A stretch of 64,000 nucleotides of DNA from Candidatus Omnitrophota bacterium (GTDB lineage Bacteria; Omnitrophota; Gorgyraeia; Tantalellales; Tantalellaceae), in NCBI GenBank assembly GCA_043813915.1, contig JBDRKO010000012.1, positions 37,457 through 101,456 on the forward strand. The letters run 5' to 3'. How positions within the stretch are numbered: the stretch's first letter is position 1; each line of letters starts with the position of its first letter. Positions 1 through 64,000 of this stretch are shown here, one piece after another. Below the pieces are notes generated by a model. That model was not told where the DNA came from. It did no database searches and saw only the letters and a program-made list of their open reading frames with translations. Made by a program: the position numbers and the translations under genes.

Positions 1-157
1 AAAAAATTTTTATTTATATCTAAAAATTCTGGAATTATTCAAAGATGATAGCGCGATATTAGTAAGGATTGACAAATATTTAACCCCGGAACTTTGCGAA
101 CTGTCTCAAATAAATGATCCTAGAACACAAAATATTTTCTATGAAGAGCTGTCTCAG

Positions 158-3100
158 ATGATAAAAGAGAACCAGTCTCCTTCTCAAGTAAAGCAGCATA
201 TGGAAGAGATATTGCAAACAAAAATCACTAAAGAAGTTAACGAAGCGAGTGATAGTACACGTTTTTTACCCGCACAAAAACTGGGCAAAGTGCTGGCTTG
301 TATATTTAAACTAGGAGGGAAGATAGATAAAGCGACCTCAAAGGCTTTCAAATTATTCAGCCTGGAACTGGAACCCGAGGGTGATAGTAACACCGCACAT
401 GGGGAGATCATAAGATCATGTTTTATGAGCCTGCCGGAACTAACAATGCAAAATCCACCTGTTGATCCTCCTGTATATAAAAGCCAAAAGGGGCAGAGGA
501 TGAAGGCGCTTTCTAATATCCCGGGCGAAGCAGCCGCAGGTATCCTGCGGCTGCTTAAAGATGCAGAACCGTATAAGGTTTTAGGGCGGACAATAATATA
601 TAAAACAAATGAAGGATATACGGCTTTTAAGTTTCTTAAAAAGGAGCAAACTCTCCAGCCCAACGGAAGTTACGCAGAAAAACGGGAAGACTCCGGGAAA
701 CTTGTTTATGAAAGCGAGATATTCGACTTCCTGAACACGCTTAAACACGAAAAACGCGCATTGCAGGGAGACTATCCGACTGCGGTAAAAATAGGCGGTG
801 AAAGGATGTTTTGCATCAAAACAGAAACGGTCCCAGGTGCCCTGAGCGGGACCCCCGGCATAGATAAAACGGGCGGTTTTTGTACCTTTATGGCCTATGA
901 AACAGAGGATCCGGACTACTTTGTGTATCTTCACGAAGAAGAAAACGATAAAAAAGCAGAGAAAGCTGCTGAAAAAAATATTCACGATCTATTCTTTCTG
1001 GCAAAATACGGGCTTATACATCCGGACATAATTGAACTCTTCCATAACATAACGGCTGTTCCCAGGGATGATGAAGGGAAGTATCTGGGGATGGTCGATA
1101 TAAGCAGGCCTATTATCAACAGAAGGGGGACGGGAAGACTTCATGGATGGGAAAAAGAGGTAACTTACCCAAACATGCGTATTTCCGGTGCGGCTGATTT
1201 TGCCGAACTTGTGAATATAAACGATCTTATATCCCTGGATAACGGACATTCAAAATACCTAAGAAAAAATCTTTACAAAATGCAGGAAGAAAAAAGAGTG
1301 CAACATATACTAGCTCATTTTTTCAGCAATTACTTTTTGTCTTGGGTTTTGGTGGAGGGGAAACGCCTGAAACAGCACGGGAAAATCATAAAACAGGATT
1401 GGAAAGACGCGGACAAAGTAAAGAAACTGGGCGACAGAGCGAAAAATATTTATATAAAGGCTTATAAAACATTTATAAACTCTAACGGAGAAGATCTCGA
1501 AGCTATTGTGGACTGGGACATGTTAGCGCGACAGATGCTGTTTTATTTAGGGGGCGCTTATAAAGATTACGATATAGAGGATATTCCGGCAAACATACAT
1601 GGCATGCAGGGCCTTCGTATAAGCCACGGGGATGGATGGGGGTTCATACATGAAGATATTATCAAAGAAGCGACCGAAAAAAATGATAAAGAACGGGTGC
1701 TTGATGAATATTTCGATAATGCCGTATCATCCGCCGACAGGGAGTTCCCGGAAGGAGTATTGATCTTCAAGCCCGGGTTTGAAGAATTACTTGGAAAAGA
1801 AGAAAATAAACAGCTTGCCGGCATTCTTGGGAAGTTGTACAAAGAATACGCGAAGGGTTGGAGGCTTGACGGCAAGCATGAAGACCTGGGTCCCATAAAT
1901 GGCCCCTTTCCTATCACGGAGCTCATCAAGGCTAACTATATTTATACAATGGCAATGATCGGAAGGTATGCGTATGGCTCTCGGCTGGAGAAAAACCCAG
2001 AAAGCCAAGATCCAGGGGTCAGTGTTAGGGGTTCAGGGTTCAGGGAGATTCCCGGACGGAAAACCGAATACAATGACAGAGGACAGATAGCTAGATTGAC
2101 CGACGACCGTGGGATCGTCTGGGAAGAGTATTTTTACAAGGAAGAAGGTGTCTTTGAAGCGGTTGATCTGTATAACCCGGTTACCGGAAAAAGGATCAGA
2201 TGTGAGCCGGATAAAGCCCCTCAAAAAAGACCGGAATATGCAAAAATACTAATAAAAATAGAAGAAAAGAACGGACAGTTCCGGCAAGTTGGGGATATGA
2301 ACATTAATGCTGACAGTAAGGCGCTTTTCTGCGTGGCAAATATCCAGCTGCCCGAAACGGGAGAAGAAAAAACAAGAGGAAAAGGGATAGGGAAAACGGT
2401 GCTCAGATGGATAGATATGCAGGCTTACAGGCAGAGTAAACCGCTAGAAATAGAACAAGCGGTTAACCCGGTCATGGCTCATATAGCAGGTACGCTGTAT
2501 GAGGTTTCGAGACTCAAAATAACGGTGGGTGATAAGTCTTATTCTGATATCCATGAAGAGGAAGAATTGAGAAATTTGCTTTTTGAGAGAACATATTTAC
2601 TTTCACTGCCGGGAGATTTCACTTATTTGACCGTTGGAAAGGGGTCGGATGAAGTCAGTATCGAGCGCGTATATAATTCCCGAACAGGGCAACTTGTAAA
2701 AGATAATAAACTTCCGCCCGGATACGACTATAAAATTGACAAAGAAAAAAAACGATTAATTATCACGGATCCGAAGGGTAACCCTGCGCGATTAGAATAT
2801 TTTCCGGGGATCACTTTCGTAGGCTTGCCTGATGTCGGTAAAATAGTCAAAACGCAGGAGATGGAAAATGACCAAAGGGTCAAAGGACAGGGTTCAGGGG
2901 ACAGGGTTAAGGGTCCAGGGTTCAGGGAGATCCCCGGGCGGAAAATCGAATACAATGACAGAGGACAGATAGCTAGATTGACCGACGACCGGGGGATCGT
3001 TTGGGAAGAGTATCAGTACAGGGATGACGGGACGATCGATTATGTATCTTTACATAATCCTGTAACCGGAAGAACGATAAAATGTGAATATAAAGGATAT

Positions 3101-6100
3101 CCGGGAGGCATACCCGGTAACCAGAAGTGGGTTATAAGCCGGGAAGTTGAGGAAAACGGGCCTGTTCCGATAGGCAAACTTATAATTCAGGAAGGGCAAG
3201 ATGCGGCAACAGGGCAGAGATATATACGGCAAAGTAATCTTAGTATCCGCGATAAAGACGATCGCAATAAGGGGATAAGTAAAACAGTAAAAATATGGTT
3301 CGCGTTAAGGGCATATCGAGAAAGCAAAGTATTAAAATTTGCTGCGATATGGAGTCCCTTGTCCGCCAAGATAGATATCGGGGTTTGTGATATCTCATCG
3401 CTCAGGATCAGCAAAGAAAAAAGCGCACGATCGGGAGGTAAGCTGATAGTTTTTTCTGACGGAGAGGACCTAAAAAGACAACTATTGGAACAAGAATTTT
3501 ATTTTCAGGGGCCCACGGGTTTGGTCCGTATAAGCGTGGAACCCGGGACCCAAGAAATAGTTACTACTACAAACTGGCCCAAGGAATACACCCGAGAAAT
3601 AAAAGATGGGGAGTTAGTTGTTAACGACGAAAACGGAGAAAGAATATCAATAAGATATGAAGACAGTTTTTACTTCGAAGGTTTACCTGATGTTAAGAAA
3701 ATAGTAGGCGTGCAGGATGTGGAAGAGAGTCAAGGGAGCAGCCCCTCGGCTTCGCTCGGGACAAGAGAGTCCCCGGCGGCGGCGGGGTCGCCTTTGGCGG
3801 AAAAGAGCCAAAGTTCGGGCAGTAATGGGCCAGGAAAGACGGAGATAGAGAGGATCAACATCGAAGAGCTGCGCGAACTGATAACAGGTATACATGAATA
3901 TATTATCAGACCGGGCAGTCCATACGCGCTTGAGTCAGGATTATGTCTTAGCACGAACGTAGTGTTATATAGGACTATAAAGAACATACGCACTATAAAA
4001 AATGAGATCATTAAAAATGGTGGAACGCGGGGGAGGGTAGCCGCAGACATGCCGGAACCGAAAGCAGAAATATGCAGGAAACAAATAGGAGCGGAGGAAC
4101 ATTGGTTTTTGCTTGTGGACAGCGACTTCGTAGTGGATATTTTTCCCAATTATACTGGACGGCGGACAGGGTTGCATAAGACCGTGATAGTGATGACGAA
4201 AAAAGAAGCCGAAGAGTTAAACGGCTGGTATAAAAACGCGGAACAAAGCAAGATGAATAATCATACCTTAGAAAACATCCGTAGAATGGAGAGTGAAATG
4301 GCTAAGACAGGGGCGGATATAGCTTTAAGAGAATGGCTTGATACGCAGATAGACCGCAGAATGCGCGTAGAAAAAATAAAAGATGAAAAAGATACGGCGC
4401 AAATGATGAAGAAAACCAATACTGTCGAGACTGATCCGGAAAAGGTTTTTATCGGGAACTTAAAGGGATTAATGACAGGTTTTTACGGCACTTTTGTCGG
4501 AGAGAGGAGCATATATCGCGCATTTGAAAGAGGGGACAAAGGGATCGACTTGTCGCTTTTGAGGTTGTTTGCCAAAATAAGCGGAAAAGTGCCGGAACTT
4601 AACGTTGAACTCTGCTATTCAGATAACGCGGAAACGAAATATTGGTATTTGCTTGTCAACAGCAGGATCATCGTCAGCATGTATCCGCCCGAAGAGTTCA
4701 ATAGCGAATGGATAGTAATGACAGAAGAAGATGCGGCATTGGAGAGCAAGCTGTATGACAGAAAAAACAGAAACAAGATAACAGGAACGACAGTATTTGA
4801 GCGAGCGCGGAAAAGATGGGATAACCCGGCTATGGAGGAATATGAACCGATGGTTGATGAGCTGATAGAAAAATGGCTTAAATATAGAGTAAACAATATC
4901 GGCAGTCCGGCGAAAGAAAAAGAAAGTATCCGGAACGGACACAGTAACCCGCGTGATACGTCTGAAAACTTCAGAAATATCGGGAAAGTTTACGATGACA
5001 ATATGGACATAGCAGTTACGCAAACGTCGGAAAAAGAAGCCCAGCTGGAGGTCACGGCGTATAATGCCAGGAATCAAAAAGAGGAAACTTTTCATTTGAA
5101 CGCTTCCATTCACGGGCCGCCTACAAAAGAGCAAAAACAGCGGATAACAGATACCGCAAAAAAAGAGCACAAGAGCCTTATAGCCACCATCCTTAGCCTA
5201 TTCCCGGACGATATCCCCTTATACATACTGACTGACCCCTTAAAGGAAGACCTCTTCGGTTTTGCATCGATCAAGAATAAATTTATAGCGCTTCATAGGA
5301 CCATTAAAGATGATCCTGTAGCGCTGTTCCACGAGATAGGTGAATATCTGATCCGTGTCCCGTCGCTCGTGTCTCGTGTTTCCCGTTTACAATTAGAACT
5401 GGATGAAAAAAATAGATTAACTGTAACGATAAACGGAGAGAGACAGGAACCCGTAGTTTTGTCGGAGGCAACGCTTAAGTTTATTGAAGATGAGAAGATG
5501 GAAGGCGAGTGGGGGCCGAACTGGCAGACAAGCCAGCATTATCTCCTGCGTATTTTACAAAGAGAAGTTTTCGGCAAGGCGGACGAAACCCTTACCGAGA
5601 AGATCATTGACGGGCAAATGACCGCAAGAATGGAAAAAGAAGGGTCTAGAGCTGAGCCGTGGGGGCCGATCAAGGTAAACGGCTTAAGCATTTATGCTAA
5701 AGAGGTCATTAAGCCCTCAGAGATCAGAAAAACCTTAGATATATGGTTTGACGGGAAGGAAGAGAGATATTTTCTCAGAGAACAGTGGGAGAAAGCGATC
5801 AACGCAGCAATAAAAAGAGCACGTCCCGCGTTTCTTGTGAAAATTGAATCACAAGAAGGGGAGTTGATGGGGATCTCATATTGCCATAAAGGACTGTTCC
5901 CGTTCGAAGAAGGAGAAGCTGATATTTATATAGGCGATTTCAGTGAGATACCCGGTAAATACAGGGGAAAAGGTCTTGGCGAAGTCATTATGGCCAAAGG
6001 GATGGAAAGGATGGTCAGCGCGCATAGGGACGGTATAGACAGGGAAGAGATCTACGTAGGCCATCCCGCGGAACATGACGAAGAAGAATACGCGGACAAA

Positions 6101-9100
6101 GGAAAACGTGCGGAAAGATTTTTGTATCAACTCGGGTTCAACGATATCTGTTTTTCATGGTTTGAAACTCTTTCGCAGGAAGACAAGGCTAAAAGCCGTT
6201 TCATGGGGATCTCGGCATATAAGGCACAGGGGCTGGTTAACAGGGTAAAGGGAATGATCGGAGGAACAAGAAAGACAATATCTAAGCCTAAGCAGATGAA
6301 ACTATTCCCGCAAGCCCCCGAACAGCTCAAACTGTTCCCGGAAGTCAGTTCTACCTCAGGTGAAAATATCGCGGAACTAGAAAAAGCAAGAAAGAAAGCG
6401 GTAAGAATAAAGAGAAAATTAAAGAAAAAAAAGATCACGGACAAACAACTGAGCTTGTTCCAGAGGGAGAAGGGCCCAGAGAATACCGGTTTGGGCGAAG
6501 ACATGCTAAAAAAGACGCTAGAAGAACAAGGGGTAGATATAAACCGTGTATCGGAATTTCTTGCAGACTTTTCAAAAAACATAAAAGAGGAAAAGAAAAA
6601 TACATTTTTAATACAACTCGCCGATTGTTTTAGGGAAAGCAAGAAAACGAGGCTTGGCACAAAATTAGAAATAATGGAACCATATTTGTCCGATGTTATG
6701 GATAGCCTTCAAATTAAAATGGACATGGCAAACTTCCATTTTACAATTAATCATGGGACAACCAGTGTTGGATATATGGCGGAGAGTGTAAACATTAAGA
6801 ATGAGTATCATGATTTCACCATATACCTAATTGAAGAAGAAATTGACAAAACATATACCGTGAACCTTCTGGTTGATATAGATAAATGTCTCGCCACGCA
6901 ACCACGTCTTGCGGATGCGATAATGAAATTATGTGATGATAGAGGTACTACGATAGGCATTGCGAAACAAGCTGCTAATAATAAAAAAGGGACAGAAGGC
7001 AGGATTAACGGCATAGCGACACGATCAAAGGACGGCGAAAGGCAACTTATCGTATTGCCGCTTTATGATGTGAACGGAGAAAAAATAGGATACGAAAAGC
7101 CGGCAGGATATGCTTACGACGCGGATGTTCTGATCGACGGACGAAGAGTTACCCGTTTAGAAGCGATTTTGAGCCATGAGATAGCTTATTTATTTTTAAG
7201 AAGAACGCAAAAAAGTCAAAAATGGATATTGAAGGTAGACCAAAAAAGAATAAAAAAATTCACAGAGAAACACTCCGAAATAGAATGGGACATTAAAAGA
7301 TACGAAGAAAATATGGAAGAGGGGTTATTTGAACTGGTCTTCGAGATATATGGGATGAGGGCAGAAAGGATCAATGCGGAGTTTGATTTTCGGAGTTTAT
7401 CTTTGGAAGAAAAAGAAACTGTCCTCAAAAAAACATTCGTATCAGCTGAAAGTAGTTTTAACGTGCACGAATTTTTCGCGGATACTTTGGCGGCCTATTG
7501 GCTGGTGCCGGAGTTTGTTAAAGAAAAGGACCGGATCATGTTCGACCTTTTTGAGGCGATAGGCGTATGGAAAGATATTGAGAAGGGAGCGCGAACAGAC
7601 GACGAAAATAATGTAACGGATCCCCCCGGCCGGATAGGGAAATATTACACGGAAATAATCGCCGATGATGAACCGGGAGAAAACAGGTGGATAGTAAAAG
7701 CGATGCGTCACGGCGCATCTAAAGAGGCGGCTATCGATCTCGGCAGAACGTTCAGGGCCCCGCCTGTTGACGATGAGGTTAAGACGGAAATAAGAGATGC
7801 TGTTGACTCCAGAGATGCATCCAGGAAAACCGCGTATAAAGAACTTGTCAAAGAGATCTTAGAACAATTTCCCCAAAAAACCGTTCTTTACATATATAAA
7901 AACCTTTATCGGGACCTTTTCGGTTTTAACGATGTATCAAAAAAAATGATGGCTTTATATCGGGAGCTTTATGATGATAAGAAAACCCGGCCGGTCAGTC
8001 TGTTCCACGAGATATGCGAGTATCTTGGCACATTGAAGGTGATAGGGATAAGGGCCCGGGGAGACAAATTATTTGTGCGGATCAAAGGCAGAGAAACAGA
8101 AGTAGATGTTAGACGGGCGCGAAAAAGCCTGAAAGAAGACGGAGAAGACTGGATCAATTGGACGGAACAGGAGATCAATAAACCGGAAAACCGGCATTAT
8201 CTATTGAGGATACTGCAGAGGGAAATTTTCGGAGAAAAAGATGAGCTATTAACGAAAAAAATAAAAGACCTTGGGGAGCGCGGGTATAGGCGTTCCGCTG
8301 AAACGGATACGAAGAAAGCGGGAATGGCTACGCTAGACCAAATGATCCGGGAACTAGCCAGGGACATGGATATAACGGGCATGGAAAATGAGATAAAAGT
8401 ATTTTATGAAAAGTATATCAGGCTGGCAATGCGTGTACCGGTTGGAGGGCAAATATTGCTGAGCAGTATTAGAGCCGAACATATAGCGGATATGTTCTAT
8501 TTAAAAAAAGCATATCAATTCGATCTGTTCGAACTTCTGGAAGGGAAGCGCGAGACAAAATGGGTAAAAAGGGACGGGGCCGTCACGGATGAATATGTGT
8601 TCTATAACCGAAATGACGGGACATATGTTAATAAAGTAAGCGAGGCCGGGAAAAAGACATTTTTAGGAAAAGCCACCGATGGACGTTTTGGCCTAGAGGA
8701 CCGTGCCCATGACGGCGGAAGGAACATAGGCAATTTTAGGATAAAGACATTCTCTTTAAATAAATGGTTCCAAAAGACCGAGGGAGAGATGTCCTTAAAT
8801 ATAGACCGCGGTAAAGATACGAACGATCCGTATGCGTTATGTCGTTATTATGAAACTATTGGAGCACATGTTGATTGGCGGCTACTTAGCGGGAGCATGC
8901 TAATAACGGGTGGTTTGGATGCGGGCATATCAACAAAGAAAGAAACCGAAAGGATAGAAGGCCTCGAGAAATACGTGAGAAACGTCTGGAGCCAGAGAAA
9001 ACGCGACAGGTATTTCAGATTGACAAAAGATATAGAAACGGCAAGATTAGCCGAAGCTAATCAGGCGTTTACGGACGCGCATATGGATGTGGATATAGAT

Positions 9101-12100
9101 TCTTTGCGGAAGATCCAGCCGGAAGAGGTCGCGGAATTCATACAACATTATGATGGTGCAACACGAGAATTGGAAAAAGACATGGCGTTGAATGATGAGG
9201 TTAAAGCGAGACTGGGATCATTCTGCAGGAAATATTTAGAGATAAAAGAAGAATTCATCCGATGCGGATATGCTCCGGAAGATGAATACATGGTCAAATG
9301 TTTTAACGGGGAGATAATAGCGGATATGTTCTATTTAGCGGAAAAAGACGGGTTCAATGTTTTGGATCTTCGCAGCAAAAACAGGACTAAATGGATGAAA
9401 GAAGAAAATGGCATAACGATCCATTATGAATTCGAAAAGGAAAAAGACAGATCCGTATCAATGTATGAAGTTGATCAGAATAAGCCAAGGCGTAAAATAG
9501 CTTGTTTCAATGAGTTTTCTTATTATTTGGACGATCTAGATGCGGATGGGGGGAAAAATCTTGGAAATTTTCTTACAAAAACCGTTTATTTTCTATTGTG
9601 GGCAAACAAAAAGCAGAAAAAAACAGAGTTTGTGATCAGCTTTGAAATAAGCGGCGCACTAAAAGAGTACTATATGACTACCGGAGCGCGGATAGGAAGC
9701 AGGACTGATTTCGGCGATGAGATAGCACGCGTGGATCTGGTCGGAGGATTAAGAGCCGGGATATTAACTCCGCAGCAGGCAAAAAGGATTAAAGATCCAA
9801 ATGGCCGTCATAGACTTAATCCCTTTATATGGCGCGTATGGAGCCAGAGAAAGCTGGACAGGTATTTCAGATTGACTAAGGCCATAGAGACAGAGAAACT
9901 CGTCGAAGCTAACCGGGCCTTTACGGAAGCGCGCGCGGCGACGGATATCGAGGATCTGCAGAAGATCCAGCCGGAAGAAGTCGCGGAATTTATAAAAACT
10001 TATTTAACGGAAAAAGTTAAAGAGGAAACGGACACAATTGTCTTCGCGCATGGTACGACAAAAGATGCTATTAGCAATCTTGATGCGGGTTTTTTGAAAA
10101 AAAAGCTGTCTTTTCAGGGAGGAAGGGTAGAAGATATTTTGCGCTTGATCGGGACACATATAGAGGGAAAACTGTATGGAGATGAAAAAGAAATGCTTAT
10201 TTACTGCTTAAGTGAACTGTTAGTCAATACTCATTTCAGGGGAAAAGAGACTATGGGTACCGAGGCGTATCTTTACGTGCCGGAGAAGCGGAGAGACCCT
10301 GGGGTATTAAAATTTGTTGTTTCACAGAAAGGCATTAGAGAGGAAAGATATTGGGGTATACTTAAAAAGACCGCTGCAAAATTTTCCCAAAAAGGCAATA
10401 AAGGGTATGAATATTTTATGGATGTCATACAACGTAAGAAAGATAGAACTAGGGTGGGGGATGGAAGCGCGCTTTTCTGGGTTGGCAGACTTATGGAAAG
10501 AACAAATGTTTACCTTGAATATACACGGAAAGGGGAGGAGATAATAACCAATATCTGGATCGACCTTGGCCCGCTTTTGGAGGGCGACGCTCATGACGAA
10601 CAAGGGAAAGAAACGGTTGTTTTTGCGCATGGGATGACAGAGGGCGATATTAATGTTTTTAAAAAGATCGAAGAAGAAAAAGAGCCTGTCCGCATGCCCG
10701 GGGCCGGACATGTTATTAACTTTGTACGTGCCGAGACCGGGAAAAACATTTGGCGGTCGAAATCGTATGCTTTTGGGGAGTGTCTGGGAGAATTGTTGAA
10801 CAATGCGTGCATGCGTGGAAATGGCGTGGTATCCAGCCACGCGTATGTGTATGAAGCCGGAGAACATAAAGAATATATATTGAGATTCAATATTTCACAA
10901 AAGGGTCTCAATGAAGAAGTCTATTGGCATCTACTTAAGAGAACTGCCAAAAATTTTGCGCAACAAGATAAGAAAGGACCCGCGTATCTTCAGGATACAG
11001 AAAAGCGTGAGCGGGAGGAGATAACAATAGGCGGCGGATCTGGTTTTAAGTTTGTCGGGAGACTTATGGAAGAAACAGATGTCTATCTTGAATATACGCG
11101 AAATGGCGAGAATATCGAGACTGATATATGGGTCAGACTCGAACCATTTTTAGGAGAGACGTTCGATGCCGGACAAAAAGAAACGACAATACGCGACTTG
11201 GCCGGAGAAATGATCATTAAAAAAATAACAAAGGCAAAGATCCAACAGGTCGACAGAAAAAGCCAGGAGCTAAGAACCCGACTTAAAAATTCGTGGGCGG
11301 TAATGCCGGAAGAGTCGCGAAAGACGCCGATAGATATAGTGATAGACCTGTCATTAGTGTCAAAAGAGGACCTTCAGGAAAACATCGAAACCTGGGCGTA
11401 TCTTTTCTTGCTACTGTTCAAACAGGAGAATGTGAATTTTGTTTTCGAAAAAGGCTCTGAAATTCTTAAAGGCGTACGTCTTTCCGAAGAATTGGCTAAC
11501 GATGTCGCTCAGGCGCCTGAGGTAGAAGATGTTTTGAGAGATCTGAAAGCGGCGATAAAAAAGAATGCTAAATTTTCTGATTTTCAATTGGAAGATGAAA
11601 AATTTGATAAGATCCTCGATAAACGTGTTAAGACTGTCCGTAGTGAACCGATTCTCCTCGAAAACCGGGAAAAACCGGAAAAACCGGTTGAGATAACGGT
11701 CACATCTCAAGAATGTTTAATATGGGCAAGTAAAAACGATAAACTTCTCGAGGAGAACCAATATCCCATTGCCATGGAGGGGTTTACGCTTAATGAAGCC
11801 GGAGGCGTTCCGCTTAGGAACTTTGAAGCCGCGGTGATGATAGGTTTTGCCAAGGCCTTGCTTGTTCTTGCCAAAAGAAGAGATATACGGAAAAAACCCG
11901 GAGAAGAGAGAGAACTTCCGCTGCTCAAGAAAAGACTTCTCAACCAGCTTAATGGGTTGTATAGCCTTTGTATAGACGATATTATCAGATTTACAGAGGA
12001 TACACTTGATTCTATGGTACATACTTCACCCATCGTAAGGCTGAATTTAGCAATTGATCTTGCGTTGTCGAAGATAACAAGAATGCCGGTGGGAGGCCTT

Positions 12101-12145
12101 ATTGAGCTTCACAGGGCAATACAATCTGCCCTTCAGGCGGCATAA
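158..12145 (+). CDS. Giant repetitive protein of unknown function, at least 3995 aa. The reading frame stays open, with no stop, from nt 2 to 157, so the gene may begin upstream of the window.
   Basis: It is an uninterrupted 12-kb ORF with coding-like composition. Internal protein repeats include RGSGFREIPGRK..ARLTDDRGIVWEEY (twice), SLFHEI.EYL..HYLLRILQRE (twice) and two roughly 150-aa tandem modules near the C-terminus. The N-terminus has no signal peptide. Confidence 0.75.
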   Translation: MIKENQSPSQVKQHMEEILQTKITKEVNEASDSTRFLPAQKLGKVLACIFKLGGKIDKATSKAFKLFSLELEPEGDSNTAHGEIIRSCFMSLPELTMQNPPVDPPVYKSQKGQRMKALSNIPGEAAAGILRLLKDAEPYKVLGRTIIYKTNEGYTAFKFLKKEQTLQPNGSYAEKREDSGKLVYESEIFDFLNTLKHEKRALQGDYPTAVKIGGERMFCIKTETVPGALSGTPGIDKTGGFCTFMAYETEDPDYFVYLHEEENDKKAEKAAEKNIHDLFFLAKYGLIHPDIIELFHNITAVPRDDEGKYLGMVDISRPIINRRGTGRLHGWEKEVTYPNMRISGAADFAELVNINDLISLDNGHSKYLRKNLYKMQEEKRVQHILAHFFSNYFLSWVLVEGKRLKQHGKIIKQDWKDADKVKKLGDRAKNIYIKAYKTFINSNGEDLEAIVDWDMLARQMLFYLGGAYKDYDIEDIPANIHGMQGLRISHGDGWGFIHEDIIKEATEKNDKERVLDEYFDNAVSSADREFPEGVLIFKPGFEELLGKEENKQLAGILGKLYKEYAKGWRLDGKHEDLGPINGPFPITELIKANYIYTMAMIGRYAYGSRLEKNPESQDPGVSVRGSGFREIPGRKTEYNDRGQIARLTDDRGIVWEEYFYKEEGVFEAVDLYNPVTGKRIRCEPDKAPQKRPEYAKILIKIEEKNGQFRQVGDMNINADSKALFCVANIQLPETGEEKTRGKGIGKTVLRWIDMQAYRQSKPLEIEQAVNPVMAHIAGTLYEVSRLKITVGDKSYSDIHEEEELRNLLFERTYLLSLPGDFTYLTVGKGSDEVSIERVYNSRTGQLVKDNKLPPGYDYKIDKEKKRLIITDPKGNPARLEYFPGITFVGLPDVGKIVKTQEMENDQRVKGQGSGDRVKGPGFREIPGRKIEYNDRGQIARLTDDRGIVWEEYQYRDDGTIDYVSLHNPVTGRTIKCEYKGYPGGIPGNQKWVISREVEENGPVPIGKLIIQEGQDAATGQRYIRQSNLSIRDKDDRNKGISKTVKIWFALRAYRESKVLKFAAIWSPLSAKIDIGVCDISSLRISKEKSARSGGKLIVFSDGEDLKRQLLEQEFYFQGPTGLVRISVEPGTQEIVTTTNWPKEYTREIKDGELVVNDENGERISIRYEDSFYFEGLPDVKKIVGVQDVEESQGSSPSASLGTRESPAAAGSPLAEKSQSSGSNGPGKTEIERINIEELRELITGIHEYIIRPGSPYALESGLCLSTNVVLYRTIKNIRTIKNEIIKNGGTRGRVAADMPEPKAEICRKQIGAEEHWFLLVDSDFVVDIFPNYTGRRTGLHKTVIVMTKKEAEELNGWYKNAEQSKMNNHTLENIRRMESEMAKTGADIALREWLDTQIDRRMRVEKIKDEKDTAQMMKKTNTVETDPEKVFIGNLKGLMTGFYGTFVGERSIYRAFERGDKGIDLSLLRLFAKISGKVPELNVELCYSDNAETKYWYLLVNSRIIVSMYPPEEFNSEWIVMTEEDAALESKLYDRKNRNKITGTTVFERARKRWDNPAMEEYEPMVDELIEKWLKYRVNNIGSPAKEKESIRNGHSNPRDTSENFRNIGKVYDDNMDIAVTQTSEKEAQLEVTAYNARNQKEETFHLNASIHGPPTKEQKQRITDTAKKEHKSLIATILSLFPDDIPLYILTDPLKEDLFGFASIKNKFIALHRTIKDDPVALFHEIGEYLIRVPSLVSRVSRLQLELDEKNRLTVTINGERQEPVVLSEATLKFIEDEKMEGEWGPNWQTSQHYLLRILQREVFGKADETLTEKIIDGQMTARMEKEGSRAEPWGPIKVNGLSIYAKEVIKPSEIRKTLDIWFDGKEERYFLREQWEKAINAAIKRARPAFLVKIESQEGELMGISYCHKGLFPFEEGEADIYIGDFSEIPGKYRGKGLGEVIMAKGMERMVSAHRDGIDREEIYVGHPAEHDEEEYADKGKRAERFLYQLGFNDICFSWFETLSQEDKAKSRFMGISAYKAQGLVNRVKGMIGGTRKTISKPKQMKLFPQAPEQLKLFPEVSSTSGENIAELEKARKKAVRIKRKLKKKKITDKQLSLFQREKGPENTGLGEDMLKKTLEEQGVDINRVSEFLADFSKNIKEEKKNTFLIQLADCFRESKKTRLGTKLEIMEPYLSDVMDSLQIKMDMANFHFTINHGTTSVGYMAESVNIKNEYHDFTIYLIEEEIDKTYTVNLLVDIDKCLATQPRLADAIMKLCDDRGTTIGIAKQAANNKKGTEGRINGIATRSKDGERQLIVLPLYDVNGEKIGYEKPAGYAYDADVLIDGRRVTRLEAILSHEIAYLFLRRTQKSQKWILKVDQKRIKKFTEKHSEIEWDIKRYEENMEEGLFELVFEIYGMRAERINAEFDFRSLSLEEKETVLKKTFVSAESSFNVHEFFADTLAAYWLVPEFVKEKDRIMFDLFEAIGVWKDIEKGARTDDENNVTDPPGRIGKYYTEIIADDEPGENRWIVKAMRHGASKEAAIDLGRTFRAPPVDDEVKTEIRDAVDSRDASRKTAYKELVKEILEQFPQKTVLYIYKNLYRDLFGFNDVSKKMMALYRELYDDKKTRPVSLFHEICEYLGTLKVIGIRARGDKLFVRIKGRETEVDVRRARKSLKEDGEDWINWTEQEINKPENRHYLLRILQREIFGEKDELLTKKIKDLGERGYRRSAETDTKKAGMATLDQMIRELARDMDITGMENEIKVFYEKYIRLAMRVPVGGQILLSSIRAEHIADMFYLKKAYQFDLFELLEGKRETKWVKRDGAVTDEYVFYNRNDGTYVNKVSEAGKKTFLGKATDGRFGLEDRAHDGGRNIGNFRIKTFSLNKWFQKTEGEMSLNIDRGKDTNDPYALCRYYETIGAHVDWRLLSGSMLITGGLDAGISTKKETERIEGLEKYVRNVWSQRKRDRYFRLTKDIETARLAEANQAFTDAHMDVDIDSLRKIQPEEVAEFIQHYDGATRELEKDMALNDEVKARLGSFCRKYLEIKEEFIRCGYAPEDEYMVKCFNGEIIADMFYLAEKDGFNVLDLRSKNRTKWMKEENGITIHYEFEKEKDRSVSMYEVDQNKPRRKIACFNEFSYYLDDLDADGGKNLGNFLTKTVYFLLWANKKQKKTEFVISFEISGALKEYYMTTGARIGSRTDFGDEIARVDLVGGLRAGILTPQQAKRIKDPNGRHRLNPFIWRVWSQRKLDRYFRLTKAIETEKLVEANRAFTEARAATDIEDLQKIQPEEVAEFIKTYLTEKVKEETDTIVFAHGTTKDAISNLDAGFLKKKLSFQGGRVEDILRLIGTHIEGKLYGDEKEMLIYCLSELLVNTHFRGKETMGTEAYLYVPEKRRDPGVLKFVVSQKGIREERYWGILKKTAAKFSQKGNKGYEYFMDVIQRKKDRTRVGDGSALFWVGRLMERTNVYLEYTRKGEEIITNIWIDLGPLLEGDAHDEQGKETVVFAHGMTEGDINVFKKIEEEKEPVRMPGAGHVINFVRAETGKNIWRSKSYAFGECLGELLNNACMRGNGVVSSHAYVYEAGEHKEYILRFNISQKGLNEEVYWHLLKRTAKNFAQQDKKGPAYLQDTEKREREEITIGGGSGFKFVGRLMEETDVYLEYTRNGENIETDIWVRLEPFLGETFDAGQKETTIRDLAGEMIIKKITKAKIQQVDRKSQELRTRLKNSWAVMPEESRKTPIDIVIDLSLVSKEDLQENIETWAYLFLLLFKQENVNFVFEKGSEILKGVRLSEELANDVAQAPEVEDVLRDLKAAIKKNAKFSDFQLEDEKFDKILDKRVKTVRSEPILLENREKPEKPVEITVTSQECLIWASKNDKLLEENQYPIAMEGFTLNEAGGVPLRNFEAAVMIGFAKALLVLAKRRDIRKKPGEERELPLLKKRLLNQLNGLYSLCIDDIIRFTEDTLDSMVHTSPIVRLNLAIDLALSKITRMPVGGLIELHRAIQSALQAA

Positions 12146-12501
12146 AAGAGACAGAAACAGGAGCCGGGGGTTAAACCCCGGCTGCAATTGTGGATAGTGT
12201 GCAAAGCGGATATCTCATCAATGTGTCATTCCGAGCGGAGTGATGAGCGATAGCGAGAGAACGGAGTCGAGGGATCTGATAAGAGAAAATATCTCTCAGC
12301 TCGTTCGTCGTTCTACTTCTTGCTCGCTTGAGATGGCGGTGTGGTTTATGGTTTAGAGCCTACGGTCGTATATATATTGACTTTCTACTATTAATTGTTA
12401 AAATAATGTTTAATATGGGCGTCCTTATGAACAAAGCAATGGTCCATGGCCGTTTGCTGTAAGGTGTTTTTGTTTTTATCGAAAAATGGGGGGAAAGATA
12501 T

Positions 12502-12999
12502 ATGGAACAGACACTCATTCTCATTAAACCTGACGGATTAAAAAAATCTTTGACAGGCAATATCCTGACCAGGCTTTCCGAGACCAAGCTGGATATCGTG
12601 GCCGCGAAAATGGTCCGGGTTTCCAGGGAACTCGCGGAAGAGCACTATAGAGCTTTAAAAAATGAACCTTTCTTTGAAGAGCTCGTTAAATACATAATGG
12701 GCGATTATCACAAAAAAAAGGTAATGGCGCTGATCTATGCCGGAGAAGATTCCATAAGAAAAGTCCGGGATATCTGCGGGAAAACGAACCCGGAAGAGGC
12801 GGACTCCGTGTCAATACGGGGGGCATACGGACGGATCACCACAAAAGGCGTATACGAGAACGTTATACACGCTTCCGCGAATCCCGATGACGCCGAAAGA
12901 GAGATCAAATTATGGTTCGATCCGGATGAGATACTGGAAGACGTGTATCCGTTCGAGATCACTGAAGAGACCGTAAAACGAAAAAAATGGACGGTTTAA
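12502..12999 (+). CDS. ndk: Nucleoside diphosphate kinase.
   Basis: The N-terminus LILIKPDG and the motif NVIHASANPDDAEREIKLWF match Ndk. A GGGG RBS lies upstream. Confidence 0.85.
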   Translation: MEQTLILIKPDGLKKSLTGNILTRLSETKLDIVAAKMVRVSRELAEEHYRALKNEPFFEELVKYIMGDYHKKKVMALIYAGEDSIRKVRDICGKTNPEEADSVSIRGAYGRITTKGVYENVIHASANPDDAEREIKLWFDPDEILEDVYPFEITEETVKRKKWTV

Positions 13000-13000
13000 A

Positions 13001-13885
13001 ATGATACGATCGATGACTGGATTCGGCAAAGGAAGAGAAAGATTCAGCGGCGGAATGATCGAAGTCGAGATAAAAACGCTGAACCATAAAACGCTAAGTA
13101 TAACCTGTAATCCCGTAGAAGACCTTTTTCTCGCGGAACAGCAGCTCCAGAAACTTGTAGAGGAAAAAATATTCAGAGGAAAGGTGTTTGTCAGGATATC
13201 GAAAGAAAGAACAAAAGAAGCCGCTGTCCCGCGCAAAATGATACTGAACGAAAAGACCGCAAGAGCATACCTGAGAAAGATAAATACCCTCAAAGGAAAG
13301 CTGAAGCTCAAAGGGAATATAGAGATCCGGGATATAATAGCCTATCCCGGGGTCATGGAAATATCAAAAGAAGAGGAAAAAGCGGTATCCTGGACGATTA
13401 TCAGAAAAGCGGCGTTAAAGGCCTTGGATGGACTTATCGCTTACAGAAAAACGGAAGGGGAAAAACTTGCCAAAGATTTCAAAAAGAGGCTGGCCCGGAT
13501 AGAAAAAGACCTGAAAAACATAAGGGAACACAGCAAAGAAAGCGTGAAGGACCATAGGGCAAAGCTCATACAGTCCACCAAAGAGATCCCGGGGACTGGA
13601 AAGATCGACAGGACAAAACTGGGCGAAGAAATAGCGCTTTTCGCGAGGAACTGCGATATCACGGAAGAGATAACACGGTTGGGAGGCCATGTTTCGGCTT
13701 ATAGATCGGCCATATCCGGCTCGGAGAAAGATGTCGGCAAAAAACTTGATTTTATAGCTCAGGAAATGCAGAGAGAAGCCAACACGATAGGAGCCAAATC
13801 GAGCGATTTCAGCATCTCCAAAGCGGTAATAGAGATAAAAAGCGAAATAGAAAAGATCAGGGAACAGATCCGGAATATAGAATAG
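13001..13885 (+). CDS. yicC: YicC-family protein.
   Basis: The N-terminus MIRSMTGFGKG is characteristic of YicC, and the size (294 aa) fits. Confidence 0.75.
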   Translation: MIRSMTGFGKGRERFSGGMIEVEIKTLNHKTLSITCNPVEDLFLAEQQLQKLVEEKIFRGKVFVRISKERTKEAAVPRKMILNEKTARAYLRKINTLKGKLKLKGNIEIRDIIAYPGVMEISKEEEKAVSWTIIRKAALKALDGLIAYRKTEGEKLAKDFKKRLARIEKDLKNIREHSKESVKDHRAKLIQSTKEIPGTGKIDRTKLGEEIALFARNCDITEEITRLGGHVSAYRSAISGSEKDVGKKLDFIAQEMQREANTIGAKSSDFSISKAVIEIKSEIEKIREQIRNIE

Positions 13886-14000
13886 ACATGACCCTTGCGG
13901 GGCATTGAAGGATGCAGAAGGGTGTAATGTTCTATGTGTTATGTGTAATGCCCGACAATTCGGAAGAGCCTCTTTAGCGAGGAAGAGAAAAACGGGAATC

Positions 14001-14579
14001 ATGAAAAAAGATCCTTTGATCATAGTTGTATCGGCGCCGTCGGGAAGCGGAAAGACCACGCTTACGGAACGTATCTTGGAAAAAATGGACGGTATAAGAA
14101 GATCGGTCTCTTATACGACCCGGCAGCCGCGTGATGGTGAAAAAGACGCACAGGATTATGTTTTTATCTCGGAAAAAGATTTCAAAGAGAAGGCCGATAA
14201 CGGGGAATTCCTGGAATGGGAAGAGAATTTCGGGAATTTTTACGGAACCCCGTTAGATCAGTTCCGAACCGCCATGGAAGAGGGTGTCGATGTGATCCTC
14301 AGTATCGATGTTAAAGGCGGAAAGACCGTAAAAGAGAAATTCCCGGAAAGCGTGAGCGTTTTTATTATTCCGCCTTCGGTCAAGGAGCTTGAGGAGAGAC
14401 TTAGGAACAGGAATACCGACCGGGAAGAACAGGTAGCGATGAGACTTGAAGAGTCCAAGAGAGAGATGGCGGCCGCGGACAGATACGATTATCTGATCGT
14501 GAATGAAGATCTTGATAAGGCATCAGAAGAACTGATGACTATCATCGAGAAAGAAAGGGAAAGCAGGAACAGGGCTTAA
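14001..14579 (+). CDS. gmk: Guanylate kinase. The likely start is the ATG at 14001; the ORF-track start at 13905 is probably too long.
   Basis: It has the P-loop SAPSGSGKTTL and the motif YTTRQPR.GE.DG.DY.F. Confidence 0.85.
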   Translation: MKKDPLIIVVSAPSGSGKTTLTERILEKMDGIRRSVSYTTRQPRDGEKDAQDYVFISEKDFKEKADNGEFLEWEENFGNFYGTPLDQFRTAMEEGVDVILSIDVKGGKTVKEKFPESVSVFIIPPSVKELEERLRNRNTDREEQVAMRLEESKREMAAADRYDYLIVNEDLDKASEELMTIIEKERESRNRA

Positions 14580-14604
14580 AGCGAAATGAGGGGGAAGGAT
14601 ACCG

Positions 14605-14799
14605 ATGGAAGGAATATCGAGAGAAGATCTGATAATAAAGACAGGAAGTATCTACAAACTGTGTAACCTTGCGGCTTTGAGAGCTATAGAGCTGAACGGC
14701 GGGATGAAAAAACTGATAGAAGCCGACAAAAGCGAAAAGGTAACGACGATAGCCATAAGAGAGATAGCGGCGGGTAAAGTTCGCATGAAAATGGACTGA
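14605..14799 (+). CDS. rpoZ: DNA-directed RNA polymerase subunit omega.
   Basis: It is 64 aa and lies immediately after gmk, the conserved gmk-rpoZ order. It carries the motif NLAALRAIEL...IAIREIAAGK. Confidence 0.7.
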   Translation: MEGISREDLIIKTGSIYKLCNLAALRAIELNGGMKKLIEADKSEKVTTIAIREIAAGKVRMKMD

Positions 14800-14806
14800 T
14801 AATAAG

Positions 14807-15373
14807 ATGGTGAAAAAAGAAAAAAACATATTACTGGGGATAACCGGTAGTATCGCGGCTTTTAAGGCCTGCGACCTTATCGGCATGTTCAGGAAAAAAG
14901 GGTTCTCTGTCAGATGCGCGATGTCGGAAGATGCCGGATGGTTCGTTACTCCGCTGACCCTTGAGACCCTGACCGGTAAAAAGGTCCTGCAAGACCTGTT
15001 CGAACTTCCGGAAGACCGCTCACCGGCTCATATAGCGGCCGCGGACGAGGCCGATATAATACTCATAGCCCCGGCTACGGCAGACATGATCGGGAAAATC
15101 GCATGCGGATTGTGCCCTGACATCCTTGCGTGCACGGTATTGGCTACGGACAGTCCGGTAGTTTTCGCTCCGGCTATGAACGACAAGATGTTCAATAATC
15201 CTATGGTTCAAGATAATATCGCCAAGCTGAAAGGGAAAGGGTATTTTTTTATAGACCCGGTAAAAGGACAGCTAGCTTGCGGGAAAGAAGGAATAGGACA
15301 TCTAGCGCCGCTTGATACCATAGTGGAAACAACGGAACGGATACTCAAGAACGCCTCAAAAAGTACGTCATAA
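14807..15373 (+). CDS. coaC: Phosphopantothenoylcysteine decarboxylase (flavoprotein, CoaC half).
   Basis: It carries the N-terminal flavoprotein motifs ILLGITGSIAAFKA...PAMN. Confidence 0.8.
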   Translation: MVKKEKNILLGITGSIAAFKACDLIGMFRKKGFSVRCAMSEDAGWFVTPLTLETLTGKKVLQDLFELPEDRSPAHIAAADEADIILIAPATADMIGKIACGLCPDILACTVLATDSPVVFAPAMNDKMFNNPMVQDNIAKLKGKGYFFIDPVKGQLACGKEGIGHLAPLDTIVETTERILKNASKSTS

Positions 15374-15374
15374 A

Positions 15375-16043
15375 ATGCCCCGAAAACCAGAACAAAAAAA
15401 GATCATTAAAAAGAATATCCTGATAACGGCCGGACCGACAATAGAGCCCATAGACCCGGTGAGGTATCTTACCAACCGTTCTTCGGGTACAATGGGGTAT
15501 AAGATAGCCGAAAAAATGATCGCGGCAGGCCACGAAGTATGTATTATATCAGGCCCTGTCAGCGTTTCTCCGCCTTCCGGAGCCGAGATCATATCCGTGG
15601 AGACGGCGGATGAGATGAACAAAGAAGTGATCGGGCGGATAGACGCGTGCGATTGTATTATCATGGCCGCGGCGGTTTGTGATTTCAGGCCCGCGAGAAA
15701 GGAAAACCGGAAGATAAAAGAACTGGGAAAATATACGCTCGAGATGGTGCGTAATCCCGACATATTAAAAGGCGTGAGAGACCGGAATATCATCAAGATC
15801 GGGTTCGCGCTCGAGACGGATGACCCGATAAAGAACGGCAAAAAAAAACTTGCGGAAAAAGAACTGGATGCCATCATCGTGAATTCGAAGACGGACAAGA
15901 ACGATCCTTTCGGCAAAGCGGAGGTAAAAAGGGAATACATTCTGATCAAACCGGGTGACGACGTGAGAACGATAAAGGACGTGACCAAGGACGAGATGGC
16001 CGAAATGATCAAAAAAGAGGTCGAGAAGATGCTATGGGTCTGA
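15375..16043 (+). CDS. coaB: Phosphopantothenate-cysteine ligase (CoaB half).
   Basis: It carries the motifs ITAGPTIEPIDPVRYLTNRSSGTMG. It starts 1 nt after the coaC stop, in another frame. Confidence 0.8.
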   Translation: MPRKPEQKKIIKKNILITAGPTIEPIDPVRYLTNRSSGTMGYKIAEKMIAAGHEVCIISGPVSVSPPSGAEIISVETADEMNKEVIGRIDACDCIIMAAAVCDFRPARKENRKIKELGKYTLEMVRNPDILKGVRDRNIIKIGFALETDDPIKNGKKKLAEKELDAIIVNSKTDKNDPFGKAEVKREYILIKPGDDVRTIKDVTKDEMAEMIKKEVEKMLWV

Positions 16044-16489
16044 AGAATTGGGCTAGCAAAGGGTTCACCATAAGCGAGCTGCTGGTAGTTATGATCATAG
16101 TTTTCGCAGCGGGATTGGTCCTGCTGCCTGCCGTTAAATACAGCAGCAGCAGGATGGATAAGACCATATGCACGAATAATCTCAGAGAGATGGGTCTTGC
16201 GCTTTACATATACGCCGAGGAACACGGAGGAGAATTTCCCCCGTCGATCAAAGCTTTGTATGAACAGGGGTATCTATCGGATGAACGGATAACGGATTGT
16301 CCCGCAAACAAGGATAAGGGAACGCCTGAACAGCCAGATTACATATATACGGCGGGATTATCCGCCAAAAGCTCCTCTAACGGCGTTTTGCTCAAAGATA
16401 GAGCTAAGAACCATTCCTCGGAGTGGAAAAATGTCATGAGAGTCGACGGGACCATATCAGCAGGGGAAGAGAACAATAAAGCGGATTGA
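16034..16489 (+). CDS. Prepilin-type N-terminal cleavage/methylation domain protein (type IV pilin or pseudopilin-like).
   Basis: The leader MGLKNWASKG is followed by FTISELLVVMIIV, which is the G|FTxxE motif followed by a hydrophobic helix. Confidence 0.7.
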   Translation: MGLKNWASKGFTISELLVVMIIVFAAGLVLLPAVKYSSSRMDKTICTNNLREMGLALYIYAEEHGGEFPPSIKALYEQGYLSDERITDCPANKDKGTPEQPDYIYTAGLSAKSSSNGVLLKDRAKNHSSEWKNVMRVDGTISAGEENNKAD

Positions 16490-16592
16490 CAATTTCCTCG
16501 TATTGTGATAGCTTAACTGGTTATTACAGAATAGCTTATAGTCCGCAAGGCGGGTATTTTAACGATACGGGCGCGAACTTTAAGACAAAAAG

Positions 16593-16666
16593 GGCGCGGT
16601 GGCCGAGAAGCTAGGCAGCGGTCTGCAAAACCGCGTACACCGGTGCGAATCCGGTCCGCGCCTCCA
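16593..16666 (+). tRNA. tRNA-Cys (anticodon GCA).
   Basis: It folds as a cloverleaf by hand. The acceptor is GGCGCGG/CCGCGCC, the anticodon stem is GCGGT-CTGCAAA-ACCGC, the T-arm is ACCGG-TGCGAAT-CCGGT, and the 3' CCA is encoded. Confidence 0.8.
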
Positions 16667-17502
16667 TTCTTCTTCGCCCTTCGATAATGGGGGAAAACTG
16701 GTAGGGCTTCGAAGAAACAAGTTCTTGGTATGAGGTAAGCGAAGAAGAATGCCTCTGCGAAGCCTCACCGGAGGGGCTCTAGAGGAAGGCGAAGCAGGGC
16801 AAACCTTCGCCCTTCGATAATGGGGCGTGATGGTACGAAGTTTCTTCGAAGCTGTACCGTTGTTTACTTTTTGAACAGCGAAGAAGAAGGGCTTCGAAGA
16901 AACAAGTTCTTGGTATGAGGTAAGCGAAGAAGAATGCCTCTGCGAAGCCTCACCGGAGGGGCTCTAGAGGAAGGCGAAGCAGGGCAGATACGGTATAGAT
17001 AATAGTAGTATTAGGTTACATGTATATTGATATTGTAACATAGCGGGCGGTTAGCTCAGATGGTTAGAGCGCCACGTTGACATCGTGGAGGTCACCGGTT
17101 CGATCCCAGTACCGCCCACCATTCTTCTTCGCCCTTCGATAATGGTGCGCATTGGTACGAAGTTTCTTCGAAGCTGTACCGTTGTTTACTTTTTGAACAG
17201 CGAAGAAGAAGGGCTTCGAAGAAACAAGTTCTTGGTATGAGGTAAGCGAAGAAGAATGCCTCTGCGAAGCCTCACCGGAGGTTCTTTTGAGAAAGGCGAA
17301 GCAGGGCAAACCTTCGCCCTTCGATAATGGTGCGCATTGGTACGAAGTTTCTTCGAAGCTGTACCGTTGTTTACTTTTTGAACAGCGAAGAAGAAGGGCT
17401 ACGAAGAAACAAGTTCTTGGTATGAGGTAAGCGAAGAAGAATGCCTCTGCGAAGCCTCACCGGAGGTTCTTTTGAGAAAGGCGAAGCAGGGCAGACCTTC
17501 GC
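16667..17502. repeat. Tandem array of about 4 copies of a roughly 190-bp unit; the first copy is shorter. The unit reads ttcttcttcgcccttcgataatgg...ggtacgaagtttcttcgaagctgtacc...gcctctgcgaagcctcaccggagg...aggcgaagcagggca. The array is interrupted by tRNA-Val.
   Basis: The copies can be aligned directly, at more than 90% identity. Each tRNA 3' CCA is followed immediately by the unit start TTCTTCTTCGCCC. Confidence 0.85.
17045..17121 (+). tRNA. tRNA-Val (anticodon GAC).
   Basis: The acceptor is GGGCGGT/ACCGCCC, the D-arm is GCTC..GAGC, the anticodon stem-loop is CCACG-TTGACAT-CGTGG, and the CCA is encoded. The T-stem has one mismatch. Confidence 0.85.
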
Positions 17503-17709
17503 CTGTGCTGGATGCCTATATTTCATGTAGCTACGGCGGACTAGGCGACATTAAGAAAAGGCGAAGGTTGTCCTCCGTAGTCGAGTGATATCTAAATAGA
17601 TTGACGAAGGAGGACCATTAGAGCATTGGAGCATTAAAAGGGTTATATAGTGGGTTCCATTGCGGTCCATTGTTCGAATGCTCGAATGTTCAAGATATAC
17701 AGGAAAAAC

Positions 17710-19467
17710 ATGAAAAAAACCGACGAAACATTACAGAAACTCCGGCATAGCACGGCGCATATCATGGCTGACGCGGTCTCGAAACTGTATCCGGGAGTCA
17801 AATTAGGGATAGGACCTTCGATCGAGGACGGGTTCTATTATGATTTTGATTTTTCGGGATGCGTAAAAGATGCGGACGACAGAAAAGCCGGGTTTTTGAC
17901 GCCGGAAGATCTCCCGTTAATAGAACAGGAAATGAGGGAGATCATAAAAAAGGATATACCTTTTGAGAGAAAGGTCATCAAGAAAGAAGAAGCTCTAAGC
18001 CATTTCGGACTGAAAAAAGAAGTTTATAAAGAAGAGGTCATCAAGGAGCTCGAAGAACAGGAAGTATCATTATATCGTCACGGAGAGTTCGAGGATCTTT
18101 GTAAAGGACCTCATATCAAGAGCACCGGCGAGGTCAAAGCTTTTAAACTGTTATCTTTGGCCGGCGCGTATTGGAGGGGCGACGAGAAGAATCCTATGCT
18201 GCAGCGCATATACGGGACAGCGTTCGGGAATAAAAAAGACCTTGAAAGTTTTCTGGAGATGATAGAGGAAGCGAAAAAAAGGGACCATAGAAAATTAGGC
18301 AAAGAACTTGATCTTTTCAGCTTTAACGACCTTATCGGAGCGGGACTCGTGCTGTATCATCCAAAAGGCGCCATGCTCAGGCAGATAATCGCGGATCATA
18401 TCACGAAAGAGCACCTGAAAAGAGGATATGAACTTATTTCCAGTCCGCACATATTGAAAAGCGATATATGGGTACGTTCGGGGCATTATGACTACTACAA
18501 AGAGAATATGTATATATTCGAGAGCGAAAAACAGGAATTCGCCGTCAAGCCCATGAACTGTCCGGGGCATATACTGGTATACGGATCGAGGATGAGGAGT
18601 TACAAAGAATTTCCCATAAAATATTTCGAGCTGGGAAATGTATACCGTCATGAAAAATCCGGTGTTCTTCATGGCCTTTTAAGGGTGAGAGGATTTACGC
18701 AGGATGACGCCCATATTTTTTGCCTAAGAGATCAGGTCGAGGAAGAAGTGGGCAAAGTGATAGACTTTGTCGAGGAAACGCTTAATGTGTTCGGGTTCAA
18801 AGAATTCGAGATCGAGCTTAGCACCCGTCCCGCGAAATACATAGGAGAGGAAAAGGATTGGGAAGAGGCCACGGATGCTTTAAAAAAGGCTTTGGCCGTT
18901 AAAGGTCTGCCGTACGAGATAAACGAAGGGGACGGAGCGTTTTACGGGCCCAAGATAGATATAAAACTGAAAGACGCCTTGGGCAGGTCATGGCAATGTG
19001 CTACTATTCAGTGTGATTTCGCTCTTCCCGAAAGGTTCGATCTGACATATGTGGATTCTGACGGCAAGAACAAACGGCCCATTATGCTACACAGGGTCAT
19101 CCTGGGCAGTCTGGAAAGGTTCATCGGGGCGCTTATAGAACATTACGGAGGGGCTCTCCCGATGTGGCTCGCGCCGGTCCAGGTAAAAGTGATACCTATA
19201 GCCGAGGCGCATAAGGAATATGGCGAAAAAATAAAGCAAAAGCTGTTAGAGAAAGGCATAAGAGCCGAGATCGATATACGTAACGAAAAAATGCAAAAAA
19301 AGATAAGGGACGCGGAAATGGAAAAGGTCCCGTATATGGCGATATTGGGCGGACGGGAAGCCGCCGAAGATCAAGTCTCTGTGCGCAGCAGGAAAGACGG
19401 AGATCAGGGAGCTAAACCCGTGCAGGAATTTATTGACATCTTAATAAAAGAGAACGAAAATAGATAA
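17710..19467 (+). CDS. thrS: Threonyl-tRNA synthetase. The probable start is MKKTDETLQ; the N-terminal TGS domain appears to be absent.
   Basis: It has the second additional domain (HSTAHIMADAV) and class II catalytic motifs. Confidence 0.9.
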   Translation: MKKTDETLQKLRHSTAHIMADAVSKLYPGVKLGIGPSIEDGFYYDFDFSGCVKDADDRKAGFLTPEDLPLIEQEMREIIKKDIPFERKVIKKEEALSHFGLKKEVYKEEVIKELEEQEVSLYRHGEFEDLCKGPHIKSTGEVKAFKLLSLAGAYWRGDEKNPMLQRIYGTAFGNKKDLESFLEMIEEAKKRDHRKLGKELDLFSFNDLIGAGLVLYHPKGAMLRQIIADHITKEHLKRGYELISSPHILKSDIWVRSGHYDYYKENMYIFESEKQEFAVKPMNCPGHILVYGSRMRSYKEFPIKYFELGNVYRHEKSGVLHGLLRVRGFTQDDAHIFCLRDQVEEEVGKVIDFVEETLNVFGFKEFEIELSTRPAKYIGEEKDWEEATDALKKALAVKGLPYEINEGDGAFYGPKIDIKLKDALGRSWQCATIQCDFALPERFDLTYVDSDGKNKRPIMLHRVILGSLERFIGALIEHYGGALPMWLAPVQVKVIPIAEAHKEYGEKIKQKLLEKGIRAEIDIRNEKMQKKIRDAEMEKVPYMAILGGREAAEDQVSVRSRKDGDQGAKPVQEFIDILIKENENR

Positions 19468-19598
19468 GTGAGGGACAGTATAAAGGACGCATGTATCGCC
19501 CGGCTTAGGGATGGATATACGGGATATGTGCACATTAAAGGAGGCGGATCATCAGTTACAAACAGGCATATGACGGCAGGAACACGTCGAAGTACAAA

Positions 19599-20108
19599 GA
19601 TTTCACGCGCGTCAACGACAGGATACGGGCTGCCAAGGTCAGATTGGTGGATGACGAGGGGAATCAGATGGGAGTTGTAGAGATCAGAGAAGCGATCAGT
19701 ATAGCCAAAGAAAAAGGGCTTGATCTTGTTGAGGTAGCTTCAAAAGTAGACCCGCCGGTCTGCCGTATAATGGATTACAGTAAGTTCAAGTATGAACAGG
19801 AGAAAAAACAGAAGCAGGCAAAAAAGAAACAGCATATTACCCATGTCAAAGAGGTAAGGTTCAAGCCTAAAATAGAAGAGCATGACTATCAGGTAAAGAT
19901 GAAACAGATAAGGGTTTTTCTGGAAGGGAAAGACAGGGTAAGAGTATCCTTGCGTTTCAGGGGGAGAGAGAACGCCCATAAGGATCTGGGGATGGATCTT
20001 TTGAAACGCATAGCGACGGATGTAGCGGTCCTCGGGGAAATGGAGTATCCTCCGCAAACTATGGGGAAGACCATGATGATGACCCTGCTGCCTAAAAGTG
20101 AAAAATAG
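19599..20108 (+). CDS. infC: Translation initiation factor IF-3, with a probable non-canonical ATT start codon.
   Basis: The conserved N-terminus VNDRIRAAKVRLVDDEGNQ lies upstream of the first ATG/GTG/TTG. The frame opens at the stop at 19536 and contains no canonical start before the conserved residues. An ATT sits at 19599. Confidence 0.75.
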   Translation, partial: DFTRVNDRIRAAKVRLVDDEGNQMGVVEIREAISIAKEKGLDLVEVASKVDPPVCRIMDYSKFKYEQEKKQKQAKKKQHITHVKEVRFKPKIEEHDYQVKMKQIRVFLEGKDRVRVSLRFRGRENAHKDLGMDLLKRIATDVAVLGEMEYPPQTMGKTMMMTLLPKSEK

Positions 20109-20223
20109 TAACGAAAAAACAAGAAGAGTACAATAGGGAATAGTCGCCGGGAGAGGTTGGAATATCAAACCCAAGAAGCTCTAAAAACCCTACAAACTCA
20201 AAAAACTCGAACAGGGAGATATA

Positions 20224-20421
20224 ATGCCGAAATTAAAGACCAATAAAGGTGCTCAAAAAAGGTTCAAGCTCACAAAAAGCGGTAAAGTAAAAAGACACAA
20301 GCAAGGCGCAAGGCATATCCTGACGAAAAAGAGCAGGAGCAGGAAGAGATCTTTAAGATCATCGTCGTTAGTGGAGAAGACGATGGAGAAGAAGATCAGA
20401 AATTTATTGCCTTACGCGTAA
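20224..20421 (+). CDS. rpmI: 50S ribosomal protein L35.
   Basis: The N-terminus is [15 protein letters not shown]. Confidence 0.9.
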
Positions 20422-20534
20422 AACAGTCCGAAGGTCTAAAAGCCAAAAGGTCTAAAGGCCTGGGATCGAAAAATAGAACAACGGTCAGTATAACGCTATA
20501 CGCTATACGACATACTAAAAGATAAGGAGATGAA

Positions 20535-20882
20535 ATGCCAAGAGTAAAACACGCAGTAAGTTCGCTCAAAAGAAGAAAAAGGACCCTTAAATCCGTAAGG
20601 GGACACCGGGGAGCGAGATCAAAACTGCTTAGGACCGCGAAAGAAGCCTCGAGAAAGAGCATGGTCTCGGCTTACGGGGCCAGGAAAAAGAAGAAAAGCG
20701 ATTTCCGTTCCCTGTGGATCACTAGGATAACGGCGGCTTGTCAAGCGGAGGGGATATCTTACAGCAAGTTCATTGCTGCCCTTAAAAAAGCCGACATAAC
20801 GCTTAATCGGAAAATGATCGCGGATCTTGCCGCGACCGACATTAAGGCGTTCAAGGCTATCGTAAAGAAGACCAACAAGTAA
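20535..20882 (+). CDS. rplT: 50S ribosomal protein L20.
   Basis: The N-terminus is MPRVKHAVSSLKRRKR. It follows rpmI in the conserved operon order. Confidence 0.9.
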   Translation: MPRVKHAVSSLKRRKRTLKSVRGHRGARSKLLRTAKEASRKSMVSAYGARKKKKSDFRSLWITRITAACQAEGISYSKFIAALKKADITLNRKMIADLAATDIKAFKAIVKKTNK

Positions 20883-20889
20883 AAAACTT

Positions 20890-22236
20890 ATGAGAAAGCT
20901 GACACCACCGCAGCTTCTGATCTTCAGTTTTTTTTGTGTCATAATTTTAGGCACGGGATTGCTGTCCCTTCCCGCCGCTACGGTGGACGGCAAAGCCTTG
21001 CCGCTGGTAGACAGCATATTCACGGCCACAAGCGCTACATGCGTTACCGGGCTTGTTGTCAGGGATACCGGGACCGTGTTCTCTCCTTTCGGGAGATGGG
21101 TGATATTCGCGCTCTTCCAGGCCGGGGGGCTGGGGATAATGACCTTTTCCACATTATTCGCTGTTCTTTTAGGCCGGAAGATCGGGTTCCGCGAGACCGA
21201 TGTCATAAGGAGCACGCTGAACAGGAATAATATTCTGGGTCTTAAAAAACTTATATCATACATTTTATGCATCACGTTCATAGCGGAAGGAGCCGGGGCT
21301 TTACTTTTATTCCTCAGGTGGAAAGTCTCGACGGATTGGAGTGTGCTGGAGATAGCGGAAAAAGCCGTTTTTCATTCAGTATCAGCTTTTTGTAACGCGG
21401 GATTTTCACTTTTTAAGAATAACCTTGAGGGATTTTTTAACGATCCGTACATAAATCTCATTATGATGGTCCTGATATTTCTCGGGGGTATCGGTTTCAT
21501 AGTTGTAATGGATCTACTGGGACTATTCGTTAAAAAAGGACCGGCAAGGCGCATCAGCCTCCAGGCCAAAGTAGTCCTTACGGTATCGGCCGCGCTGATA
21601 TTGATGGGCGCGGTGCTGCTTATGATCTTTGAAAAAGACAATACGATGAAAGGCATGGCTCTGTCCGGCAGAGGACTGAGCGCGCTGTTCCAATCCGTAA
21701 CGGCAAGGACCGCGGGATTCAATACGCTTAATATCGGGACTCTGACGGTACCGTCACTTCTCTCGGTCATATTCCTTATGTTCATAGGAGCGTCTCCGGG
21801 GTCGACAGGCGGCGGGATAAAGACCTGCACGTTCGCGGTAGTAGCGGCTCTGGTTTTCGGAATGATGAAGAACAAGAAACGCGTTATGTTTTTCGGGCGG
21901 TCCGTGCCCAAGCAGATCATAAGAGAAGCCGTAGTGATATTTTTTCTGGCGCTATCATGGATATTTGCCGGGACAATGCTTCTGGTGTACGCGGGAGGGA
22001 CATTTACCAAGGGAGGCGATGTGCTGGTCAAAGCGCTATTTGAGGTAGTATCCGCATTCGGGACCGTAGGCCTTTCTACCGGGATAACAGGCGCTTTAAG
22101 CGGCGCCGGAAAAATGATCATTGCCGCGACCATGTTCGCCGGAAGATTGGGCCCGCTGACCCTGGCATTGGCTTTAGCGTTCAAAGAACGCAAGGATAAT
22201 TACGTTTACCCCGAAGAGAATATCATGGTGGGTTAG
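20890..22236 (+). CDS. trkH: Trk/Ktr-type K+ transporter membrane subunit.
   Basis: It is a multi-pass membrane protein with repeated pore-loop GGxG motifs (GGIGF, GSTGGGI). Confidence 0.8.
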   Translation: MRKLTPPQLLIFSFFCVIILGTGLLSLPAATVDGKALPLVDSIFTATSATCVTGLVVRDTGTVFSPFGRWVIFALFQAGGLGIMTFSTLFAVLLGRKIGFRETDVIRSTLNRNNILGLKKLISYILCITFIAEGAGALLLFLRWKVSTDWSVLEIAEKAVFHSVSAFCNAGFSLFKNNLEGFFNDPYINLIMMVLIFLGGIGFIVVMDLLGLFVKKGPARRISLQAKVVLTVSAALILMGAVLLMIFEKDNTMKGMALSGRGLSALFQSVTARTAGFNTLNIGTLTVPSLLSVIFLMFIGASPGSTGGGIKTCTFAVVAALVFGMMKNKKRVMFFGRSVPKQIIREAVVIFFLALSWIFAGTMLLVYAGGTFTKGGDVLVKALFEVVSAFGTVGLSTGITGALSGAGKMIIAATMFAGRLGPLTLALALAFKERKDNYVYPEENIMVG

Positions 22237-22285
22237 GCGCCGAGCACGTAATGTCCGAGGTGTGTCGAAACCTCCGCGTTTCGAC
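22236..22285 (+). repeat. Copy A of the dispersed roughly 50-nt element GGCGCCGAGcACGtAATGTcCGAGGTG followed by a hairpin, here GTCGAAAC-CTCCGC-GTTTCGAC.
   Basis: It matches the copies at 35908, 37219, 37268 and 39081. It starts inside the trkH stop codon. Confidence 0.8.
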
Positions 22286-22343
22286 CAGAAGTTAGAGGGT
22301 ATTTAGTATTCGGTATTTGGTATATGGTGAATGGCGGATGGTG

Positions 22344-22371
22344 GTAGAGGCACGGCATGCCGTGCCTCTAC
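22344..22371. repeat. Perfect 28-nt palindrome GTAGAGGCACGGCATGCCGTGCCTCTAC, followed by cggttcacaaatc.
   Basis: It is its own reverse complement. A second copy at 59100 differs only by a compensatory pair. Confidence 0.85.
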
Positions 22372-22417
22372 GGTTCACAAATCCCGAGCTATACGCGACA
22401 AAAAAACGGAGGAGAGC

Positions 22418-23098
22418 ATGAAACAATATGCCGTTATAGGATTAGGCCGGTTCGGATCCAGTGTAGCGAGAGCGCTGGCCGAAAAAGGGAATCAGGTCAT
22501 CGCGGTAGATAAGAACGAAGAGCTGGTCCGTGACATAATGGATGTTGTCGCGAAAGCGGTGTGTTTGGATGCCAGCGATGAAAAAGCCGTTAAATCGGCG
22601 GGTATCCAGAACGTAGACGCCGCTGTCTGCGGAATAGGAACGGATGTTGAGTCGAGCATCTTGGTCACACTGATGCTGAAAGAACTTAATATTCCGGAAA
22701 TAGTATGCAAGGCGACCAGCGCTGCCCATAAAAAGGTCCTTGAAAAGATAGGGGCCACCAAAGTGGTTCTTCCCGAAAAGGATATAGGCGAAAGGCTCGC
22801 CGCTTCTTTGATGTCCCTGTCAGATACTGTCCGCGACCACATAGGACTTTCCGGCAATTCCAGTATAATAGAGATAATCGTACCGGACGAATTCATCGGA
22901 AAGACCTTGAGAGAGCTCGATATCAGGGCCGAATTCGGCGTTAATGTCATAGCTATAAAGAAAAAGACAGAGGGAAGCAAAGAAGAAAAAATAAACGTTA
23001 CTCCTCAAGCTGATGACGTTGTGGTAAAAGGCGACATCCTTGTGGTTTTCGGTGAGAACGAGAAAATAGACGCTCTAAAATTGAAAAGCGAGGGGTAA
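22418..23098 (+). CDS. trkA: Trk/Ktr K+ uptake regulatory subunit (RCK N and C domains).
   Basis: It has the Rossmann motif GLGRFG. A GGAGAG RBS precedes the ATG at 22418. Confidence 0.8.
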   Translation: MKQYAVIGLGRFGSSVARALAEKGNQVIAVDKNEELVRDIMDVVAKAVCLDASDEKAVKSAGIQNVDAAVCGIGTDVESSILVTLMLKELNIPEIVCKATSAAHKKVLEKIGATKVVLPEKDIGERLAASLMSLSDTVRDHIGLSGNSSIIEIIVPDEFIGKTLRELDIRAEFGVNVIAIKKKTEGSKEEKINVTPQADDVVVKGDILVVFGENEKIDALKLKSEG

Positions 23099-23142
23099 GA
23101 GAGGCAAGGCCCAAGGAAGAAGACGCAACAAAGGCATGAACA

Positions 23143-24159
23143 ATGGACGTGACTAAAAACCTGGAACGGATAAAAGCGGATTTCGAGGCCGAACTTGCTT
23201 CTTGCCGAAGCGAAAAAGAGATAGAGGCGGTCAAGGTAAAATTTGCCGGACGAAAAGGGGAACTTACCGAGATCCTAAGGTCTTTATCGGGGCTTTCCGC
23301 CGAACAAAAAAAAGAAGCCGGAAAATACGCGAACATGCTCAAACTTGATATTTCCGCTAAACTGGACGAGGCAGGAAAAAAGGTCAGAAATGAGGCCCGG
23401 GTAGATGAGATCATAGATATAACGTTACCCGGCATAACGAGACCCGCGGGAACGATGCATCCGCTGACAAAGGTATTGGACAAAATAAACAATATATTTG
23501 TGTCGATGGGGTTCAGTATAGCCGAAGGTCCGGAGATCGAGACCGAATTCTATAATTTTGAAGCGCTGAATATCCCGCTCGACCATCCTTCAAGAGACGC
23601 GTTCGACACGTTCTATATCGACCGCGCACATCTGCTCAGAAGCCATACGTCGAATGTTCAGATACATATAATGCAGAACAGTCCCCCGCCGATCCAGGCG
23701 ATAATGCCGGGCAGGGTCTATCGGCCGGATGCCGTGGACGCGTCACATTCTTTTATGTTCCATCAGGTCGAAGGGCTTATGGTGGACACGGATATCACCT
23801 TCGCGGACCTTAAAGGGGTCCTTTCGATGTTTATCCGAATGATGTTCGGCGATAAAGCTAAAATGAGGTTAAGGCCGCACTTTTTTCCGTTCACGGAACC
23901 CAGCGCGGAAGTCGATATCTCCTGTATCATTTGCGGGGGGACGGGATGCCGGGTATGTTCCGGCAGCGGATGGCTCGAGATCTTAGGAGCGGGCATGGTA
24001 GACCCTAAAGTGTTCCAAGCGGTCGGGTATGATCCCGAAAAATATAAAGGGTTCGCGTTCGGTATGGGCGCGGAAAGAATAGCCATGCTGCTCTACGGGA
24101 TAGAGGATATCCGTCTTTTTTATGAGAACGATGTGAGGTTCCTGAAGCAGTTTAAATAG
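23143..24159 (+). CDS. pheS: Phenylalanyl-tRNA synthetase alpha subunit.
   Basis: It has the motif FPFTEPSAEVD and class II motifs. Confidence 0.9.
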   Translation: MDVTKNLERIKADFEAELASCRSEKEIEAVKVKFAGRKGELTEILRSLSGLSAEQKKEAGKYANMLKLDISAKLDEAGKKVRNEARVDEIIDITLPGITRPAGTMHPLTKVLDKINNIFVSMGFSIAEGPEIETEFYNFEALNIPLDHPSRDAFDTFYIDRAHLLRSHTSNVQIHIMQNSPPPIQAIMPGRVYRPDAVDASHSFMFHQVEGLMVDTDITFADLKGVLSMFIRMMFGDKAKMRLRPHFFPFTEPSAEVDISCIICGGTGCRVCSGSGWLEILGAGMVDPKVFQAVGYDPEKYKGFAFGMGAERIAMLLYGIEDIRLFYENDVRFLKQFK

Positions 24160-24246
24160 TTCGTAGAGGGTAGTTCATAGTTCGTAGTTAAAAGTAAAAC
24201 CAAGCTTTCCGCTATGAACTCCGAACTAAACCCGAAGGGTTTTACA

Positions 24247-26277
24247 ATGAAACTCAGTTATGAATGGGTCAAAGAATACGTTAAGACCTCGGTCAGTCCT
24301 GAAAAAATGGCGGAAGGGCTTACCATGTCCGGGTCCGAGGTCGGAGAGATGACGAAGGCAGGCAAAGACACCGTCATGGAGCTTGAGATCACTTCCAACA
24401 GGCCTGACTGTCTTAGCGTTATAGGTCTTGCCCGCGAAATTTCCGCGGTATTTGACGCTGATCTGACATTGCCTTCTTTCGGTCCCGTTCAGGAGAAAGG
24501 CGCCAAGAAAATAAAATGTGTAATACAGAACAAACAATTGTGCCCGCTATATACCGCTAGGGTCATAGAAAATATCACCGTCTCCGGAACGTGTAAGAAG
24601 ATAACAGACAGAATAACCGCGGTCGGCATGAGAGGGGTCAATAATATCGTCGATATAACCAATTACTGTCTTTTGGAGACGGGACAGCCCATGCATGCTT
24701 TTGATCTGGACAAGATAGAGGGCAGCGCGGTGTACATAAGGGAAGCCGCGGAAAACGAAAAAATAACCACAATAGACGGCATGGACAGGACGCTTAAAAA
24801 AGGGATGCTTGTTATAGCCGATGAAAAAGGACCGATAGCCGTAGCCGGGGTCATGGGCGGTAAACGGACCGAAGTCGGAGAACGGACCGTGAATATTCTT
24901 CTGGAAAGCGCTTATTTTGACCCGCTTTCCATAAGAAGGACCTCCCGGGAATTAGGCATTTCCACGGATTCCAGCTACCGCTTTGAGAGAGGAGTGGATA
25001 AAGGCATGGTCGAAAAGGCTTCCGCTCGCGCTTCCGCGCTTATTCTGAAAGAAACCGGCGGCACGGCTTCTCCCTTATCGGCCGAAGGAAGCGTTAAGTC
25101 AGAAATGACGATCATAAAATTCAGAGTGCCGGAAGCCGGCAGGATCCTGGGGATGACCCTGACAACCCGAGAAACCGGAAAGATCTTTCAAAGGCTCGGA
25201 ATGACTGTAAAAAAAGAGGAAAAGGATGTATTGTTCGTTGAGGCACCTACCTTTCGGGGGGATATCGCAAGAGAGGTCGACCTGATCGAGGAAGCCGCCA
25301 GGATATACGGTTATGAGAAGATCCCTTCGGAGATAAAAAAAATGATCCCTCAGGTAACGCGGAAACAGCGGGGGAGAGAGGTCCAGGAAAAGATAAAACA
25401 GATAATGACCCGGTCGGGCTTCAGCGAGATCATGACATACAGCCTCATCAGCGTCGCGGCCTCCGGAAGGTTCGCTATGATATCAGGGGACGAGGTCTCT
25501 CTTATTAATCCGCTGTCGGAAGAGCAGAAAGTGCTTACCCCGCAGCTGATCGATGGTATGATGAAGACCATTTCCTGGAATTTGAACAGAAATAGCAGGG
25601 ACCTCATACTTTTTGAGATAGGAAAGGTATATGCTCCCGGGAAAAACGGTTTTCTCGAAACAGCTGTCCTTTGCGCGTCTATGACCGGAAGCGCACGGAA
25701 CAATTGGGCTGAAGGGAACAGAAAAGCGGGATTGTATGATCTTAAGGGCGCCCTAGAGGCGCTTTTTGACGGGCTTTCCGTCCCGCCTGTTTTTAAAAAG
25801 ACCCGGATCGAAGGAATGGTCAATTGCGCGGATATACACATCGGAGAGTCTGACGAAAAAGAAGGCTTTATCGCGGAGATAGGATATGGGTTATCGGACG
25901 CGTACGGTATTTCTCAGAAAGTTTATGTCTGTCATGTCCGGCTGGATACTTTAACGGCTAAGGCTGTTCTGGACAGCAAATATGTACCGATAGCTAAATT
26001 CCCTTCTTCGGACCGGGATATATCCATACTGTGCGCGAGAGAGACCGCCGCGGAGGAGATAAAGAAGATCATATGCCGTGCCGGAGGACCGGCCGTTAAA
26101 GGGGTGGCATTCAAGGATATTTATGAAGGGGAGCAGGTCCCTGCCGGCAAGAAAAGCCTGACATACGGCATCAAATACGGCTCGGATGATAAGACCCTCA
26201 CCGACGCGGAAACAGAAAGCGTTCACGGCAAGATCAAAGAAGCTCTTATTAAGACCCTCGGAGTATCTTTCAGATAA
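24247..26277 (+). CDS. pheT: Phenylalanyl-tRNA synthetase beta subunit. It appears to lack the N-terminal tRNA-binding (Myf) domain.
   Basis: The start is MKLSYEWVKEYV. The B3/4 and B5 regions are present, and the FDX-ACB-like C-terminus reads KDIYEG. Confidence 0.85.
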   Translation: MKLSYEWVKEYVKTSVSPEKMAEGLTMSGSEVGEMTKAGKDTVMELEITSNRPDCLSVIGLAREISAVFDADLTLPSFGPVQEKGAKKIKCVIQNKQLCPLYTARVIENITVSGTCKKITDRITAVGMRGVNNIVDITNYCLLETGQPMHAFDLDKIEGSAVYIREAAENEKITTIDGMDRTLKKGMLVIADEKGPIAVAGVMGGKRTEVGERTVNILLESAYFDPLSIRRTSRELGISTDSSYRFERGVDKGMVEKASARASALILKETGGTASPLSAEGSVKSEMTIIKFRVPEAGRILGMTLTTRETGKIFQRLGMTVKKEEKDVLFVEAPTFRGDIAREVDLIEEAARIYGYEKIPSEIKKMIPQVTRKQRGREVQEKIKQIMTRSGFSEIMTYSLISVAASGRFAMISGDEVSLINPLSEEQKVLTPQLIDGMMKTISWNLNRNSRDLILFEIGKVYAPGKNGFLETAVLCASMTGSARNNWAEGNRKAGLYDLKGALEALFDGLSVPPVFKKTRIEGMVNCADIHIGESDEKEGFIAEIGYGLSDAYGISQKVYVCHVRLDTLTAKAVLDSKYVPIAKFPSSDRDISILCARETAAEEIKKIICRAGGPAVKGVAFKDIYEGEQVPAGKKSLTYGIKYGSDDKTLTDAETESVHGKIKEALIKTLGVSFR

Positions 26278-26334
26278 GCGCGGCCAAAAAAAATCTGTTA
26301 CAAAACATTTTCAAAGTGATATAATTAAGTTACT

Positions 26335-26510
26335 GCTAAGTGCGTGAAGCGGGAACGATGAATTGGACCAACACGATAAAATAGGGAATCTAACTTTGAC
26401 GTTTTCTTTATGGGAACGGCAAGAGGGTACCCACCTGGGAAACCAGGTCTCAATTCTCTTTCTGCGCACGGCTTGTCGGGGTAGGGCCGGAGAAGTCCGG
26501 CCCTATTTTT
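26335..26510 (+). ncRNA. Candidate roughly 175-nt structured small RNA or cis-regulatory leader, family unassigned. It runs from a promoter-like TTACAA-N17-TATAAT at about 26300-26326 to an intrinsic terminator.
   Basis: No coding ORF fits. It contains a GAAA-tetraloop hairpin CCTGG-GAAA-CCAGG. The terminator GGGCCGGA-gaag-TCCGGCCC plus T7 lies at 26475..26510. Confidence 0.3.
26475..26510 (+). terminator. Rho-independent terminator: an 8-bp GC stem, a 4-nt loop and T7.
   Basis: The sequence is gggccggagaagtccggccctattttttt. Confidence 0.7.
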
Positions 26511-26605
26511 TTAGGAACAGTTCAGCTTGCATAAGGAACGCAAAGAGCATAGGGCATGGCGCATAGAGTTAAGGACCGAGGGATCGAAGGGAATACGGAA
26601 TAAGC

Positions 26606-27007
26606 ATGAAAGAACAGGGAACGGTTATTACAAGAGACGCGGACACAGCTACGGTCCGAATAGAGAAAAGTGAAGCTTGTTCTAAATGCTGTTCCTGCGA
26701 GAACGCGCGGGCGAGGATCATAACGGTAACCGTGGATAAGGCCGCCGGTGTCAATGTCGGCGATATTGTGGAGATAGAGGTAAGCCCTTCGACGATGTTA
26801 AAGACATACTGCTTTATTTATCTTTTTCCGTTAATGCTGTTCGCGGCCGGTTCGCTGAGCGTATACGCGTTCCTGAAAGACCCTCTAAAAAGTTTTGCGG
26901 CAGGATGCGCGTGCGCTATGATATATTACGTTATAATCGGCAGATATATAAAAAAGAAAAAATGTTTTGACGGTAAAGTGAGCATCAATAAGGTTCCGGG
27001 GGAATAG
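26606..27007 (+). CDS. RseC/MucC-family (SoxR-reducing system) membrane protein.
   Basis: It has the Cys-rich N-terminus CSKCCSC followed by two hydrophobic helices, and the size (133 aa) fits. Confidence 0.55.
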   Translation: MKEQGTVITRDADTATVRIEKSEACSKCCSCENARARIITVTVDKAAGVNVGDIVEIEVSPSTMLKTYCFIYLFPLMLFAAGSLSVYAFLKDPLKSFAAGCACAMIYYVIIGRYIKKKKCFDGKVSINKVPGE

Positions 27008-27100
27008 AAGCGGGAAGTGAGACGATAGAGAACAGTTTAAAAAGTTAAAAGGTTAAAAGGTTTAATGTAGGGGCGGGGTTGCCCCGCCCTAATAATAAAG

Positions 27101-27135
27101 GGCGCGGAAACCGCGCCCGTACAGTTTTTATTTTT
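27101..27135 (+). terminator. Probable intrinsic terminator GGGCGCGG-AAAC-CGCGCCC plus a T-rich tail.
   Basis: It is a stem-loop followed by gtacagtttttattttt, downstream of the RseC-like gene. Confidence 0.5.
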
Positions 27136-27232
27136 AATTTCGCTATACGATATACGAATACAACGCTGTGCCCTATGCTCTGTGCGCTATGCGATACCCC
27201 GATATTCTATACTAAAACGACAGGAGGGAAAA

Positions 27233-27454
27233 ATGGAACAACGAGTGAAAGACGCGATAGAAAAGGTGAGGCCGCTTTTGCAGAGAGACGGCGGTGATGT
27301 TGAGTTCGCCGCGCTTGAAGGAAAAACGGTAAAAGTGCGTCTTAAAGGAGCATGCTGCGGATGTCCGATGAGCCAGATGACGATCAAGAGCGTAGTAGAA
27401 GAGACCATCAAGAGGGAAGTTCCGGAAATAGAAAAAGTTGAGAACGTCATGTGA
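27233..27454 (+). CDS. NifU-like Fe-S cluster assembly protein (Nfu/NifU C-terminal domain).
   Basis: It carries the motif GACCGCPMSQMTIK. The start is the ATG at 27233, after an AGGAGGG RBS. Confidence 0.75.
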   Translation: MEQRVKDAIEKVRPLLQRDGGDVEFAALEGKTVKVRLKGACCGCPMSQMTIKSVVEETIKREVPEIEKVENVM

Positions 27455-27456
27455 TC

Positions 27457-28605
27457 ATGAAAACCATATATCTTGATGCCAATGCCGCAACGCGGCTGGA
27501 CCCGGAAGTGCTCGCTGAGATGATGCCGTTCCTGGGCGGAACCTACGGAAACGCTTCGAGCGCGCATATCTTGGGAAGAGAAGCGAAAAAACATATCGAG
27601 CTGGCCAGAAGAAGAGTAGCGGCCTTGATAGGAGCGGATCTTCCCGAAGAGATAATGTTCACATCCGGCGGGACCGAAGCCGATAATGCCGCGATAATAA
27701 GCGTGGCGGAAGCGCTGCGTCTGAAGGGTAACCATATAATAACTTCTTCAGTCGAACATCCGGCCGTCCTGAATACCTGCAGATACCTGGAAAAGAAGGG
27801 GTATAGCGTTACATATCTAAAAGCGGACAAATACGGGATGATAGATCCCCTTGAGGTAAAGGACTCCTTAACGGATAGGACGATATTAATAACCGTTATG
27901 ACGGCCAATAATGAGACCGGGACGATCATGCCGATACGGGAGATAAAAGATATTGCCCGGGAAAGAGAGGTTCTTTTCCATACGGACGCCGTGCAGGCGG
28001 CAGGAAAGATAAAGATCAATGATCGCGGCCCGGCAGCGGATATGATCTCTTTGTCCGGGCACAAGATGAACGGACCCAAAGGTGTAGGGGCATTGTATGT
28101 CAAAAAAGGGATAACATTCACTCCTTTTATCCGCGGCGGACATCAGGAAAACGGGAAAAGGGCCGGGACGGAGAACACGGCGGGTATTGTAGGGATGGGG
28201 AAAGCCAGCGAGAACGCGCGGGAAAAAGGCGAGGAGAGGAAAGAAAAGGTCAAGAGAATGAGGGATCGGCTATACGGCGATATAAAGAAAAAAGTGGACG
28301 CGAAAATAGAGCTTAACGGACATCCTTCGGAAAGACTGCACAATACTTTGAACGTAAGTTTTGAAGGGGTCAATGGAGAGTCTTTGGTCCTTGCCATGGA
28401 CCTGGAAGGGGTGTGTATTTCAACCGGGTCGGCATGTACATCGGGCTCTCAGGAGTCATCGCATGTTCTTAAGGCTATGGGACTTGACGACGACAGGGTA
28501 AACGGCGCGGTAAGGTTCTCTTTGGATCATTTTAATACGGACAGTGAAATTGAAGAAGCTTCGGACCGGCTTAAGGAGAGAGTGGCCCGAATAAGAGATA
28601 TATAA
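27457..28605 (+). CDS. Cysteine desulfurase (class V aminotransferase, NifS/IscS).
   Basis: It has the PLP motif SLSGHKMNGPKG and the active-site loop SSGSACTS. It overlaps the nifU-like gene's stop codon. Confidence 0.85.
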   Translation: MKTIYLDANAATRLDPEVLAEMMPFLGGTYGNASSAHILGREAKKHIELARRRVAALIGADLPEEIMFTSGGTEADNAAIISVAEALRLKGNHIITSSVEHPAVLNTCRYLEKKGYSVTYLKADKYGMIDPLEVKDSLTDRTILITVMTANNETGTIMPIREIKDIAREREVLFHTDAVQAAGKIKINDRGPAADMISLSGHKMNGPKGVGALYVKKGITFTPFIRGGHQENGKRAGTENTAGIVGMGKASENAREKGEERKEKVKRMRDRLYGDIKKKVDAKIELNGHPSERLHNTLNVSFEGVNGESLVLAMDLEGVCISTGSACTSGSQESSHVLKAMGLDDDRVNGAVRFSLDHFNTDSEIEEASDRLKERVARIRDI

Positions 28606-28685
28606 GCTTTTAAAACACTAACAAATAAAAAAGTGGGAATATTTTTAATATTCATGTATAATACTACGGGATAAAAGTGACAAAC

Positions 28686-29243
28686 ATGGAAAGTAAAGAG
28701 GAACTACGAAAGGAGATAATAAGGCGTCTGAAGGACCAAGATCCAGCGTTGCGGGACAAAAGAAGCCGGAAAATACAGGAGAGATTTCTTGCAAGCGAAG
28801 AATTCAAAGCCTGTAGAACTGTTATGACTTACGTTTCTTTGACAACCGAGGTAGATACGAGCATGATCAACGAAGAAGCATTGAGATCGGGAAAGAGGGT
28901 CGCGGTTCCGTATCTGGGACCGGGAGAAGAGAGAATAATAGCTTCTAAGCTTACGGCTATAAAAGACTTGGAAAAAGGGCCTTTCGGCATATGTCAGCCG
29001 AAAAAAAGCCGCGTTGAAGAGGTGCCGCCGGAAGAAATAGACCTGGTAGTGGTTCCGGCGATAGCATATGACACCGATAATATGCGGCTAGGGAGAGGAA
29101 AAGGTTTTTATGATAGATTTCTCGCGGAAAAACACCTTTCCCGTATCCCGACAGTCGGCCTAGCCTTCGGTTTCCAAGTAGTAGAACATCTCCCCTCAGA
29201 CCCACATGACAGACCGGTTTTTCGGGTAATAACCGATATGTGA
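28686..29243 (+). CDS. 5-formyltetrahydrofolate cyclo-ligase.
   Basis: It has the motif GRGKGFYDRFL and an ATP-binding N-terminus. The start may instead be the GTG at 28677. Confidence 0.75.
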   Translation: MESKEELRKEIIRRLKDQDPALRDKRSRKIQERFLASEEFKACRTVMTYVSLTTEVDTSMINEEALRSGKRVAVPYLGPGEERIIASKLTAIKDLEKGPFGICQPKKSRVEEVPPEEIDLVVVPAIAYDTDNMRLGRGKGFYDRFLAEKHLSRIPTVGLAFGFQVVEHLPSDPHDRPVFRVITDM

Positions 29244-29299
29244 ACTCAACCAAGTGTATTTGGTGCCAAGACGTCCTTCTTATTAAAAGGGAGGAACAT

Positions 29300-30871
29300 A
29301 TGACAGGAAACAACATGTGGCACGATTTCGGATTTGCCTTCTTAGGCGGGATATTTTTCTTCATATTGGGATATATTTTGCGCAAATACACCGCCAAGAT
29401 GAAGATCAAACGCGCCGAAGACAAAGCCAAGACCATAATCAACGAATCAAAACTGGACGCTGAAAAAAGAAAAAGGGAATCCATCCTTGAAGCTAAGGAC
29501 CTTTCCCTGAAGATGAGGGCGGAATTCGAAGAAGAAGCAAAAGAGCGGCGTAAAGAACTTCTCGTTACGGAGAAAAGACTGATCCAGAAAGAAGAGAATA
29601 TCGACAAAAAAGCGTCGTTAATGGATCAGAAGGAGAAAGACCTGAAGCAGGTCGAAGAAGCCGCCACCTTAAAACACGAAGAAGCGGCTCGGAAAAAGGA
29701 CGAAATGGAGCGGCTTATACAGGATGAAAAAGTAAAGCTGCAGGAAATATCCGGGATGAGCAAAGAGCAGGCCAAGAGCATGCTGATAGAAAAAATGACG
29801 GCGGAAGCCAGGCAGGATGCCGCTCTTGAAGTAAAAAGGATACAGGAAGAGACTAAAGAGAAAGCGGATAGAGAAGCCCGCAAGATAGTCGGCCTGGCTA
29901 TACAGAAATGCGCGGTCGATCATACCGTCGAGACCACGGTAAGTGTTGTGCATTTGCCGTCCGAAGAGATGAAAGGCCGTATAATCGGCAGAGAAGGAAG
30001 AAATATCCGCGCATTAGAGATGGCCACGGGAGTGGATATCATCATAGATGATACGCCGGAGGCCGTTATCATATCAGGGTTCGATAAATTCCGCAGAGAA
30101 ATAGCCAGAATATCCCTTGAACGTCTTCTTGAGGACGGAAGGATACATCCCGGCCGGATAGAGGAAGTTGTAGGAAAGGTCAAGAAGGAGATGGAAGCCG
30201 CGATCAAGGTGGAAGGGGATAACACTCTCCTGGACCTCGGGATACACGGCGTGCATACCGAGCTGGTAAAACTTCTGGGAAGACTGAAATTCCGCACAAG
30301 TTACGGACAGAACGTTCTTCAGCATTCAAAGGAGACGGCATATCTCATGGCTACCATGGCCGGGGAACTTAGGCTGGATATCGCGTTAGCTAAAAGGATA
30401 GGGATACTGCACGATATAGGCAAGGCCGTATCGCACGAAATGGAGGGGACGCACGCGTCTTTAGGAGCGGATCTTGCCAAAAAGTACGGGGAACACGATA
30501 TCGTGGTGCATGCCATCGCCGCGCATCATGGGGACGTCGAGCCTAAGACACTTCTGGCCGTATTGGTGCAGGCGGCCGACGCGGTAAGCGCAAGCCGTCC
30601 CGGAGCGCGCAGGGAGAGCCTGGAACATTATATAAAACGTCTCGAGAATCTTGAGGCCATAGCCAATGAGTTCGAAGGAGTGGAAAAGACATTCGCCATA
30701 CAGGCCGGACGGGAGATCAGGGTAATAGTCAAACCCGAAAAGGTCGATGATGTCGCGACCGCTGTTCTGGCGCAGGAGATGAAAAAGAAAATAGAAGAAA
30801 GGCTGCAGTATCCGGGACAGATAAAAATAGTGGTTATCCGGGAGACTAGGTCGATAGAATACGCGAAATAG
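29300..30871 (+). CDS. rny: Ribonuclease Y.
   Basis: It has an N-terminal TM helix, a KH domain (GRIIGREGRNIRALE) and an HD domain (HSKETAYL...HDIGK). A strong AAGGGAGG RBS precedes the ATG at 29300. Confidence 0.85.
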   Translation: MTGNNMWHDFGFAFLGGIFFFILGYILRKYTAKMKIKRAEDKAKTIINESKLDAEKRKRESILEAKDLSLKMRAEFEEEAKERRKELLVTEKRLIQKEENIDKKASLMDQKEKDLKQVEEAATLKHEEAARKKDEMERLIQDEKVKLQEISGMSKEQAKSMLIEKMTAEARQDAALEVKRIQEETKEKADREARKIVGLAIQKCAVDHTVETTVSVVHLPSEEMKGRIIGREGRNIRALEMATGVDIIIDDTPEAVIISGFDKFRREIARISLERLLEDGRIHPGRIEEVVGKVKKEMEAAIKVEGDNTLLDLGIHGVHTELVKLLGRLKFRTSYGQNVLQHSKETAYLMATMAGELRLDIALAKRIGILHDIGKAVSHEMEGTHASLGADLAKKYGEHDIVVHAIAAHHGDVEPKTLLAVLVQAADAVSASRPGARRESLEHYIKRLENLEAIANEFEGVEKTFAIQAGREIRVIVKPEKVDDVATAVLAQEMKKKIEERLQYPGQIKIVVIRETRSIEYAK

Positions 30872-30900
30872 AGAATTAAAGGTCACCAGTTACCAGGTTA

Positions 30901-30944
30901 CCCCTGCCTGCCGGTTTACCTGCCGTAGGCATGGCAGGCAGGAA
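30901..30944. repeat. Composite palindrome cccCTGCCTGCCGGtttaCCTGCCgtaggcatGGCAGGCAGGaag.
   Basis: It is related to the CCTGCCTGCCGGCAGGCAGG palindromes at 32015 and 63759. Confidence 0.7.
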
Positions 30945-31003
30945 GTCACCGGTGACTAGGAAACTGGATACTGGTGATCACTTACAGGAAAGCTAGGGTT
31001 ATT

Positions 31004-31780
31004 ATGAGAATATTGTTCCTGGGAGACATAGTGGGGAGTCCCGGACGCGGGATAATCAAGAACCGTATTGCCGATCTTAAGAAAACGAAGAAGATCGACT
31101 GCGTTATCGCCAACGGGGAGAACGCGGCCGGCGGCAGCGGACTTACTCCTAAGATCGCCGAAGAACTGTTCGCCAGCGGGATAGATGTGCTGACGTCCGG
31201 TGACCATATATGGAAGAAAAAAGAGATATTTGACGTCCTCAGGACGACGAGCCGGCTTCTCCGTCCGGCGAACTATCCCGAAGGATCGCCCGGGTCCGGT
31301 TCCACGGTGATCGAAACGCCGAGCTCCGGAAAGGTGGGTGTGATAAACCTTATAGGACGCGTTTTTATGGAAGCGGTGGAATGTCCTTTTCGCACGGCCG
31401 AAAAAGAGATCGCTAAAATAAAGGACAAGACATCCGTCATTATCGTTGATATGCACGCGGAAGCGACAAGCGAAAAAGTCGCTCTGGGGTGGTATCTTGA
31501 CGGAAAGGTAAGCGCTGTTCTCGGAACGCATACGCATATACAAACGGCGGACGAAAAGATCCTTGATAACGGGACAGCGTATATTACGGATTGCGGGATG
31601 ACCGGTCCGTATGATTCCGTTATCGGAAGAAAAAAAGAGAATGTCATAGAAAGATTTATCACTCAGATGCCGGCCAGGTTCGAGGTAGCCGAGGGAAAAG
31701 TCGAAATGCACGGGGTTCTCTTGGACGTAGACGAAAAGACAGGCAAGGCGCGGAGTGTAGAGAGAGTGCAGGAGAGGTAA
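31004..31780 (+). CDS. YmdB-like metallophosphoesterase.
   Basis: The N-terminus MRILFLGDIVGSPGR matches. The rny-ymdB adjacency is as in Bacillus. Confidence 0.8.
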   Translation: MRILFLGDIVGSPGRGIIKNRIADLKKTKKIDCVIANGENAAGGSGLTPKIAEELFASGIDVLTSGDHIWKKKEIFDVLRTTSRLLRPANYPEGSPGSGSTVIETPSSGKVGVINLIGRVFMEAVECPFRTAEKEIAKIKDKTSVIIVDMHAEATSEKVALGWYLDGKVSAVLGTHTHIQTADEKILDNGTAYITDCGMTGPYDSVIGRKKENVIERFITQMPARFEVAEGKVEMHGVLLDVDEKTGKARSVERVQER

Positions 31781-31928
31781 GTGTTAAGATGTAAGTATTA
31801 AGTAATAAGTGTTGTTGGCGGGATGACGTGTAATGTTTTATGTGTAATGTGTGATGGGAAAGAGAAAAGAAGTCAGAGGACAGACGTCAGAAATCAGAGT
31901 GACGAGGGAAGAAGGACGAAGCCCAATA

Positions 31929-32054
31929 TTGTCATCCCGACCGAACGGAGGGAGTGGAGGGATCTGGATAAATGGACATCGGAATCGGGAGATCCCGATG
32001 CACCTCGAGCATTGCCTGCCTGCCGGCAGGCAGGCGGCTCACTCGGGATGACAA
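31929..32054. mobile_element. MITE-like 126-bp element with 12-bp perfect terminal inverted repeats TTGTCATCCCGA / TCGGGATGACAA.
   Basis: It shares the TIRs and internal segments (ggaatcgggagatcccgat; the palindrome CCTGCCTGCCGGCAGGCAGG) with the element at 63666..63821. Confidence 0.5.
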
Positions 32055-32105
32055 CGGAAGTATCGTTCACGAATTACAAATTACGAATTACGAATCACGA
32101 AAAAC

Positions 32106-33359
32106 ATGAAAGACGCAATGATCTATACTGTTACCCAGCTTACGCGGGACCTGAGGGACCTTTTGGAAGAAGCGTTCGCCAAGATCTGGGTGGAAGGGGA
32201 GATCTCGAATTACACGGTCTCATCGGCGGGGCACGCGTATTTCAGTTTAAAAGATAAAGAAAGCCTGCTTAATTGTGTTCTTTTCAAGGGGAGCGGGTCG
32301 AAAATAAAATTTACCGTCAAAGACGGAATGCAAGTCGTATGCGCCGGACGTATAAGCGTGTACGATAAAAGAGGACAATACCAGCTGTATGCGTCGGAAA
32401 TAGAACCTAAGGGGAAGGGAGCTCTTCAGCTGGCTTTCGAACAGTTAAAGGACAAACTTTCCAAAGAAGGTATTTTTGACGAAAAACATAAAAAGGCGAT
32501 ACCGCGCGTTCCCCTGCATGTAGGTATAGTTACATCGCCCACCGGAGCCGCCATAAAAGATATATTAAAGGTCGCGAAAAGACGGTTCGAGAATGTCGAT
32601 ATATCCATACGGCCGGTCAGGGTGCAGGGAGAAGGATCCGCCTCGGAAATAGCGGAAGCGATAAAAGAGCTTAACGATTATAATGGGTATATAGAAAGGA
32701 CCTCGTCCGGCGAGCATCCGATCGATGTCATAATAGTAGGACGCGGAGGAGGAAGCCTGGAAGACCTATGGTCCTTCAACGAGGAAGAAGTAGCCAGGGC
32801 AATTTACAATTCGAATATTCCTGTCGTAAGCGCCGTAGGGCATGAAATAGATTACACAATATCGGATTTTACCGCGGATATGCGCGCACCCACCCCATCG
32901 GCAGCGGCGGAGCTGATCCTGCCTAGGAAAGAGGATCTTATAGCCAGGATCACCCAATCTAGGAGAGGCTTGTATTCCGCGATGAAGGCAACCGTCGAGA
33001 ACCTAAGGACAACGGTAGAAGGGTTAGGAGAAAGTTATGTCCTGAGAAATCCCGTTAATGTGCTTCTTAGGATGAAACAGGAGATAGATGAAAAAGTCAG
33101 AGGGATCAATACTTTCATCTCGCATTTTCTGGATATCAAGCGCAAAGACTTGAACGGTTTGGCCGGCAAACTGCATATGTTAAGTCCGCTTGCCGTGCTT
33201 GAAAGAGGATACAGCATCACTTTGTCGGGCGGCAGCGCCATAAAAGACATAAGATCGGTAAGAAAGGGAGATAGTATAGAGACCCGCATGCACGGCGGAT
33301 ATATATCCAGCACGGTTATCGGGGTCAGTACCCCCGGGCGGGGCAAGGAGGAGGCATGA
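32106..33359 (+). CDS. xseA: Exodeoxyribonuclease VII large subunit.
   Basis: It has an OB-fold N-terminus and catalytic-domain motifs. It overlaps xseB. Confidence 0.85.
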   Translation: MKDAMIYTVTQLTRDLRDLLEEAFAKIWVEGEISNYTVSSAGHAYFSLKDKESLLNCVLFKGSGSKIKFTVKDGMQVVCAGRISVYDKRGQYQLYASEIEPKGKGALQLAFEQLKDKLSKEGIFDEKHKKAIPRVPLHVGIVTSPTGAAIKDILKVAKRRFENVDISIRPVRVQGEGSASEIAEAIKELNDYNGYIERTSSGEHPIDVIIVGRGGGSLEDLWSFNEEEVARAIYNSNIPVVSAVGHEIDYTISDFTADMRAPTPSAAAELILPRKEDLIARITQSRRGLYSAMKATVENLRTTVEGLGESYVLRNPVNVLLRMKQEIDEKVRGINTFISHFLDIKRKDLNGLAGKLHMLSPLAVLERGYSITLSGGSAIKDIRSVRKGDSIETRMHGGYISSTVIGVSTPGRGKEEA

Positions 33360-33580
33360 AAGATACAAATTTCGAAAAAGACCTTCAAAAACTCGAGAAG
33401 ATAGTAGCGGAACTTGAAGATGGGGAATTTTCGCTGGATTCGTCAATGAAAAAATATGAAGAAGGGATAAAACTTGCCCGCGCATGCCGGGAACAGCTGG
33501 AAAAAGCCCAGAAAAAAATAGAGATACTTATAAAAAAAGACGAAAACCTTTTTGAAAAACGGCCGTTTGAGGAAACTTGA
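33356..33580 (+). CDS. xseB: Exodeoxyribonuclease VII small subunit.
   Basis: It is 74 aa with a coiled-coil motif LEKIVAELEDGE.SLD. It overlaps xseA by ATGA. Confidence 0.8.
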   Translation: MKDTNFEKDLQKLEKIVAELEDGEFSLDSSMKKYEEGIKLARACREQLEKAQKKIEILIKKDENLFEKRPFEET

Positions 33581-33601
33581 AAGAGTGCAAAGAAGGAATA
33601 A

Positions 33602-35479
33602 ATGGGAACATTGCTTGATAAGATATCCTCTCCGGAGGACTTGAAAGAGCTCAGCATGGAGCAGTTGAAAGCCCTTGCCGGCGAGATAAGGGAAACGATA
33701 ATCAATGTTACATCCGAGAAAGGCGGGCATGTAGCCGCAAGTCTAGGAGCGGTGGAACTGGCCATAGCGCTCCACTATTGTCTGGACAGCCCAAAAGACA
33801 AGATCATATGGGACGTGGGGCATCAGAGCTATGCCCATAAACTGCTTACGGGCAGAAGAGAGAGATTCGGTACCTTAAGGGAAATGGGAGGGCTCAGTGG
33901 ATTTCCTCTCGCCGAAGAAAGCGAGCATGACCCGTTCACCTGCGGACATAGTTCTACTTCTATTTCAGCGGCTCTGGGAATGGCGTCCGCGAGGGACATA
34001 TCCGGGCAGGATAACAAAGTGGTCGCCGTGATCGGGGACGCGGCCTTGTCCACCGGCTTGGCATTCGAGGGGATGAATAATGCCGGCAACAAGCAGACCA
34101 ACCTGGTGGTGATATTGAACGATAATGAACATTCGATATCCAAGCCTGTAGGAGCGATGAGCAGATATCTTAATACCGTTATCACTAACCCGCTGTATAA
34201 CAAGGTGAGGCAGGAAGCCGAAAAGATCGTTAAGGGAATACCTAAACTGGGCCCGGCCGCGTATAATACGGTAAAAAAATTCCAAGAAGGCCTGAAAAAC
34301 CTTCTGGTCCCGGGTATAATTTTTGAAGAACTGGGGTTTCGGTATTTCGGGCCCATAGACGGGCACGATCTTAAGCAACTTATATCTACATTGCAGAAGA
34401 TATTACCTTTTAAAGAACCTGTTTTTATCCACGCAATGACCAAAAAAGGAAAAGGATACAAGTTCGCGGAAGAAGATCCCACCAGATTCCACGGGGTGAA
34501 CTTTTTTAATATCGCGACAGGCAGAACGGAAGCAGCGGACCCGAAAGGTAAGACATTCACGGAATATTTTTCCGATAAGATGGTAGAACTGGGGGAAAGG
34601 GATAAAAGAGTTGTCGCTATAACAGCGGCGATGCCTGACGGCACGGGACTCTCGGCATTCGCCAAAAAGTTCCCGAAACGGTTCTTTGATGTCGGGATAA
34701 CCGAACCGCATGCGGTAACTTTTTCCGCGGGGCTCGCGAAAGGCGGACTTAGACCCGTAGTAGCGGTTTATTCCACTTTTCTTCAGAGGGCGTATGATCA
34801 GCTTATACACGATGTTGCTCTGCAGAAACTCCCGGTGATCTTTTGTCTGGACAGGGCCGGGCTTGTCGGTAAGGACGGGCCTACGCATCACGGCGTTTTT
34901 GATATCCCCTACACGAGGAGTTTGCCGAATTTCACTGTCATGGCGCCTAAAGACGGAGAAGAGATGAAGCGCATGATGGACCTGTGTTTGGAATTGGAAG
35001 GACCTTCGGTCCTCAGATACCCCAGGGATACAGCCGGCCAGCTTGTAGGCATATCTTCCTGCGAGCCGCTAAAAAAAGGAAAAAGCGAAGTTTTGAGAGA
35101 AGGTAAGGACCTGACTATTTTAGCTATAGGAAGCATGGTGAATACCGCGCTTTCGGCCGCGAACATATTGTCAAAAAAAGGTATAGAGGCAACGGTAATT
35201 AACGCGCGTTTTATAAAACCTTTGGATGCGGAAATGCTGGAAGAACTGCCCCGCAATAAACGCAGAATATTCACTCTTGAAGAAGGGGTCGTTTCCGGAG
35301 GGTTCGGGAGCGGCGTGCTGGAATTCTTCGAGAGAGAGAATATAGCGAATATAAAGATAAGATGTTTGGGCCTGCCGGACGAGTTCATAGAGCATGGCGG
35401 CAGAGAAGAGCTTTTGAGAAAATATCACTTATCGGCTCCTGAAATAGCGGAAACGATACAGTCGGAACTAGGAAGATGA
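33602..35479 (+). CDS. dxs: 1-deoxy-D-xylulose-5-phosphate synthase.
   Basis: It has the TPP-binding motif GDGA.STG and transketolase-like domains. Confidence 0.9.
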   Translation: MGTLLDKISSPEDLKELSMEQLKALAGEIRETIINVTSEKGGHVAASLGAVELAIALHYCLDSPKDKIIWDVGHQSYAHKLLTGRRERFGTLREMGGLSGFPLAEESEHDPFTCGHSSTSISAALGMASARDISGQDNKVVAVIGDAALSTGLAFEGMNNAGNKQTNLVVILNDNEHSISKPVGAMSRYLNTVITNPLYNKVRQEAEKIVKGIPKLGPAAYNTVKKFQEGLKNLLVPGIIFEELGFRYFGPIDGHDLKQLISTLQKILPFKEPVFIHAMTKKGKGYKFAEEDPTRFHGVNFFNIATGRTEAADPKGKTFTEYFSDKMVELGERDKRVVAITAAMPDGTGLSAFAKKFPKRFFDVGITEPHAVTFSAGLAKGGLRPVVAVYSTFLQRAYDQLIHDVALQKLPVIFCLDRAGLVGKDGPTHHGVFDIPYTRSLPNFTVMAPKDGEEMKRMMDLCLELEGPSVLRYPRDTAGQLVGISSCEPLKKGKSEVLREGKDLTILAIGSMVNTALSAANILSKKGIEATVINARFIKPLDAEMLEELPRNKRRIFTLEEGVVSGGFGSGVLEFFERENIANIKIRCLGLPDEFIEHGGREELLRKYHLSAPEIAETIQSELGR

Positions 35480-35480
35480 T

Positions 35481-35702
35481 ATGGAAGAAAAAAAGAAATT
35501 GCGGATAAGAACGGAAAGATGCAAGGGATGCGGGCTCTGCATTAACGTATGCCCTTCCGGACATCTGAGCATGTCCGATGGAGTGAATAAACGAGGATCT
35601 AAATATGTTACGCTCAAAGAAGGCGGGAAGTGCACTTTATGCGGGATGTGCGCGGTAATCTGTCCTGATTGCGCTATAGAGATCAGAGAAGATGAAGGAT
35701 AG
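35481..35702 (+). CDS. 4Fe-4S ferredoxin, the probable delta subunit of the 2-oxoacid:ferredoxin oxidoreductase.
   Basis: It has two CxxCxxCxxxCP clusters. Confidence 0.7.
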   Translation: MEEKKKLRIRTERCKGCGLCINVCPSGHLSMSDGVNKRGSKYVTLKEGGKCTLCGMCAVICPDCAIEIREDEG

Positions 35703-35862
35703 ACGGTCCGAAGGAAGAGAGACGAAGGACGAAAGACGTGTTATGCGAGAAGTAGAAGTAGAAATGCTAACCTGGTTAGAAGATGCCAGGTTAGTATAAA
35801 ACCAGATCATTTACTTGGCAGCGTTAACCAGGTTAGATCGTACTTAACCTTATATTCAGGAC

Positions 35863-35970
35863 ATGAAACAGAAATATTTATGTACAGGAAATGAAGCTTG
35901 CGCGGAAGGCGCCGAGAACGTAATGTTCGAGGTGCGTCGAAACGCCCCTGTTTCGACGTTCCGATAAAAA
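35863..35970 (+). pseudogene. Diverged duplicate of the first 17 codons of the downstream oxidoreductase alpha gene (MKQKYLCTGNEACAEGA), fused to repeat copy B. It forms a 35-codon ORF.
   Basis: Nt 35863..35913 align to 35998..36048 with about 8 substitutions, mostly synonymous. The repeat element starts at 35908. Confidence 0.5.
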
Positions 35971-35997
35971 AATGAATGCTGAACGGTAAACTTGATC

Positions 35998-37056
35998 ATG
36001 AAGCAAAAATATCTATTTACAGGTAATGAAGCGTGCGCTGAAGGAGCGCTCCGCGCGGGATGCCGTTTTTACGCGGGGTATCCTATAACCCCGCAGAACG
36101 AGCTCATTGCCTACATGGCGCTTCATATGGAAGAACGCGGCGGCGTGTTCATACAGTCCGAAAGCGAACTTGCGGCGGTCAATATGGTGTTAGGAGCTTC
36201 TGCCGCGGGAGCGCGGGCTATGACAAGTTCGTCCTCACCGGGGATAAGCCTGAAACAGGAGGGTATATCGTATATGGCGGGGTGTGAACTGCCGGCCGTT
36301 ATAGTGAACGTAATGAGAGGGGGTCCCGGCCTTGGTAACATTTCCGCTTCACAATCAGATTATTTTCAGGCGACGAAAGGCGGAGGCCACGGAGATTACA
36401 GGATCATAGTTCTTGCTCCGTCAAGCGTGCAGGAGATGTTCGATCTTACCTTCAACGCGTTCACGCTAGCGGATAGATATAACACTCCCGTAATGGTGCT
36501 TTCGGACGGGCTTTTAGGACAGATGATGGAACCTCTCGAATATGACGAGGAGAGAGCTCCTGCCGGTATTGTGGATAAACCGTGGGCGATGAAAGGCTCG
36601 AAAGGGAACGCCGCCAAAAGCGTAAAAAGTCTGTATCTCGGGGACGGAGTGCTGGAAGCGCTCAATACAAAACTTCAAAAAAAATACGGAGAAATAAAGA
36701 GTAAAGAACCCATAGCCGAACTCTACAAATGCGATGACGCGGAAATAGTGCTTGTTGGGTACGGGTCCGTAGGACGTATACTGATGTCATGCGTGGATAT
36801 TCTAAGAAAAGAAGGCATTAAAGCCGGAGCGGTCAGACCGATAACTTTGTGGCCGTTCCCATGCGAGGCGATAAAGAAGCTCGCGGAAAAGATAAAGAGG
36901 TTCTTTGTGGTCGAAATGAGCGCGGGTCAGATGGTGGAAGATGTGATGCTCGCCGCTGAAGGAAGAACAAAAGTGGATTTTTATGGACGGACAGGCGGAG
37001 GTATCCCGCAGGAAGAGGATATAATAAAAGAAATAAAGAAAGTTCGTAGTAGGTAG
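35998..37056 (+). CDS. 2-oxoacid:ferredoxin oxidoreductase alpha subunit.
   Basis: The N-terminus LFTGNEACAEGALRAGCRFYAGYPITP matches KorA/OorA. Confidence 0.8.
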   Translation: MKQKYLFTGNEACAEGALRAGCRFYAGYPITPQNELIAYMALHMEERGGVFIQSESELAAVNMVLGASAAGARAMTSSSSPGISLKQEGISYMAGCELPAVIVNVMRGGPGLGNISASQSDYFQATKGGGHGDYRIIVLAPSSVQEMFDLTFNAFTLADRYNTPVMVLSDGLLGQMMEPLEYDEERAPAGIVDKPWAMKGSKGNAAKSVKSLYLGDGVLEALNTKLQKKYGEIKSKEPIAELYKCDDAEIVLVGYGSVGRILMSCVDILRKEGIKAGAVRPITLWPFPCEAIKKLAEKIKRFFVVEMSAGQMVEDVMLAAEGRTKVDFYGRTGGGIPQEEDIIKEIKKVRSR

Positions 37057-37218
37057 TTCATAGTTCGTAGTAGTTCGTGAACCGCCCGAAAAAAGAGGTC
37101 AGAGAGACGAAGGAAGAGAGACGATAGAGGGTCACCGGAGGGTAGAGGCGAGAAGATATAAGGTCACCTGGAGTAGGGGCGGGGTTGCCCCGCCCGAGGC
37201 GGGAAGTGAGAAGGAAGA

Positions 37219-37315
37219 GGCGCCGAGCACGAAATGTGCGAGGTGGGCAAAACGTCCCCGTTTTGATAGCCGAGCACGAAATGTGCGAGGTAGATCGAAA
37301 CCTCCGTGTTTCGAC
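37219..37315 (+). repeat. Two tandem copies, C1 and C2, of the roughly 50-nt GGCGCCGAG element. The hairpins are GCAAAACG-tcccc-CGTTTTG and GATCGAAAC-ctccgt-GTTTCGAC.
   Basis: They align directly with copies A, B and D. Confidence 0.8.
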
Positions 37316-37393
37316 AATCTAGTTCTAGATCTCTCGACCCGCTTTGCTCGCTCGAGATGACAATATAACCGCCGCTAAACAAAAAGAACAAAC

Positions 37394-38125
37394 ATGGCAA
37401 AGACATTTAAAAGACCTGATTCGATGAAAGATGTGCCGATGCATTATTGCGCCGGATGCGGACACGGGTTGATACACAGACTGATATGCGAAGTTATAGA
37501 TGACCTTGGCATAAAAGGAAATACGGTAGCGGTGGCACCCGTAGGATGCGCCGTGCTCGCCTATGATTACTGGGATTTTGATACTATGGAAGCGCCGCAT
37601 GGACGGACACCGGCCGTAGCGACGGGACTTAAACGCGTTCTGCCGGATAGTCTGGTATTTACGTATCAGGGCGACGGCGATCTTGCCGCTATCGGGACGT
37701 CCGAGATCATACATGCCGCCAATCGAGGAGAAAATATTTCCGTTATATTTGTCAATAACGGTGTATACGGGATGACCGGAGGACAAATGGCTCCTACGAC
37801 TCTTAAAGGTCAGATAACCGCGACATCACCGCATAAGCGCAGAGTTGAAAAAGAAGGATATCCTTTAAAGATAACGGAAATGATGGCCCTTCTTGACGGA
37901 ACAGCTTATCTTGAAAGAACATCGGTAGATTCTTACGTGAATATCACTAAAACCAAAAAAGCTATAGAAAAATGTTTCAGGACCCAGCTCGACAAAAAAG
38001 GGTTTTCCATGGTAGAGATAATTTCGCCATGCCCCACTTATTGGGGAATGTCACCGGAGAGATCCATGGAAAGGATACGCAGCGAAGTTGTTAAGGAGTA
38101 TCCGTTGGGAGTTATTAAAGGGTAG
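37394..38125 (+). CDS. 2-oxoacid:ferredoxin oxidoreductase beta subunit (TPP-binding).
   Basis: It has the motifs HYCAGCGHG and GDG. Confidence 0.85.
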   Translation: MAKTFKRPDSMKDVPMHYCAGCGHGLIHRLICEVIDDLGIKGNTVAVAPVGCAVLAYDYWDFDTMEAPHGRTPAVATGLKRVLPDSLVFTYQGDGDLAAIGTSEIIHAANRGENISVIFVNNGVYGMTGGQMAPTTLKGQITATSPHKRRVEKEGYPLKITEMMALLDGTAYLERTSVDSYVNITKTKKAIEKCFRTQLDKKGFSMVEIISPCPTYWGMSPERSMERIRSEVVKEYPLGVIKG

Positions 38126-38357
38126 TTAAAGAGAGGTCAGAAGACAGAAGTCAGAGGGCAGAAAGACGAAGGACGATAGAAGAAGTGTCAGAGTGTCAAA
38201 GTGTCCGGGTGTCAAAAAGTTGTGGCGAATGATGTTCTCTCTTCCGTCATTGCGGGGACTTCTGCGAAGCTCTACCAGGGGCCCATATTATATTAGAGCG
38301 TAGCAGAGGATGAAGCAATCTCAAGAGAGTCTGTAATTTAATATTTGGATCTTATTT

Positions 38358-38903
38358 ATGAAGAATACCATTCACCACACTATTATTTGCGCCGGGTTCG
38401 GCGGGCAGGGCATAATGGTGCTCGGCAAAGTAATTGCCGAAGCCGGAATGCTAGCCGGGATGAACGTGACATGGCTTCCTTCCTACGGCGCCGAGGTCCG
38501 CGGAGGAACGGCACATTCGGCCATAAGAATAAGTTCCGGCAAGATCGCGAGCCCTATCGTCTCCGGAACGGATACGGCCATTATAATGAACGGACCTTCT
38601 CTGGATAAATTCGAAAAAAGAATAGTTCCGGGAGGGCTTCTTGTGCTCAATACCTCCATGGCCGAGAGGACCTCCGATAGAAAGGATATTGAGATAGCGA
38701 ATGCACCCTTGACGGAGGAAGCTATAAAATTAGGTAACATAAGGGTCGCTAATATCATAGCGGTCGGGATATATCTGTCAAAAAGGAATATTTTGACCAA
38801 AGACGCGGCCGTTGAGGCCATAAAAAAAATGGGTTCAGGGAAAAAAGAACTGGTAGAGATAAATATTAAAGCGTTAGAATTGGGGATGGAGATAGGGAAG
38901 TAA
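38358..38903 (+). CDS. 2-oxoacid:ferredoxin oxidoreductase gamma subunit.
   Basis: It has the motif ICAGFGGQGIMVLGKVIAEAGM. Confidence 0.8.
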   Translation: MKNTIHHTIICAGFGGQGIMVLGKVIAEAGMLAGMNVTWLPSYGAEVRGGTAHSAIRISSGKIASPIVSGTDTAIIMNGPSLDKFEKRIVPGGLLVLNTSMAERTSDRKDIEIANAPLTEEAIKLGNIRVANIIAVGIYLSKRNILTKDAAVEAIKKMGSGKKELVEINIKALELGMEIGK

Positions 38904-39048
38904 GGGGTAGATGTCAGAAGCCAGAAGTCAGAGGTCAGAGACACGAAGGAAGAAGGACGAGGGACGAGAGAATAGTTTGAAAAGTTAAAACGTTTTAAAA
39001 GTTAAAAAGTACAAAGGGTAGGAAGAGGGAGGAAGTAGCTACTCCCTA

Positions 39049-39128
39049 TTGTCATCCCGAGTGAGCCGAAGGCGAATCGAGGCGCCGAGGACGAAGTGTC
39101 CGAGGTGGGCAAAACGTCCCCGTTTTGA
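39049..39128 (+). repeat. Left-TIR-like segment TTGTCATCCCGAGTGAGC followed by copy D of the GGCGCCGAG element, with hairpin GCAAAACG-tcccc-CGTTTTG.
   Basis: It links the MITE-like family and the 50-nt element family into one mosaic. Confidence 0.7.
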
Positions 39129-39401
39129 CGATTGTGGGAGAGTATAGTGTCAAAGTGTTAGAGAAAGAACTGACTCTGTGAATCTAATGAGCGGAGATAA
39201 GGGGTCTTCTTTGTAGCTAAGCGAATGATGACTCTATGACTCTAATAAAGGACAATAGTCAATCGTCAATAGTCAATGGTCTGTTAAGACGGTTCACAAA
39301 TCACGACTCACGAATTACGAATTACGATTAAGCATCAATCAATACAACGCTGTGACCTATGCGATCAAAAGGTCTATTGTCTATAAATTAAGGATATTAT
39401 C

Positions 39402-40679
39402 ATGGGAGTACGAGTAAGATTCGCGCCTAGCCCTACGGGGTTCCTTCATCTGGGAAGCGCAAGGACGGCGCTTTTTAACTGGCTATACGCCAGGCGGACA
39501 AAAGGCCGGTTCCTGCTTAGGATAGAGGATACCGATAAGGTAAGATCCGATAAAAAATTCTTGGAAGAGATACTTGAAGACCTTAAATGGATGGGCCTGG
39601 ATTGGGACGGAGAACCTATCTATCAAAGCGGCAGGTTCGACGTATACAAAGAAAAAGCGGAAGAGCTGCTCGCCGCCGGAAAAGCGTATAAAGAAGGCGA
39701 CGCTATCATATACAGGGTCGAAAAAGGAAGGACTGTGGAAGTCGCGGACATTGTTCACGGCATTATCCGTTTCAATACGGATGAGATAAAAGATCAGGTG
39801 ATGATGAAGTCCGACGGATCACCGGCATATAATTTTTGCTGTGTCGTAGATGATGTTGAAATGGGCATAACCCATATTATCCGGGGGGACGATCATCTTT
39901 CCAACACGCCTAAACAGATACTTTTTTATGAAGCGTTCGGTGCGGTGCTCCCGAAATTCGCTCATCTGCCGCTTATGATGGGTGTCGACGGCGCTAAACT
40001 GTCCAAAAGGCACGGCGCGGTTTCCGTGGAGGAATACAAAAAAGACGGGTTCCTGCCTGAAGCACTGGCGAATTACCTGATATTGCTCGGATGGTCTCCC
40101 GGAGACGAAAAAGAAATAATCACGATCGAAGAGGCTTCACGGATATTCGACCTTAAGGATATGAGAGATGTGCAGGCAAGGTTCGATATCCAGAAACTTA
40201 CATGGATCAACGCGGAGTATATAAAAAAAAGAACAGCGGAAGAACTTAAACCTCTTATAAAAGTACATCTAGCCGAGGAGGGGATCGAGGCCCCGGACGG
40301 GACATTAGATAAGCTGATAGACTTATATCATGTCCGTATAAAAACGACAAAAGATTTCGTAGAGCTAACAAGATCATTTTTTACGGACGATTATCCTATT
40401 GACGAGAAAGGGACCAAGAAGTTCGTAGAAGCGGGCGGCAACAAGGAAAACCTTAAGATCTTTGCCGGGGAACTTGAAAAAACGGAGAAGTTCACTCATG
40501 AAAATATAGAAGAAGTGTGTAGAAAAATAATGGAAGAAAGAAAGTTAAAAGCGGCTGAAATAATACACCCCACGCGCATGGCGATATCGGGAAGGACAGA
40601 TGGAGCGGGCCTGTTCGAGATGATGGAAGTACTTGGGAAAGAGAAAGTTATAGAGAGGATGTTGAAGACGGCCGGATAA
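39402..40679 (+). CDS. gltX: Glutamyl-tRNA synthetase.
   Basis: It has the HIGH-region motif PSPTGFLHLG and the KMSKS variant KLSKR. Confidence 0.85.
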   Translation: MGVRVRFAPSPTGFLHLGSARTALFNWLYARRTKGRFLLRIEDTDKVRSDKKFLEEILEDLKWMGLDWDGEPIYQSGRFDVYKEKAEELLAAGKAYKEGDAIIYRVEKGRTVEVADIVHGIIRFNTDEIKDQVMMKSDGSPAYNFCCVVDDVEMGITHIIRGDDHLSNTPKQILFYEAFGAVLPKFAHLPLMMGVDGAKLSKRHGAVSVEEYKKDGFLPEALANYLILLGWSPGDEKEIITIEEASRIFDLKDMRDVQARFDIQKLTWINAEYIKKRTAEELKPLIKVHLAEEGIEAPDGTLDKLIDLYHVRIKTTKDFVELTRSFFTDDYPIDEKGTKKFVEAGGNKENLKIFAGELEKTEKFTHENIEEVCRKIMEERKLKAAEIIHPTRMAISGRTDGAGLFEMMEVLGKEKVIERMLKTAG

Positions 40680-40896
40680 ATTTGTTCCTACGGGGACGTC
40701 CGATCTCCTCCGGCGGGAAATCGGACTCGGTAATTTTCGAACAATTTTTCATCCTTCCGGGATGAAAAAACCAAGCTTGTTCGAAAATTAACGCCCCGCA
40801 CGAAACAAATTGACCCGTCAACTATTCTCTTTCGGCGTGGAGGGGGCGAACGGCCTGCGGCCGTTCGGGAAAAGCGGAAGTGGCTGGGACAAAAAG

Positions 40897-40952
40897 GTTG
40901 GGAGAGAGAAAGTTATAGAGAGGATGTTGAAGACAGCCGGATAAATTTGTTC
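40897..40952 (+). repeat. Direct duplication, 56 nt at about 90% identity, of the last roughly 15 codons plus the stop and 3' flank of gltX (40632..40688).
   Basis: gttgggagagagaaagttatagagaggatgttgaagacagccggataaatttgttcc aligns with cttgggaaagagaaagttatagagaggatgttgaagacggccggataaatttgttcc. Confidence 0.85.
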
Positions 40953-41025
40953 CGGCCTATATCGTCGACCAACGGCACGAGTATTTCCAGCTCAAACAGT
41001 CCTCGCCCCTTAAATCCATCCGGGA

Positions 41026-41070
41026 TAGATCTTATCCCGGATAAGATCTATCCCGGATGGAAAAGCGGGA
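41026..41070. repeat. Perfect 45-nt palindrome: two 22-nt arms (CCATCCGGGATAGATCTTATCC) around a 1-nt centre.
   Basis: It is its own reverse complement except for the centre base. Confidence 0.85.
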
Positions 41071-41296
41071 AGATAGAGGTCAGATAAAAATGTAGGAGCG
41101 GTTCGTGAACCGCCCGAAAAAAGAAGGACGAAGCAATCTCTCTAAGGAGTTGTTGCCTGTAACCAGAAACCAGTAACCAGCAATAGAATGAGAGCACTGT
41201 TTCCTCTGGTAACTGGTAACCGGAAACTGGTTACTTTAAAGAAGCACTGTTCACTATTCACGAGTCACGAATTACGATTTACGAATCACGAAACTT

Positions 41297-42970
41297 ATGA
41301 GCAACTCAAATTTCATTACAGAGATAATAGATAAAGACCTTGCGCAAGGCAAGAACTCGGGACGCGTGCACACGCGGTTCCCGCCCGAACCTAACGGGTA
41401 TCTGCATATAGGACACGCGAAATCGATATGCCTTAATTTCGGATTAGCCGAGGAATATAAAGGCCTGTGCAACCTTAGGTTCGATGATACAAACCCTGAA
41501 AAAGAAGAAGACGAGTATGTCTCGTCCATACAAGAAGACGTGAAATGGCTGGGGTTCGATTGGGCAGACAGGCTGTATTACGCTTCGGATTATTTCGAAC
41601 GTCTTTACGGTTACGCGGTCGAACTCATAAAAAAAGACAAAGCATATGTATGCGACCTGACGATGGACGAGATGAGGGAATACCGAGGAACGCTGACAGA
41701 ACCCGGTAAAGACAGCCCATACAGGACGAGATCCGCTAGCGAGAACCTTGATCTTTTCGGAAGGATGAGAAAAGGCGAATTCGCCGACGGGTCACGCGTT
41801 TTGAGAGCTAAGATAGACATGGCGTCACCGAATGTCACCATGAGAGACCCTATACTCTACCGTATACGCAGAGCCGAACATCATAGGACCGGCAGCGAAT
41901 GGTGCATATACCCGATGTATGATTTTACGCATTGTCTTTCCGATTCCATCGAGGGGATAACACATTCCATCTGCACGCTGGAATTCGAGAACAACCGTCC
42001 TTTGTATGACTGGATACTGGACGAGCTTGGCCTGCATCATCCTCAGCAGATAGAGTTCGCCAGGCTCAACCTGGGGTATACCGTTCTCAGCAAGAGAAAA
42101 CTGCTTGAGCTTGTGGAAGAAAAATATGTTTCGGGATGGGACGATCCGAGGATGCCGACGATATCAGGCATAAGAAGACGCGGGTATACTCCGGGCTCCA
42201 TACGTTCTTTCTGCGCCGGGATCGGAATATCAAAATTCAACAGCATCATAGACATGGTGGTCCTTGAGAACAGCATAAGGGAAGAGCTTAATAAAAAAGC
42301 GCAAAGGGTCATGGCGGTATTGAGACCTCTGAAAATCGTTATTGAGAACTATCCCGAAGGAAAAGAAGAGGAGCTTGACGCTATTAACAATCCGGAAGAC
42401 CCGTCTATGGGCACAAGAAAAGTCTCATTCGCGCGGGAAATATACATCGAGAAAAAGGATTTTCAGGAAACTCCGCATAAAAATTTTTTCCGCCTAGCTC
42501 CGGGACGAGAGGTACGCCTCAGATACGCGTATTTTATCAAATGTGAAAAGGTCATTAAAGACGAAAGAACTGGAGAGATAACAGAACTCGTGTGCTCTTA
42601 TGATCCCAAGACTCGCGGAGGCGATGCGCCCGACGGGCGTAAGGTCAAAGGGACCATACACTGGGTGTCCGCGAAACACGCGTATAAAGCCGAAGTGCGG
42701 CTCTATGACCACCTTTTTACCGAAAGAGATCCCGGAAGCCTGGAGGAAGGGGAGGATTATAAAGATAAACTTAACCCTAAGTCTCTAGAGACGCTTACCG
42801 GATGTTTTCTTGAACCCTCGCTCCGTGAAGCCGAACCTTTCATTCCTTATCAGTTCGAACGCATGGGATATTTCTGCGTAGACCCAGTTGATTCCGAAGC
42901 CGGTAAACCCGTTTTTAACCGGACCGTATCGTTAAGGGATACGTGGGAGAAGGTTAAAGGGAAAGGATAG
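41297..42970 (+). CDS. glnS: Glutaminyl-tRNA synthetase.
   Basis: It has the HIGH-region motif [12 protein letters not shown] and GlnRS-type anticodon-binding beta-barrels. Confidence 0.9.
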
Positions 42971-43205
42971 AAGCCAGAAGACAGAAGTCAGAGGGCAGAA
43001 AGACGAAGGACGATAGAAGAAGTGTCAGAGTGTCCCCGTAACAGTCACTTCGTTCCGGTACAGGGCAGGCGCCGTGTCAAGGTGTCAGAGATGAACAAAG
43101 GATGAAGGACGGGGGACGCATCCTTTGCGTCATTGCGAGCGTAGCGAAGCAATCCATTCCGATCCCCGAGATCCTCTCAAATATTTAATTTCGAATCTCG
43201 ACTTC

Positions 43206-43350
43206 CGCCTGTACATCGATCATACAGTTTATCCTTTATTCTTCTCTTTTTCGTAACTAAACGCTTTAAATTGTTCACACAAATAATCCGGCCTTAGATG
43301 TCTGTATCTTTGGGTCATTGCTAAGTTTTTATGTCCTAAAACTGCCTGTC
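43206..43350 (-). pseudogene. Truncated remnant of a tyrosine integrase (the C-terminal roughly 50 codons only), paralogous to the intact integrase at 48174..49256.
   Basis: Nt 43206..43350 align to 48161..48300 (the integrase 3' end) at about 80% identity. No upstream integrase sequence is present. Confidence 0.6.
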
Positions 43351-43512
43351 GGGCATACCCTTTACACTTTTTCTACTTCTTTTCGGAGGGATTGCTAGTC
43401 TTTTCTAAGCTGTTTTTAAAATAATGTAGCATTTTTACATTTTCTCATACCACTTTATGTTGCATTTTAGCATTATTATTGACATAAGCTAAGTTTATGC
43501 TATACTTATCTT

Positions 43513-44835
43513 ATGAAAAGATTTATTTGGTCACAGCTACTTCATTGGAAAGAGAAAAAAGACCGGAAACCTCTTATTTTAAGAGGTGTTCGTCAAGTTG
43601 GGAAAACATACATACTCCGTTCTTTTGCTAACACTTACTTTTCAAATGTTCATTATGTAAATTTCGAAAAAGAGGAACAATTGATCTCAATATTTGACAC
43701 TGATCTTTCGCCTGTACGGATTCTAAAAGAATTAAGTTTTCATTTGGGTCGATCTATTGATAATAAAAATGACATTATGATCTTTGATGAGATCCAGAAC
43801 GCACCCAAAGCTCTTACCAGCCTGAAATACTTTTATGAAGAAATGCCGGAAATGGCCATATGCTCGGCAGGTTCATTGCTGGGACTTCACTTGGGAGCTG
43901 AGGCATTCCCGGTAGGTAAAGTAGATTTCCTTGAGTTATATCCCTTTTCTTTTGCCGAATTTTTAAGAGGTGTCGGTGACCAAAAATCTTATACTTTTCT
44001 CAGGGATTTTAAAAAGGGACAAATTATCTCGGACCATATACATAAACATTTATGGGAACAACTAAAATTGTATTTCGTTGTAGGCGGCCTTCCTGAAGTC
44101 ATTAATACCTACTCTTCACATAAAGATAATTTATTCTCCGCGCTAGAACTAGTACGAAAAAAACAGAAAGAGCTTATTGTAGCTTATACCGCGGATATGG
44201 CAAAACATTCCGGAAAGCAGAACGCCATGCACTTAGAGCGCTTATTTAGGAACATACCTGCCCAACTTGCCAAAGAACAGGACTTTTCAGTTTCCAGGTT
44301 CAAGTTTAAGGGAATAATTCCCGGTATTAACAGATATTCAAAGCTGGCAGGTTCAATTGATTGGCTGATTAACGCGGGATTAATTATCAAATCCAACATA
44401 GTAAACCACTGTGAACTTCCCTTCTCTGCTTACACAAAAGAAAATTTCTTTAAACTTTATCTTTTTGATCCGGGTATTCTTGGTGCCTTGAGCGATCTTC
44501 CCTCTAAAGCTATCTTGGACTACGATTATGGCTCATATAAAGGATACTTCGCTGAAAATTATGCCGCTTGTGAATTCAAATGCTTTGAAGGCAAAGACCT
44601 TTATTCTTGGCAGGAAAACACCGCGGAGGTGGAATTTTTAAGAGAAATAGATGGTTCCATTTTTCCCATTGAAATCAAGTCGGGGAACATAACCCAGGCA
44701 AAAAGCCTTAAAGTGTTTGCGGACAAATATGATCCGCCATACCGCACTGTAATGAGTGGGAAAAAACCACTTTTCGATGATATAAATAAAATTCACAAGT
44801 ACCCTTTATACCTAGCTTCGCGTTTTCCTGTTTGA
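43513..44835 (+). CDS. AAA+ ATPase with a C-terminal DUF4143-like domain.
   Basis: It has the Walker A motif GVRQVGKT and a Walker B motif IMIFDEIQ. Confidence 0.7.
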   Translation: MKRFIWSQLLHWKEKKDRKPLILRGVRQVGKTYILRSFANTYFSNVHYVNFEKEEQLISIFDTDLSPVRILKELSFHLGRSIDNKNDIMIFDEIQNAPKALTSLKYFYEEMPEMAICSAGSLLGLHLGAEAFPVGKVDFLELYPFSFAEFLRGVGDQKSYTFLRDFKKGQIISDHIHKHLWEQLKLYFVVGGLPEVINTYSSHKDNLFSALELVRKKQKELIVAYTADMAKHSGKQNAMHLERLFRNIPAQLAKEQDFSVSRFKFKGIIPGINRYSKLAGSIDWLINAGLIIKSNIVNHCELPFSAYTKENFFKLYLFDPGILGALSDLPSKAILDYDYGSYKGYFAENYAACEFKCFEGKDLYSWQENTAEVEFLREIDGSIFPIEIKSGNITQAKSLKVFADKYDPPYRTVMSGKKPLFDDINKIHKYPLYLASRFPV

Positions 44836-44906
44836 GATCATAAGATCCAAAAGGGCATATGTTTTAGCAAAAAGAAAAAACCCCCACGATTAGTGAGGGT
44901 TCATTC

Positions 44907-44923
44907 AGATTGGCTGGGATGCC
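44907..44923. repeat. Direct repeat of the tRNA-Gln 3' end (17 nt, TGGCTGGGATGCCTGG), a candidate att site.
   Basis: It is identical to 45103..45119 and 52314..52330. Confidence 0.7.
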
Positions 44924-45102
44924 TGGCCGATTCGGACTATGATGCTTCTGTTCGTCGCATCATTTACGCCCTTATCGGCATTTCCTTGCGCCTTTGGCGC
45001 TCGGTCAGACTCGGCGTTACATTAATTTCATATTATTTTCGCCATCGTCCACTTACACAGACCAATAAACAAAAAACCCCTCTAACGAGGGGCATTTTGT
45101 TT

Positions 45103-45121
45103 ATGGCTGGGATGCCTGGAC
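45103..45121. repeat. Direct repeat of the tRNA-Gln 3' end (19 nt), a candidate attR of the integrative element.
   Basis: TGGCTGGGATGCCTGGACT matches the tRNA-Gln 3' end at 52314..52332. Confidence 0.75.
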
Positions 45122-45216
45122 TATCAGCTAGGCTTTCCCAAGTCCTTTAGTCACTTGTGATTGTAAACTTTCTTTAAATTTTTGGACAGTTTTTGGTCAG
45201 TTTCTAGTGAAATAGA

Positions 45217-47994
45217 TTATGCCTGCTGCAAATATAGTTGTTCTAATTCGTGGAATTCCTGAGCTCCATCAACAGCTTTAAACGCAGGTGGAAGTGCGTA
45301 TGTATCTACATAATACAATTTAGCCTTTGAGCAACCGTTAACCATTAGTTCAAGCTCCTCAACCGAAAACTTACTCTTTCCTTCTATCAAATTTACGCCA
45401 TATCTCTCATAAATCTCCGTGAACTTATCCATTGTTTCGCCCCTAAGCTCTTCATATTCTTCCCATTCCCTGCTTTCCTTATCTTTTACCACTGATCCCT
45501 TTTTTTGTTTTTCCGGCACCTTATCCCACGCAACACGAAGAGCAGCCAAGGATGCGCCCATAACTGCCGCAGCAGTATAATTGGGAACTGCAACTCCCTG
45601 CTTTGTGCTAGCATCCTTAAGCGCGACAACATATTCTCTATCGTCAATAATCCTATCCTTCGTAATATCGTCCAGGTTTTCCAACCTTATGTCAATCAAC
45701 CCATCTCCGGCTTCCGCCCTTGTATGTAATTTAAAGACGCTTTCAATTTTATCGTTCGGGAATTCATCAATATTTCTTAGTTCATTTTTTACTAAGTCAA
45801 TAACCCTTGCGGCATCTTTACCTTTAAACCCATATCTCATATTTAATCCATAAGCATTATTTCGTGTGATTATAAGTGCTAACCTTTTTATGTTTTGTTC
45901 AAGCTGCTCCTGTTTTTCTGGAAGACTTGTTAGATCTATATACATATTTGTCGGCTGATTTTGAAGAATTCTAGATGTTCTTGTTAATAAATATCTTTCA
46001 TCGTTGTTTTCTGGTTTAATTATTGTTGATTTCATATAATCTGTTTGTTTTTCTATTTTCCTATCAACAATTTCCTTATATCTGTTAGCTAATACTTTCC
46101 ACGTTTTTTTAGATCTTTCATCAGTATATAAGGGTAAATACTTGGTCTCTCTAAAATCTGGTTCGCCAAAATATTTGTTTCTAATATTTTCTAATTCAAG
46201 CCCTAATTCCTTTACTCGCTGTGTCAGGTTTGGCACCTTTTGCCGAGCCATAATATTTTCTATATTTCCCCATATTCCTTCATCAGCATTTTCCCATCTT
46301 CGCTGGCTAACAATTTGGAGAATATTTCTGGTTTGATTGGCTAAAACAATGGTAGTTCTAATAGACTCTGTTTCTTCAGGCGTAATAAACGATTCCAAAC
46401 GAGATATAATTTCATCAAAATCTGGTCCAAAATTTATGCCAAACTTATTTGACAACCCAAAGATTAGATTTGAAATACCTCTAAACTGCAATTTTTTAAT
46501 ATTTTTAATATCAAGTGGTAATTGAGAGGGTTTTCCTTGCCATACCTGTAATTGCCTGCATAAATAGGGATGCACTTCTGCCCACATGCCGTCCAGATCT
46601 AAATGAGATTCAACATCTCGATTAAAAACTTCACTATATGAGCCTTCATTAATTTCAATTATTTGTCCCATTGCAAAATAATGATAAATGTCAAAATCTA
46701 TACGTCTATTTTCTATCTCATTTCCCATCAATAATGTAGACCACAAATCTCGTTTAAAACCAAGCGAAAATAATAATTCCGTAAGCATAAGATTTACTTT
46801 GTCTGGCTGTGGCCCCCAGTAATACAGGTCAACATCTGAAGAGAATGTTTTCATATCTCGGAAATAGATTACTGCAGAAGAATCAGAAGAAACTCCTAGT
46901 TCGTTCCAAACTACTGGCAACAATTGATTAATAACCTTTTCAACAAATGTATTGGACCCTAAAGCAACTTCTTTATATATTACATCAAAGGATTTTTCTG
47001 ATAATATCAATTTTTTTTGCTTGTTTCTCAATTCTTCATATTCTCTTTTTAATGTAGCCAAAATGTCCGTCTTGCCCTGTCGAGTTATTGTTGAATTTTG
47101 CTGTGTTGTAGTAATAGTACTATTAGTGTTCTCCATTCGTACAATATTTTTGTATGAGGATAAATCTTCCCCAAGTAATTCAACGGACATATAACCTAAA
47201 ATGTCTGAAATATGATAGCACGCTGTCCAAGGATTTGTTGGATCGATCCCTAAATTTAACAGAACATCAATTAATCTACATAAAGACTGCTTTTTAACCC
47301 CATTATTAAATAATTCCAAAATGGTAGACACTACTGCGTTATCTGGTGAATCGATAGCCTGTTGCCATAAATTGCGAATTAACAAACTCTCTTCATCCTG
47401 GGGAAACTTTGATATCTTTCCACTTATATGTTTAGTAATCCAGTTTTCATATTTTTTAGTTTTTGCTATTTTATTAATGCAAATTCTATCGTTTTCTTGA
47501 CAAACATTCCCCCAGTTTAATTGTTCCATTGGCAAATGCTCTCTTAACACAGCATCTTCAACACTTATGTCTCTTCCTGCTTGCTTTTTAGTATCCGTTC
47601 TTTCCTCTGTTTGCGTATCATTATATTCAATCTCAAAAATAATATTTTCCTTCCCAATTACGTAAAAATTTGCCCTTACAGAATTTTTATCTCTTTGAAC
47701 CTCTGAAAGAAATTCTATGTTGGCCTTCCCCTTTTCAATGCCTTGTTCATGATCTTCGATTAATATTCCGTTAACAGTTGAATGCGATTTCCCGGCCAGA
47801 AGAAGTCTTACGCCTGCAAGTATTTCAAATTGTGTTTGAAGGGACATTTCAATACCTGCATCTACCAAGGCACTGAACCCTGACTGAGGAGAAAGGGTGC
47901 TCCACATATCTCCATAGACTGGATTGGATGCAAAAATGGCTCCTGCTAACAGTATAGATATTAATTTCATATAGAATTTTCTCGTAATAAACAT
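45217..47994 (-). CDS. Hypothetical 925-aa protein with an N-terminal signal-peptide-like segment (MKLISILLAGAIFASNPVYG); the start may be at 47970.
   Basis: It is a long ORF with no recognisable family. It is terminated by the bidirectional hairpin CCCCTC-taac-GAGGGG at 45066..45095. Confidence 0.7.
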   Translation of the reverse strand: MFITRKFYMKLISILLAGAIFASNPVYGDMWSTLSPQSGFSALVDAGIEMSLQTQFEILAGVRLLLAGKSHSTVNGILIEDHEQGIEKGKANIEFLSEVQRDKNSVRANFYVIGKENIIFEIEYNDTQTEERTDTKKQAGRDISVEDAVLREHLPMEQLNWGNVCQENDRICINKIAKTKKYENWITKHISGKISKFPQDEESLLIRNLWQQAIDSPDNAVVSTILELFNNGVKKQSLCRLIDVLLNLGIDPTNPWTACYHISDILGYMSVELLGEDLSSYKNIVRMENTNSTITTTQQNSTITRQGKTDILATLKREYEELRNKQKKLILSEKSFDVIYKEVALGSNTFVEKVINQLLPVVWNELGVSSDSSAVIYFRDMKTFSSDVDLYYWGPQPDKVNLMLTELLFSLGFKRDLWSTLLMGNEIENRRIDFDIYHYFAMGQIIEINEGSYSEVFNRDVESHLDLDGMWAEVHPYLCRQLQVWQGKPSQLPLDIKNIKKLQFRGISNLIFGLSNKFGINFGPDFDEIISRLESFITPEETESIRTTIVLANQTRNILQIVSQRRWENADEGIWGNIENIMARQKVPNLTQRVKELGLELENIRNKYFGEPDFRETKYLPLYTDERSKKTWKVLANRYKEIVDRKIEKQTDYMKSTIIKPENNDERYLLTRTSRILQNQPTNMYIDLTSLPEKQEQLEQNIKRLALIITRNNAYGLNMRYGFKGKDAARVIDLVKNELRNIDEFPNDKIESVFKLHTRAEAGDGLIDIRLENLDDITKDRIIDDREYVVALKDASTKQGVAVPNYTAAAVMGASLAALRVAWDKVPEKQKKGSVVKDKESREWEEYEELRGETMDKFTEIYERYGVNLIEGKSKFSVEELELMVNGCSKAKLYYVDTYALPPAFKAVDGAQEFHELEQLYLQQA

Positions 47995-48173
47995 AGTTTT
48001 GACATTATACTACTTTTATCTTGTTAGTGCAATAGAAAGTATGTAGCTTTTTCCCTCTTAATTACAATTATCTCTATAGAAGGGAGCTGAGAGTCTTTGA
48101 ATCCCGGCGGAAAGCCCTAAACCCTTGTTAGCTAAAAGACTTAAGGCTTACGCCTGTACATCAATTGTACCGT

Positions 48174-49256
48174 TTATTCTTCTTTCTTCTCTTTTTCGTA
48201 GCTAAATGCCTTAAATCGTTCATGTAAATAATCCGGCCTTAGATGTCTATATCTGCGTGTCATTGATGCGCTCTTATGGCCCAAGACCTCCTGAATGGCT
48301 GTTTCTGGTATATCCCTCATATGAGCAATAGAGCAAAAAGTGTGTCTCAGTGAGTGCACATGAACCTCTTTGATCCTTGCCTCCTGACAGCATTCTTTTA
48401 CTTTTTCCAACACCCTACGATTATTAATTACATGTCCTTTCGTTGTCTGAAACAACAGTTCTCCCTCTGTCAGCATTTGGTCTTCTATAATATTTTTTAT
48501 TTCATCGGCAATAGGGGCATATCTGTTCTCTTTATTTTTCGGGTGCCACTCTTTGCCGTCTACTTCTTTCCCGCGGATATACAATAGCGATCTTGCTAAA
48601 TCTACATCATCCTTAGTTAAATGAAGCACTTCGTTGACTCTCATACCTGTAAATAGTATCGTTGCTACGATTTCAAAATAAGGCACTTTATAATCTTTTT
48701 CTTTCATCTTTTTCAGAAGCAGAATAGCTTCTTCTTCTGTTAGATTTTCGACATGTGGTGTTGCCACTTTCTTTGGGGATGTAGCTACTGTGGGATTATT
48801 ATTAGTCCACTTGCGCGCTATAGCATATCTGAACAGGTTAGAAATTACCATCCTCTCCATGTTCCAGGTTCTCCTGGCTATCCCTCTTTCTGTCCGGGAA
48901 TAAAGGTACTCTTCTATCATGCCTGTGTTAATGTCGCTAATATTGCTCACCTTTTTTATTTCAGCAAACTCCTGAAACATCTTTATTATGCCCTGGTACC
49001 TTCTCTTAGATTCTCTTGTAGTAAGATCTGTATCAAACTTACTTCGCAGATAGCTTCTAACTACCATCTTAAAATCCGCTCCCTGCACATATCCGTCTTT
49101 TCTTTTTTGCGCTCTCTGCAACTGATTATCTTTTGCCATACGCTCTGCTTCAGATTTATTGTATGATAAGAATTTCCATACAGCTTTACCAAATTCAGTA
49201 GGACGTATGTAATATCCCTTACATCCTGCCCTGGTAACAATCTTTAATTTCTTCAT
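48174..49256 (-). CDS. Tyrosine-type site-specific recombinase (integrase).
   Basis: Its C-terminal catalytic motifs are HSLRHTF and GH...MTRRYRHL with the catalytic Tyr. The N-terminus is a SAM-like domain. Confidence 0.9.
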   Translation of the reverse strand: MKKLKIVTRAGCKGYYIRPTEFGKAVWKFLSYNKSEAERMAKDNQLQRAQKRKDGYVQGADFKMVVRSYLRSKFDTDLTTRESKRRYQGIIKMFQEFAEIKKVSNISDINTGMIEEYLYSRTERGIARRTWNMERMVISNLFRYAIARKWTNNNPTVATSPKKVATPHVENLTEEEAILLLKKMKEKDYKVPYFEIVATILFTGMRVNEVLHLTKDDVDLARSLLYIRGKEVDGKEWHPKNKENRYAPIADEIKNIIEDQMLTEGELLFQTTKGHVINNRRVLEKVKECCQEARIKEVHVHSLRHTFCSIAHMRDIPETAIQEVLGHKSASMTRRYRHLRPDYLHERFKAFSYEKEKKEE

Positions 49257-49495
49257 ATTAAGCGCCTCCTGTTATTATCAACCTTAAAATCTTTCATCAC
49301 ATCTTCTGGGTCAAATCTTAATGCATTACCTATCTTGATGTATGAAATAAGATTTTGCGAGGTCATCCTGTAAAGTTTTGATAACTTGATCTGGTACATC
49401 TCACAGATTTCCTTTGCTGTAAGATACTGTTTACTTAAGTACTTATTACTCATTTTCTTAATATCCTTTTTTGTATCTATGTCTATTAGGCACAC
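49253..49495 (-). CDS. Helix-turn-helix excisionase/AlpA-like DNA-binding protein.
   Basis: It is 80 aa with the HTH YLTAKEICEMYQIKLSKLYRM. Its stop overlaps the integrase start. Confidence 0.6.
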   Translation of the reverse strand: MCLIDIDTKKDIKKMSNKYLSKQYLTAKEICEMYQIKLSKLYRMTSQNLISYIKIGNALRFDPEDVMKDFKVDNNRRRLI

Positions 49496-50558
49496 TTTAC
49501 CCTAGAGCTATAAGTCGCCCGAGAATTCATAAAATCCCCGTTGTGCCTAGTTTATAGACGCACGAATAGCCTCTATAGTTGCAAAACATAAGCAACTACA
49601 CTTAACTATTGTTAATGATTATGGTTAGATTTTTGTCTGGCAAAGAAAAGGTAGGATTCTCTGCATAAACAATAAAAATAGAGGTCTTATGTAAACGACC
49701 TCTTTCGGGTGTGTTTTTTCTTGATATAACTAAGTAACTTTCTTAGCTTCACTATTATTATATCACTGAAATACGGTTTTTTCAACCACCCCACAAAACC
49801 CCTACCCCGTGGGCGTTTGCTCTCCAAAAAAGCAACTACCAACATCTTTCCTGTCATGACCTTAACTTTCATGCGACCACTCTCCTTTCTTTTGTGAACG
49901 TTTAATTATGTTCACTAATTGTTGATTTTCTTATAGAAAGAAGAAGAACCGGTGCTAAAAGGCACATGGGGCACGAAACAGGAACAACTAGAATATGCTA
50001 ATCGTATATAGGACCTCAGGAATTTTCCAGGATATATTCTTTCTAATGGAGTTTAGTTTTTACTGTTTGATTTTATTTTCAGCCTTTTATAAATTCTCCG
50101 GTTTTGTCTGTTAGTATATAAGTGTAAGACAAGGAAAGAGTGGAGGACAGTGATCGGCAAGATCAAGATGGTAGTGACGACAGTCACCTCATCAACATGA
50201 GGCGTTCGCAAACAGTGATTTTACACTTATGATGTTACGGGATATTTTATCTATTTTTTATGATTAGCGAACGACCCACGCAGGAACAAATATGTAGGCC
50301 TATTTGAGCAAATGGTGAAATTAGGTATGGCTTCCATAATAAACTACAAGGCATCCATAGGAGAACATGAAAGAATATCTTATACCCGATAATAGGCCAT
50401 CTAAGAAGCTAAATAGGCTTCCAATGGCTTCTAAGAAAACATGTCATATTCGCATAAGGAATGTTGTTCTGCCGCCAAACTTTGGAAAGATAGCTATGGA
50501 TTTACACGCGCGGAGAATAAATCATCAGGTGATTGATGTGAAAGAGAAGACGGAACAC

Positions 50559-52046
50559 TTATTCGGAGCTAATTGATCCTATTATTCCAGATAAAAAAAT
50601 CTGATCTCGTGCTTTCTTTTTTAATTCATCGCTGGGGTTTGCGTAAACCTTTTTACATATGTCAAACAAAACTCTCGTATCGAGAAGACCTATGCTTGCT
50701 TCCCTTGCACCTTCCAGCGCAGCAGGATCTGAGTAAAAATTTCCTCTGTTATTTGGAGCTTTATCTCTCTGATAGTTTAGGATTAGAAGTCCTGGTGGTG
50801 ATACATTTTTGATAAGCTTACTATATCGAAGCATATGATTTTTGACTTGCTCCACATATTCGTTACATGGTCCCCGGGTAACACCTTTTGCCTCACATAA
50901 GATTTCTTTGCCGTCCGCCTTCAGTATAAAATCATTGATTAAAGCCTTATCTTCTTTCTCTAGCATCGCATCCATGTCAACAACTTCAAACCCTAACCAT
51001 TCTAGTGTCTTTTTTAATGGTGGTTTTAACTTTTCTTCCTCGTCAACCTTGTCATCATCTCCGTTAGTCAAAAGAGCTCTAAAATGTTTAGAGTTTTCTC
51101 TAGCACTACTGCGTTTAGATTCTAGGTCTTCTATTTTCCCATTAAAGGTTTCTCTTACTTCTTTTTTCTCATTGATAATTCGTATTTCGTCCGAAAATTT
51201 ATACGTCTCTGTATCAAGCCAAAGGCCTTCTTGATAATCCTTACTAAATAGAGCTTCGGGAGATAGCGCAGGTAGCTCTCTAAGAATATGTTTTATTATA
51301 TTTATGTTGACCGCTTTAAAGTCTGGGAAAAACCCAACATTCCCACCATTCGGTAAATGACAAAAATAACTATGTACTAAGGTATTTTCTCCCAGAGCAA
51401 AAAACTTATCGCCTTCACCTATGTGGTCTTTTACGCAATTAAAATGCATTCCCCTTAACAGGTCAACAGAATGCCCTAATGCACCTGTCATAAGCTGTTC
51501 TATATAATTTCCTACGGCTTCGACTTTTGGTTCTGTACGAAAGAATAGATCATACTCCTCGTCCGTATCCCCTTGCGTATAAGTTATCTTCCCTCCTTTG
51601 ATGTCTAGTAGTTTCTTTACCAACAAATCATCTTCTTCAATCCTTGTCTCGCCCATAAAAACTAACACTGTCCCATTTTTTTTCAAAACTTCTGTCCCCA
51701 AACTGTATAATCCTTCCAGGCCACAACATGAGTCACTGTTACGTTTTGGAAAGCCACATATTAAACCGTGAGACTTATAAGAATATTTCTTGTATTCACA
51801 AAATGAGTTTATGCGAACTGATTCTTCGGCATCAGATGGAACTGTTGGCATGTTGTAACAACTCCTATACGCAACAATATCCACCCGGTGTGGATCTGTC
51901 GGAATATTTAATAAATCTCCGTTTAGACCAGTAGCTCCTAAATGAACTTTGTAGCCATAGTCCCTTAAAGTTTGTGCCTCTGTCGGACTAAAATCGATTA
52001 GGAGTATTCTTGGACGTATAGTTTTTTCTATATTAAAAATCTTCAT
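50559..52046 (-). CDS. Hypothetical 495-aa protein. Its C-terminal region may carry a PD-(D/E)xK-like nuclease signature (D..EAK).
   Basis: It is a long ORF in the island. The C-terminus reads DFILKADGKEILCEAKG. No family is recognised. Confidence 0.65.
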   Translation of the reverse strand: MKIFNIEKTIRPRILLIDFSPTEAQTLRDYGYKVHLGATGLNGDLLNIPTDPHRVDIVAYRSCYNMPTVPSDAEESVRINSFCEYKKYSYKSHGLICGFPKRNSDSCCGLEGLYSLGTEVLKKNGTVLVFMGETRIEEDDLLVKKLLDIKGGKITYTQGDTDEEYDLFFRTEPKVEAVGNYIEQLMTGALGHSVDLLRGMHFNCVKDHIGEGDKFFALGENTLVHSYFCHLPNGGNVGFFPDFKAVNINIIKHILRELPALSPEALFSKDYQEGLWLDTETYKFSDEIRIINEKKEVRETFNGKIEDLESKRSSARENSKHFRALLTNGDDDKVDEEEKLKPPLKKTLEWLGFEVVDMDAMLEKEDKALINDFILKADGKEILCEAKGVTRGPCNEYVEQVKNHMLRYSKLIKNVSPPGLLILNYQRDKAPNNRGNFYSDPAALEGAREASIGLLDTRVLFDICKKVYANPSDELKKKARDQIFLSGIIGSISSE

Positions 52047-52313
52047 ATCTTAGATTATACAACTAACTCCCGATAGTCTCAAGCTACAAAAGAGTTATAC
52101 TCAAACTGGCTTCATTTGTCCAATCTATTTTCCTTATTTACCTGTACAACAATTGGACAGTTTTGGACAATTTGTACATGTTTTGTACAGTATTACCAGC
52201 AAATGGAAACAACTACCCACAACTAAAAGAAAAAGCCCAAACCCTTGATTTACAAAGATTTGAGCTCTTTCTTTTTTGTTTTTATGGGCTTCTGGAAATA
52301 CCCAAAAAGATCT

Positions 52314-52388
52314 TGGCTGGGATGCCTGGACTCGAACCAGAAACGGATGATCCAGAGTCATCTGTGTTACCAATTACACCACATCCCA
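52314..52388 (-). tRNA. tRNA-Gln (anticodon CTG).
   Basis: The reverse complement folds as TGGGATG/CATCCCA acceptor, D-arm GTGT..ACAC, anticodon stem GATGA-CTCTGGA-TCATC, and T-arm TCTGG-TTCGAGT-CCAGG, with discriminator G and CCA. Confidence 0.85.
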
Positions 52389-52395
52389 GCGTGAT

Positions 52396-52647
52396 TTATT
52401 TAATTGATTCTCGCAGTATTTGTCTTAAACTGCTTCTTCCTTTCGTTGTCTTAAAATACCGTTCTCTTCTCAAGCTATCTTTTTTATCAAAAAATGCTTC
52501 ATAAAATACTAACTCCGGGTCTTTCATTCTGCTGCTTGTATGGCCTTCACCCTTCTTATGTTCCGTTATTCTTCTCTCTATGTTCCCGGTTGATCCTATG
52601 TAAAACTTTTCACTTTCCTTACTCCGCAGTACATACACATAATGCAT
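52396..52647 (-). CDS. Small stand-alone GIY-YIG nuclease-family protein.
   Basis: The N-terminus HYVYVLRSKESEKFYIGSTGNIERRITEH contains GIY..10..YIG and the conserved Arg. An AAGGA RBS precedes it. Confidence 0.8.
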   Translation of the reverse strand: MHYVYVLRSKESEKFYIGSTGNIERRITEHKKGEGHTSSRMKDPELVFYEAFFDKKDSLRRERYFKTTKGRSSLRQILRESIK

Positions 52648-52719
52648 TTTTTATACATCCTTGATCCAGCCCAGAACCGCTTAGGGTTCTGGGCTACCCG
52701 GCATCCTTTGTGGTGCCGG

Positions 52720-52791
52720 GCAGAGTCATCTGTGTTACCAATTACACTTGCCGTATACCCCACGAGGTATGCGGCCACATCCCAGCGTGAG
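52720..52791 (-). pseudogene. Duplicated 5' half of tRNA-Gln (acceptor through anticodon stem), carrying a 28-nt hairpin insertion in the D-arm.
   Basis: Nt 52720..52750 and 52779..52791 match 52355..52394. The inserted ttgccgtataccccacgaggtatgcggc forms the hairpin CCGCATACC/GGTATACGG. Confidence 0.75.
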
Positions 52792-52906
52792 GGTTATTAT
52801 ACTATAATAGCTTTATTTTAAAAAGTTTTTTGTGGTATACTTTTGAAATAGCGTATCGTATATGCGTAGTTAAGTAAAAACACCAAGGAACGGGGGGATA
52901 TGTATA

Positions 52907-53080
52907 ATGACAAAAGAGCCTAAAAATTACGCTTATTGGAAAAGTATTCTAGATAACGAAGAAAAAGCGGCGGAATTTATAGTGAAAGGCAGCGAACGGC
53001 AAAAAAAAGAACTTAAAAAAGTGTTTAAATATATGGAGATGAAAAAGGAAAAGGAACAGGCCGATCTATTTCCGGGGTAG
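52907..53080 (+). CDS. Possible small protein of 57 aa (MTKEPKNYAYWKSILDNEEKAAEFIVKGSERQKKELKK...).
   Basis: It is an ORF below the ORF-track cutoff, preceded by GGAACGGGGGG and followed by a terminator at 53106. Confidence 0.3.
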   Translation: MTKEPKNYAYWKSILDNEEKAAEFIVKGSERQKKELKKVFKYMEMKKEKEQADLFPG

Positions 53081-53105
53081 GCCGTATCTAGATCAAAGCT
53101 AATGA

Positions 53106-53130
53106 ACCCTCACTAATCGTGGGGTTTTTT
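53106..53130 (+). terminator. Intrinsic terminator CCTCAC-taatc-GTGGGG plus T6. An inverted, near-identical copy lies at 44876..44906.
   Basis: The sequence is aatgaaccctcactaatcgtggggtttttt. The reverse complement of 44876..44906 is ctgaatgaaccctcactaatcgtgggggtttttt. Confidence 0.6.
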
Positions 53131-53156
53131 GTTTCGGTAAATTTGGGGCTAAATTC

Positions 53157-53211
53157 GGGACGTTTCCTAATTAATAAGAGATTAGAAAGCAAGCAAATAG
53201 GGAAACGTCCC
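53157..53211. repeat. Palindromic element of 55 nt: GGGACGTTTCC(C)TATT - a 24-nt loop (aataagagattagaaagcaagca) - AATAGGGAAACGTCCC. This is copy 1.
   Basis: It is near-identical to 58356..58410. Confidence 0.85.
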
Positions 53212-53301
53212 TGATTTATCCCTGATTTAAACGTCTCAAATTTAATTGCAGACGTGTTTACACAAATATAGTATTATAATCATATTAACCATGATCGAAT
53301 T

Positions 53302-54072
53302 ATGAAAAAAGGACTAAAAAAAATCTTCATGTTCTCTGTTTCGACCTGTCTTTTGATCGCGTATCAAGCGGAGGCAGGAGAGGTCGGCAAGAGAGATTTT
53401 ACCGAAAAAATAGAGATCCCCGCCAATGCGTCAGGCGATAGCAAGTTTGAGGCCTACCTTACACATAAACGAGCCTATAAACTTCTTAAAGAATACCAAG
53501 CTAGTGGAGACCTAGATAAGCTCTATATAGCCTTGAATCTTGCCGGTGAAGCACTCGTCTTAGATCCTGGAGAATCCCGTTACTGGGTGACTTTAGGTGA
53601 TATTCATTCTGAAATGACTAAATTCAATATATTCCGTGCGGGCGAGTGGGCTGAGCAAGCATACCAGGAAGCCCTTGTCTTAAATCCTGAAGATACAACT
53701 ACTATGGTGCTATTAGGGATCAGTCTTGCAAAAAGCGGTGACTATAAAGAGGCCCTGCAGTATTTAGAACCGGCGCTTACCGATGATACCTATTTGATGA
53801 CATATGCTATCGGGCAGTGGTTGAATCTATGTTATCTTGCCGGCAGCCAGACTAAACGCGGCACTATATATTATGAGGAGTTTTTAAATGTCAACCCGGA
53901 GTTTTATTATTTAAGGTTATATAAAGCTTTTCTTTATAAAGCGCATTTTGATTATGTGAATGTCGAAAAAGAATTAAAGATCATTTTGGCCGATAAAGAA
54001 GCAGACTCTAAAACCAAAGAGTTTGCCTCTAATCTCCTGAAAGACCTCAAGACAGAGGAGGCCAAAGGGTAA
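53302..54072 (+). CDS. Secreted TPR-repeat protein.
   Basis: It has a signal peptide MKKGLKKIFMFSVSTCLLIAYQA and TPR-like helices (AYQEALVLNPED...GDYKEALQYLEPAL). Confidence 0.7.
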   Translation: MKKGLKKIFMFSVSTCLLIAYQAEAGEVGKRDFTEKIEIPANASGDSKFEAYLTHKRAYKLLKEYQASGDLDKLYIALNLAGEALVLDPGESRYWVTLGDIHSEMTKFNIFRAGEWAEQAYQEALVLNPEDTTTMVLLGISLAKSGDYKEALQYLEPALTDDTYLMTYAIGQWLNLCYLAGSQTKRGTIYYEEFLNVNPEFYYLRLYKAFLYKAHFDYVNVEKELKIILADKEADSKTKEFASNLLKDLKTEEAKG

Positions 54073-56957
54073 TGAAGAAAACCACGCTTTTTCTTATTTC
54101 TGTATTTCTTCTGAGTATCGCAACTTCTGCTTTTGGAGCAATATCCACCGACGATCTGGCTAAAAGAAAGGCTGAAGGAGACAGCATCTTTACCCAAATG
54201 ACTAAAGAGCGAAATAAAGCGGTAGAGTCAATTATGAACGACCCCAACACCTCTGCGATGCAAAAAAAGCAAGCTGTTAGGAGATTACAGGAAGACTTTT
54301 TGCGATCAAGCAGAGAGGTGCATTTAAAGTATCGTGAACCGTTCGTGCAAAGGATCATTGCCGAAACAAATGCTGAATTACCCAAAGACCAACAAATAAA
54401 AAGAAGCCTGGGCAGCGATATTTATAAAAGGGATGAGGTAACGGGTAAAGTTTTAAAGGATGAGTATGGACGCAAGATACTAAACCCTACGCACCGCGGG
54501 ATGCAGGGTGATCTTGATCTAGGGGGTAGCCCGAGCGCCGTGGAAAAGCTGGAGAAGAAATTCGGTGATTACGGGATAGGCAAAAAAGTTGACCCAAAGA
54601 TCCCCGTTAGCCACAAAGATTATAATAAGGTAAAAGACGCACCGGGATACCGAGATTTTAAACAGGCGGAAGTTACGATCAATATCGAAGGCCATGTGGA
54701 TAAGCCCGGAAGCTCTTCTCACTTAACACAGGTTCAGATGGATGCCTTTTCAAAGGAGACTTATGTCTCAGTAGGAATGAATAAGGATCAGCCCGGGCGC
54801 AAATTTGTCGAGGTCAATGACCATATAAAAAAAGGCACTACGGGTTTTGCGGGCCCTGCATCAGTGTTGCTTGATCCAAGATCAGAGGATGTTTTTCAAG
54901 GTGTCGGTAAAGCGACTCTAAAATCTATCGATCCTCCAAAGAAACCCGGCCAGGTTCAACACGTAAGCGATGAGCAGCTCAATAAGATCTTAAAAGAAAC
55001 AGGTTATCAAGGAGACGTGAATACGTTTAAATCTCAGGTTGCTGATATAAAGCAGGGTCACTTGCCTCAAGGCGTGGGGCTTGACGAGAAAAACATAAAA
55101 CCTTTCCAAGAAGCCTGTCAAAAGACAACCGAGCAAGCGTTGGACAATGCCAAGAAAATAGCGGATCAGGAATTTCAGAAAACAAATGAAAGGATAAAGA
55201 AGTACGATGAAGTAGCAAAGTCTCCGGATACTCCTGAATATCAAAAAAAGAGGTTTGAGAAAGAAGCCCAAAAACTCCGTGACGAATTAGCTGATTCAAA
55301 GGTAAGAATAGAACAGACTACCTTAGCTAATCAGGAAAAGTTAAAAGGGGGGAATTACGATACCTTTTACGAAAAAAAAGCGATAAAACCCAAAGCTCTG
55401 CCGGATATCCCGAAAACACCAAATGCGCCGAAATCACCCAGAATAGATGCCATAAAAAACGGACTTAAACCAGACCTTATGAGTACAGCCGGTTACGGGC
55501 TTTCTGCCTATAATGTTTATGATAATGTGCAAAAATATCAAAACGGAGAAATAACTAAGAACGACATGGTCATCGGTGTTAACAAGGAAGTTGTTGATAC
55601 CGGCTTTGGAATTGTGACGGATCTTGGGACTGCTGCGGCTGTCGGAGGTATAGGAACGGGTGCGACAGGAGCAGTTGCCACTGTAGCCGCGCCATTGGTT
55701 GTTTTCGCGGCAACCGGATACGCGGTGAGCCAGGCGGCCGAAGACGGTTTGAAAATGGCGGACGCTTTTAAAGACGAAGAAATTTTGGAAATGATAAGCA
55801 AGTCAAAGACCGAAGAAGCGATCAATACCATGCAAATGGCGGCTGAGGAAGTATTAAAGGCCGGGGAGGTAACCGGTGACTGGAAATTTTTCGCTAAGGC
55901 TGATGATGTTATTTATGCTATGGATAAATTGTATCAGGCAACGGGTGATGTTTTTTATTTACAGAGATCTAATGATCTAGCTGACCGTGTGGATAAGAAG
56001 AAAGAAGAGCTGGAGAAACAGTATGGTTGCTCGATCTATGATGTTAAGAATAAGAAGAAGGAGGAAGCGGAAAAGGAAGCTGAAAAAGAAAAGGTTCCGG
56101 AGACCAAAACCGCTGAAGAGGTTAAAGAAGCCGAGAGGGAGCCGGAAATAGTATTCGAGGAACCAGGGCCGGATGAGAATGAAGAGGAAGACGAATACGA
56201 GATTGTTTTTGAAGATGTTGATGAGGAGACCAAAACGCAGGCGAAGGAGTTTATAGAATATCAAAAGAATAAAGACGCAGAGCAAGACAAAAAAGATATG
56301 TATTACGAGATGCAAGACGCAAAGACGTCTTCTGATACGCAACGTGCTTATGATGAAGCTGCTGAAGAAGCCAGGGAAGAGAATTATTATGCTTTGGTAG
56401 GAGTATCCCAAAAGTGGCAGGATTATAAGCAACAACAGCAACAGCAGGATAAACAATACAAAAAAGAATTGGCGGCGATAAAAAAGCAATACAATGACAC
56501 GCAGAATAATACACAGGCAAAAGATCCTATCCCGGGATCTTTGGGATGGATCAACGCCAAGCCTTCTCAGGCTTCGCAACCCGCAACAAGCTATCAAGAC
56601 GGTACGGCCAGTGATCATAAAACGTATAAGCAGGAGGAGCAAAAGCGGTGTTCTTGTAAAGGGTGGTATTATTTTTGTGTCAGACCGGCTGATGGAGCCG
56701 GAGGATGGACCGGTTTTGAGGGGCTTGATAAAAGCGCAACTTGTGGGATCATGCACTTGCACAAAGTGCCTTTACAGATCCCCGGAGCAGGTACATTATA
56801 TTTTGAGGAACGGCAGGCAAATCAGGCCGGAAAATGTTTAGATAAAGGACACAAATTTCATATCGGCAAGAAGTCGCCCCAGCAGATAGATGATGCGGTA
56901 AAAAAGAGTGATGCTTTTTACGGCAAATCTTACGAGTTCGATAAAATAGATAGATAA
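54072..56957 (+). CDS. Large secreted protein of 961 aa and unknown function. It has a signal peptide, K/E-rich coiled regions, a Gly/Ala-rich zipper-like hydrophobic segment, acidic low-complexity stretches, and a Cys-rich C-terminal domain.
   Basis: The leader MKKTTLFLISVFLLSIATSAFG, the segment GTAAAVGGIGTGATGAVATVAAPLVVFAATGYA, and the C-terminus CSCKGWYYFCV..CG..H are all visible. It is translationally coupled to the upstream gene (TAATGA). Confidence 0.7.
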   Translation: MKKTTLFLISVFLLSIATSAFGAISTDDLAKRKAEGDSIFTQMTKERNKAVESIMNDPNTSAMQKKQAVRRLQEDFLRSSREVHLKYREPFVQRIIAETNAELPKDQQIKRSLGSDIYKRDEVTGKVLKDEYGRKILNPTHRGMQGDLDLGGSPSAVEKLEKKFGDYGIGKKVDPKIPVSHKDYNKVKDAPGYRDFKQAEVTINIEGHVDKPGSSSHLTQVQMDAFSKETYVSVGMNKDQPGRKFVEVNDHIKKGTTGFAGPASVLLDPRSEDVFQGVGKATLKSIDPPKKPGQVQHVSDEQLNKILKETGYQGDVNTFKSQVADIKQGHLPQGVGLDEKNIKPFQEACQKTTEQALDNAKKIADQEFQKTNERIKKYDEVAKSPDTPEYQKKRFEKEAQKLRDELADSKVRIEQTTLANQEKLKGGNYDTFYEKKAIKPKALPDIPKTPNAPKSPRIDAIKNGLKPDLMSTAGYGLSAYNVYDNVQKYQNGEITKNDMVIGVNKEVVDTGFGIVTDLGTAAAVGGIGTGATGAVATVAAPLVVFAATGYAVSQAAEDGLKMADAFKDEEILEMISKSKTEEAINTMQMAAEEVLKAGEVTGDWKFFAKADDVIYAMDKLYQATGDVFYLQRSNDLADRVDKKKEELEKQYGCSIYDVKNKKKEEAEKEAEKEKVPETKTAEEVKEAEREPEIVFEEPGPDENEEEDEYEIVFEDVDEETKTQAKEFIEYQKNKDAEQDKKDMYYEMQDAKTSSDTQRAYDEAAEEAREENYYALVGVSQKWQDYKQQQQQQDKQYKKELAAIKKQYNDTQNNTQAKDPIPGSLGWINAKPSQASQPATSYQDGTASDHKTYKQEEQKRCSCKGWYYFCVRPADGAGGWTGFEGLDKSATCGIMHLHKVPLQIPGAGTLYFEERQANQAGKCLDKGHKFHIGKKSPQQIDDAVKKSDAFYGKSYEFDKIDR

Positions 56958-56963
56958 AGGAAA

Positions 56964-57674
56964 ATGAAGATGAGGTGTAAGACAATAAAATCCACGGTAT
57001 TTTGTATTGTTGCATGTTATTTTTTTTCAGGTGTATCTATAGCTTGGGATATTTCTGAGTTTCCTCATGCCCCCAAAAAGAAACAAAGAGCCTCCTTAAG
57101 ATATCAGCCCAGATCAGAGCTTATGCAAAAGAAATACCCTTTAACCGTAGGGGTGATGGATGTCAGCGATAAAAGGGCAACATCTTTTTTTCTTGCTAAA
57201 GAGGGCGCTACCGACGAATTCTTTCAGGAGACAATAGCCGATGGAATTTCAGAAGCTTTTTACCTTGAGATGAAAAAAAGCGGTCTTTTTGAGAAAGTTG
57301 TAAAGATCGATGAAACCAGGCCCGAGGAATTAACCGCGGGATCTTTATCCGGGTTAAGAGAACAATACAATGTAGATATGCTCGTTGTCGCTGATCTTAG
57401 CAAGTTTAATATGGTAAGGGAAAAAATGGGCGGGTTGCAGTATAATTCATACATTACAAGAGTAGACATTGAGCTTATAGCTCAGCTCATTTATCTTAAA
57501 GCAGGTGTAGTTGTATGGGCAGATGTTGTTGATCGTATCAGCGAGAAGCATTCAGAAACAGGCGCTCTGAGGCCGGGAGAGGTCGGTGAACTTACCACAT
57601 CCACAATGGGTGATCTTTTTAGTGATATGAAAGTATTAATTGCAGAAACCGGTAAAGTGATGAAGGTGAAATGA
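56964..57674 (+). CDS. Putative lipoprotein or secreted protein of 236 aa, possibly with a CsgG/LpoB-like fold (weak).
   Basis: It has a signal peptide with a CIVAC-type lipobox. The pattern TVGVMDVSD...LVVADL resembles CsgG-like lipoproteins. Confidence 0.6.
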   Translation: MKMRCKTIKSTVFCIVACYFFSGVSIAWDISEFPHAPKKKQRASLRYQPRSELMQKKYPLTVGVMDVSDKRATSFFLAKEGATDEFFQETIADGISEAFYLEMKKSGLFEKVVKIDETRPEELTAGSLSGLREQYNVDMLVVADLSKFNMVREKMGGLQYNSYITRVDIELIAQLIYLKAGVVVWADVVDRISEKHSETGALRPGEVGELTTSTMGDLFSDMKVLIAETGKVMKVK

Positions 57675-58318
57675 ATTTAAAGAAAGCGGCACTTTTGATC
57701 TTAGTAAGCATATGTATCACTGCTAATGCTTATGCAGGCGCGCCGCCCATAACTAAAGAGATGGATGCGGCCAGTTTGGAGCTTCCTTTTTATGAGGCTG
57801 AGGACCTGCCCGGAGCAGTTAGTAAGGAGGATATTTCTTTAGCTGCATCAGTTAGCAGCGGGGACGATCTCGAAAGATACTTTGCCTATGATCTTACTAA
57901 ATATGGGTATGTCGCGGTTTTAGTTACCATAACGAACAATTCTGATAAGCCAATATTGATCCACGGCACAGACACTTCTGTTGAGTATAGAGGCAATATC
58001 ATCAGACCTCTTTCGGTTGATAAAGTTTCCTCAAAGGTGATTGCCAATGTAAAAAAGCTGTTCAACAATACCGGCTATGGCCTTTATGAGGTATGGAATA
58101 TGTTCTTTGTAAGACTTGATGCGGTGGGAGAAAATTTCAATAAGAAATCTTTGCGGCATATGGTGCTTCCCGCGGGTGATACTGTGAGGGGGTATGTGTT
58201 TTTCGGTAAAAGTGAGCTTAATAGATCAAATCCAGGCATGAATCTCCGTGTAAACTTCCGCAGAATTGATAAAATAGAGAGCTTTGGACTGATAGCCGAG
58301 ATCGAACCTGATAAATAA
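57671..58318 (+). CDS. Secreted protein of 215 aa and unknown function.
   Basis: It has a signal peptide MNLKKAALLILVSICITANAYA. It overlaps the upstream gene by ATGA. Confidence 0.65.
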   Translation: MNLKKAALLILVSICITANAYAGAPPITKEMDAASLELPFYEAEDLPGAVSKEDISLAASVSSGDDLERYFAYDLTKYGYVAVLVTITNNSDKPILIHGTDTSVEYRGNIIRPLSVDKVSSKVIANVKKLFNNTGYGLYEVWNMFFVRLDAVGENFNKKSLRHMVLPAGDTVRGYVFFGKSELNRSNPGMNLRVNFRRIDKIESFGLIAEIEPDK

Positions 58319-58355
58319 TTGCGGCCAGTTCAAAAAATCCAGCCTGTATAAATTA

Positions 58356-58410
58356 GGGACGTTTCCCTATTAATAAGAGATTAGAAAGCAAGCAAATAGG
58401 GAAACGTCCC
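58356..58410. repeat. Palindromic 55-nt element, copy 2, matching 53157..53211.
   Basis: The sequence is gggacgtttccctattaataagagattagaaagcaagcaaatagggaaacgtccc. Confidence 0.85.
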
Positions 58411-58543
58411 GCGTTATGTCCCGAACAAAAATTTGACGTTTAGAACAGAGCGAATTTCCTTTGAATTCTTCTTGAACTGTTCTAAAATAGTGTTCAAGTA
58501 AATAATATTATAGAGATGATCTGGCAAAAAAAGGGAGGGTAAT

Positions 58544-59089
58544 ATGAGAAAAGTTTTTATGGTGATGCTTTTAACGGCAGCGGTAATATTCGCGTCTGCG
58601 GCAGCAAACGCTTTTGCCGATTCGGCAAAAGTCCTGGATATTAAAGTAGACGATACTTTAAAACTCTTTAAGGCGGTCAAAGGTTCGGATGATCTTATAA
58701 AGAGCGCTAAAGGACTGTTGGTATTCCCAAGTGTTATGAAAGCCGGGATAGGGTTGGGCGGAGAATACGGAGAAGGCTCTCTCCTGGTAAACGGGAGTAC
58801 GCAAGGATATTACAATACGGCTTCCGCTTCAATAGGGTTTCAGCTAGGAGTGCAGAAAAAATCCATAATCATCGCGTTCATGCAGCAGGACGCGCTTGAT
58901 AAGTTCCTGGGCAGCGACGGATGGAAAATAGGGGCTGACGCGTCGGTAGCCGTTATCGCCGTGGGCGCCGAAGGGGCGCTGGACACGCAGAGCACCAACC
59001 AGCCGGTTGTAGCGTTCGTTTTCGACCAGAAAGGGCTCATGTATAACCTTACTCTGGAAGGGACGAAGATAAGTAAGATCAGTAAATAG
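58544..59089 (+). CDS. Secreted SYLF (DUF500/Ysc84-like) lipid-binding domain protein.
   Basis: It has a signal peptide and the Gly-rich pattern AGIGLGGEYGEGSLLVNGS...ASIGFQLG. An AGGGAGGG RBS precedes it. Confidence 0.6.
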   Translation: MRKVFMVMLLTAAVIFASAAANAFADSAKVLDIKVDDTLKLFKAVKGSDDLIKSAKGLLVFPSVMKAGIGLGGEYGEGSLLVNGSTQGYYNTASASIGFQLGVQKKSIIIAFMQQDALDKFLGSDGWKIGADASVAVIAVGAEGALDTQSTNQPVVAFVFDQKGLMYNLTLEGTKISKISK

Positions 59090-59099
59090 AAGTTATGGT

Positions 59100-59127
59100 G
59101 TAGGGGCACGGCATGCCGTGCCCCTAC
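59100..59127. repeat. Perfect 28-nt palindrome GTAGGGGCACGGCATGCCGTGCCCCTAC.
   Basis: It is its own reverse complement. It matches 22344..22371 with a compensatory G/C to A/T pair. Confidence 0.85.
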
Positions 59128-59211
59128 GGTTCAAGAGTTCGCGTTTCCCGCTTTCGCCAAACCTGCGGCGGACAGGCGCAATGACGGAAAGATGAGAAAG
59201 GAGAAGGGCAC

Positions 59212-60579
59212 ATGGCGGACACAAAAATACTTCTTAATAGAAGCGAGATACCAAGGCAGTGGTATAACCTGGCGGCGGATTTCGCCGGACCCATGAGCCC
59301 GCCCATAGGGCCCGACGGTAAGCCTATAACGGCCGATATGTTGGCGCCGGTATTCCCGATGAACCTTATCGAGCAGGAAGTCTCGACGGAAAGATGGATC
59401 GATATCCCGGAAGAGATACTTGAGATACTTTACAGGTGGAGGCCCGCTCCTCTCAGGCGAGCGCGTAATCTTGAAAAATACCTGAAAACCCCCGCCAAGA
59501 TATATTACAAAGACGAAAGTGTGAGCCCTGCCGGAAGTCACAAACCTAATACCGCTGTCCCGCAGGCTTGGTATAACAAACAGTTCGGGATAGAGAACCT
59601 GACCACGGAAACTGGCGCGGGACAATGGGGCAGCGCGCTTTCCTTCGCGTGTAACATCGTAGGGCTGAAGTGCAAAATATACATGGTGAGAATTAGTTTC
59701 GATCAAAAGCCTCTCCGCAAGACGATGATGAGGATCTGGGGAGGAAACTGCGTTGCCAGCCCCAGCGATCAGACGAATTTCGGACGAAAAATACTTAAAG
59801 AAATGCCCGGGACACCGGGAAGCCTGGGGATCGCCATAAGCGAAGCCGTAGAAGAAGCGGTAAGCGATAAGACGGGGAAAACGCGTTACGCGCTCGGAAG
59901 CGTCCTGAACCATGTTATGCTGCATCAGACCATCATAGGGCTTGAGGCCAAGAAACAGCTTGATATAGCGGGAGAAGGAAGTCCCGACGTGGTCATAGGA
60001 TGCGCCGGCGGAGGAAGCAATTTCGCGGGGCTGTCTTTCCCGTTCGTATGCGACAAGATACACGGCGAAAAGATAAGCATTATAGCGGCCGAGCCCACCG
60101 CGTGCCCGACGCTCACCAAAGGGCCCTTCGCTTACGATTTCGGTGATATGGCCTGTCAGACGCCGCTACTTGCGATGTTCACGCTGGGACACAATTTCGT
60201 TCCGCCGCCGATACACGCGGGGGGGCTTAGATATCATGGGATGTCGCCGATGGTGAGCCATGCCGTAAAAGAAGGGCTTGTCGAAGCAAGGGCGTATGAC
60301 CAGATAAAATGTTACAATTCGGCTCTTCTATGGGCAAGGACCGAAGGGCCGATATGCGCTCCCGAAACGAGCCATGCCATAGCGGCGGTCATAGAAGAAG
60401 CCGAGAAAGCAAAAGAAGAGGGCAAAGAGAAGACGATATTGTTCTGTTACAGCGGGCACGGACTTATGGACCTTCTGGGTTATGAAAAGTTCCTTAATAA
60501 TGAGCTCAAGGAATATCATCTGCCGAAAGAAGAGATAGACAGGGCTCTTGCGTCCATAAAGGACCTCCCTAAGCCGTAA
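59212..60579 (+). CDS. Tryptophan synthase beta-like protein, TrpB2 family.
   Basis: It has the long TrpB2 N-terminus (WYNLAADFAGP) and PLP-lysine region motifs. Confidence 0.8.
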   Translation: MADTKILLNRSEIPRQWYNLAADFAGPMSPPIGPDGKPITADMLAPVFPMNLIEQEVSTERWIDIPEEILEILYRWRPAPLRRARNLEKYLKTPAKIYYKDESVSPAGSHKPNTAVPQAWYNKQFGIENLTTETGAGQWGSALSFACNIVGLKCKIYMVRISFDQKPLRKTMMRIWGGNCVASPSDQTNFGRKILKEMPGTPGSLGIAISEAVEEAVSDKTGKTRYALGSVLNHVMLHQTIIGLEAKKQLDIAGEGSPDVVIGCAGGGSNFAGLSFPFVCDKIHGEKISIIAAEPTACPTLTKGPFAYDFGDMACQTPLLAMFTLGHNFVPPPIHAGGLRYHGMSPMVSHAVKEGLVEARAYDQIKCYNSALLWARTEGPICAPETSHAIAAVIEEAEKAKEEGKEKTILFCYSGHGLMDLLGYEKFLNNELKEYHLPKEEIDRALASIKDLPKP

Positions 60580-60653
60580 ACGCGTTCCAGCCCGTGTCCT
60601 GTTCCTGCCGGGATACGGGAATTTTGTGCTATTGACCTCAAGAGGAGAAGGTT

Positions 60654-62681
60654 ATGGTAAAGAAAGAAAAGCGGGACACTTTTCTGCGCGGAAAGGATCT
60701 CACCAAAAGTATCATAAATACAGCTCCGTCCATCATTATGGTCCTCGATACGAAAGGACGCATTGTCACCTTTAATCCTTACATGGAAAGACTTTCCGGA
60801 TATAAACTTAAAGAAGTCGTAGGAAAGGACTGGTTCTCGACATTCCTGTCTAAAAATGAAGCGGCTAAAATAAAAAAAATATTCCGAAAAGCCGTGAGCA
60901 ACATACATACACGCGGTAATGTCAACCCGATCATATCAAAGCATGGGAAAGAGATATTCGTGGAATGGCATGATACAACGCTGAAAGGATACGACGGTAG
61001 AGTTGAGGGAGTGTTATCTATAGGGCAGGATATCACGGAAAGAGTAAGAACCGAAAGAGCGTTATCCGAGATCATGGAACTTCAGGAGAGGGTAGAAAAA
61101 GAGACCAAAATAGGCGGATGGGAGATGGATCTCGTGACCGGGAGATCAAAATGGACGAAAGGGACTTACGAGATAGTCGAAATAGCGAAAGGCAAGCCCG
61201 TTCCCGGGATAAAAGAGCATGTAGGATATTATCTCCCCGAATACCGAGGCCTTGTAAAGAGGTCCATAGAGCAGCTCATTAAGACAAAACGCCCTATGGA
61301 GTTTGAAGCGGCATTCAGGACAGCTAATGGAAATTTGAAATGGGGTTGCGCTACCGGCAGGGCGGTGATGGTCAAGGGAAAGGCCGTAAAGATCAGGGGG
61401 ACATTCCGGGACATTACGGAACAAAAACTGGCGGCAGAAGAGAAAGAAAAAGCAGAGAAACTCGTAAAGAGCTGGATCACGAGATACGAACTTGTTGTGG
61501 AAGCTTCAGGGCAAGCTGCATATGATTATTGCGTGGCTACCGGTGGGATCATCTGGGGAAAGAGCATAAAAAAAGTTTTGGGATATTCTTCTCAGGAAAT
61601 GACCGGTGGTTTCTCTCAATGGAAAGAAATGCTTCATCCGGGAGACAGAGAGGCGACACTTGAGACGCTTTACGCCGCGGAAAAGGATTGCGCCTATTGG
61701 GATCATGAGTACCGGATGAGGCATAAAAAAGGGGAATACCGGTGGGTTCGGGACCGAGGATTTTTTGTCCGCGGAGAGAAAGGAACAGTTGAGCGTCAGC
61801 TGGGAATGATCGAGGATATAAACGACAGAAAACGGAACGAAATAGAACTAAAATCTGCCCGGGAATTGGTGCAAAGGTGGAACAAGGAGCTTGAACATAG
61901 AGTAGAGGAAAGGACCGAAGAATTAAGACGTTCACAGGGACAGCTTATTCAGGCCGAAAAACTTTCAAGTGTAGGTCAATTAAGCGCGGGAGTCGCCCAC
62001 GAGCTTAACAGTCCGTTAACCGGTCTTCTTACCATGCTGGGATCTTATTTAAAAAAAACCGATAAAAATAAGGCTGAATATAACGAGATAAGAGAAATGA
62101 TAGAGGCGTCCAAACACATGGCGCGGATAGTCAAGGATCTGGGCACTTTCGCCAGAGAAACAGATGACGTGTTCACTGAGACCGATTTAAATGAGGTTAT
62201 AAATTCCACACTGAATTTTATTCCTCACCTTTTCCGAAAGGATAAAAAAACGGTTAGGCTTAAAAAAGAACTTAATACAAGCATCCCGGCCATAAAAGGT
62301 AATGAGAGCCGGCTTAGGCAGGTGGTGCTCAACCTGATCACTAACTCGTGTGACGCTATGCCAGAAGGCGGAAAGCTGACAATAAGAACCGGCAAAACAG
62401 ACGGCGGCAAAGGTGTTATGATGACATTCGAGGATACCGGAAAGGGTATTTCAGAAGAAAACATAAAAAAAGTTTTCGAACCGTTCTTTACGACAAAACA
62501 GCCGGGAGAAGGAGTGGGATTAGGGCTGTCCATAGTGCATGGAATAATCGCGACTCATAGCGGCCGTATTAAGATAGAAAGCGAGAAAGGAAAACGCACA
62601 AAATTTACAGTGATCTTCCCCGCGGCTAAAAGACGGAGGAATAATAATGGGAAAAAAAGGAAAGATACTGATAGTAGATGA
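60654..62681 (+). CDS. Cytoplasmic multi-PAS sensor histidine kinase.
   Basis: It has several PAS repeats, the H-box VAHELNSPL, and HATPase N/G boxes (NLITNSCDAM, GLGLSIVHGI). It has no TM segment. Confidence 0.85.
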   Translation: MVKKEKRDTFLRGKDLTKSIINTAPSIIMVLDTKGRIVTFNPYMERLSGYKLKEVVGKDWFSTFLSKNEAAKIKKIFRKAVSNIHTRGNVNPIISKHGKEIFVEWHDTTLKGYDGRVEGVLSIGQDITERVRTERALSEIMELQERVEKETKIGGWEMDLVTGRSKWTKGTYEIVEIAKGKPVPGIKEHVGYYLPEYRGLVKRSIEQLIKTKRPMEFEAAFRTANGNLKWGCATGRAVMVKGKAVKIRGTFRDITEQKLAAEEKEKAEKLVKSWITRYELVVEASGQAAYDYCVATGGIIWGKSIKKVLGYSSQEMTGGFSQWKEMLHPGDREATLETLYAAEKDCAYWDHEYRMRHKKGEYRWVRDRGFFVRGEKGTVERQLGMIEDINDRKRNEIELKSARELVQRWNKELEHRVEERTEELRRSQGQLIQAEKLSSVGQLSAGVAHELNSPLTGLLTMLGSYLKKTDKNKAEYNEIREMIEASKHMARIVKDLGTFARETDDVFTETDLNEVINSTLNFIPHLFRKDKKTVRLKKELNTSIPAIKGNESRLRQVVLNLITNSCDAMPEGGKLTIRTGKTDGGKGVMMTFEDTGKGISEENIKKVFEPFFTTKQPGEGVGLGLSIVHGIIATHSGRIKIESEKGKRTKFTVIFPAAKRRRNNNGKKRKDTDSR

Positions 62682-63033
62682 CTAAAACATAGTTCTCAAG
62701 GGTCTCAGCCGGATATTGGAGGATGAAGGATATTACGTTAAGACAGCGATATCCAAGGATGAGGCAGTAGAGGAAGTGTCGACGGAACGATACGATATAG
62801 TGCATGTTGATCTTGTGCTGCCGTATGCGGACGGAGTTGCGGTATGCAAAGAGGTCAAAAAAAGGTCACCGGATACGGAAGTGGTTCTATTTTCCGGTCA
62901 CCCGAAAAAGCTGGCAAGACATAGATCTGATTTTTTGAATGCCGGAGGAAGGAACGAGATCCTCCGCAAACCGTTGGACGGTGAGGAAATAATATCGATC
63001 ACGGAAAAGATATTAAAGGAGAAAAAGAGATGA
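62647..63033 (+). pseudogene. Response-regulator receiver gene interrupted by an in-frame TAA at codon 13 (MGKKGKILIVDD*NIVLKGL...).
   Basis: The ATG at 62647 is in frame with the ORF at 62716..63033. The TAA lies at 62683..62685, where receivers normally have Glu/Asp. Confidence 0.6.
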
Positions 63034-63422
63034 TGACAGAAGTGAATACGGGCAAAATACTGATAGTGGACGACGAAAAGGTCGTCTGTATGGGATTCGA
63101 AAGGGTTCTCGCCGAAGCCGGATACGAGGTTGACAGCGCTATGAACGGGAGCGAAGCGATCGCGAAAGCGAAAGAAAAAGACTATGATATCGCTTTCATT
63201 GATCTTATCCTGCCCGCAATGAACGGGGTAGAGGTTTGCCGGGCGATAAAAAAGATAAAGCCGGAGATGACGCTTATCTTTATGACGGGAAAACTTGATA
63301 CAGACCCTATAGGCAGGGAAGTAGAGTTCGTAGAAGCCGGCGGTAAGACATACAGCTTTTACAAACCTTTCGGCGCGGAAGAGATATTGGAAGTTACCAG
63401 AAAAGCGATATCCGAAAGGTAG
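63030..63422 (+). CDS. Single-domain CheY-like response regulator.
   Basis: The pattern KILIVDDEKVV...D..FIDL.LP.MNG...K matches a receiver domain. Confidence 0.85.
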   Translation: MMTEVNTGKILIVDDEKVVCMGFERVLAEAGYEVDSAMNGSEAIAKAKEKDYDIAFIDLILPAMNGVEVCRAIKKIKPEMTLIFMTGKLDTDPIGREVEFVEAGGKTYSFYKPFGAEEILEVTRKAISER

Positions 63423-63665
63423 GCTCTAATAACACCTATAAAGTTCCGCGGACGTAAGTCCGGGACTGTGCTCTATGCTCTGTGCGCAGCCCGAAGAGAC
63501 ACTTGACTATTGACGATTGACCATTGTCCTTTATAAGATCGCGCGATCCGTAGGTTCGCGGCATGACGCGTAATGTTTTATGTGTGATGAGAGAAGAGAC
63601 GAAGAACGATAGAAGAAGTGTTAAGTTGTAAGTATTAAGTGAGAATGGGTTTAAAAGTTAAAAAG

Positions 63666-63821
63666 CTGTCATTCCGAGTGAATGACCGTAGGGAATGAGT
63701 CGAGGAATCTTGATGAACGAACATGGAATCGGGAGATTCCGATACACCTCGGACATTACCTGCCTGCCGGCAGGCAGGCGTCCTCGGCGCCTCGGCTTGT
63801 TACACTCGCTCGGGATGACAA
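63666..63821. mobile_element. MITE-like element, the second copy, in the same orientation as 31929..32054. Its TIRs are TGTCATTCCGAG / CTCGGGATGACA.
   Basis: It shares ggaatcgggagattccgat, CCTGCCTGCCGGCAGGCAGG and the right TIR with the first copy. It also contains an inverted GGCGCCGAGGAC module. Confidence 0.5.
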
Positions 63822-64000
63822 CGTTTGGGTATAGTTACAATATGCGGTTTAATATTTCATCTGACTTCTGATTTCTGACATCTGACTTCTTTACCCCGGG
63901 CACGAGTCACGAATTAAGAAAAGAAGCCGTGGTTTTTAACCCGGATACAATTGCGGATAGCTAGCAGAATAGGAATAATAAACATACTTTTACGCGGACA

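Follow-up and report, generated by a model that had tools for sequence, protein, structure and literature searches.

A domain homologous to the SidJ kinase fold in a giant modular protein of Omnitrophota

Introduction

The protein glutamylases SidJ and SdjA of Legionella pneumophila are calmodulin-dependent enzymes with a kinase fold (PDB 6K4K, 6OQQ, 7MIR), and the residues on which SidJ function depends have been defined by mutagenesis and cryo-EM (PMC6858067; bioRxiv 10.1101/2021.04.13.439722). In the literature surveyed, as far as the quoted parts of these two studies go, glutamylation of proteins by a kinase fold is shown only for this pair, which needs host calmodulin and targets SidE ligases. 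Homologs of SidJ outside Legionella are listed in the quoted parts for Elusimicrobia, Desulfovibrio, Waddlia, archaea and crocodilepox viruses (Sulpizio et al. 2019, PMC6858067; Osinski et al. 2021, bioRxiv 10.1101/2021.04.13.439722), and the latter authors describe, in the part quoted, the non-Legionella homologs as devoid of the IQ motif. Many very long proteins have already been described from the phylum Omnitrophota (West-Roberts et al. 2023; Nielsen & Lui, bioRxiv 10.64898/2026.06.07.730766). Our literature search found no paper that mentions SidJ together with Omnitrophota.

Here we describe a giant gene at the start of a 64,000-nucleotide stretch of DNA (the window) from a Candidatus Omnitrophota bacterium (GCA_043813915.1, contig JBDRKO010000012.1, positions 37,457 to 101,456 of the forward strand). 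The original prediction, made from the sequence of the window, took its product for an orphan without recognisable domain architecture. Neither part of this description could be upheld: about 600 N-terminal residues of the visible protein are clearly homologous to SidJ and the rest, although invisible to Pfam, has predicted folds. Since the protein is built around a SidJ-related domain it is not an orphan, and its family comprises at least 312 sequence clusters in a phylum known for very long proteins. Clear homology to a known adhesin or toxin family was named at the outset among the findings that would speak against the prediction, and the homology to SidJ, which represents a known effector family, is a finding of this kind.

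Results and Discussion

Extent of the gene and its assembly

The frame is uninterrupted on the forward strand from nt 2 to 12145 and holds 4,047 sense codons followed by a stop codon at 12143-12145. The first ATG is at position 158, from which 3,995 residues are encoded, and the ORF 158..12145 (+) is the sole long one in the region. The claims of a giant single ORF, of a frame without stop codons between nt 2 and 157 and of a possibly longer gene are in accordance with these results. Homology to five relatives (P0001, P0002, P0010, P0013 and P0022) starts at codon 3 of the window, which corresponds to their residues 1156-1459, and because they already align there the gene runs past the window edge. 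From these alignments it is judged that the true start is upstream of the window. Comparison with the relatives suggests that 640-1,520 N-terminal residues, signal peptide included, are absent from the window, and with an N-terminus of this presumed length the complete protein would probably have about 4,700-5,600 residues. The claim that there is no signal peptide is correct for the visible part but carries no information, since the window does not include the N-terminus.

No upstream extension was found when the N-terminal protein was compared with genome contigs, or in exact 73-nt DNA and protein searches of metagenome contigs. Contigs retrieved via the neighboring ndk gene all begin inside the giant gene and every other assembly of the locus breaks within it, which is what could be put forward for a pseudogene or an assembly chimera. 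We consider such an origin hardly credible, given 12,144 nt without a stop codon, homology to relatives that is collinear along the length of the protein, and at least one break, that of contig L001 in module A copy 2, that falls within an internal DNA repeat. The sequence of the gene is moreover reproduced in five independent assemblies with 99.99-100% identity across their overlaps, so it is not an assembly artefact. The DNA of the locus is 99.99% identical to GCA_018817765.1, and the C-terminal 2,007 residues of the protein are 99.9-100% identical to KKG84_05390 from a 'Candidatus Omnitrophica bacterium' MAG (NCBI). A phage or defence-system origin was rejected on negative PHROGs and PADLOC results and the housekeeping context. 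What the window contains would be the final 12 kb, at the 3' end, of a chromosomal Omnitrophota gene that is intact and encodes a modular multi-enzyme giant protein, an assignment that belongs to the overall explanation towards which, as a whole, we lean.

The SidJ-like domain

Residues ~50-655 (149..1966, +; amino acids are counted from nt 2 throughout) are clearly homologs of the SidJ kinase-fold domain, as judged by sequence comparison. A single-sequence phmmer search of the PDB matched SidJ with E 8e-14, and a profile of the family matched it with E 2.4e-42 (149 bits) over SidJ 336-694 and 719-750. The domain is also matched by the NCBIfam models NF033874 (E 1.9e-15, 56.7 bits) and NF033873 (E 2.4e-14, 52.7 bits), in both cases below the curated cut-offs of 300 and 400 bits, respectively, which indicates a distant branch and not an equivalog. 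One matching NCBIfam model carries the name 'SidJ-related pseudokinase'. The homology extends over both lobes of the kinase-like domain with an identity of ~25-30% over the best stretch. The alignment is confined to SidJ 336-750, with no similarity to the SidE-binding N-terminal domain or the C-terminal domain of SidJ.

Of the kinase-site residues of SidJ, R352, K367, E381, N534 and D542 correspond to R196, K210, E237, N391 and D399 of the giant protein, while D545 is replaced by E402. In the migrated nucleotide and donor-Glu pocket H492, R500, Y506, R522 and N733 correspond to H348, R355, Y361, R379 and N633. Kinase-site positions are at least 95% conserved across the family and those of the migrated pocket 75-99%. 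Among the ~150 family domains the counts are 140/141 for the R, 139/141 for the K, 136/143 for the E, 147/149 for the H, 148/150 for the N and 149/150 for the D, and the equivalents of R522, N733 and R500 are kept in 133/150, 125/130 and 97/129. Thus both the ATP/metal site and the migrated pocket of SidJ and SdjA are conserved. The giant protein differs from them in that a regular expression search found no IQ calmodulin-binding motif anywhere in the 4,047 residues, no SidE-family gene is present among the visible (downstream) neighbors, and the domain forms part of a protein that exceeds 4,000 residues and comes from an environmental, non-Legionella bacterium. It matches the description of environmental SidJ homologs as quoted, IQ-less and with conserved catalytic residues, but its giant modular architecture, its concentration in Omnitrophota and its conserved C-terminal domain are not described by Sulpizio or Osinski in the parts quoted.

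By analogy with SidJ, the kinase cleft formed by R196, K210, E237, N391 and D399 would bind ATP/Mg and adenylate a target protein at a carboxylate group, most likely that of a Glu side chain. The resulting acyl-adenylate would be held in the migrated pocket by H348, R355, Y361 and N633, where R379 may position free glutamate, whose attack would give an isopeptide bond and hence glutamylation of the protein without calmodulin. It could be argued that the domain does something else. It might be an AMPylase or a kinase, it might ligate a different donor or acceptor such as a small molecule or a carboxylate of the cell wall, or it might be a scaffold without catalytic activity. This is in accordance with the position of the domain far under the NCBIfam cut-offs, the pseudokinase name of one of the models and the R500 equivalent being kept in only 97 of 129 domains, and SidJ itself is known to auto-AMPylate (PMC6858067). 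We find a different chemistry doubtful, as the Arg that binds the donor Glu (equivalent to R522) and all of the migrated pocket are kept here and in ~90% of the family, and catalytic residues that hardly vary speak against a dead scaffold. For the glutamylase reading, the domain (aa ~50-660) or a compact relative of 1,607 aa (L007) offers a small test system for the questions of calmodulin-free activation and substrate.

Duplicated modules and predicted folds

Chunked self-BLAST of the protein revealed five duplicated module pairs, so the internal duplication of the original prediction stands, but its uniform module size of roughly 150 residues does not, the modules being 145-290 aa long. Identity is still detectable at the DNA level for three pairs (86%, 77% and 70%). 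All features below are on the forward strand. Module A follows the SidJ-like domain as aa 669-958 (2006..2875) and 963-1244 (2888..3733), with 45% identity (E 7e-38) and an 86% identical DNA repeat at 2001-2148 and 2883-3030; it has a sub-threshold Pfam match to DUF2963 and its only outside copy is in P0009. A composition scan marks a low-complexity linker rich in Ser, Gly, Pro and Ala at aa ~1240-1281 (3719..3844). Module B, aa 1280-1423 (3839..4270) and 1477-1598 (4430..4795), has 23% identity between its copies (E 4e-6) and both are orphans in homolog searches.

The copies of module C are set apart from each other, at aa 1684-1870 (5051..5611) and 2565-2756 (7694..8269), and are 37% identical (E 2e-23). 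The model of copy 2 suggests a zincin- or minigluzincin-like fold, which is extended to copy 1. The HExxH motif is absent from the whole giant protein in a regular expression search; copy 1 reads HEIGE and copy 2 HEICE, and where the second His would stand the copies have E, G or A. Between them lie a probable GNAT acyltransferase domain at aa ~1900-2075 (5699..6226), proposed from the motif A 'RGKGLG' and a weak match to Pfam Acetyltransf_1 (PF00583; E 0.048, 14.4 bits against a cut-off of 20.7), and a middle region at aa ~2100-2560 (6299..7681) with a Lys-rich stretch and a short KLFP..KLFP repeat. The middle region has no Pfam or PDB match, and its only homolog is an identical fragment (P0008).

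Module D occupies aa 2779-3050 (8336..9151) and 3051-3334 (9152..10003), with 39% identity (E 4e-42) and a DNA repeat at 8983-9151 and 9835-10003; its model suggests a GNAT-like fold. Module E, aa 3344-3540 (10031..10621) and 3537-3730 (10610..11191), has 37% identity (E 2e-36). Copy 2 is predicted to resemble the GHKL (Bergerat) ATP-binding fold, with 'ELLNNA' as an N-box-like and 'GGGSG' as a G2-like motif, and copy 1 is taken as GHKL-like from it. The scores of the models for modules C, D and E are in the grey zone. The protein ends with a conserved alpha/beta domain at aa 3753-4047 (11258..12142), which terminates in ...SALQAA.

Whole-protein and per-segment scans with Pfam, PHROGs and PADLOC gave nothing significant. 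PDB profile searches with modules B, C, D and E, the C-terminal domain, and the GNAT and middle regions gave no credible match; RecA-concatemer and ribosomal-protein matches were judged to be noise. Modules A and D were also considered as GNAT paralogues of the region 1900-2075, but hhalign found no similarity between modules, and the assignment was dropped for A and kept for D at the level of fold only. Iterative HMM searches of 152 family proteins found no extra copies of A, B, E or the GNAT region beyond those in P0009 and P0120, and when large databases were searched with the middle third and the C-terminal third, nothing was retrieved except P0008, the identical fragment, and P0009, the module-A relative.

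Giant repetitive bacterial proteins usually serve as surface fibres or adhesins. Size, internal repeats and the signal peptides of relatives would fit such a role, which we nevertheless regard as very improbable: Ig, cadherin, RTX, YD and beta-helix repeats are absent, each repeat is limited to two copies and its predicted fold is enzyme-like, with both alpha and beta elements, and the conserved core appears from its sequence to be an enzyme domain whose active site is intact. That the protein has no cadherin, Ig, RTX, RHS, YD or adenylation (NRPS) hallmark had already been stated, and the lack of any such match in Pfam or NCBIfam agrees with it.

Family, export and proposed function

The family is concentrated in one phylum, with 10 of 15 genome loci in Omnitrophota, and 26 of the 152 members retrieved are at least 2,000 aa long. 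Its core consists of a signal peptide, a helical (HEAT-like) region, the SidJ-like domain and, as the second core domain, the ~290-aa C-terminal alpha/beta domain ending in -AA. Full-length relatives start with a signal-peptide-like segment followed by the motif 'LQVxSxF'. In L007, which has the signal peptide, the SidJ-like domain (751-1311) adjoins the C-terminal one (1340-1621), while in the giant protein ~3,100 aa of cassettes are placed between the two, namely A, B, C, D and E in two copies each and one probable GNAT. Methyltransferase domains are present in relatives. In Omnitrophota, a modular family of proteins that range from large to giant and are predicted to be exported has as its invariant core SidJ-type domains whose active site is intact and which carry no IQ motif. 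These domains offer a first lead to the function of one class of Pfam-dark large proteins of this phylum.

From the Sec-type signal peptides of full-length relatives we infer a probable export of the giant protein, which would then act outside the cytoplasm of its producer, either on the cell envelope or within a host or prey cell. By analogy, its function is most likely that of a calmodulin-independent, ATP-dependent protein-modifying (glutamylating) multi-enzyme, in which the acyltransferase-like and ATP-binding-like cassettes may add or regulate further modifications. Taken as a whole, an exported SidJ-type modular multi-enzyme giant protein of Omnitrophota is the explanation that we find somewhat probable.

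A less likely, though quite possible, explanation keeps the same domains but places the protein in the producer's own cytoplasm, or tethered to it, as a giant hub with a regulatory or housekeeping role. It would there modify proteins of the producing cell itself, through glutamylation, acylation and switching that depends on ATP. All the proposed enzymes need cytoplasmic cofactors (ATP, Glu, acyl-CoA). The hydropathy scan found no TM segment in the visible 4,047 residues (maximum over 19 residues 1.47), and the visible neighbors are housekeeping genes, with ndk directly downstream and no secretion genes seen nearby. The -AA C-termini of the family resemble ssrA-type degradation tags, which are recognised by the cytoplasmic ClpXP. 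In addition, the HATPase/GNAT/methyltransferase module of long Omnitrophota proteins has been placed in cytoplasmic architectures anchored in the inner membrane (Nielsen & Lui, bioRxiv 10.64898/2026.06.07.730766). However, the N-termini of full-length relatives look like cleavable Sec signal peptides, with basic residues, a hydrophobic core and an AxA-like end, and the positive-inside rule would put the bulk of the protein outside the cytoplasm.

With the described Omnitrophota giants, i.e. the 'Archaeovorins' and dockerin-type proteins (West-Roberts et al. 2023) and the catalogue of Nielsen & Lui 2026, the protein shares the phylum, large size, a multi-domain build and near invisibility to Pfam. 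'Module 1' of the long Omnitrophota proteins (GNAT, HATPase_c, methyltransferase) also matches the proposed cassette folds and the methyltransferase domains of relatives. In contrast to those giants, of at least 10-147 kaa, ours probably has ~5 kaa, and its visible part contains neither arrays of TM helices nor domains of the SecA_DEAD, C39, S8 or dockerin type. The Archaeovorin and dockerin types are preceded by a locus resembling T2SS/T4P and followed by PilZ genes, and the gene downstream of ours is ndk, not pilZ. A SidJ-like domain is mentioned by neither West-Roberts et al. 2023 nor Nielsen & Lui 2026.

The preferred reading, an exported multi-enzyme, can be carried further, with tentative standing only. 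A SidJ-type glutamylase independent of calmodulin might be the conserved catalytic core of Sec-exported modular mega-proteins of Omnitrophota that serve as multi-effector platforms, delivered into or onto a host or prey and rewriting its proteins by glutamylation and acylation. GNAT-, GHKL-, zincin-like and methyltransferase cassettes would be swapped among members, and the C-terminal domain with its -AA tail would act in targeting, anchoring or turnover. MARTX toxins are exported giant polypeptides with several unrelated enzyme cassettes. The concept is shared, possibly including protease-like modules between cassettes, with delivery and processing hypothetical in our protein, which has no MARTX repeat regions, cysteine protease domain or detectable homology to MARTX. 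Omnitrophota are ultra-small bacteria and the phylum includes a cultured episymbiont. If the protein is an exported effector, it bears on how such bacteria manipulate their partners; if it is a multi-effector platform, SidJ-type chemistry would extend beyond a single intracellular pathogen of eukaryotes and reach interactions between prokaryotes of the environment. Among the relatives, the gene for P0001 is flanked by parAB and IS elements.

The giant gene and its missing start

The ORF at 158..12145 (+) was confirmed as real; no other ORF in its region comes near it in length, and its frame is stop-free from nt 2 through 4,047 codons. Residues are numbered here from that first full codon (nt 2); numbers counted from the ATG at nt 158 are lower by 52. 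Chunked self-BLAST detected five pairs of duplicated modules: A (669-958 and 963-1244, 45% identity, E 7e-38), B (1280-1423 and 1477-1598, 23%, E 4e-6), C (1684-1870 and 2565-2756, 37%, E 2e-23), D (2779-3050 and 3051-3334, 39%, E 4e-42) and E (3344-3540 and 3537-3730, 37%, E 2e-36). Three of the pairs remain visible in DNA, at 86%, 77% and 70% identity, so the duplications differ in age. Scans of the whole protein against Pfam, PHROGs and PADLOC gave no significant match. The original prediction had described a giant, internally duplicated ORF without the domain signal of known families, accurately in both respects, and a reading of the ORF as a pseudogene is disfavoured. A GC-rich perfect palindrome with an 8-bp stem lies 15-20 nt past the stop codon (12160-12183; reported on the minus strand as AGCCGGGG-TTTAAC-CCCCGGCT) and is possibly a terminator or a hairpin that stabilises RNA; the plus strand was not reported to have a T-run there.

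The suspicion that the gene extends beyond the window was also borne out. Alignments with relatives already begin at window codon 3, which corresponds to positions deep inside those relatives (residue 1366 in P0001, 1459 in P0002, 1156 in P0013, 1359 in P0022, 702 in P0005 and 1524 in P0006), which makes the ATG at 158 an internal one. Those relatives that are full-length start with a basic-hydrophobic, signal-peptide-like segment, followed in several of them by a conserved "LQVxSxF" motif. From the alignments we infer that 640-1,520 residues are absent from the window, so the complete protein would have approximately 4,700-5,600 aa. Scans of genome and metagenome collections for the upstream DNA found no copy of the N-terminal region.

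The window is matched at 99.99-100% by five independently assembled contigs (ENA, NCBI, Logan), all of which terminate within or next to the giant gene. One of them begins at window 2962, within the 86%-identical DNA repeat formed by the two copies of module A, which explains the fragmentation of the gene in public assemblies; together these matches rule out an assembly artefact in the window. The NCBI protein KKG84_05390 from a "Candidatus Omnitrophica bacterium" MAG matches the last 2,007 aa of the giant protein at 99.9-100% identity.

A SidJ-like domain

The original prediction failed in holding that no domain is recognisable. The sole match of the whole protein among all PDB sequences (phmmer, E 8e-14) is SidJ, the calmodulin-dependent glutamylase of Legionella, with residues 304-414 aligned to SidJ 447-557 and a second stretch, 619-649, to SidJ 719-749. 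A profile of 11 family members matches SidJ across both kinase lobes (E 2.4e-42). The NCBIfam models "SidJ-related pseudokinase" (E 1.9e-15) and "SidJ family T4SS effector polyglutamylation protein" (E 2.4e-14) also match, both far under their curated cut-offs.

Mutagenesis and cryo-EM have defined the kinase site of SidJ (R352, K367, E381, N534, D542, D545) and a migrated pocket in which H492, R500, Y506 and N733 bind the acyl-adenylate and R522 places the donor glutamate (PMC6858067; bioRxiv 10.1101/2021.04.13.439722). The kinase-site equivalents in the giant protein are R196, K210, E237, N391, D399 and E402, the last a conservative D-to-E change, and those of the pocket are H348, R355, Y361, N633 and R379. 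Among approximately 150 family domains the equivalents of R352 (140/141), K367 (139/141), E381 (136/143), N534 (148/150), D542 (149/150), H492 (147/149), N733 (125/130) and R522 (133/150) are retained. As judged from these alignments, such near-invariance is what an active enzyme would show, and not a decayed pseudokinase, and an adhesin reading of the protein is disfavoured.

No calmodulin-binding IQ motif was found anywhere in the 4,047 aa, and the homology stops short of the SidE-binding N-terminal and the C-terminal domains of SidJ. This agrees with the published view that non-Legionella homologs, which lack these features, need other substrates and activators (bioRxiv 10.1101/2021.04.13.439722); IQ-less environmental homologs were already noted in print (PMC6858067; bioRxiv 10.1101/2021.04.13.439722). 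By homology the domain lies within the broad SidJ superfamily and would act similarly, but with scores below the family cut-offs and neither IQ motif nor SidE linkage the giant protein should not be classed among the orthologues of SidJ.

The family and its core architecture

Searched exhaustively with HMMER, 1.84 billion representative proteins yielded 312 clusters at E <= 1e-3, of them 58 at E <= 1e-30. At least 2,000 aa are reached by 26 of the 152 retrieved members and at least 3,000 aa by 15. In one-genome-per-species data Omnitrophota account for 10 of 15 loci, the others being Thermodesulfobacteriota/Desulfobacteria, a few other MAGs and, as remote matches, MAGs of methanogenic Methanotrichaceae archaea (L017 and L018, 26-36% identity over ~100-200 aa). 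The archaeal matches are of interest because a cultured Omnitrophota episymbiont bears the name Velamenicoccus archaeovorus (bioRxiv 10.64898/2026.06.07.730766); horizontal transfer or mis-binning might explain them just as well.

The core architecture is seen in a compact complete member (locus L007, 1,607 aa): a signal peptide, a helical region of ~700 aa with a weak HEAT match, the SidJ-like domain (751-1311) and, immediately after it, a C-terminal domain of ~280 aa (1340-1621) ending in "LALQVA". The same domain closes the giant protein (3753-4047, "...SALQAA") as well as P0001, P0011, P0022, P0120 and L008. Since the compact member has both domains adjacent, the ~3,100 aa between them in the giant protein represent cassette insertion. 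The neighbourhood of family loci is not conserved; the closest of the giant relatives, P0001 (L021 10001-26635), has 5,544 aa with two SidJ-like domains, and its gene directly follows the replication-origin cluster dnaN-dnaA-rnpA-yidC-jag-parAB and lies ahead of IS3- and IS66-family transposases.

A C-terminal -AA dipeptide, mostly as L(Q/R/E/G)AA, occurs in 22 of 153 family proteins (chance expectation < 1), including P0001, P0003-6, P0009, P0011, P0016, P0022, P0120 and the giant protein (window 12131-12142). It resembles ssrA/Tsp-type C-terminal degradation signals; alternatively it could be a targeting signal, an anchoring signal or a substrate carboxylate.

Cassettes between the core domains

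Outside the giant protein, module C occurs in P0001, P0013, P0022 and L015, D in P0001 and P0022, and A in P0009 only; modules B and E and the middle region (residues 2100-2560) have no copy among the relatives compared. Relatives carry other cassettes, e.g. SAM methyltransferases, TPR and HD domains, matching the "Module 1" domain set of Omnitrophota long proteins (bioRxiv 10.64898/2026.06.07.730766).

A structural model of the second copy of C with the first of D (11-row alignment, mean pLDDT 85) had no Foldseek match at E <= 1e-3. Ranked highest were minigluzincins, with a probability of up to 0.85, further zinc peptidases and the acetyl-CoA complex of M. tuberculosis ICL2 (E 0.25). The C-terminal acetyl-CoA-binding domain of ICL2 is GNAT-like. 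On this grey-zone evidence C is possibly zincin-like and D possibly GNAT-like. A canonical metalloprotease was rejected for C: the predicted active-site helix has HEIGE or HEICE instead of HExxH, and the residue in place of the second His differs among copies. A GNAT match below the Pfam threshold (E 0.048) and the canonical motif A "RGKGLG" lie in region 1900-2075. The first copy of C directly precedes this probable GNAT domain and the second directly precedes GNAT-like D, likewise in P0022 and P0001, which suggests that C and an acyltransferase-like domain form one unit. In a model of the second copy of E with the C-terminal domain (mean pLDDT 62; 55-70 and 70-87, respectively) the latter gave generic alpha/beta sandwich matches only. 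Both copies of E share an N-box-like "ELLNNA" and a G2-like "GGGSG", consistent with a GHKL-like fold.

Possible mode of action

An intact SidJ-type active site within a conserved domain is established at the level of sequence. By analogy with SidJ, the domain would adenylate a carboxylate of a target protein using ATP and then ligate free glutamate placed by R379, both without calmodulin. Judging from its relatives, the protein would be exported via a Sec signal peptide, and its grey-zone folds may add acyl transfer and either ATP binding or phosphotransfer, together with a protease-like, possibly active module. An exported protein whose enzymes depend on cofactors is easiest to understand if the protein acts in another cell. 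No delivery machinery was seen near the gene, which makes a cytoplasmic, self-directed role a serious rival, possible though doubtful. That the protein is a modular multi-effector platform bringing glutamylation into environmental prokaryote interactions we consider unlikely.

Many very long proteins are already known in Omnitrophota (bioRxiv 10.1101/2023.11.21.568195; 10.64898/2026.06.07.730766). These "giant genes" come from the same phylum, but their defining TM arrays, SecA/C39/dockerin domains and lengths of 10 kaa or more are not seen here, and the gene downstream is ndk instead of a PilZ gene. Neither paper mentions SidJ, and no searchable literature naming both SidJ and Omnitrophota was found. 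The giant protein is a tidy, testable system and no categorical surprise.

Other features of the window

The neighbours of the giant gene are ordinary bacterial housekeeping genes (ndk, yicC, gmk, rpoZ, coaBC, tRNA-Cys, tRNA-Val, thrS, infC, trkHA, pheST, 6S RNA), with iscS-like, rny, xseA, dxs, PFOR, gltX and glnS farther downstream. The 6S RNA (26327-26486 (+); Rfam RF00013, 49 bits, slightly over the gathering score) lies directly downstream of pheT. The N-terminus of a small ORF at 16034-16489 (+) resembles that of type IV pilins (GFTISELLVVMIIVF), a common feature in PVC-group bacteria; the ORF has no Pfam match at 1e-5. Around the tRNA-Cys and tRNA-Val genes an intergenic repeat cluster (16700-17503), in which contigs L002 and L003 terminate, contains 2.0 tandem copies of a 185-nt unit (17127-17503, 98% match) and partial copies at 16703-16775 and 16888-16986. 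A second large ORF without Pfam match (54072-56957 (+), 961 aa) directly follows a TPR protein (53302-54072). A low-GC island at ~44000-52400 (0.34-0.39 vs ~0.47 elsewhere), with strand and skew reversed, encodes on the minus strand a tyrosine integrase (48174-49256) and ORFs of 925 aa (45217-47994) and 495 aa (50559-52046) without Pfam match; it is bounded by a tRNA-Gln (52314-52388, minus strand) and probably represents a mobile element that has integrated.

Follow-up and report, generated by a model that had tools for sequence, protein, structure and literature searches.

Behind the tyrosine tRNA genes of E. coli lie the RtT repeats (RF00391; also rttR or rtT RNA, and the site of tpr), which for decades have gone without a clear function. 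They are structured, non-coding tandem units of 178 nt placed directly 3′ of the tRNAs on the same strand, in the order tyrT-RtT-tyrV-RtT-RtT-RtT, and they are prone to recombination. Each unit closes by repeating the final ~19 nt of tRNA-Tyr, CCA included (...CCTTCCCCCACCACCA), and it is because this copied tRNA 3′ end gives an acceptor-like stem that RtT is processed and its repeat boundaries are defined. Another E. coli RNA, 3′ETS-leuZ of the glyW-cysT-leuZ operon, is also co-transcribed with tRNAs and freed by processing; it is short and single-copy, lacks a tandem repeat, and pairs with Hfq-dependent sRNAs. We describe here a locus with nearly the same layout as that of RtT, Cys-U′-U-Val-U-U, with units of 185 nt, in a 64-kb stretch of DNA (hereafter the window) from an uncultured Omnitrophota bacterium.

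Repeat units behind tRNA-Cys and tRNA-Val

Two different tRNA genes upstream of thrS are each followed by two copies of one non-coding, hairpin-rich repeat. ARAGORN and Rfam (RF00005) identified the genes on the + strand as tRNA-Cys(GCA) at 16593–16666 (56.1 bits, discriminator U73) and tRNA-Val(GAC) at 17045–17121 (61.6 bits, discriminator A73), both with the CCA encoded. These are the tRNAs named in the original prediction, which had also seen correctly that the same sequence begins directly after each CCA: the first 24 nt (TTCTTCTTCGCCCTTCGATAATGG) are identical. Across the 64 kb, the start of the unit, CTTCGCCCTTCGATAATGG, is present at four places and no more (16672, 16805, 17127 and 17312), compared with 0.02 occurrences expected by chance.

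On the Cys side, a TTCTT linker and a truncated unit of 133 nt (Cys1) occupy 16667–16804, as delineated by alignment, blastn and nhmmer and found unchanged in contigs L001 and L002; an internal segment of 52 nt, with the 5′ arm of the long hairpin, is absent from this copy. The full 185-nt unit Cys2 (16805–16989, from alignment of the copies) follows, and an AT-rich spacer of 55 nt (16990–17044) separates this array from tRNA-Val. On the Val side, another TTCTT linker and the full unit Val1 (17122–17311, from Tandem Repeats Finder and alignment) are followed by the full unit Val2 (17312–17496) and by the 7-nt start of a next copy (CTTCGCC, 17497–17503), the 3′ half of which stretch was confirmed in contig L024. 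All of these elements lie on the + strand, and for 17127–17503 Tandem Repeats Finder reported a period of 185, 2.0 copies and 98% identity. A unit of about 190 bp in some four copies, two per tRNA, had been predicted, of which the four copies stand, whereas the period is 185 and the first Cys copy has only 133 nt; the nested inverted repeats that had been named are present. The 52-nt gap in Cys1, the 7-nt partial copy at the end of the Val array and the 55-nt AT-rich spacer had been overlooked in that earlier reading. Independent short-read assemblies of the same organism contain the Cys1–Cys2 junction (L001 and L002) and Val2 with the leader of thrS (L024), and each of these contigs begins or stops within the repeats. 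In practical terms, the repeats interrupt all short-read assemblies of the organism at the locus.

We concur with the earlier view that the array is neither CRISPR nor coding. CRISPR arrays have short repeats of ~25–40 nt with unique spacers of similar length between them; here 185-nt units abut, with no unique spacers. A period of 185 nt cannot be divided by 3, stops occur in all frames, and the ORFs that recur in the units span only 21–51 aa, lack ribosome-binding sites, and are disrupted by the deletion in Cys1.

Between Cys2 and the Val-type unit there are 11 differences, which group at unit positions 20–26, 156–166 and 183–185; apart from two small patches, identity among the units is 100%. 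The pentamer CGAAG occurs 25 times in the 837 nt. The first patch is hypervariable: at unit positions 18–26 it reads GGTGCGCAT in Val1 (17144–17152), with the same patch at 17329–17337 in Val2, GGGGCGTGA in Cys2 (16822–16830) and GGGGGAAAAC in Cys1 (16689–16698), all on the + strand. In the strain variant L025, which otherwise departs from the window only in that a single deletion has removed 123 nt of the thrS leader, it reads AGGGCTCGC, which brings the patch to four versions in six copies, with the ~150 nt around it identical. The TR/VR pair of a diversity-generating retroelement was considered and rejected: such a pair would differ only at adenines of one copy and have its variable repeat inside a gene, but here each of the four bases is affected among the 11 differences, in either copy, and the repeat does not code for protein.

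The surrounding operon and the predicted fate of its transcript

Upstream of the tRNA genes, a −35 element TTGACA (16486–16491), a 17-nt spacer and a TGn-extended −10 element TGATAGCTT (16506–16514) make up a putative + strand promoter of the tRNA cluster (16486–16514), a function to which both its consensus and its conservation point, TTGAC and TGATA..TTA being unchanged in an alignment of the promoter region from the window and seven related species. Omnitrophota conserve the gene order ndk-yicC-gmk-rpoZ-coaBC-pilin-like-[tRNAs]-thrS-infC-rpmI-rplT, and the tRNA part belongs to a conserved operon that comprises the promoter, tRNA-Cys, (tRNA-Leu), tRNA-Val and then thrS-infC-rpmI-rplT. In the window, thrS (threonine--tRNA ligase, 585 aa) lies at 17710–19467 on the + strand, and infC, rpmI and rplT come after it, an order that all relatives share; in the relative L013 thrS starts only 12 nt downstream of tRNA-Val. 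Terminator-like sites are absent from the + strand between 16000 and 18000, where the minus strand has only weak 5-bp sites, and we therefore rejected an intrinsic terminator (a GC-rich hairpin with a U-tract) after the tRNA genes on the transcribed strand of that region. Because of the conserved operon, we place the repeats, with near certainty, in transcribed spacers; their co-transcription with the tRNAs, on which the original prediction had depended, is very likely, given a promoter kept in eight species, the absence of a + strand terminator, and the proximity of thrS in relatives. A promoter scan of the + strand called nothing in the spacer at 16990–17044, which may hold a weak internal promoter; relatives have promoter-like TTGAAx..TATAAT sequences ahead of tRNA-Val.

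Between the Val array and thrS lies a leader (17504–17709, + strand), characterized by the inverted repeats I10–I12, by folding, and by an alignment with Ca. Aadella gelida that contains one compensatory pair. In the leader, CCTTCGCC/GGCGAAGG close one hairpin; also present are a conserved AAGAAAAGGCGAAGG together with a GTCCTCC/GGAGGAC module (17549–17620), and a long GAGCATTGGAGCATT.../...GAATGCTCGAATGTTC helix, of which the GAGCATTGGAGCATT motif is also present in L020.

Transcription, the sites of processing and any effect on thrS are matters that we infer from the sequence. RNase P and RNase Z had been expected to release a defined RNA from each unit, an expectation that the sequence does not support. 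Neither ARAGORN nor the Rfam tRNA model finds a tRNA-like end in the units, none of which ends in NCCA, so that a cut by RNase P is possible only at the 5′ end of tRNA-Val. Such a cut would yield one spacer RNA of ~380 nt from the Cys side, and the thrS transcript would keep the Val array at its 5′ end. Trimming of the 3′ ends by RNase Z is unlikely, since the CCA, which is an anti-determinant for this enzyme in the bacteria studied so far, is encoded in both tRNAs.

Predicted folds and the trailers of related genomes

One full unit (Val1) has a stable predicted fold of −73.2 kcal/mol (z = −5.05 compared with shuffles), and the minus strand also folds well (z = −4.05). Palindrome-rich DNA in general would fold well on the minus strand too. 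In both arrays the first 11 nt after the CCA have a predicted pairing probability of about 1.0. Of the 11 positions at which Cys-type and Val-type units differ, nine are in predicted loops, and the other two retain or gain a pair. Across 10 loci, a helix of at least 7 bp beginning at +1 or +2 was found for 9 of 23 trailers, compared with 9.8% of control offsets, a count that includes non-independent copies within genomes. Much of the structure is dispensable, because Cys1 lacks one arm of the main hairpin and L025 lacks part of the leader.

In the DNA searched, the unit itself was found at this locus alone. Dispersed palindromic repeats and MITEs (REP, ERIC, Correia-type) have many copies scattered over the intergenic regions of a genome. 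No other copy is present in the 64-kb window or in four further contigs of the same organism; blastn-short and nhmmer searches of the window and of the related loci (eight related species) returned no further or diverged copy; and the tRNA-Gln gene in the same window (52314–52388) does not have the unit as its trailer. Exact scans for the 19-mer at the unit start gave 0 matches in IMG/VR, 1 in GTDB genomes and 2 in JGI metagenomes, all of the matches being in unrelated DNA and attributable to chance. When phage and plasmid collections were searched with blastn, the sole match was the tRNA-Val gene. Rfam searches with cmscan of 15500–18500, on both strands and up to E = 10, returned only the two tRNAs and chance matches, and at a permissive threshold five relatives yielded tRNAs only. 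The unit and the trailers of relatives align only in a short AAGGCGAAG core and in the GTCCNCC hairpin module that precedes thrS. The proposed tRNA-linked small-RNA family has no further member in the window, the relatives or the collections searched. For an RNA processed from such tRNA-linked repeats there is a precedent in E. coli rtT/RttR.

Although the sequence is private to the species, the arrangement is not. In 3 of 7 related genomes one trailer has been copied behind different tRNAs, the sequences being mutually unrelated. Within the window and within L010, L011 and L015, the first 60 nt after the CCA are 0.72–0.95 identical between different tRNAs, compared with a between-genome background of about 0.52, and the sequence differs in each genome. 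Four lineages have copied blocks of four different sequences, and in every one of them the first base of the block is at +1 after the CCA; shared trailers are absent from L013, L017 and L022. These regions are also subject to deletion: L008, compared with L010, has a deletion of 260 nt that removes the tRNA-Val between two direct trailers, and the 123-nt deletion in L025 lies between CGAAGcAGG and CGAAGgAGG.

Because the unit has no homologue outside the species, its fold lacks cross-species covariation support. The four near-identical copies carry no covariation, and the differences among paralogues represent only a few mutational events. Covariation among homologous units elsewhere, to which the original prediction had looked, could therefore not be found for this unit but does occur in another trailer family: in a 170-nt element shared by L015 and L017, 11 of 49 pairs have compensatory changes, some of which distinguish paralogues that a single genome has behind different tRNAs. 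To judge from these substitutions, the comparison shows that the fold of the L015/L017 family is kept by selection on structure.

Proposed origin and role, and known counterparts

Tentatively, we favor the view that the repeats are cis-acting, recombination-prone, non-coding transcribed-spacer elements of the tRNA-Cys–tRNA-Val–thrS operon, which may well be correct; we do not think that they are a dispersed or trans-acting small-RNA family with one RNA per unit. A single 3′ trailer would have given rise to a copy behind another, different tRNA, and both would then have been duplicated in tandem, by local recombination or slippage at the short CTTCGCC/CGAAG repeats. Because of the deletions and copy variants among strains, this process seems to be still active. 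In the predicted RNA, the first 11 nt after the CCA (UUCUUCUUCGC) pair with a GCGAAGAAGAA motif that lies farther along the array and recurs in each unit, and the resulting 11-bp helix encloses a 14-bp hairpin; a second predicted domain ends in a GGCGAAG/CTTCGCC hairpin that bridges adjacent units. A stable helix placed exactly at the tRNA 3′ processing site could insulate the folding of the tRNA and mark the site, and the RNA that follows (for the Val array, the thrS-infC-rpmI-rplT message) would have a 5′ end that is base-paired and shielded from nucleases.

The array might instead be a functionless minisatellite. Unequal crossing-over, slippage or gene conversion would then copy and homogenize the trailers among adjacent tRNA 3′ flanks; they would persist only because they do no harm within a transcribed spacer, and would form hairpins as a by-product of their CGAAG/CTTCG sub-repeats. 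We consider this unlikely, though far from negligible. It would suit a species-specific unit for which our searches found no homologue, relatives with unrelated sequences or none, the rapid turnover shown by the deletions in Cys1, L025 (123 nt) and L008 (260 nt), the good folding of both strands, and an E. coli analogue whose function is still described as unknown. However, random recombination does not predict a block that starts exactly at +1 after the CCA in four lineages, the compensatory changes among the L015 paralogues show that at least one trailer family has its structure under selection, and the units are 100% identical outside the two small patches.

The arrays could also be precursors of trans-acting small RNAs released by tRNA-processing or other nucleases, with the patch as guide or seed; the tyrT repeats of E. 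coli, which are analogous, release rtT RNA according to its annotation, the 3′ external spacers of bacterial tRNAs can be sRNA sponges (3′ETS-leuZ), and the substitutions fall mostly in predicted loops, with four versions of the patch in six copies and ~150 nt of identical flank. We nevertheless regard this as improbable, with unit borders that bear no tRNA-like or other recognizable processing signal, no terminator, copies at one locus only in the DNA searched, a 9-nt match that cannot be searched above chance and has no known target, and clustered substitutions that could equally stem from single template-switch events in quasi-palindromic DNA. A small non-autonomous (MITE-like) mobile element, or the scars of integrase insertions at tRNA 3′ ends, would be in keeping with the 7-bp terminal inverted repeats of the units (CTTCGCC...GGCGAAG), the classical role of tRNA 3′ ends as integration sites, a tRNA-Leu 3′ fragment without its 5′ half in the relative L012, and an integrase island at tRNA-Gln in the window. 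Such an origin is very improbable: the window holds no copy elsewhere and none beside tRNA-Gln, phage, plasmid and viral records are similar only in the tRNA-Val gene, the units are not flanked by a duplicated tRNA 3′ segment, and no transposase or integrase is near the locus. We give the least credence to repeats that encode small proteins, as tpr does in the E. coli tyrT repeats, or that serve as protein-binding DNA iterons. ORFs do recur (a 23-aa MPLRSLTGG..., a 32-aa M.R.GTKFLRS... and, on the minus strand, a 29-aa Arg-rich peptide), as does CGAAG; but a Shine-Dalgarno sequence at the proper distance is absent, the differences between copies are mostly non-synonymous, the 32-aa ORF is destroyed in Cys1, and neither a turn in GC skew at 17 kb nor an excess of DnaA boxes suggests a replication origin.

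The cis-acting spacer element that we favor accounts neither for the two copies per tRNA nor for the variability of the 9-nt patch. A bolder conception, in which the units are scaffolded RNAs cut from a tRNA-driven transcript and the patch is their specificity segment, strikes us as quite improbable. Were it true, Omnitrophota would have in this locus a natural, tRNA-linked array of RNAs that resemble guides or serve as decoys, and the trailers peculiar to each related species would be rapidly evolving forms of one device.

Among known regulators, the T-box invites comparison because the locus precedes a gene for an aminoacyl-tRNA synthetase and has a UGGN segment that can pair with an NCCA end, in which N follows the discriminator (UGGG with the U73-CCA of tRNA-Cys, UGGU with the A73-CCA of tRNA-Val), a covariation at a single position. 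It differs from a T-box in having no RF00230 match at E ≤ 10, no specifier/antiterminator architecture and no + strand terminator, and the tRNA involved would be the attached upstream tRNA rather than tRNA-Thr. The stable terminal helices of ompA-type 5′ stem-loops and REP-type hairpins protect RNA from end-dependent nucleases. By analogy, the helix at +1 after the CCA could play the ompA-type role, with the difference that its 5′ end would come from tRNA processing and not from transcription initiation; REP elements, for their part, are dispersed in hundreds of copies, whereas in the contigs searched the unit occurs at one locus. With 3′ETS-leuZ the unit would share co-transcription with tRNAs and release by processing, as predicted here, and that E. 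coli operon also has Cys and Leu tRNAs; unlike 3′ETS-leuZ, the unit is tandemly repeated and has no known partner RNA.

RtT is the closest counterpart in layout, unit length and proneness to recombination. The two are nonetheless different in sequence: even at E ≤ 10 the unit has no match to RF00391 (gathering score 45 bits), a model that in E. coli K-12, as a positive control, gave four matches of 133–137 bits. The window units begin at +1 after the CCA and end in GGCGAAGCAGGGCAAAC, with no NCCA and no tRNA mimic, and they follow two different tRNAs (Cys and Val) in another phylum, whereas RtT follows two copies of one tRNA. An RtT-like locus here, together with the copied trailers of 3 of 7 relatives, suggests a general pressure on tRNA 3′ flanks in mixed tRNA-mRNA operons, for which processing, insulation and protection of mRNA 5′ ends are candidates, the alternative being a curiosity of E. 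coli alone. The locus also provides a compact system in which to test how a housekeeping mRNA (thrS-infC-rpmI-rplT) matures from a tRNA precursor. It is an independent, sequence-unrelated occurrence of the RtT architecture in a distant, uncultured phylum.

Tandem repeats behind two tRNA genes

The genes for tRNA-Cys(GCA) (16593-16666, + strand) and tRNA-Val(GAC) (17045-17121, + strand), each with an encoded CCA and each called by both ARAGORN and Rfam, are followed from the first base after CCA (+1) by the same 24 nt, TTCTTCTTCGCCCTTCGATAATGG, as the original prediction had stated. Only four matches to the unit start, CTTCGCCCTTCGATAATGG, lie in the 64-kb window (16672, 16805, 17127 and 17312; chance expectation, 0.02), and scans with two further unit segments gave the same picture of copies. 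Tandem Repeats Finder reported a period of 185 with 2.0 copies at 98% identity across 17127-17503. The predicted four copies, two per tRNA, were therefore present, but with a period of 185 rather than about 190 bp and with the first Cys copy shortened. The locus reads, in order, a promoter and tRNA-Cys; a TTCTT linker and Cys1, a unit of 133 nt with 52 nt missing; Cys2, a 185-nt unit; an AT-rich spacer of 55 nt and tRNA-Val; a TTCTT linker and Val1, a 185-nt unit; Val2, another 185-nt unit, followed by CTTCGCC, the 7-nt start of a further copy; and a 206-nt leader that precedes thrS. Sequence variants were array-specific, being common to both copies inside each array, which implies that each array either was duplicated separately after the Cys and Val trailers had diverged or was homogenised internally.

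The organism was also found in four other public data sets, namely ENA ERZ27247128, NCBI GCA_018817765.1 and two Logan runs. Contigs with the upstream gene matched the window in sequence and all stopped within the Cys array, and those carrying an identical ThrRS started within the Val array. The repeats are therefore real, and short-read assemblies break at them. One of these contigs (L025), from a strain variant, differed from the window across the last unit and leader only by five substitutions, all in one 9-nt patch, and by a 123-nt deletion between CGAAGcAGG and CGAAGgAGG.

That patch, at unit positions 18-26 (window 16689-16698, 16822-16830, 17144-17152 and 17329-17337; L025:8-16), was hypervariable, with four versions among six copies (GGTGCGCAT, GGGGCGTGA and GGGGGAAAAC, and AGGGCTCGC in the strain variant) and ~150 identical flanking nucleotides; a second variable patch lay at unit positions 156-166. 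Either single template-switch events in quasi-palindromic DNA or diversifying selection could have produced the variation in the 9-nt patch. The locus is recombination-prone. Short direct repeats bounded all three deletions observed, namely the 52 nt of Cys1, the 123 nt of the strain variant, and 260 nt in one of two Ca. Aadella gelida loci with identical ThrRS (L008:5613-5867 compared with L010:1638-2152). The last of these removes tRNA-Val(GAC) exactly between two direct trailers and probably represents a population polymorphism, with assembly collapse being less likely.

A conserved operon with shared trailers

The tRNA cluster sits in a conserved operon. By its ThrRS homologues the organism belongs to Candidatus Omnitrophota. 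The order ndk-yicC-gmk-rpoZ-coaBC-pilin-like-[tRNA cluster]-thrS-infC-rpmI-rplT-trkHA-pheST was kept in all relatives fetched, of which the nearest by ThrRS was Ca. Aadella gelida (79% identity), and a promoter 5′ of tRNA-Cys (TTGACA, 17 nt, TGnTAnnTT) was kept in 8/8 species. No + strand terminator-like site was found between the tRNAs and thrS. The distance from tRNA-Val to the thrS start codon was only 12 nt in one relative (L013) and 40 nt in another (L022), so that thrS expression there has to draw on the tRNA transcript. We infer that the repeats are transcribed and that both arrays lie within one tRNA-thrS primary transcript, the Cys array as an internal spacer and the Val array as the 5′ portion of the thrS RNA. 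tRNA-Leu(TAA), present in this cluster in 7/7 relatives, was absent from the window's cluster (16593-17710) and from the rest of the 64-kb window.

Two other features of the window deserve mention. A very long ORF (>2000 aa) without a Pfam hit lies 5′ of ndk (window ~7000-13000; L001:1-6112, from another assembly of this organism) and is in keeping with the giant genes described from Omnitrophota. At 44000-52400, a block of low GC (0.34-0.39) and reversed skew, which adjoins the 3′ end of tRNA-Gln(CTG) (52314-52388, − strand) and contains a tyrosine integrase (48174-49256, − strand; Pfam PF00589, 8e-27) and large ORFs without a Pfam match, is probably an integrated mobile element.

Comparable trailers, unrelated in sequence, are shared between tRNAs in relatives. 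In Ca. Aadella gelida (L010) the same ~50-90-nt sequence begins at +1 behind tRNA-Cys, tRNA-Val and tRNA-Leu; in L011 a ~110-nt trailer is common to tRNA-Leu and tRNA-Val; and in L015 and L016 a 170-nt element follows all three tRNAs. Over the first 60 nt after CCA, identity between different tRNAs of one genome was 0.95 in L011, 0.82-0.93 in L010, 0.82-0.88 in L015 and 0.72 in the window, against a between-genome background of ~0.52; no sharing was seen in L013, L017 or L022. In four lineages the copied block begins exactly at +1, and hardly any homology exists between the tRNAs apart from CCA. No relatedness among the four shared trailers was detectable; between the window and Aadella, the alignment was confined to a short AAGGCGAAG core and a hairpin module preceding thrS.

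The L015 element (L015:2147-2325, 2414-2600 and 2761-2950; also in L016) has a single-copy homologue that lies between tRNA-Val and thrS in L017 (2831-3000) and L018. The predicted fold of the element had compensatory changes in 11/49 pairs, and some of these distinguish paralogues that follow different tRNAs within a genome, indicating that at least one trailer family is selected for RNA structure wherever it occurs. The element, which had no match in Rfam, has a hairpin capped by UUCG, then a U/C-rich run, and another hairpin that sequesters a Shine-Dalgarno-like sequence; possibly it is a thrS leader or attenuator motif not described before.

Elsewhere among the relatives, L012:170-220 holds a tRNA-Leu 3′ fragment, GAGTCCCTCCTTGCCCACCA, that lacks its 5′ half and has a perfect 11-bp hairpin, GTAAATTTGGC/GCCAAATTTAC, at +1. 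Just 5′ of thrS in the window (17618-17695), a GAGCATTGGAGCATT motif pairs with its partial complement, GAATGCTCGAATGTTC, in a long helix; a distant relative (L020:1195-1280 and 1380-1470) has the motif as well, there also behind two tRNAs.

Predicted structure and possible roles of the unit

Folding of one unit, which had been predicted to be highly structured, gave −73 kcal/mol (z = −5.05), but with z = −4.05 for the minus strand as well, fold energies by themselves are no proof of a role as RNA. When whole spacers were folded with a partition function, the 11 nt directly behind CCA, UUCUUCUUCGC, paired with a GCGAAGAAGAA motif at a probability of ~1.0, forming a helix predicted to surround a 14-bp hairpin, GUUUCUUCGAAGCU/GGGCUUCGAAGAAAC. 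In 9/23 trailers from ten loci, a helix of 7 bp or more without interruption started at +1 or +2, compared with 9.8% for control offsets within these sequences, a count that includes non-independent within-genome copies and represents ~6 independent families. Of the 11 differences between Cys-type and Val-type units, nine fell in predicted loops, one changed a G-U pair to A-U and one gained a pair. At unit position 20 the Cys type has G and the Val type U, a base able to pair with the discriminator (U73 or A73) of the preceding tRNA within a helix N73-CCAUU/AAUGG-N; covariation at this single position is no more than suggestive.

The explanation that we tentatively favor as the best, at somewhat under even odds, is a cis-acting element centered on the +1 helix, which would mark or insulate the tRNA 3′ processing site and would give the downstream RNA a paired 5′ end. 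Its main rival, a minisatellite driven by recombination and devoid of function, we consider rather unlikely. Considerably less probable is the proposal of the original prediction, a family of trans-acting small RNAs. The unit borders carry no processing signals, and no family emerged: no further copy, diverged ones included, was found in the window or any fetched locus, and searching viral, genome and metagenome collections for an exact 19-mer returned only chance matches in unrelated DNA. In the data available the repeats are limited to one locus, at which Rfam 15 (E ≤ 10) matched only the two tRNAs.

A mobile element is unlikely, the array having no similarity to phage and plasmid records outside the tRNA-Val gene itself. 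So is peptide coding: as originally predicted, the unit is non-coding, with a period that is not a multiple of 3 and stops in every frame, and the recurrent ORFs within it span only 21-51 aa, differ non-synonymously between copies, are disrupted in Cys1 and lack ribosome-binding sites. DNA-level binding is likewise unlikely; neither a GC-skew turn nor an excess of DnaA boxes was found near 17 kb.

Comparison with the E. coli RtT repeats

The RtT repeats behind the tRNA-Tyr genes of the E. coli tyrT operon (Rfam RF00391; 133-137 bits in K-12) are annotated with a small RNA, RttR, and a protamine-like protein, Tpr, and a recent preprint still calls the mode of action of the RttR/RtT locus unknown. 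Each RtT unit closes with a duplicate of the tRNA-Tyr 3′ end, CCA included, and forms an acceptor-like stem, a mimic that accounts for both RtT processing and the RtT repeat boundaries. The window unit has no such mimic, sits behind two different tRNAs and gave no RF00391 match, which together rule it out as an RtT member. The RtT sense strand (L023:1205-1763, E. coli K-12) contains GGGCGAAGCGC and the window unit AAGGCGAAGCAGGGC; their common string, GGCGAAGC, is probably a coincidence between otherwise unrelated sequences. In K-12, tyrT is followed by one RtT, and tyrV by 3.1 tandem copies of a 178-bp repeat with one RtT each, an operon architecture that the layout of the window matches almost one to one.

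Follow-up and report, generated by a model that had tools for sequence, protein, structure and literature searches.

A probable new family of ~52-nt interspersed repeats with a strand-specific two-hairpin fold in Omnitrophota

The 64-kb window, i.e. the whole stretch of DNA analysed here, carries seven copies of a unit of ~52 nt that folds into two different hairpins. We interpret this unit, with a probability of roughly 0.55, as a new family of non-coding interspersed repeats similar to REP, BIME, and BOX elements, which spreads as DNA and has a strand-specific fold. On the best reading of its behaviour, it resembles the short mobile palindromic repeats of other bacteria and not a gene-specific regulator.

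Copies in the window and their fold

With a covariance model used unfiltered, seven copies were found in the window, the rest being at noise level. Every one of them is intergenic; five are on the + strand and two on the - strand (Table 1). The original prediction comprised at least six copies. The + strand positions of five were borne out, the core CCGAGNACGWARTGTNCGAGGT being present without any mismatch at 22240, 35912, 37223, 37270, and 39085, versus 0.01 matches expected by chance. The sixth, inverted copy is real but had been misplaced at 63781-63826, a range corresponding to the 5' part of copy F and a piece of a different upstream repeat; the actual copy runs from 63793 to 63725. One further copy, running from 32046 to 31977 on the - strand, had been overlooked.

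Table 1. Position, context, and distinctive features of the seven copies in the window.
Copy	Position	Strand	Location	Hairpin 1	Hairpin 2	Other features
A	22235..22285	+	begins at trkH TAG stop codon; upstream of trkA	C.C mismatch at covarying pair	GUCGAAAC/GUUUCGAC, loop CCUCCGC	recombinant in appearance
B	35907..35957	+	between vorD (ferredoxin subunit) and vorB	covarying pair A-U	loop GCCCCU	5' end joined in frame to a 47-nt piece of a diverged vorB 5' end (35866-35912)
C	37218..37267	+	between vorB and vorA	covarying pair C-G	GCAAAACG/CGUUUUG(A), loop UCCC	
D	37269..37315	+	direct tandem, abutting copy C	identical to copy C	(GA)UCGAAAC/GUUUCGA(C), loop CUCCGU	first 4-5 nt absent
E	39080..39131	+	between vorC and gltX	covarying pair G-C; loop GAAGU	identical to copy C	5' AGG overlaps the end of the upstream TTGTCATCCCGAG...CGAGG repeat (39049-39082)
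F	63725..63793	-	downstream of response-regulator gene	lengthened by 20-nt perfect palindrome CCTGCCTGCCGGCAGGCAGG (63759-63778), between G and UAAU of loop	GGAAUC/GAUUCC, loop UCCC	flanked by inverted TGTCAT(C/T)CCGAG repeats
G	31977..32046	-	between ymdB and xseA, antisense to both	same 20-nt palindrome as copy F (32015-32034)	10 bp, one G.U included	5' half replaced by the TTGTCATCCCGAGTGAGCC end of another repeat family

The unit consists of AGG followed by hairpin 1 and hairpin 2, and an independent RNAalifold prediction returned the same two hairpins. Hairpin 1 is nearly invariant in sequence (consensus GCGCC / GA / G-N-A-C, loop GNRAU, G-U-N'-C / GA / GGUGY). It comprises a 5-bp outer stem with a G.U pair that is invariant in 16 of 16 copies, an internal loop of tandem G.A/A.G, an inner stem of 4 bp in which one pair covaries, and the GNRAU loop, for which a 20-nt palindromic extension is an optional replacement. 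Hairpin 2 has 6-10 bp and a stem sequence that is free to vary, whereas its loop is kept as UCCC/CUCC. The loop sequence CCUCC/UCCC is the same as that of the anti-Shine-Dalgarno. A closing stem around both hairpins can be formed in copy B and weakly in copy E, and is no general feature; by eye, no covariation of the 5' AGG flank with loop 2 was seen.

The stems and C-rich loops quoted in the original prediction were correct, and the sequence block that it described as common to all copies is present. This block is, however, interrupted by the palindrome in the inverted copy, its variable positions also include A/T (copy B), and copy D lacks its beginning. Furthermore, these 27 nt, described as a conserved block followed by a stem-loop, form a hairpin with a covarying pair themselves, which had gone unnoticed.

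The structure had also been proposed to be selected, either as RNA or as cruciform DNA, with a covariance analysis as the way to check it. Four Omnitrophota assemblies provided 17 copies, in which 96% of the stem cells are paired, compared to only 27-45% in slid controls, and every one-sided stem change yields G.U. Compensatory double changes are observed in 6 of the 17 pairs (16 cells), which none of 500 shuffles equals; this covariation consists of a handful of subfamily-level events common to several species, by which RNA and single-stranded DNA are not separable. The fold is thus maintained by selection. It belongs to one strand, because the G.U is invariant, the G.A pairs are in tandem, the intermediates are exclusively G.U, and in 17 of 19 copies the given strand folds more stably than the complementary one. 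This argues against the symmetric double-stranded cruciform.

Distribution, conservation, and turnover

Members of the family are found in the window organism (assembly GCA_018817765.1), in Ca. Aadella gelida, whose MAG contains at least 10 copies, and in two other MAGs. Outside the window, true copies were found in Omnitrophota-type MAGs only, and the family is confined to a small Omnitrophota clade. A scan of viral contigs gave 0 matches, and a metagenome scan with GCGCCGAGNNCGNNNNGNNCGAGGTG, in which high-GC coding matches dominate, gave one true copy among 120 loci. The units of different species are 86-96% identical, versus 40-49% for the third codon positions of vorB in the same genomes, which are saturated between them. 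Judging from these sequence comparisons, the family is far more conserved across species than neutral DNA.

Individual copies, on the other hand, are gained and lost at orthologous sites. Synteny is conserved across the RNase Y ... GlnS block, and the sites of copies B, C/D, and G are tight and empty in Aadella and six other relatives. The vorC-gltX site is the only one filled in Aadella, with a different subtype. Since most orthologous sites in relatives are empty, each copy represents an insertion and not a conserved regulator. Within the block, the intergenic spacers add up to ~2.3 kb in the window versus ~0.24 kb in Aadella. Comparing the Aadella copy between strains gave no information, the sequences being identical.

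Copies are also truncated, recombined, and nested. Copy D and the copy at locus L016b are cut at the 5' end, L009 exhibits two hairpin-2 modules, and copy C shares hairpin 1 with copy D and hairpin 2 with copy E. The copies at L014 and L018 are nested within flanking inverted repeats of 13 bp and 17 bp, respectively. The flanking genes are unrelated housekeeping genes that have nothing in common.

Neighbouring repeats, TGTCAT(C/T)CCGAG...GAGTCGAGGRATC and GTCATTGCGAG...GACGAAGCAATC, are present in the window and at locus L150. These repeats are directly joined to copies E, F, and G, share a CCGAG ... CGAGG clamp (C-G pairs around the tandem G.A) with the unit, and occupy the same intergenic niches. 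They are nevertheless a different family, with their own ends and a variable centre, and the TGTCAT...CGAGG repeats are not predicted to fold clearly better than shuffled sequence. The chimeric copy G fits a 26-nt deletion in a composite similar to copies E and F.

Comparison with known repeats and motifs

The unit is a short, imperfect, extragenic palindrome present in multiple copies (seven in 64 kb and at least 10 in the Aadella MAG), as are REP/BIME (PU) of Enterobacteria and REPINs of Pseudomonas. Like these, it is often intra-operon and probably co-transcribed, it forms mosaics with other short motifs, and its family consensus is kept while individual copies turn over. REP/BIME have a known effect at the RNA level, the protection of mRNA 3' ends. 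Unlike REPs, the units all begin with (R)AGGCGCC, the GT(A/G)G tetranucleotide being absent from the 5' foot of the hairpin, and each contains two different hairpins instead of one. The copies are single, with C-D as the sole pair and a direct tandem, instead of forming the inverted doublets of BIMEs and REPINs; no RAYT gene was seen beside the 17 copies, and the tandem G.A and G.U of hairpin 1 are invariant across genera. A separate GTAG-headed palindrome, located at 22344-22371 and 59100-59127, belongs to another family.

The organization of the unit is similar to that of the BOX elements (boxA-boxB-boxC) of Streptococcus pneumoniae; in both, a conserved module precedes second modules that vary in number or type. 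Truncated and mosaic copies, an intergenic location, stable predicted RNA folds, and the lack of an own transposase are common to both; a Pfam search found no transposase adjoining any of the 17 copies. BOX elements show no sequence similarity to the unit, are larger (100-200 nt or more versus ~52 nt), and occur in a different phylum. Like the MITEs Correia/NEMIS of Neisseria and RUP, which can be co-transcribed and processed, the unit is small, non-autonomous, intergenic, and present or absent at orthologous sites. In contrast to them, it exhibits no terminal inverted repeats, as its 5' end AGGCGCCGAG is not complementary to its 3' end GTTTCGAC, no target-site duplication, as no direct repeat was seen by eye in the flanks of 18 loci, and no parent insertion sequence with matching ends.

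Several structured motifs were considered and rejected. In contrast to a kink-turn, no bulge accompanies the tandem G.A, which forms a symmetric 2x2 internal loop, both strands reading 5'-CGAG-3'. The GA-stem-GA arrangement resembles G8A9/G12A13 of stem II of the hammerhead ribozyme, but the flanks GCGCC and GGUGY pair with each other, and Rfam gave no match. Other ribozymes, integron attC sites, an uptake sequence, and a coding repeat were also rejected. Nothing relevant emerged from literature searches on repeats or RNA motifs of the phylum or on the repeat sequences themselves.

Discussion

As an interspersed repeat of the REP/BIME/BOX kind, the unit would multiply as DNA, with a preference for inserting and recombining in intergenic DNA and in the loops of palindromes already present. 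Hairpin 1, which contains the G.U and the tandem G.A, could be the sequence-specific recognition site of a putative trans-acting protein. This protein may be an enzyme that mobilises the unit and acts on single-stranded DNA, a factor that binds RNA, or both. Because most copies are sense-oriented inside operons (vorDBAC, trkHA), they would be co-transcribed. In E. coli, REP/BIME slow exonucleolytic decay or mark processing sites, and, by analogy, the operon copies are most likely stable intercistronic stem-loops with such effects. Several observations count against this interpretation. No mobilising gene, including Y1/HUH, was seen adjoining the 17 copies or in the 221 kb examined. The features that define REP/RAYT elements and MITEs are lacking, since there are no terminal inverted repeats, target-site duplications, GTAG heads, or inverted pairs. 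In addition, conservation this strong across genera is encountered more typically in RNAs with a host function than in selfish repeats, and the sense-strand bias (~13 of 16 copies are located between co-directional genes) is also compatible with an RNA function.

It is possible, although the odds are against it, that the unit is a functional structured RNA module for which mobility is only the means of delivery. Hairpin 1, with sheared tandem G.A and G.U, would then be a protein-binding platform, and the C-rich loop would pair with Shine-Dalgarno-like tracts in cis or in trans, which would tune the translation or stability of the host operon. The strand-specific fold with its sense-biased copies, the conservation of the unit despite saturated synonymous sites, and that of its unpaired nucleotides (GA/GA and the GNRAU and UCCC/CUCC loops) are all in favour of this. 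So are the stem extension, which is optional, found in loop 1 only, and typical of structured RNAs, and the purine-rich GAAGGA/GGAGG-like tracts adjoining the operon copies. A C-rich UCCC/CUCC hairpin loop is also exhibited by RNAIII and the Rsa RNAs of Staphylococcus aureus and by other anti-Shine-Dalgarno mimics, and from its sequence it could in principle pair with a Shine-Dalgarno. RNAIII and the Rsa RNAs are, however, discrete small-RNA genes with promoters and terminators, whereas the unit is a dispersed intra-operon repeat. The absence of copies from orthologous sites is difficult to reconcile with such a module, as are the three or four of ~17 copies that run antisense to the adjacent genes, the range of distances to the following start codon (~1 to 425 nt, from crude ORF calls), and the persistence of truncated copies without half of hairpin 2. 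By eye, no partner sequence covarying with the loop was seen. No Rfam family matches the unit: at gathering thresholds, Rfam 15 found only three tRNAs and 6S RNA in the whole window, and the best match in an E-value search of three element regions was RAGATH-28, with 19.9 bits versus a threshold of 45.3, E = 0.15, and mismatched G.A positions.

Distinctly unlikely is a single-stranded-DNA hairpin acting as a transposon end or REP-like substrate of an HUH (Y1) nuclease, with nicking in or beside the C-rich loop 2 and hairpin 1 as the binding hairpin. The ends of IS200/IS605 and REPs are imperfect, strand-specific hairpins with conserved mismatches, to which those of the unit are similar, and the stem varies around a loop of conserved sequence. 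The nesting of copies in the loops of other palindromes, and two independent copies (L014 and L017) that end directly 3' of loop 2, at most 2 nt apart, also agree with this mechanism. Nevertheless, the nick site rests on these two truncated copies only, the GTAG head is missing, and no Y1/HUH gene was seen beside the copies or in the 221 kb examined, in which tblastn with an IS200 TnpA sequence, a weak test, found nothing.

An intrinsic transcription terminator or attenuator is highly improbable. The hairpins are stable (-15 to -29 kcal/mol), and copy A and the copy at L020 directly follow stop codons, but hairpin 2 is not followed by a U-tract or by T-rich sequence, and the terminator scan was silent at every copy in 31700-39500. 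Moreover, some copies lie between genes of the same operon that overlap or abut in relatives, and others precede genes in divergent intergenic regions. A similarity due to chance, an artefact of assembly, or a repeated segment that encodes a peptide is effectively refuted, given seven copies versus 0.01 expected and the same sequence in independent ENA, NCBI, JGI, and Logan assemblies, and because, although the consensus is open in five of six reading frames and ORFs from upstream continue in frame into copy B and the Aadella vorC copy, the compensatory changes alter the encoded amino acids non-conservatively (D V M S, H E M C, N V M F) and a peptide search with a synthetic five-frame query found no protein family.

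Omnitrophota are uncultivated and, to our knowledge, nothing is known of their non-coding DNA. The repeat family constitutes a defined marker that is easily searchable with a covariance model. It can be used to explain assembly breaks in these genomes, as contigs L143 and L147 terminate inside copies, to track the approximately ten-fold expansion of intergenic DNA inside conserved operons, and to search for the protein recognising the highly conserved G.U / tandem-G.A hairpin. Should this partner prove to be a new enzyme of mobilisation or a regulator that binds RNA, the element would provide access to it. A bolder proposal, which we consider unlikely, is that of a mobile, structure-selected module with a dedicated putative partner protein binding hairpin 1; the CUCC/UCCC loop of hairpin 2 would be nicked by a new mobilisation system for single-stranded DNA (HUH-type) or else be an anti-Shine-Dalgarno decoy re-programming the translation of the host operon. 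Should one of these two roles of the loop be true, the family would represent a new class of hairpin element, or of portable RNA regulator, in an uncultivated phylum.

Copies and anatomy of the element

The core CCGAGNACGWARTGTNCGAGGT matches the + strand of the window without mismatch at five positions (22240, 35912, 37223, 37270 and 39085), against 0.01 matches in shuffled sequence, so the five + strand copies put forward in the original prediction are real. Copy F is read on the - strand near 63.7 kb, at some offset from the range first proposed for it, and its shared block, the 27-nt part common to the copies, is split by the perfect 20-nt palindrome CCTGCCTGCCGGCAGGCAGG. A repeat finder (family D17) revealed a further - strand copy, G (32046->31977), with the same palindrome; all six listed copies were thus genuine and one had been missed. 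An unfiltered covariance model of the element returned exactly these seven copies in the window, the rest being at noise level.

The unit comprises AGG followed by two hairpins. The conserved block itself folds as hairpin 1, which exhibits a 5-bp outer stem (GCGCC/GGUGY) with an invariant G.U (16/16 copies), a symmetric GA/GA internal loop, a 4-bp inner stem (G-N-A-C/G-U-N'-C) and a GNRAU loop (GUAAU, GAAAU, GCAAU or GAAGU). Both strands of the internal loop read 5'-CGAG-3', which is the classical context of tandem sheared G.A pairs. Hairpin 2 follows after one nucleotide and has 6-10 bp, with the stem variants GUCGAAAC, GCAAAACG, GUCGGAAC, UCGGRAUC and others, and UCCC or CUCC is present in each of its loops; the stems and C-rich loops initially quoted for this hairpin are correct. 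In F, G and one copy of Ca. Aadella gelida, the 20-nt palindrome separates the G of loop 1 from the UAAU, lengthening hairpin 1. In all DNA searched, it was found at this position only.

Maintenance of the fold

For the test of the structure, 17 distinct copies were taken from four assemblies and stripped of the palindromes. Standard pairs occupy 96% of the stem cells, and double changes are observed at 6 of the 17 pairs (16 cells), marking a few subfamilies that different species have in common, so that the independent events are few. None of 500 shuffles attained the observed pairing and double-change values, and sliding the partners by 1-3 columns gave a pairing of only 27-45%. Without guidance, RNAalifold predicted the same two hairpins. 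At the inner pair of hairpin 1, 10 copies have G-C, two have C-G and two have A-U. Two rows carry a mismatch there, among them copy A, apparently a recombinant of two types. Paired changes could also arise by palindrome-templated mutation, although such a process would not keep the G.U and G.A mismatches.

The proposal that structure is selected, as RNA or as cruciform DNA, holds insofar as the fold is maintained. All one-sided stem changes yield G.U and none yields A.C, and, of the two strands, the given one has the more stable fold in 17 of 19 copies. The fold therefore belongs to one strand, as RNA or single-stranded DNA, and a symmetric cruciform is not favoured.

Distribution and turnover of sites

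When one genome of each prokaryotic species was scanned, true copies were found in three MAGs only: Ca. Aadella gelida (nine strict matches), the Omnitrophota MAG JAGLIU01, and JAHIUU01, which is labelled Dependentiae. The remaining eleven matches fall within genes of high-GC genomes and are due to chance. The covariance model added three further copies, including one in the vor operon of Aadella that bears the palindrome and one in JAGLIU01 that is truncated at the 5' end, and no copies were found in the viral contigs scanned. At 99.97% identity, the window matches contigs from both GCA_018817765.1 and an ENA assembly, and NCBI annotates its VorB protein as Candidatus Omnitrophota.

Between genomes, the unit is 86-96% identical, whereas identity at the third codon positions of vorB in these genomes reaches only 40-49%. 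The copies do not cluster by species: copy A matches an Aadella copy at 49/51 positions and copy B at 44/51, and the A-U variant of hairpin 1 is present in both the window genome and Aadella. The RNase Y-YmdB-XseA-XseB-Dxs-VorD-VorB-VorA-VorC-GltX-GlnS block is syntenic in eight relatives. At the sites of B, C/D and G, these have short spacers or genes that overlap, with no model match. The sole occupied site in Aadella is the vorC-gltX spacer, which holds a copy of a different subtype, the vorC reading frame extending 16 codons into this copy. One relative exhibits unrelated GTCATTGCGAG...GACGAAGCAATC repeats in the same spacers. The six spacers of the block sum to ~2.3 kb in the window and ~0.24 kb in Aadella, a difference of about ten times. 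Individual sites are not conserved, and such gain and loss of sites speaks against a regulator tied to particular genes.

The copies are flanked by unrelated housekeeping genes, among others trkH/trkA, ymdB/xseA, the vor operon, a response regulator, holA/murI, ftsW, ruvX and fur. Between co-directional genes, ~13 copies are sense and 3 antisense, a bias towards the sense orientation, although four of the sense copies lie in one operon. No transposase adjoins any copy, no IS200-type enzyme was matched by tblastn over 221 kb, which is a weak test, and no promoter-like or terminator-like sites coincide with the copies in the stretch scanned (31700-39500).

Signs of spread and decay at the DNA level

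Hairpin 1 is identical in C and its tandem neighbour D, and hairpin 2 in C and E. Among the loci outside the window, L009 carries two hairpin-2 modules in succession, L014 and L017 are truncated at most 2 nt apart, just past loop 2, and L016b, like D, is missing its 5' end. Flanking inverted repeats of 13 bp and 17 bp hold L014 and L018 in their loops. F and G belong to a longer repeated mosaic with its modules in the same order, G being best read as an E/F-like composite minus 26 nt by deletion, and contigs of independent assemblies terminate within copies. Such mosaic, truncated and nested copies are signs of spread and decay at the DNA level.

Gene-end fragments are also duplicated within expanded spacers. 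A 47-nt copy of the vorB 5' end (MKQKYLCTGNEACAEGA) precedes the real start by 132 nt and continues in frame into copy B through a junction at the microhomology GAAGG|CGCC. As eight of its nine differences from the gene are synonymous, it derives from a diverged functional allele. The second case is the end of gltX, repeated in the gltX-glnS spacer.

Neighbouring repeats and other features

A second repeat family, TGTCAT(C/T)CCGAG...GAGTCGAGGRATC, for which a relative has GTCATTGCGAG...GACGAAGCAATC, shares a CCGAG...CGAGG clamp with the element. Its repeats are joined to copies E, F and G, and inverted ones come after D, F and G. The GTAG-headed perfect palindrome GTAG(A/G)GGCACGGCATGCCGTGCC(T/C)CTAC is strictly REP-like and distinct from the element. 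The 4.9-kb segment bounded by 147-nt direct repeats may be an integrated element.

Copies of the element and other features, with positions in the window unless a locus is named
Feature	Position (strand)	Remarks
Copy A	22235..22285 (+)	
Copy B	35907..35957 (+)	
Copy C	37218..37267 (+)	
Copy D	37269..37315 (+)	
Copy E	39080..39131 (+)	
Copy F	63725..63793 (-)	
Copy G	31977..32046 (-)	
TGTCAT(C/T)CCGAG...GAGTCGAGGRATC family	12228-12280, 31928-31968, 37324-37366 (-), 39049-39082, 63668-63712, 63790-63821 (-)	
Same family, other loci	L017 595-640; L150 1225-1290, 2098-2150, 2750-2800	
GTAG-headed palindrome	22344-22371, 59100-59127	two copies, one 60 nt downstream of copy A
Purine-rich quasi-simple repeats (GTCAGAAGTCAGAGG, GACGAAGGACGATAGAAG) and CACGAATTACGAAT tracts	31868-31933, 38132-38197, 38909-38988, 42969-43034, 63860-63892 (-); 32066-32118, 39286-39352, 41257-41309	pad intergenic spacers
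vorB 5'-end fragment	35866-35912	corresponding 5' end of vorB itself at 35998-36044
gltX-end repeat (family D15)	40633-40688, 40898-40953	last 47 nt, stop codon and 6 nt; 265 nt downstream, 96% identity
Giant ORF	158-12145 (+)	3995 aa; internal repeats of 98-169 nt (families D6, D7, D10)
286-nt repeat	16703-17495	three overlapping copies, 71-95% identity, around tRNA-Val (17045-17121), downstream of tRNA-Cys (16593-16666)
6S RNA gene	26327-26486 (+)	directly after pheT; Rfam RF00013, 49 bits (threshold 46.4)
147-nt direct repeat	43202-43348, 48147-48293	80% identity; encloses an AAA_14/DUF4143 ATPase and a 925-aa ORF of unknown kind
Tyrosine recombinase gene	48174-49256 (-)	overlaps second 147-nt copy
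tRNA	52317-52388 (-)	~3 kb beyond second 147-nt copy
62-nt repeat	53150-53211, 58349-58410	95% identity; contains inverted repeat GGGACGTTTCC...GGGAAACGTCCC; bounds 5.2-kb cluster of a TPR protein and three unknown proteins

Classification of the element

No Rfam family matches the element. A kink-turn is excluded by the missing bulge, a hammerhead by flanks that pair with one another, and a terminator by the absence of a U-tract. The defining features of MITEs (terminal inverted repeats and target duplication) are absent. Of those that define RAYT-type REPs, the GTAG and the inverted doublets are lacking, and a RAYT gene was not seen next to any of 17 copies. As the element nevertheless resembles, in its behaviour, two classes of interspersed palindromic repeats, REP/BIME and BOX, we filed it under the general kind of bacterial interspersed hairpin repeats. 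Its value for follow-up lies in the hairpin with an invariant G.U and tandem G.A, in its conservation across genera, in the palindromic extension specific to loop 1, and in the common truncation point past the CUCC loop.

Follow-up and report, generated by a model that had tools for sequence, protein, structure and literature searches.

What are the short repeated elements that occupy intergenic DNA in this Omnitrophota contig? Two copies, at 31929-32054 and 63666-63821 of the window (the whole stretch of 64,000 nt analyzed here), had been described in a sequence-only reading as a non-autonomous family bounded by terminal inverted repeats (TIRs), diversified by module shuffling and resembling miniature inverted-repeat elements (MITEs). 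Part of this description stands, as the elements are small, non-coding, repeated, modular and bounded by inverted repeats, and all copies in the window are intergenic. A reading as classical MITEs does not stand, because target-site duplications (TSDs) are lacking and the supposed TIR is the 5' part of a hairpin, not a transposase end. The elements are non-autonomous, and they are not classical transposons.

Layout of the two copies and of their repeat-rich surroundings

The two copies align end to end with a mean column identity of 78%, interrupted by two indels, 8 and 23 nt long. A 56-nt core common to both (91% identity) contains the internal hairpin ggaatcgggagat(c/t)ccgat and a perfect 20-nt palindrome, CCTGCCTGCCGGCAGGCAGG, located at 32015-32034 in copy 1 and at 63759-63778 in copy 2; sequence and alignment confirm the copies, the hairpin and the palindrome as they had been described. 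Both copies have a perfect right TIR, CTCGGGATGACAA. The left TIR is TTGTCATCCCGAC in copy 1 (31929-31941) and CTGTCATTCCGAG in copy 2 (63666-63678), one and two positions off, respectively, from the 13-mer quoted in the sequence-only reading. From these left and right sequences, a 12-bp TIR is perfect in copy 1 and matches at 11 of 12 positions in copy 2, so that the perfect TIRs of 12-13 bp claimed for the pair are found in the first copy and not in the second.

Both copies are assembled from three kinds of module, designated A, B and C (Table 1). On the minus strand, either copy has in its right part an A-head, then a B-word with the palindrome in its loop, then a C hairpin. Given this module order, each element is composed of a complete A-word on the plus strand, a spacer of 14-15 nt, and a C-B-A-head block on the minus strand. 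In both copies a complete hairpin makes up the left arm, and the right arm consists of a head joined to B and C modules specific to this lineage; a full site is present on one strand only of each copy, the right arms being heads without a tail. The B-word (GGCGCCGAG-SAC-GNAAT-GTS-CGAGGTG) occurs five times on the plus strand of the window. The B half of copy 1 is recognized by comparison with the B-words at 22237, 35906, 37217, 37264 and 39079, and the complete B-word of copy 2 is 88% complementary to the one at 22244-22275. The C hairpin of the window has the form TCGAAAC..GTTTCGA, and repeat comparison relates the C module of copy 1 to the hairpins of this form downstream of B-words. Across 1.3 Mb of loci belonging to other organisms, the A-word is present but the B module, the C module and the 20-nt palindrome were not seen.

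Table 1. Coordinates of the modules and of the GIY-YIG gene in the window; the last column gives matches to a covariance model built from arms of other genomes only.
Feature	Coordinates	Strand	Description	Covariance-model match
Solitary A-word	12223-12277	+	33-nt insert, TCC head, GGG tail, one T.G pair	E 0.44
Copy 1 left arm	31929-31965	+	Complete A-word, TTGTC-ATCCC-GA-C-[cgaacggagggagt]-G-GA-GGGAT-C-T	31926-31969, 30.5 bits, E 1.3e-6
Copy 1 internal hairpin	31981-31999		ggaatcgggagatcccgat; C module on the minus strand	
Copy 1 B-type hairpin half	32001-32041	-	CACCTCG...; palindrome CCTGCCTGCCGGCAGGCAGG in the loop	
Copy 1 right "TIR"	32042-32054	-	Head only (TTGTCATCCCGAG), fused to B/C modules, without its own tail	32032-32057 (-), weak, E 0.081
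Complete A-word	37327-37363	-	CTC head, GAG tail	37323-37366, 28.5 bits, E 5e-6
A-head + B-word + C hairpin unit	39049-39128	+	Same unit as in the right part of either copy, here standalone, 94%	
Short-form A-word	43128-43155	+	CGTC tag, CGTCATTGCGAGCGTAGCGAAGCAATCC	E 0.077
Ssn-like gene	52396-52647	-	83-aa single-domain GIY-YIG protein; Pfam PF01541, 5.7e-17	
Copy 2 left arm	63666-63710	+	Complete A-word, CTGTC-ATTCC-GA-G-[22-nt insert]-C-GA-GGAAT-C-T	63669-63714, E 0.018
Copy 2 internal hairpin	63725-63743		ggaatcgggagattccgat; 91% identical to copy 1	
Copy 2 B-word	63745-63796	-	Complete, GAGGCGCCGAGGACG[palindrome]TAATGTCCGAGGTG	
Copy 2 right "TIR"	63809-63821	-	Head TTGTCATCCCGAG	63781-63824 (-), weak, E 0.23

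With up to two mismatches, the head has seven matches in the window against 1.5 expected, a number reached by 2 of 100 shuffles. The recurrences of the left head reported earlier, at 12225 (placed here at 12223, plus strand), 39049 (plus strand) and 63666, are all recovered, but a further one at 37351-37363 on the minus strand had been overlooked. Three of the window heads are identical 13-mers, and variants headed by CGTCAT lie at 43128 and 38245. The head is indeed joined to different internal modules, as had been proposed, at separate sites in the window. The minus-strand A-word to which the overlooked head belongs is convergent with two B-C units at 37217-37313, and the short-form A-word has a TGC/GCA stem, a GCGTAGC mini-hairpin and one bulged A.

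The intergenic DNA of the window is a mosaic of heptanucleotide tandem repeats (ACGAATT, AGAAGTC, GACGAAG, AAAAGTT, AGTGTCA and others) and short hairpin "words". The genes of the window are nearly all on the plus strand and of a housekeeping nature. Its XseA protein is identical to proteins from metagenome-assembled genomes, and the close homologues all bear Omnitrophota or Omnitrophica names. Three Omnitrophota relatives, with XseA proteins 61-64% identical, have the same rny-ymdB-xseA-xseB-dxs-fer4-porABG-gltX-glnS block, in which the gap between ymdB and xseA measures 1-5 nt and the por genes overlap; at those junctions the window has spacers of 325, 289, 337, 232, 498 and 617 nt, filled with repeats. 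Since the same genes are contiguous in the relatives, the repeat-filled spacers represent a lineage-specific gain. Neither A- nor B-words were found in 21 kb of each of the three relatives. No empty orthologous site in a near-identical strain was found, the loci available being either identical copies (L001, L002) or relatives of at most 68% identity.

A DNA hairpin module under selection for within-arm pairing

The A-word is a directional module, (Y)TGTC-ATNNN-GA-S-[CGNAG / GNA mini-hairpin or variable insert]-S'-GA-N'N'N'AT-C. Its stem is composed of five Watson-Crick pairs, a tandem G.A and two further pairs, closed by a GNA triloop or a long insert and followed by a C-T-N tail. In the short form, TGTC-ATNNN-GA-G-CGNAG-C-GA-N'N'N'AT-C-T, a variable stem of 5 bp precedes a CGAG/CGAG step and a GCGNAGC unit, in which all four nucleotides occur at N. 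We take the CGAG/CGAG step to be the classic context of tandem sheared G.A pairs and GCGNAGC to be a DNA mini-hairpin with a GNA triloop. Sheared G.A pairs and GNA triloops receive no credit in standard nearest-neighbor folding, and single arms gave no signal in standard DNA folding (z 0.69, -1.36, -1.71 and 0.81). Because single arms are unremarkable in this respect, the hairpin structure rests on covariation, not on energy.

Does the stem covary within an arm, or do the two ends of an element covary with each other, as the ends of a transposon might? Between the Y of ATYCC in the head and the R of GGRAT in the tail of the same arm, the combinations are C-G in 120 cases and T-A in 100, with T.G in 5 and C.A in 2. 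Six states of the head/tail triplets lie on the diagonal, and other head triplets (CCT, TTC, CTC, TCT, GCT and ACT) are accompanied by their complements. A second pair covaries as well (G-C 202, C-G 42), and A-T pairs are also visible there in the list of arms. Pairing within the arm is retained in 49 of 53 cases among 30 elements with unlike arms, where pairing from arm to arm would mismatch. For 404 unique arms, with the tail anchor chosen irrespective of pairing, 97% of pairs are Watson-Crick (1178, beside 16 T.G and 18 C.A); as no wobble excess is present, a constraint at the DNA level rather than the RNA level fits these counts. A formal covariation test on 110 short-form arms found 93.8% paired versus 84.3 +/- 0.5% in shuffles, and 96 double-change cells versus 25, either observed value being reached by none of 500 shuffles; controls with a slid register were 10-56% paired. 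The hairpin is under selection for within-arm pairing, and its covariation states could partly stem from a few old, much-copied subfamilies rather than from many independent compensations.

The same 110 arms served to build the covariance model of Table 1; the window, whose inserts are longer, contributed none of them. Outside the stem, a census of 553 arms has T at position -1 in 93% and C or T at position -2 in 39% and 36%, respectively. The invariance of GTCAT in these arms is by construction, since the arm search required it. The C directly 3' of the stem, present in 96% of the arms, was imposed by no search pattern. In the window, arms start with TTGTCAT, CTGTCAT or CGTCAT, and the C after the stem is present (GGGATC, GGAATC and GAGATC).

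Scanning a single genome of each species for TGTCATYCCGAS-N(100-130)-STCGGRATGACA yielded at least 119 TIR-bounded stretches in other genomes. The matches come from Acidobacteriota, Verrucomicrobiota, Gemmatimonadota, Chloroflexota, Bacteroidota (including Flavobacterium isolates) and Oscillospiraceae/Ruminococcus, and further from Omnitrophota, Patescibacteria, Gammaproteobacteria, Coriobacteriales and Abditibacterium; Bacillota are also among the host phyla of the module, and TIR-bounded module pairs occur in at least 10 phyla. Their common plan is TGTCATYCCGAG-[variable]-CGAGGRATC-[arm]-[variable centre]-[arm']-GATYCCTCG-[variable']-CTCGGRATGACA. Near-identical copies occupy unrelated sites in a Chthoniobacter genome, and another Omnitrophota genome assembled from a metagenome (L040) has a clean dimer with about 27 bits per arm. 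Chance is excluded, because the same architecture recurs in at least 119 stretches of other genomes.

The sequence-only reading had proposed to look for TSDs at the copy boundaries, and regarded the TIR similarity as coincidental should both TSDs and additional copies be missing. No TSD of at least 3 nt is present at any of 130 TIR-bounded elements of other genomes or at the two window copies; yet very many further copies exist, and the similarity is therefore not coincidental. Border matches of two nucleotides number 14 in the 130 elements, versus about 8 expected. Conservation ends at (Y)TGTCAT, and in some genomes the palindrome or the similarity between copies extends outside it. Searches of the literature with sequence strings of the module returned unrelated primers only, and nothing relevant was found in the literature on GCGAAGC hairpins.

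Link to Ssn-type GIY-YIG nucleases

Which gene, then, accompanies the module? Neither a transposase nor a Y1 gene was seen within the 64-kb window. An all-against-all BLAST of neighboring ORFs of at least 100 aa, a cut-off above the size of the ~95-aa Ssn genes, found only large generic families recurring around the 119 listed loci (at the top ABC transporters, aminotransferases, SDRs and sigma factors) and no recurring transposase. However, at one of the listed loci, from Abditibacterium (L025), a GIY-YIG gene and the dimer are 47 nt apart. The protein of this gene has 1029 homologues of about 95-120 aa, and several of their ORFs extend into the repeat, ending ...ARNDR or ...AQDDT. When this protein family is compared with the Neisseria gonorrhoeae chromosome, it matches the ssnA product (52% identity, E 3e-18), and gonococcal ssnA sits between canonical NTS repeats with a heads-out NTS dimer upstream. 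Because of this match to an NTS-bracketed gene, the module-flanked protein family is identified as the Ssn family.

The converse approach started from 80 metagenomic loci picked by Ssn-family protein patterns alone. A-words are found in 72 of them, and at 70 the module lies within 300 nt of the Ssn-family gene: upstream in 63, downstream in 48 and on both sides in 45. Of 229 A-words, 191 overlap the gene or are no more than 250 nt away from it, which corresponds to about 4.8 per kb versus 0.13 per kb further out (~37-fold). Upstream copies are mostly on the plus strand and downstream copies mostly on the minus strand, so that the heads point outward. Inverted repeats between the two flanks are present in 32 of the 61 loci with sufficient flank (median 40 nt, 91% identity), and in clean cases (L187, L159) the arms and even the adjoining spacer form perfect inverted repeats that bracket the gene. 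The module class is tightly linked to Ssn genes: in other genomes it brackets them with heads outward, in an arrangement like that of an IS of which the "MITE" would be the gene-less derivative. The cognate transposase that the sequence-only reading had proposed to look for was not seen in the window, nor did one recur around the 119 listed loci, but a protein-coding counterpart does exist elsewhere, in the form of a GIY-YIG Ssn nuclease.

The published search string for the Ssn-related motif (SRM), HGTCWYN(0-2)YYVSBRHN(0-5)WNVSBRGN(0-2)RNCYNB, has no match in the window (0.29 expected) and one match in 344 kb of Ssn-gene loci. It misses the module, whose G.A step and longer loops do not fit the pattern, and for this reason current censuses of these systems are undercounts.

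The window contains a single GIY-YIG gene (Table 1). Its protein aligns with the Ssn-family alignment A3 at an hhalign probability of 97%, and its best tblastn match has 40% identity over 65 aa (E 7e-11). No A-words surround it, and its close relatives, mostly named from Patescibacteria, adjoin tRNA genes. A position of the relatives at tRNA genes and not between A-words does not support this gene as the cognate nuclease; it belongs to a separate, tRNA-associated subfamily. A module-flanked Ssn gene was not found within the 64-kb window.

Proposed explanation and relation to known systems

The elements are probably heads-out inverted pairs of a directional DNA hairpin, a variant of the Ssn-related motif known as NTS/dRS3 or as the CGTC/TGTC-tagged REP, on which we infer that a nuclease acts. 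During a single-stranded phase (replication, transformation or repair) the strand carrying the head would fold. By analogy, an Ssn-type nuclease would then bind the hairpin and the flanking C and cut a few nucleotides 5' of TGTCAT. Two such sites, one on either strand, would then lie at the outer borders of a heads-out dimer, and spread would presumably proceed via cleavage of single-stranded DNA (ssDNA) and repair or recombination, leaving no TSD. To our knowledge, GIY-YIG nucleases are not known to catalyze transposition.

Does any nuclease act on these copies today? They could be inert relics, shuffled by recombination within repeat-rich spacers, and several observations have this character: the right arms are truncated heads placed on other modules, the copies have diverged to 78% identity with indels, no cognate gene lies within the window, and many repeat types are mixed in the spacers. 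In copy 1 the left arm, like the A-word at 37327-37363, is nevertheless intact and scores as a bona fide member, and the three heads that remain identical over 13 nt also count against decay, making this reading unlikely. It concerns present activity rather than identity, and is compatible with the explanation as pairs of an Ssn-related hairpin.

We consider it improbable that the elements are REP or REPIN doublets mobilized by a RAYT (HUH-Y1, TnpA_REP) acting on ssDNA hairpins. The logic would be the same, in that a tagged hairpin forms inverted doublets, TSDs are missing and one associated gene is flanked by its repeats, and REPs with the canonical GTAG tag, of the type of RAYT subclass 2.4 (supplement of PMC6006769), also exist in the window as separate modules, at 27070, 37176, 22344 and 59100. 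Yet the tag is TGTC instead of GTAG, CGTC/TGTC REPs have no known transposase (Di Nocera et al., 2013, PMC3733652), and the bracketed gene at the 70 of 80 loci encodes a GIY-YIG protein instead of the Y1 enzyme, which is also unseen in the window. Tandem-GA internal loops, a further point of resemblance, occur in HUH class 3 REPs. These "CnGA" REPs were considered as a match and rejected, as their sequences (CCGAGCCGCGACCGTAAGGGAGCGGA) represent another repeat.

A structured RNA (a cis-regulatory element, a processing or stability hairpin, or a small RNA of the operon) would suit elements that lie between co-directional genes, inside operons of relatives, and whose whole length folds strongly as RNA compared with shuffles (z -5.1 for copy 1 and -4.7 for copy 2). 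Hairpins of the REP type can influence mRNA stability (PMC3733652). As DNA, copy 1 has folding z-scores of -4.2 and -5.2 on its two strands. No Rfam family matched (best E 0.07, below the gathering score): in the window the threshold was reached only by tRNAs and 6S RNA, and the best score of the element, for dinG, was 22.9 bits versus a threshold of 46.9. Moreover, the module occurs in both orientations relative to genes, the relatives lack the element altogether, G.U does not exceed C.A in the stem (16 versus 18), unlike in typical RNA families, and the homologous Neisseria motif is bound as ssDNA and not as RNA (PMC11893778). A role as a structured RNA is accordingly hard to credit, and a side effect on mRNA after insertion may still occur.

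The classical MITE, a deletion derivative of an IS moved in trans by a TIR-binding DDE transposase through staggered cuts, is extremely unlikely: small size, lack of coding capacity, multiple copies with inverted-repeat ends TG...CA, near-identical Chthoniobacter copies at unrelated sites and spacers gained in this lineage all speak for it, but TSDs are absent both elsewhere (0 of 130) and at the window copies, no transposase occurs in the window or recurs at the 119 listed loci, the associated gene is GIY-YIG, covariation acts within arms and not between TIRs, and the palindrome or the similarity passes TGTCAT in some genomes.

Beyond the identification of the elements as hairpin pairs, it is conceivable, and we put it forward tentatively, that bracketed Ssn genes and gene-less dimers constitute the autonomous and non-autonomous members of a new class of mobile element, which would use GIY-YIG cleavage of ssDNA with no covalent intermediate and no TSD. 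Its GA-type clade, found in at least 10 phyla and invisible to the SRM search, may have proliferated here together with other hairpin and heptamer modules, and in doing so pried apart genes that overlap in the relatives.

The pairing of repeat and nuclease is extended here to a structurally distinct motif, with a tandem G.A and a GNA mini-hairpin, that occurs widely in phyla of soil, gut and groundwater, Omnitrophota and Patescibacteria among them. The first description of Ssn nucleases dates from 2025; with IS-like (gene-carrying) and MITE-like (gene-less) forms side by side, the question of whether such systems are domesticated or still mobile becomes testable. The motif is also a source of new candidate pairs of enzyme and site for ssDNA tools, and in annotation it accounts for a very common origin of spurious small ORFs and of assembly breaks in metagenomes.

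How do these elements compare with known systems? With bacterial MITEs (Correia/NEMIS, Nezha, Chunjie) they share a length of 125-155 bp, inverted ends, the absence of coding sequence, multiple copies and gain in intergenic positions, but they are without TSD and without a DDE parent, and their ends are hairpin heads under within-arm selection. REP/REPIN-RAYT systems, and BIMEs, have in common with them the tagged ssDNA hairpin, inverted doublets that serve as the replicative unit, the lack of TSDs, a repeat-flanked gene and mosaic arrays with other motifs; they differ in the tag (GTAG, or GT(A/G)G at the hairpin foot, versus TGTC) and in the enzyme (HUH-Y1, PF01797, versus a GIY-YIG partner). 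The mosaic spacers of the window are, in addition, similar to the NIME arrays of Neisseria.

Two superfamilies of REPs, with the tags GTAG and CGTC, have been distinguished (Di Nocera et al., 2013, PMC3733652). In the latter the tag is often TGTC, the stem opens with A-T and T-A pairs, and no transposase is associated; the repeats form inverted dimers with spacers of 20-100 bp, often with complementary ends or stem-loops of their own, and the dRS3 repeat of Neisseria is a member (PMC3733652). The described CGTC families have stems of 8-9 bp, loops of 4-5 nt and a CCA tail, and come from five phyla (PMC3733652). The module analyzed here has the CGTC/TGTC tag, the AT start, the short 3' tail, the intergenic and mostly inverted dimers with their 20-100-bp spacers, and the lack of a transposase nearby in common with them. 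It is distinguished by the G.A pair, widely varying loops, a C-T tail and other host phyla.

The closest parallel is NTS (CGTCATTCCCGCGMAVGCGGGAATCYRG), the longer repeat of Neisseria and the site of SsnA, a single-domain GIY-YIG nuclease of 94 aa (Chenal et al., 2025, PMC11893778). SsnA binds the hairpin only when it is ssDNA and only on one of the two strands, and its cut falls a few nucleotides upstream; cutting is sensitive to the three nucleotides on the 5' side of the palindrome, and for binding the C that follows the palindrome counts most (PMC11893778). In a range of phyla, homologues have related motifs on their two sides (NTS-ssnA-NTS) in an IS-like layout, and the biochemistry comes from the Neisseria and Wolbachia enzymes, each on its own motif (PMC11893778). 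NTS/SRM sites and the module have in common the unpaired (C/T)GTC tag, the AT start of the stem, the C right after the stem and the heads-out dimers, and both are multi-copy intergenic repeats found on either side of a gene for a single-domain GIY-YIG protein (about 95-120 aa). They differ in architecture, the NTS/SRM being a perfect 8-bp stem with a loop of 3-5 nt and the module an interrupted stem with a tandem G.A (CGAG/CGAG), closed by GCGNAGC or by an insert of 10-60 nt.

A GIY-YIG gene between a tRNA gene and its half

The window carries an 83-aa GIY-YIG gene that is flanked by a complete tRNA-Gln(CTG) on one side and by a partial duplicate of the 5' half of this tRNA on the other, with the break of the duplicate in the anticodon loop. 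The partial duplicate is followed by two hairpins whose stems end in ...GAACC-loop-GGTTC.... The same arrangement of tRNA, GIY-YIG gene and half tRNA recurs in six of the seven homologue contexts (L205-L213), at tRNA-Asn, tRNA-Leu or tRNA-Gln, and the named homologues are for the most part from Patescibacteria. The gene and the half tRNA together look like a 350-450-bp cassette that contains no integrase and targets tRNA anticodon loops, in which the half tRNA looks as though it restores the interrupted tRNA gene. A description of such a cassette was not found in the literature searched, and its novelty may be greater than that of the Ssn-related hairpin dimers (Ssn genes encode small GIY-YIG ssDNA nucleases).

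An island of low GC content at about 43200-53130, with its genes on the minus strand, is probably an integrated element adjoining tRNA-Gln.

Coordinates of features in the window
Feature	Position	Strand	Remark
Giant ORF, 3995 aa	158-12145
tRNA genes, two	16593-16663, 17045-17118		region 16593-17495
286-nt repeat copies	16703-16988, 17025-17310, 17210-17495		up to 95% identical
B-word hairpins	22237-22283, 35906-35955, 37217-37266, 37264-37313, 39079-39128
GTAG-headed REPs, canonical	27068-27092, 37174-37198, 22344-22371, 59100-59127
6S RNA gene	26327-26486		Rfam, 49 bits
Hairpin CCTGCCTGCC-[ggtttacctgccgtaggcat]-GGCAGGCAGG	30905-30950		between rny and ymdB
Heptanucleotide stretches, examples	31781-31928, 32066-32105, 38126-38200, 38904-39010, 39230-39340, 41160-41296, 63840-63900
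Direct repeat, 147 nt	43202-43348, 48147-48293		in island
AAA_14/DUF4143 gene	43513-44835	-	island
Inverted repeats, 30 nt, 97%	44876-44905, 53101-53130		bounds of island
Large ORFs, two	45217-47994, 50559-52046	-	island; no Pfam match
Tyrosine integrase	48174-49256	-	island
HTH_17 excisionase-like gene	49253-49495	-	island
tRNA-Gln(CTG), complete	52314-52388	-
83-aa GIY-YIG gene	52396-52647	-	within region 52250-52900

Hairpin words and REPs

The B-word hairpin has the form GGCGCCGAG-SAC-GNAAT-GTS-CGAGGTG, with a covarying inner stem, and shares a CCGAG...CGAGG core with the A-word, the TGTC-tagged directional hairpin repeat. Every B-word is followed by a C hairpin, which has a CCTCC-like sequence in its loop; neither was found in 1.3 Mb of loci from other organisms. 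The hairpin between rny and ymdB has the arms of the 20-nt palindrome in the elements 31929-32054 and 63666-63821, with a longer loop. In other genomes, bare A-word heads (TGTCATYCYGAGC plus about 10 nt) form tandem arrays of 3-4 copies (L018, L117, L031, L047, L127, L159/L164). These arrays border dimers and Ssn genes on their outer side, which looks like the stepwise addition of heads.

The GTAG-headed REPs of the window (GTAGGGGCGGGGTTGCCCCGCCC; GTAGGGGCACGGCATGCCGTGCCCCTAC) are of a type listed for RAYT subclass 2.4 (PMC6006769, supplement), and their presence suggests that another part of the genome holds a RAYT gene.

Repeats within genes and spacers

Copies of the 286-nt repeat come after each of the two tRNA genes, and within the 3995-aa ORF two stretches of about 150-170 nt are each repeated (2001-2148/2883-3030; 8983-9151/9835-10003). 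The block rny-ymdB-xseA-xseB-dxs-fer4-porABG-gltX-glnS (24214-42970) is conserved in three Omnitrophota relatives (L215, L216, L217), where its genes abut or overlap; in the window it is split at six junctions by repeat-filled spacers of 232-617 nt. Intergenic spacers of the window are filled with tandem heptanucleotide repeats in both orientations (ACGAATT, AGAAGTC, GACGAAG, AAAAGTT, AGTGTCA, GTATTAA, TGACCAT, GGTAACC and more), which resemble the STRR repeats of cyanobacteria.
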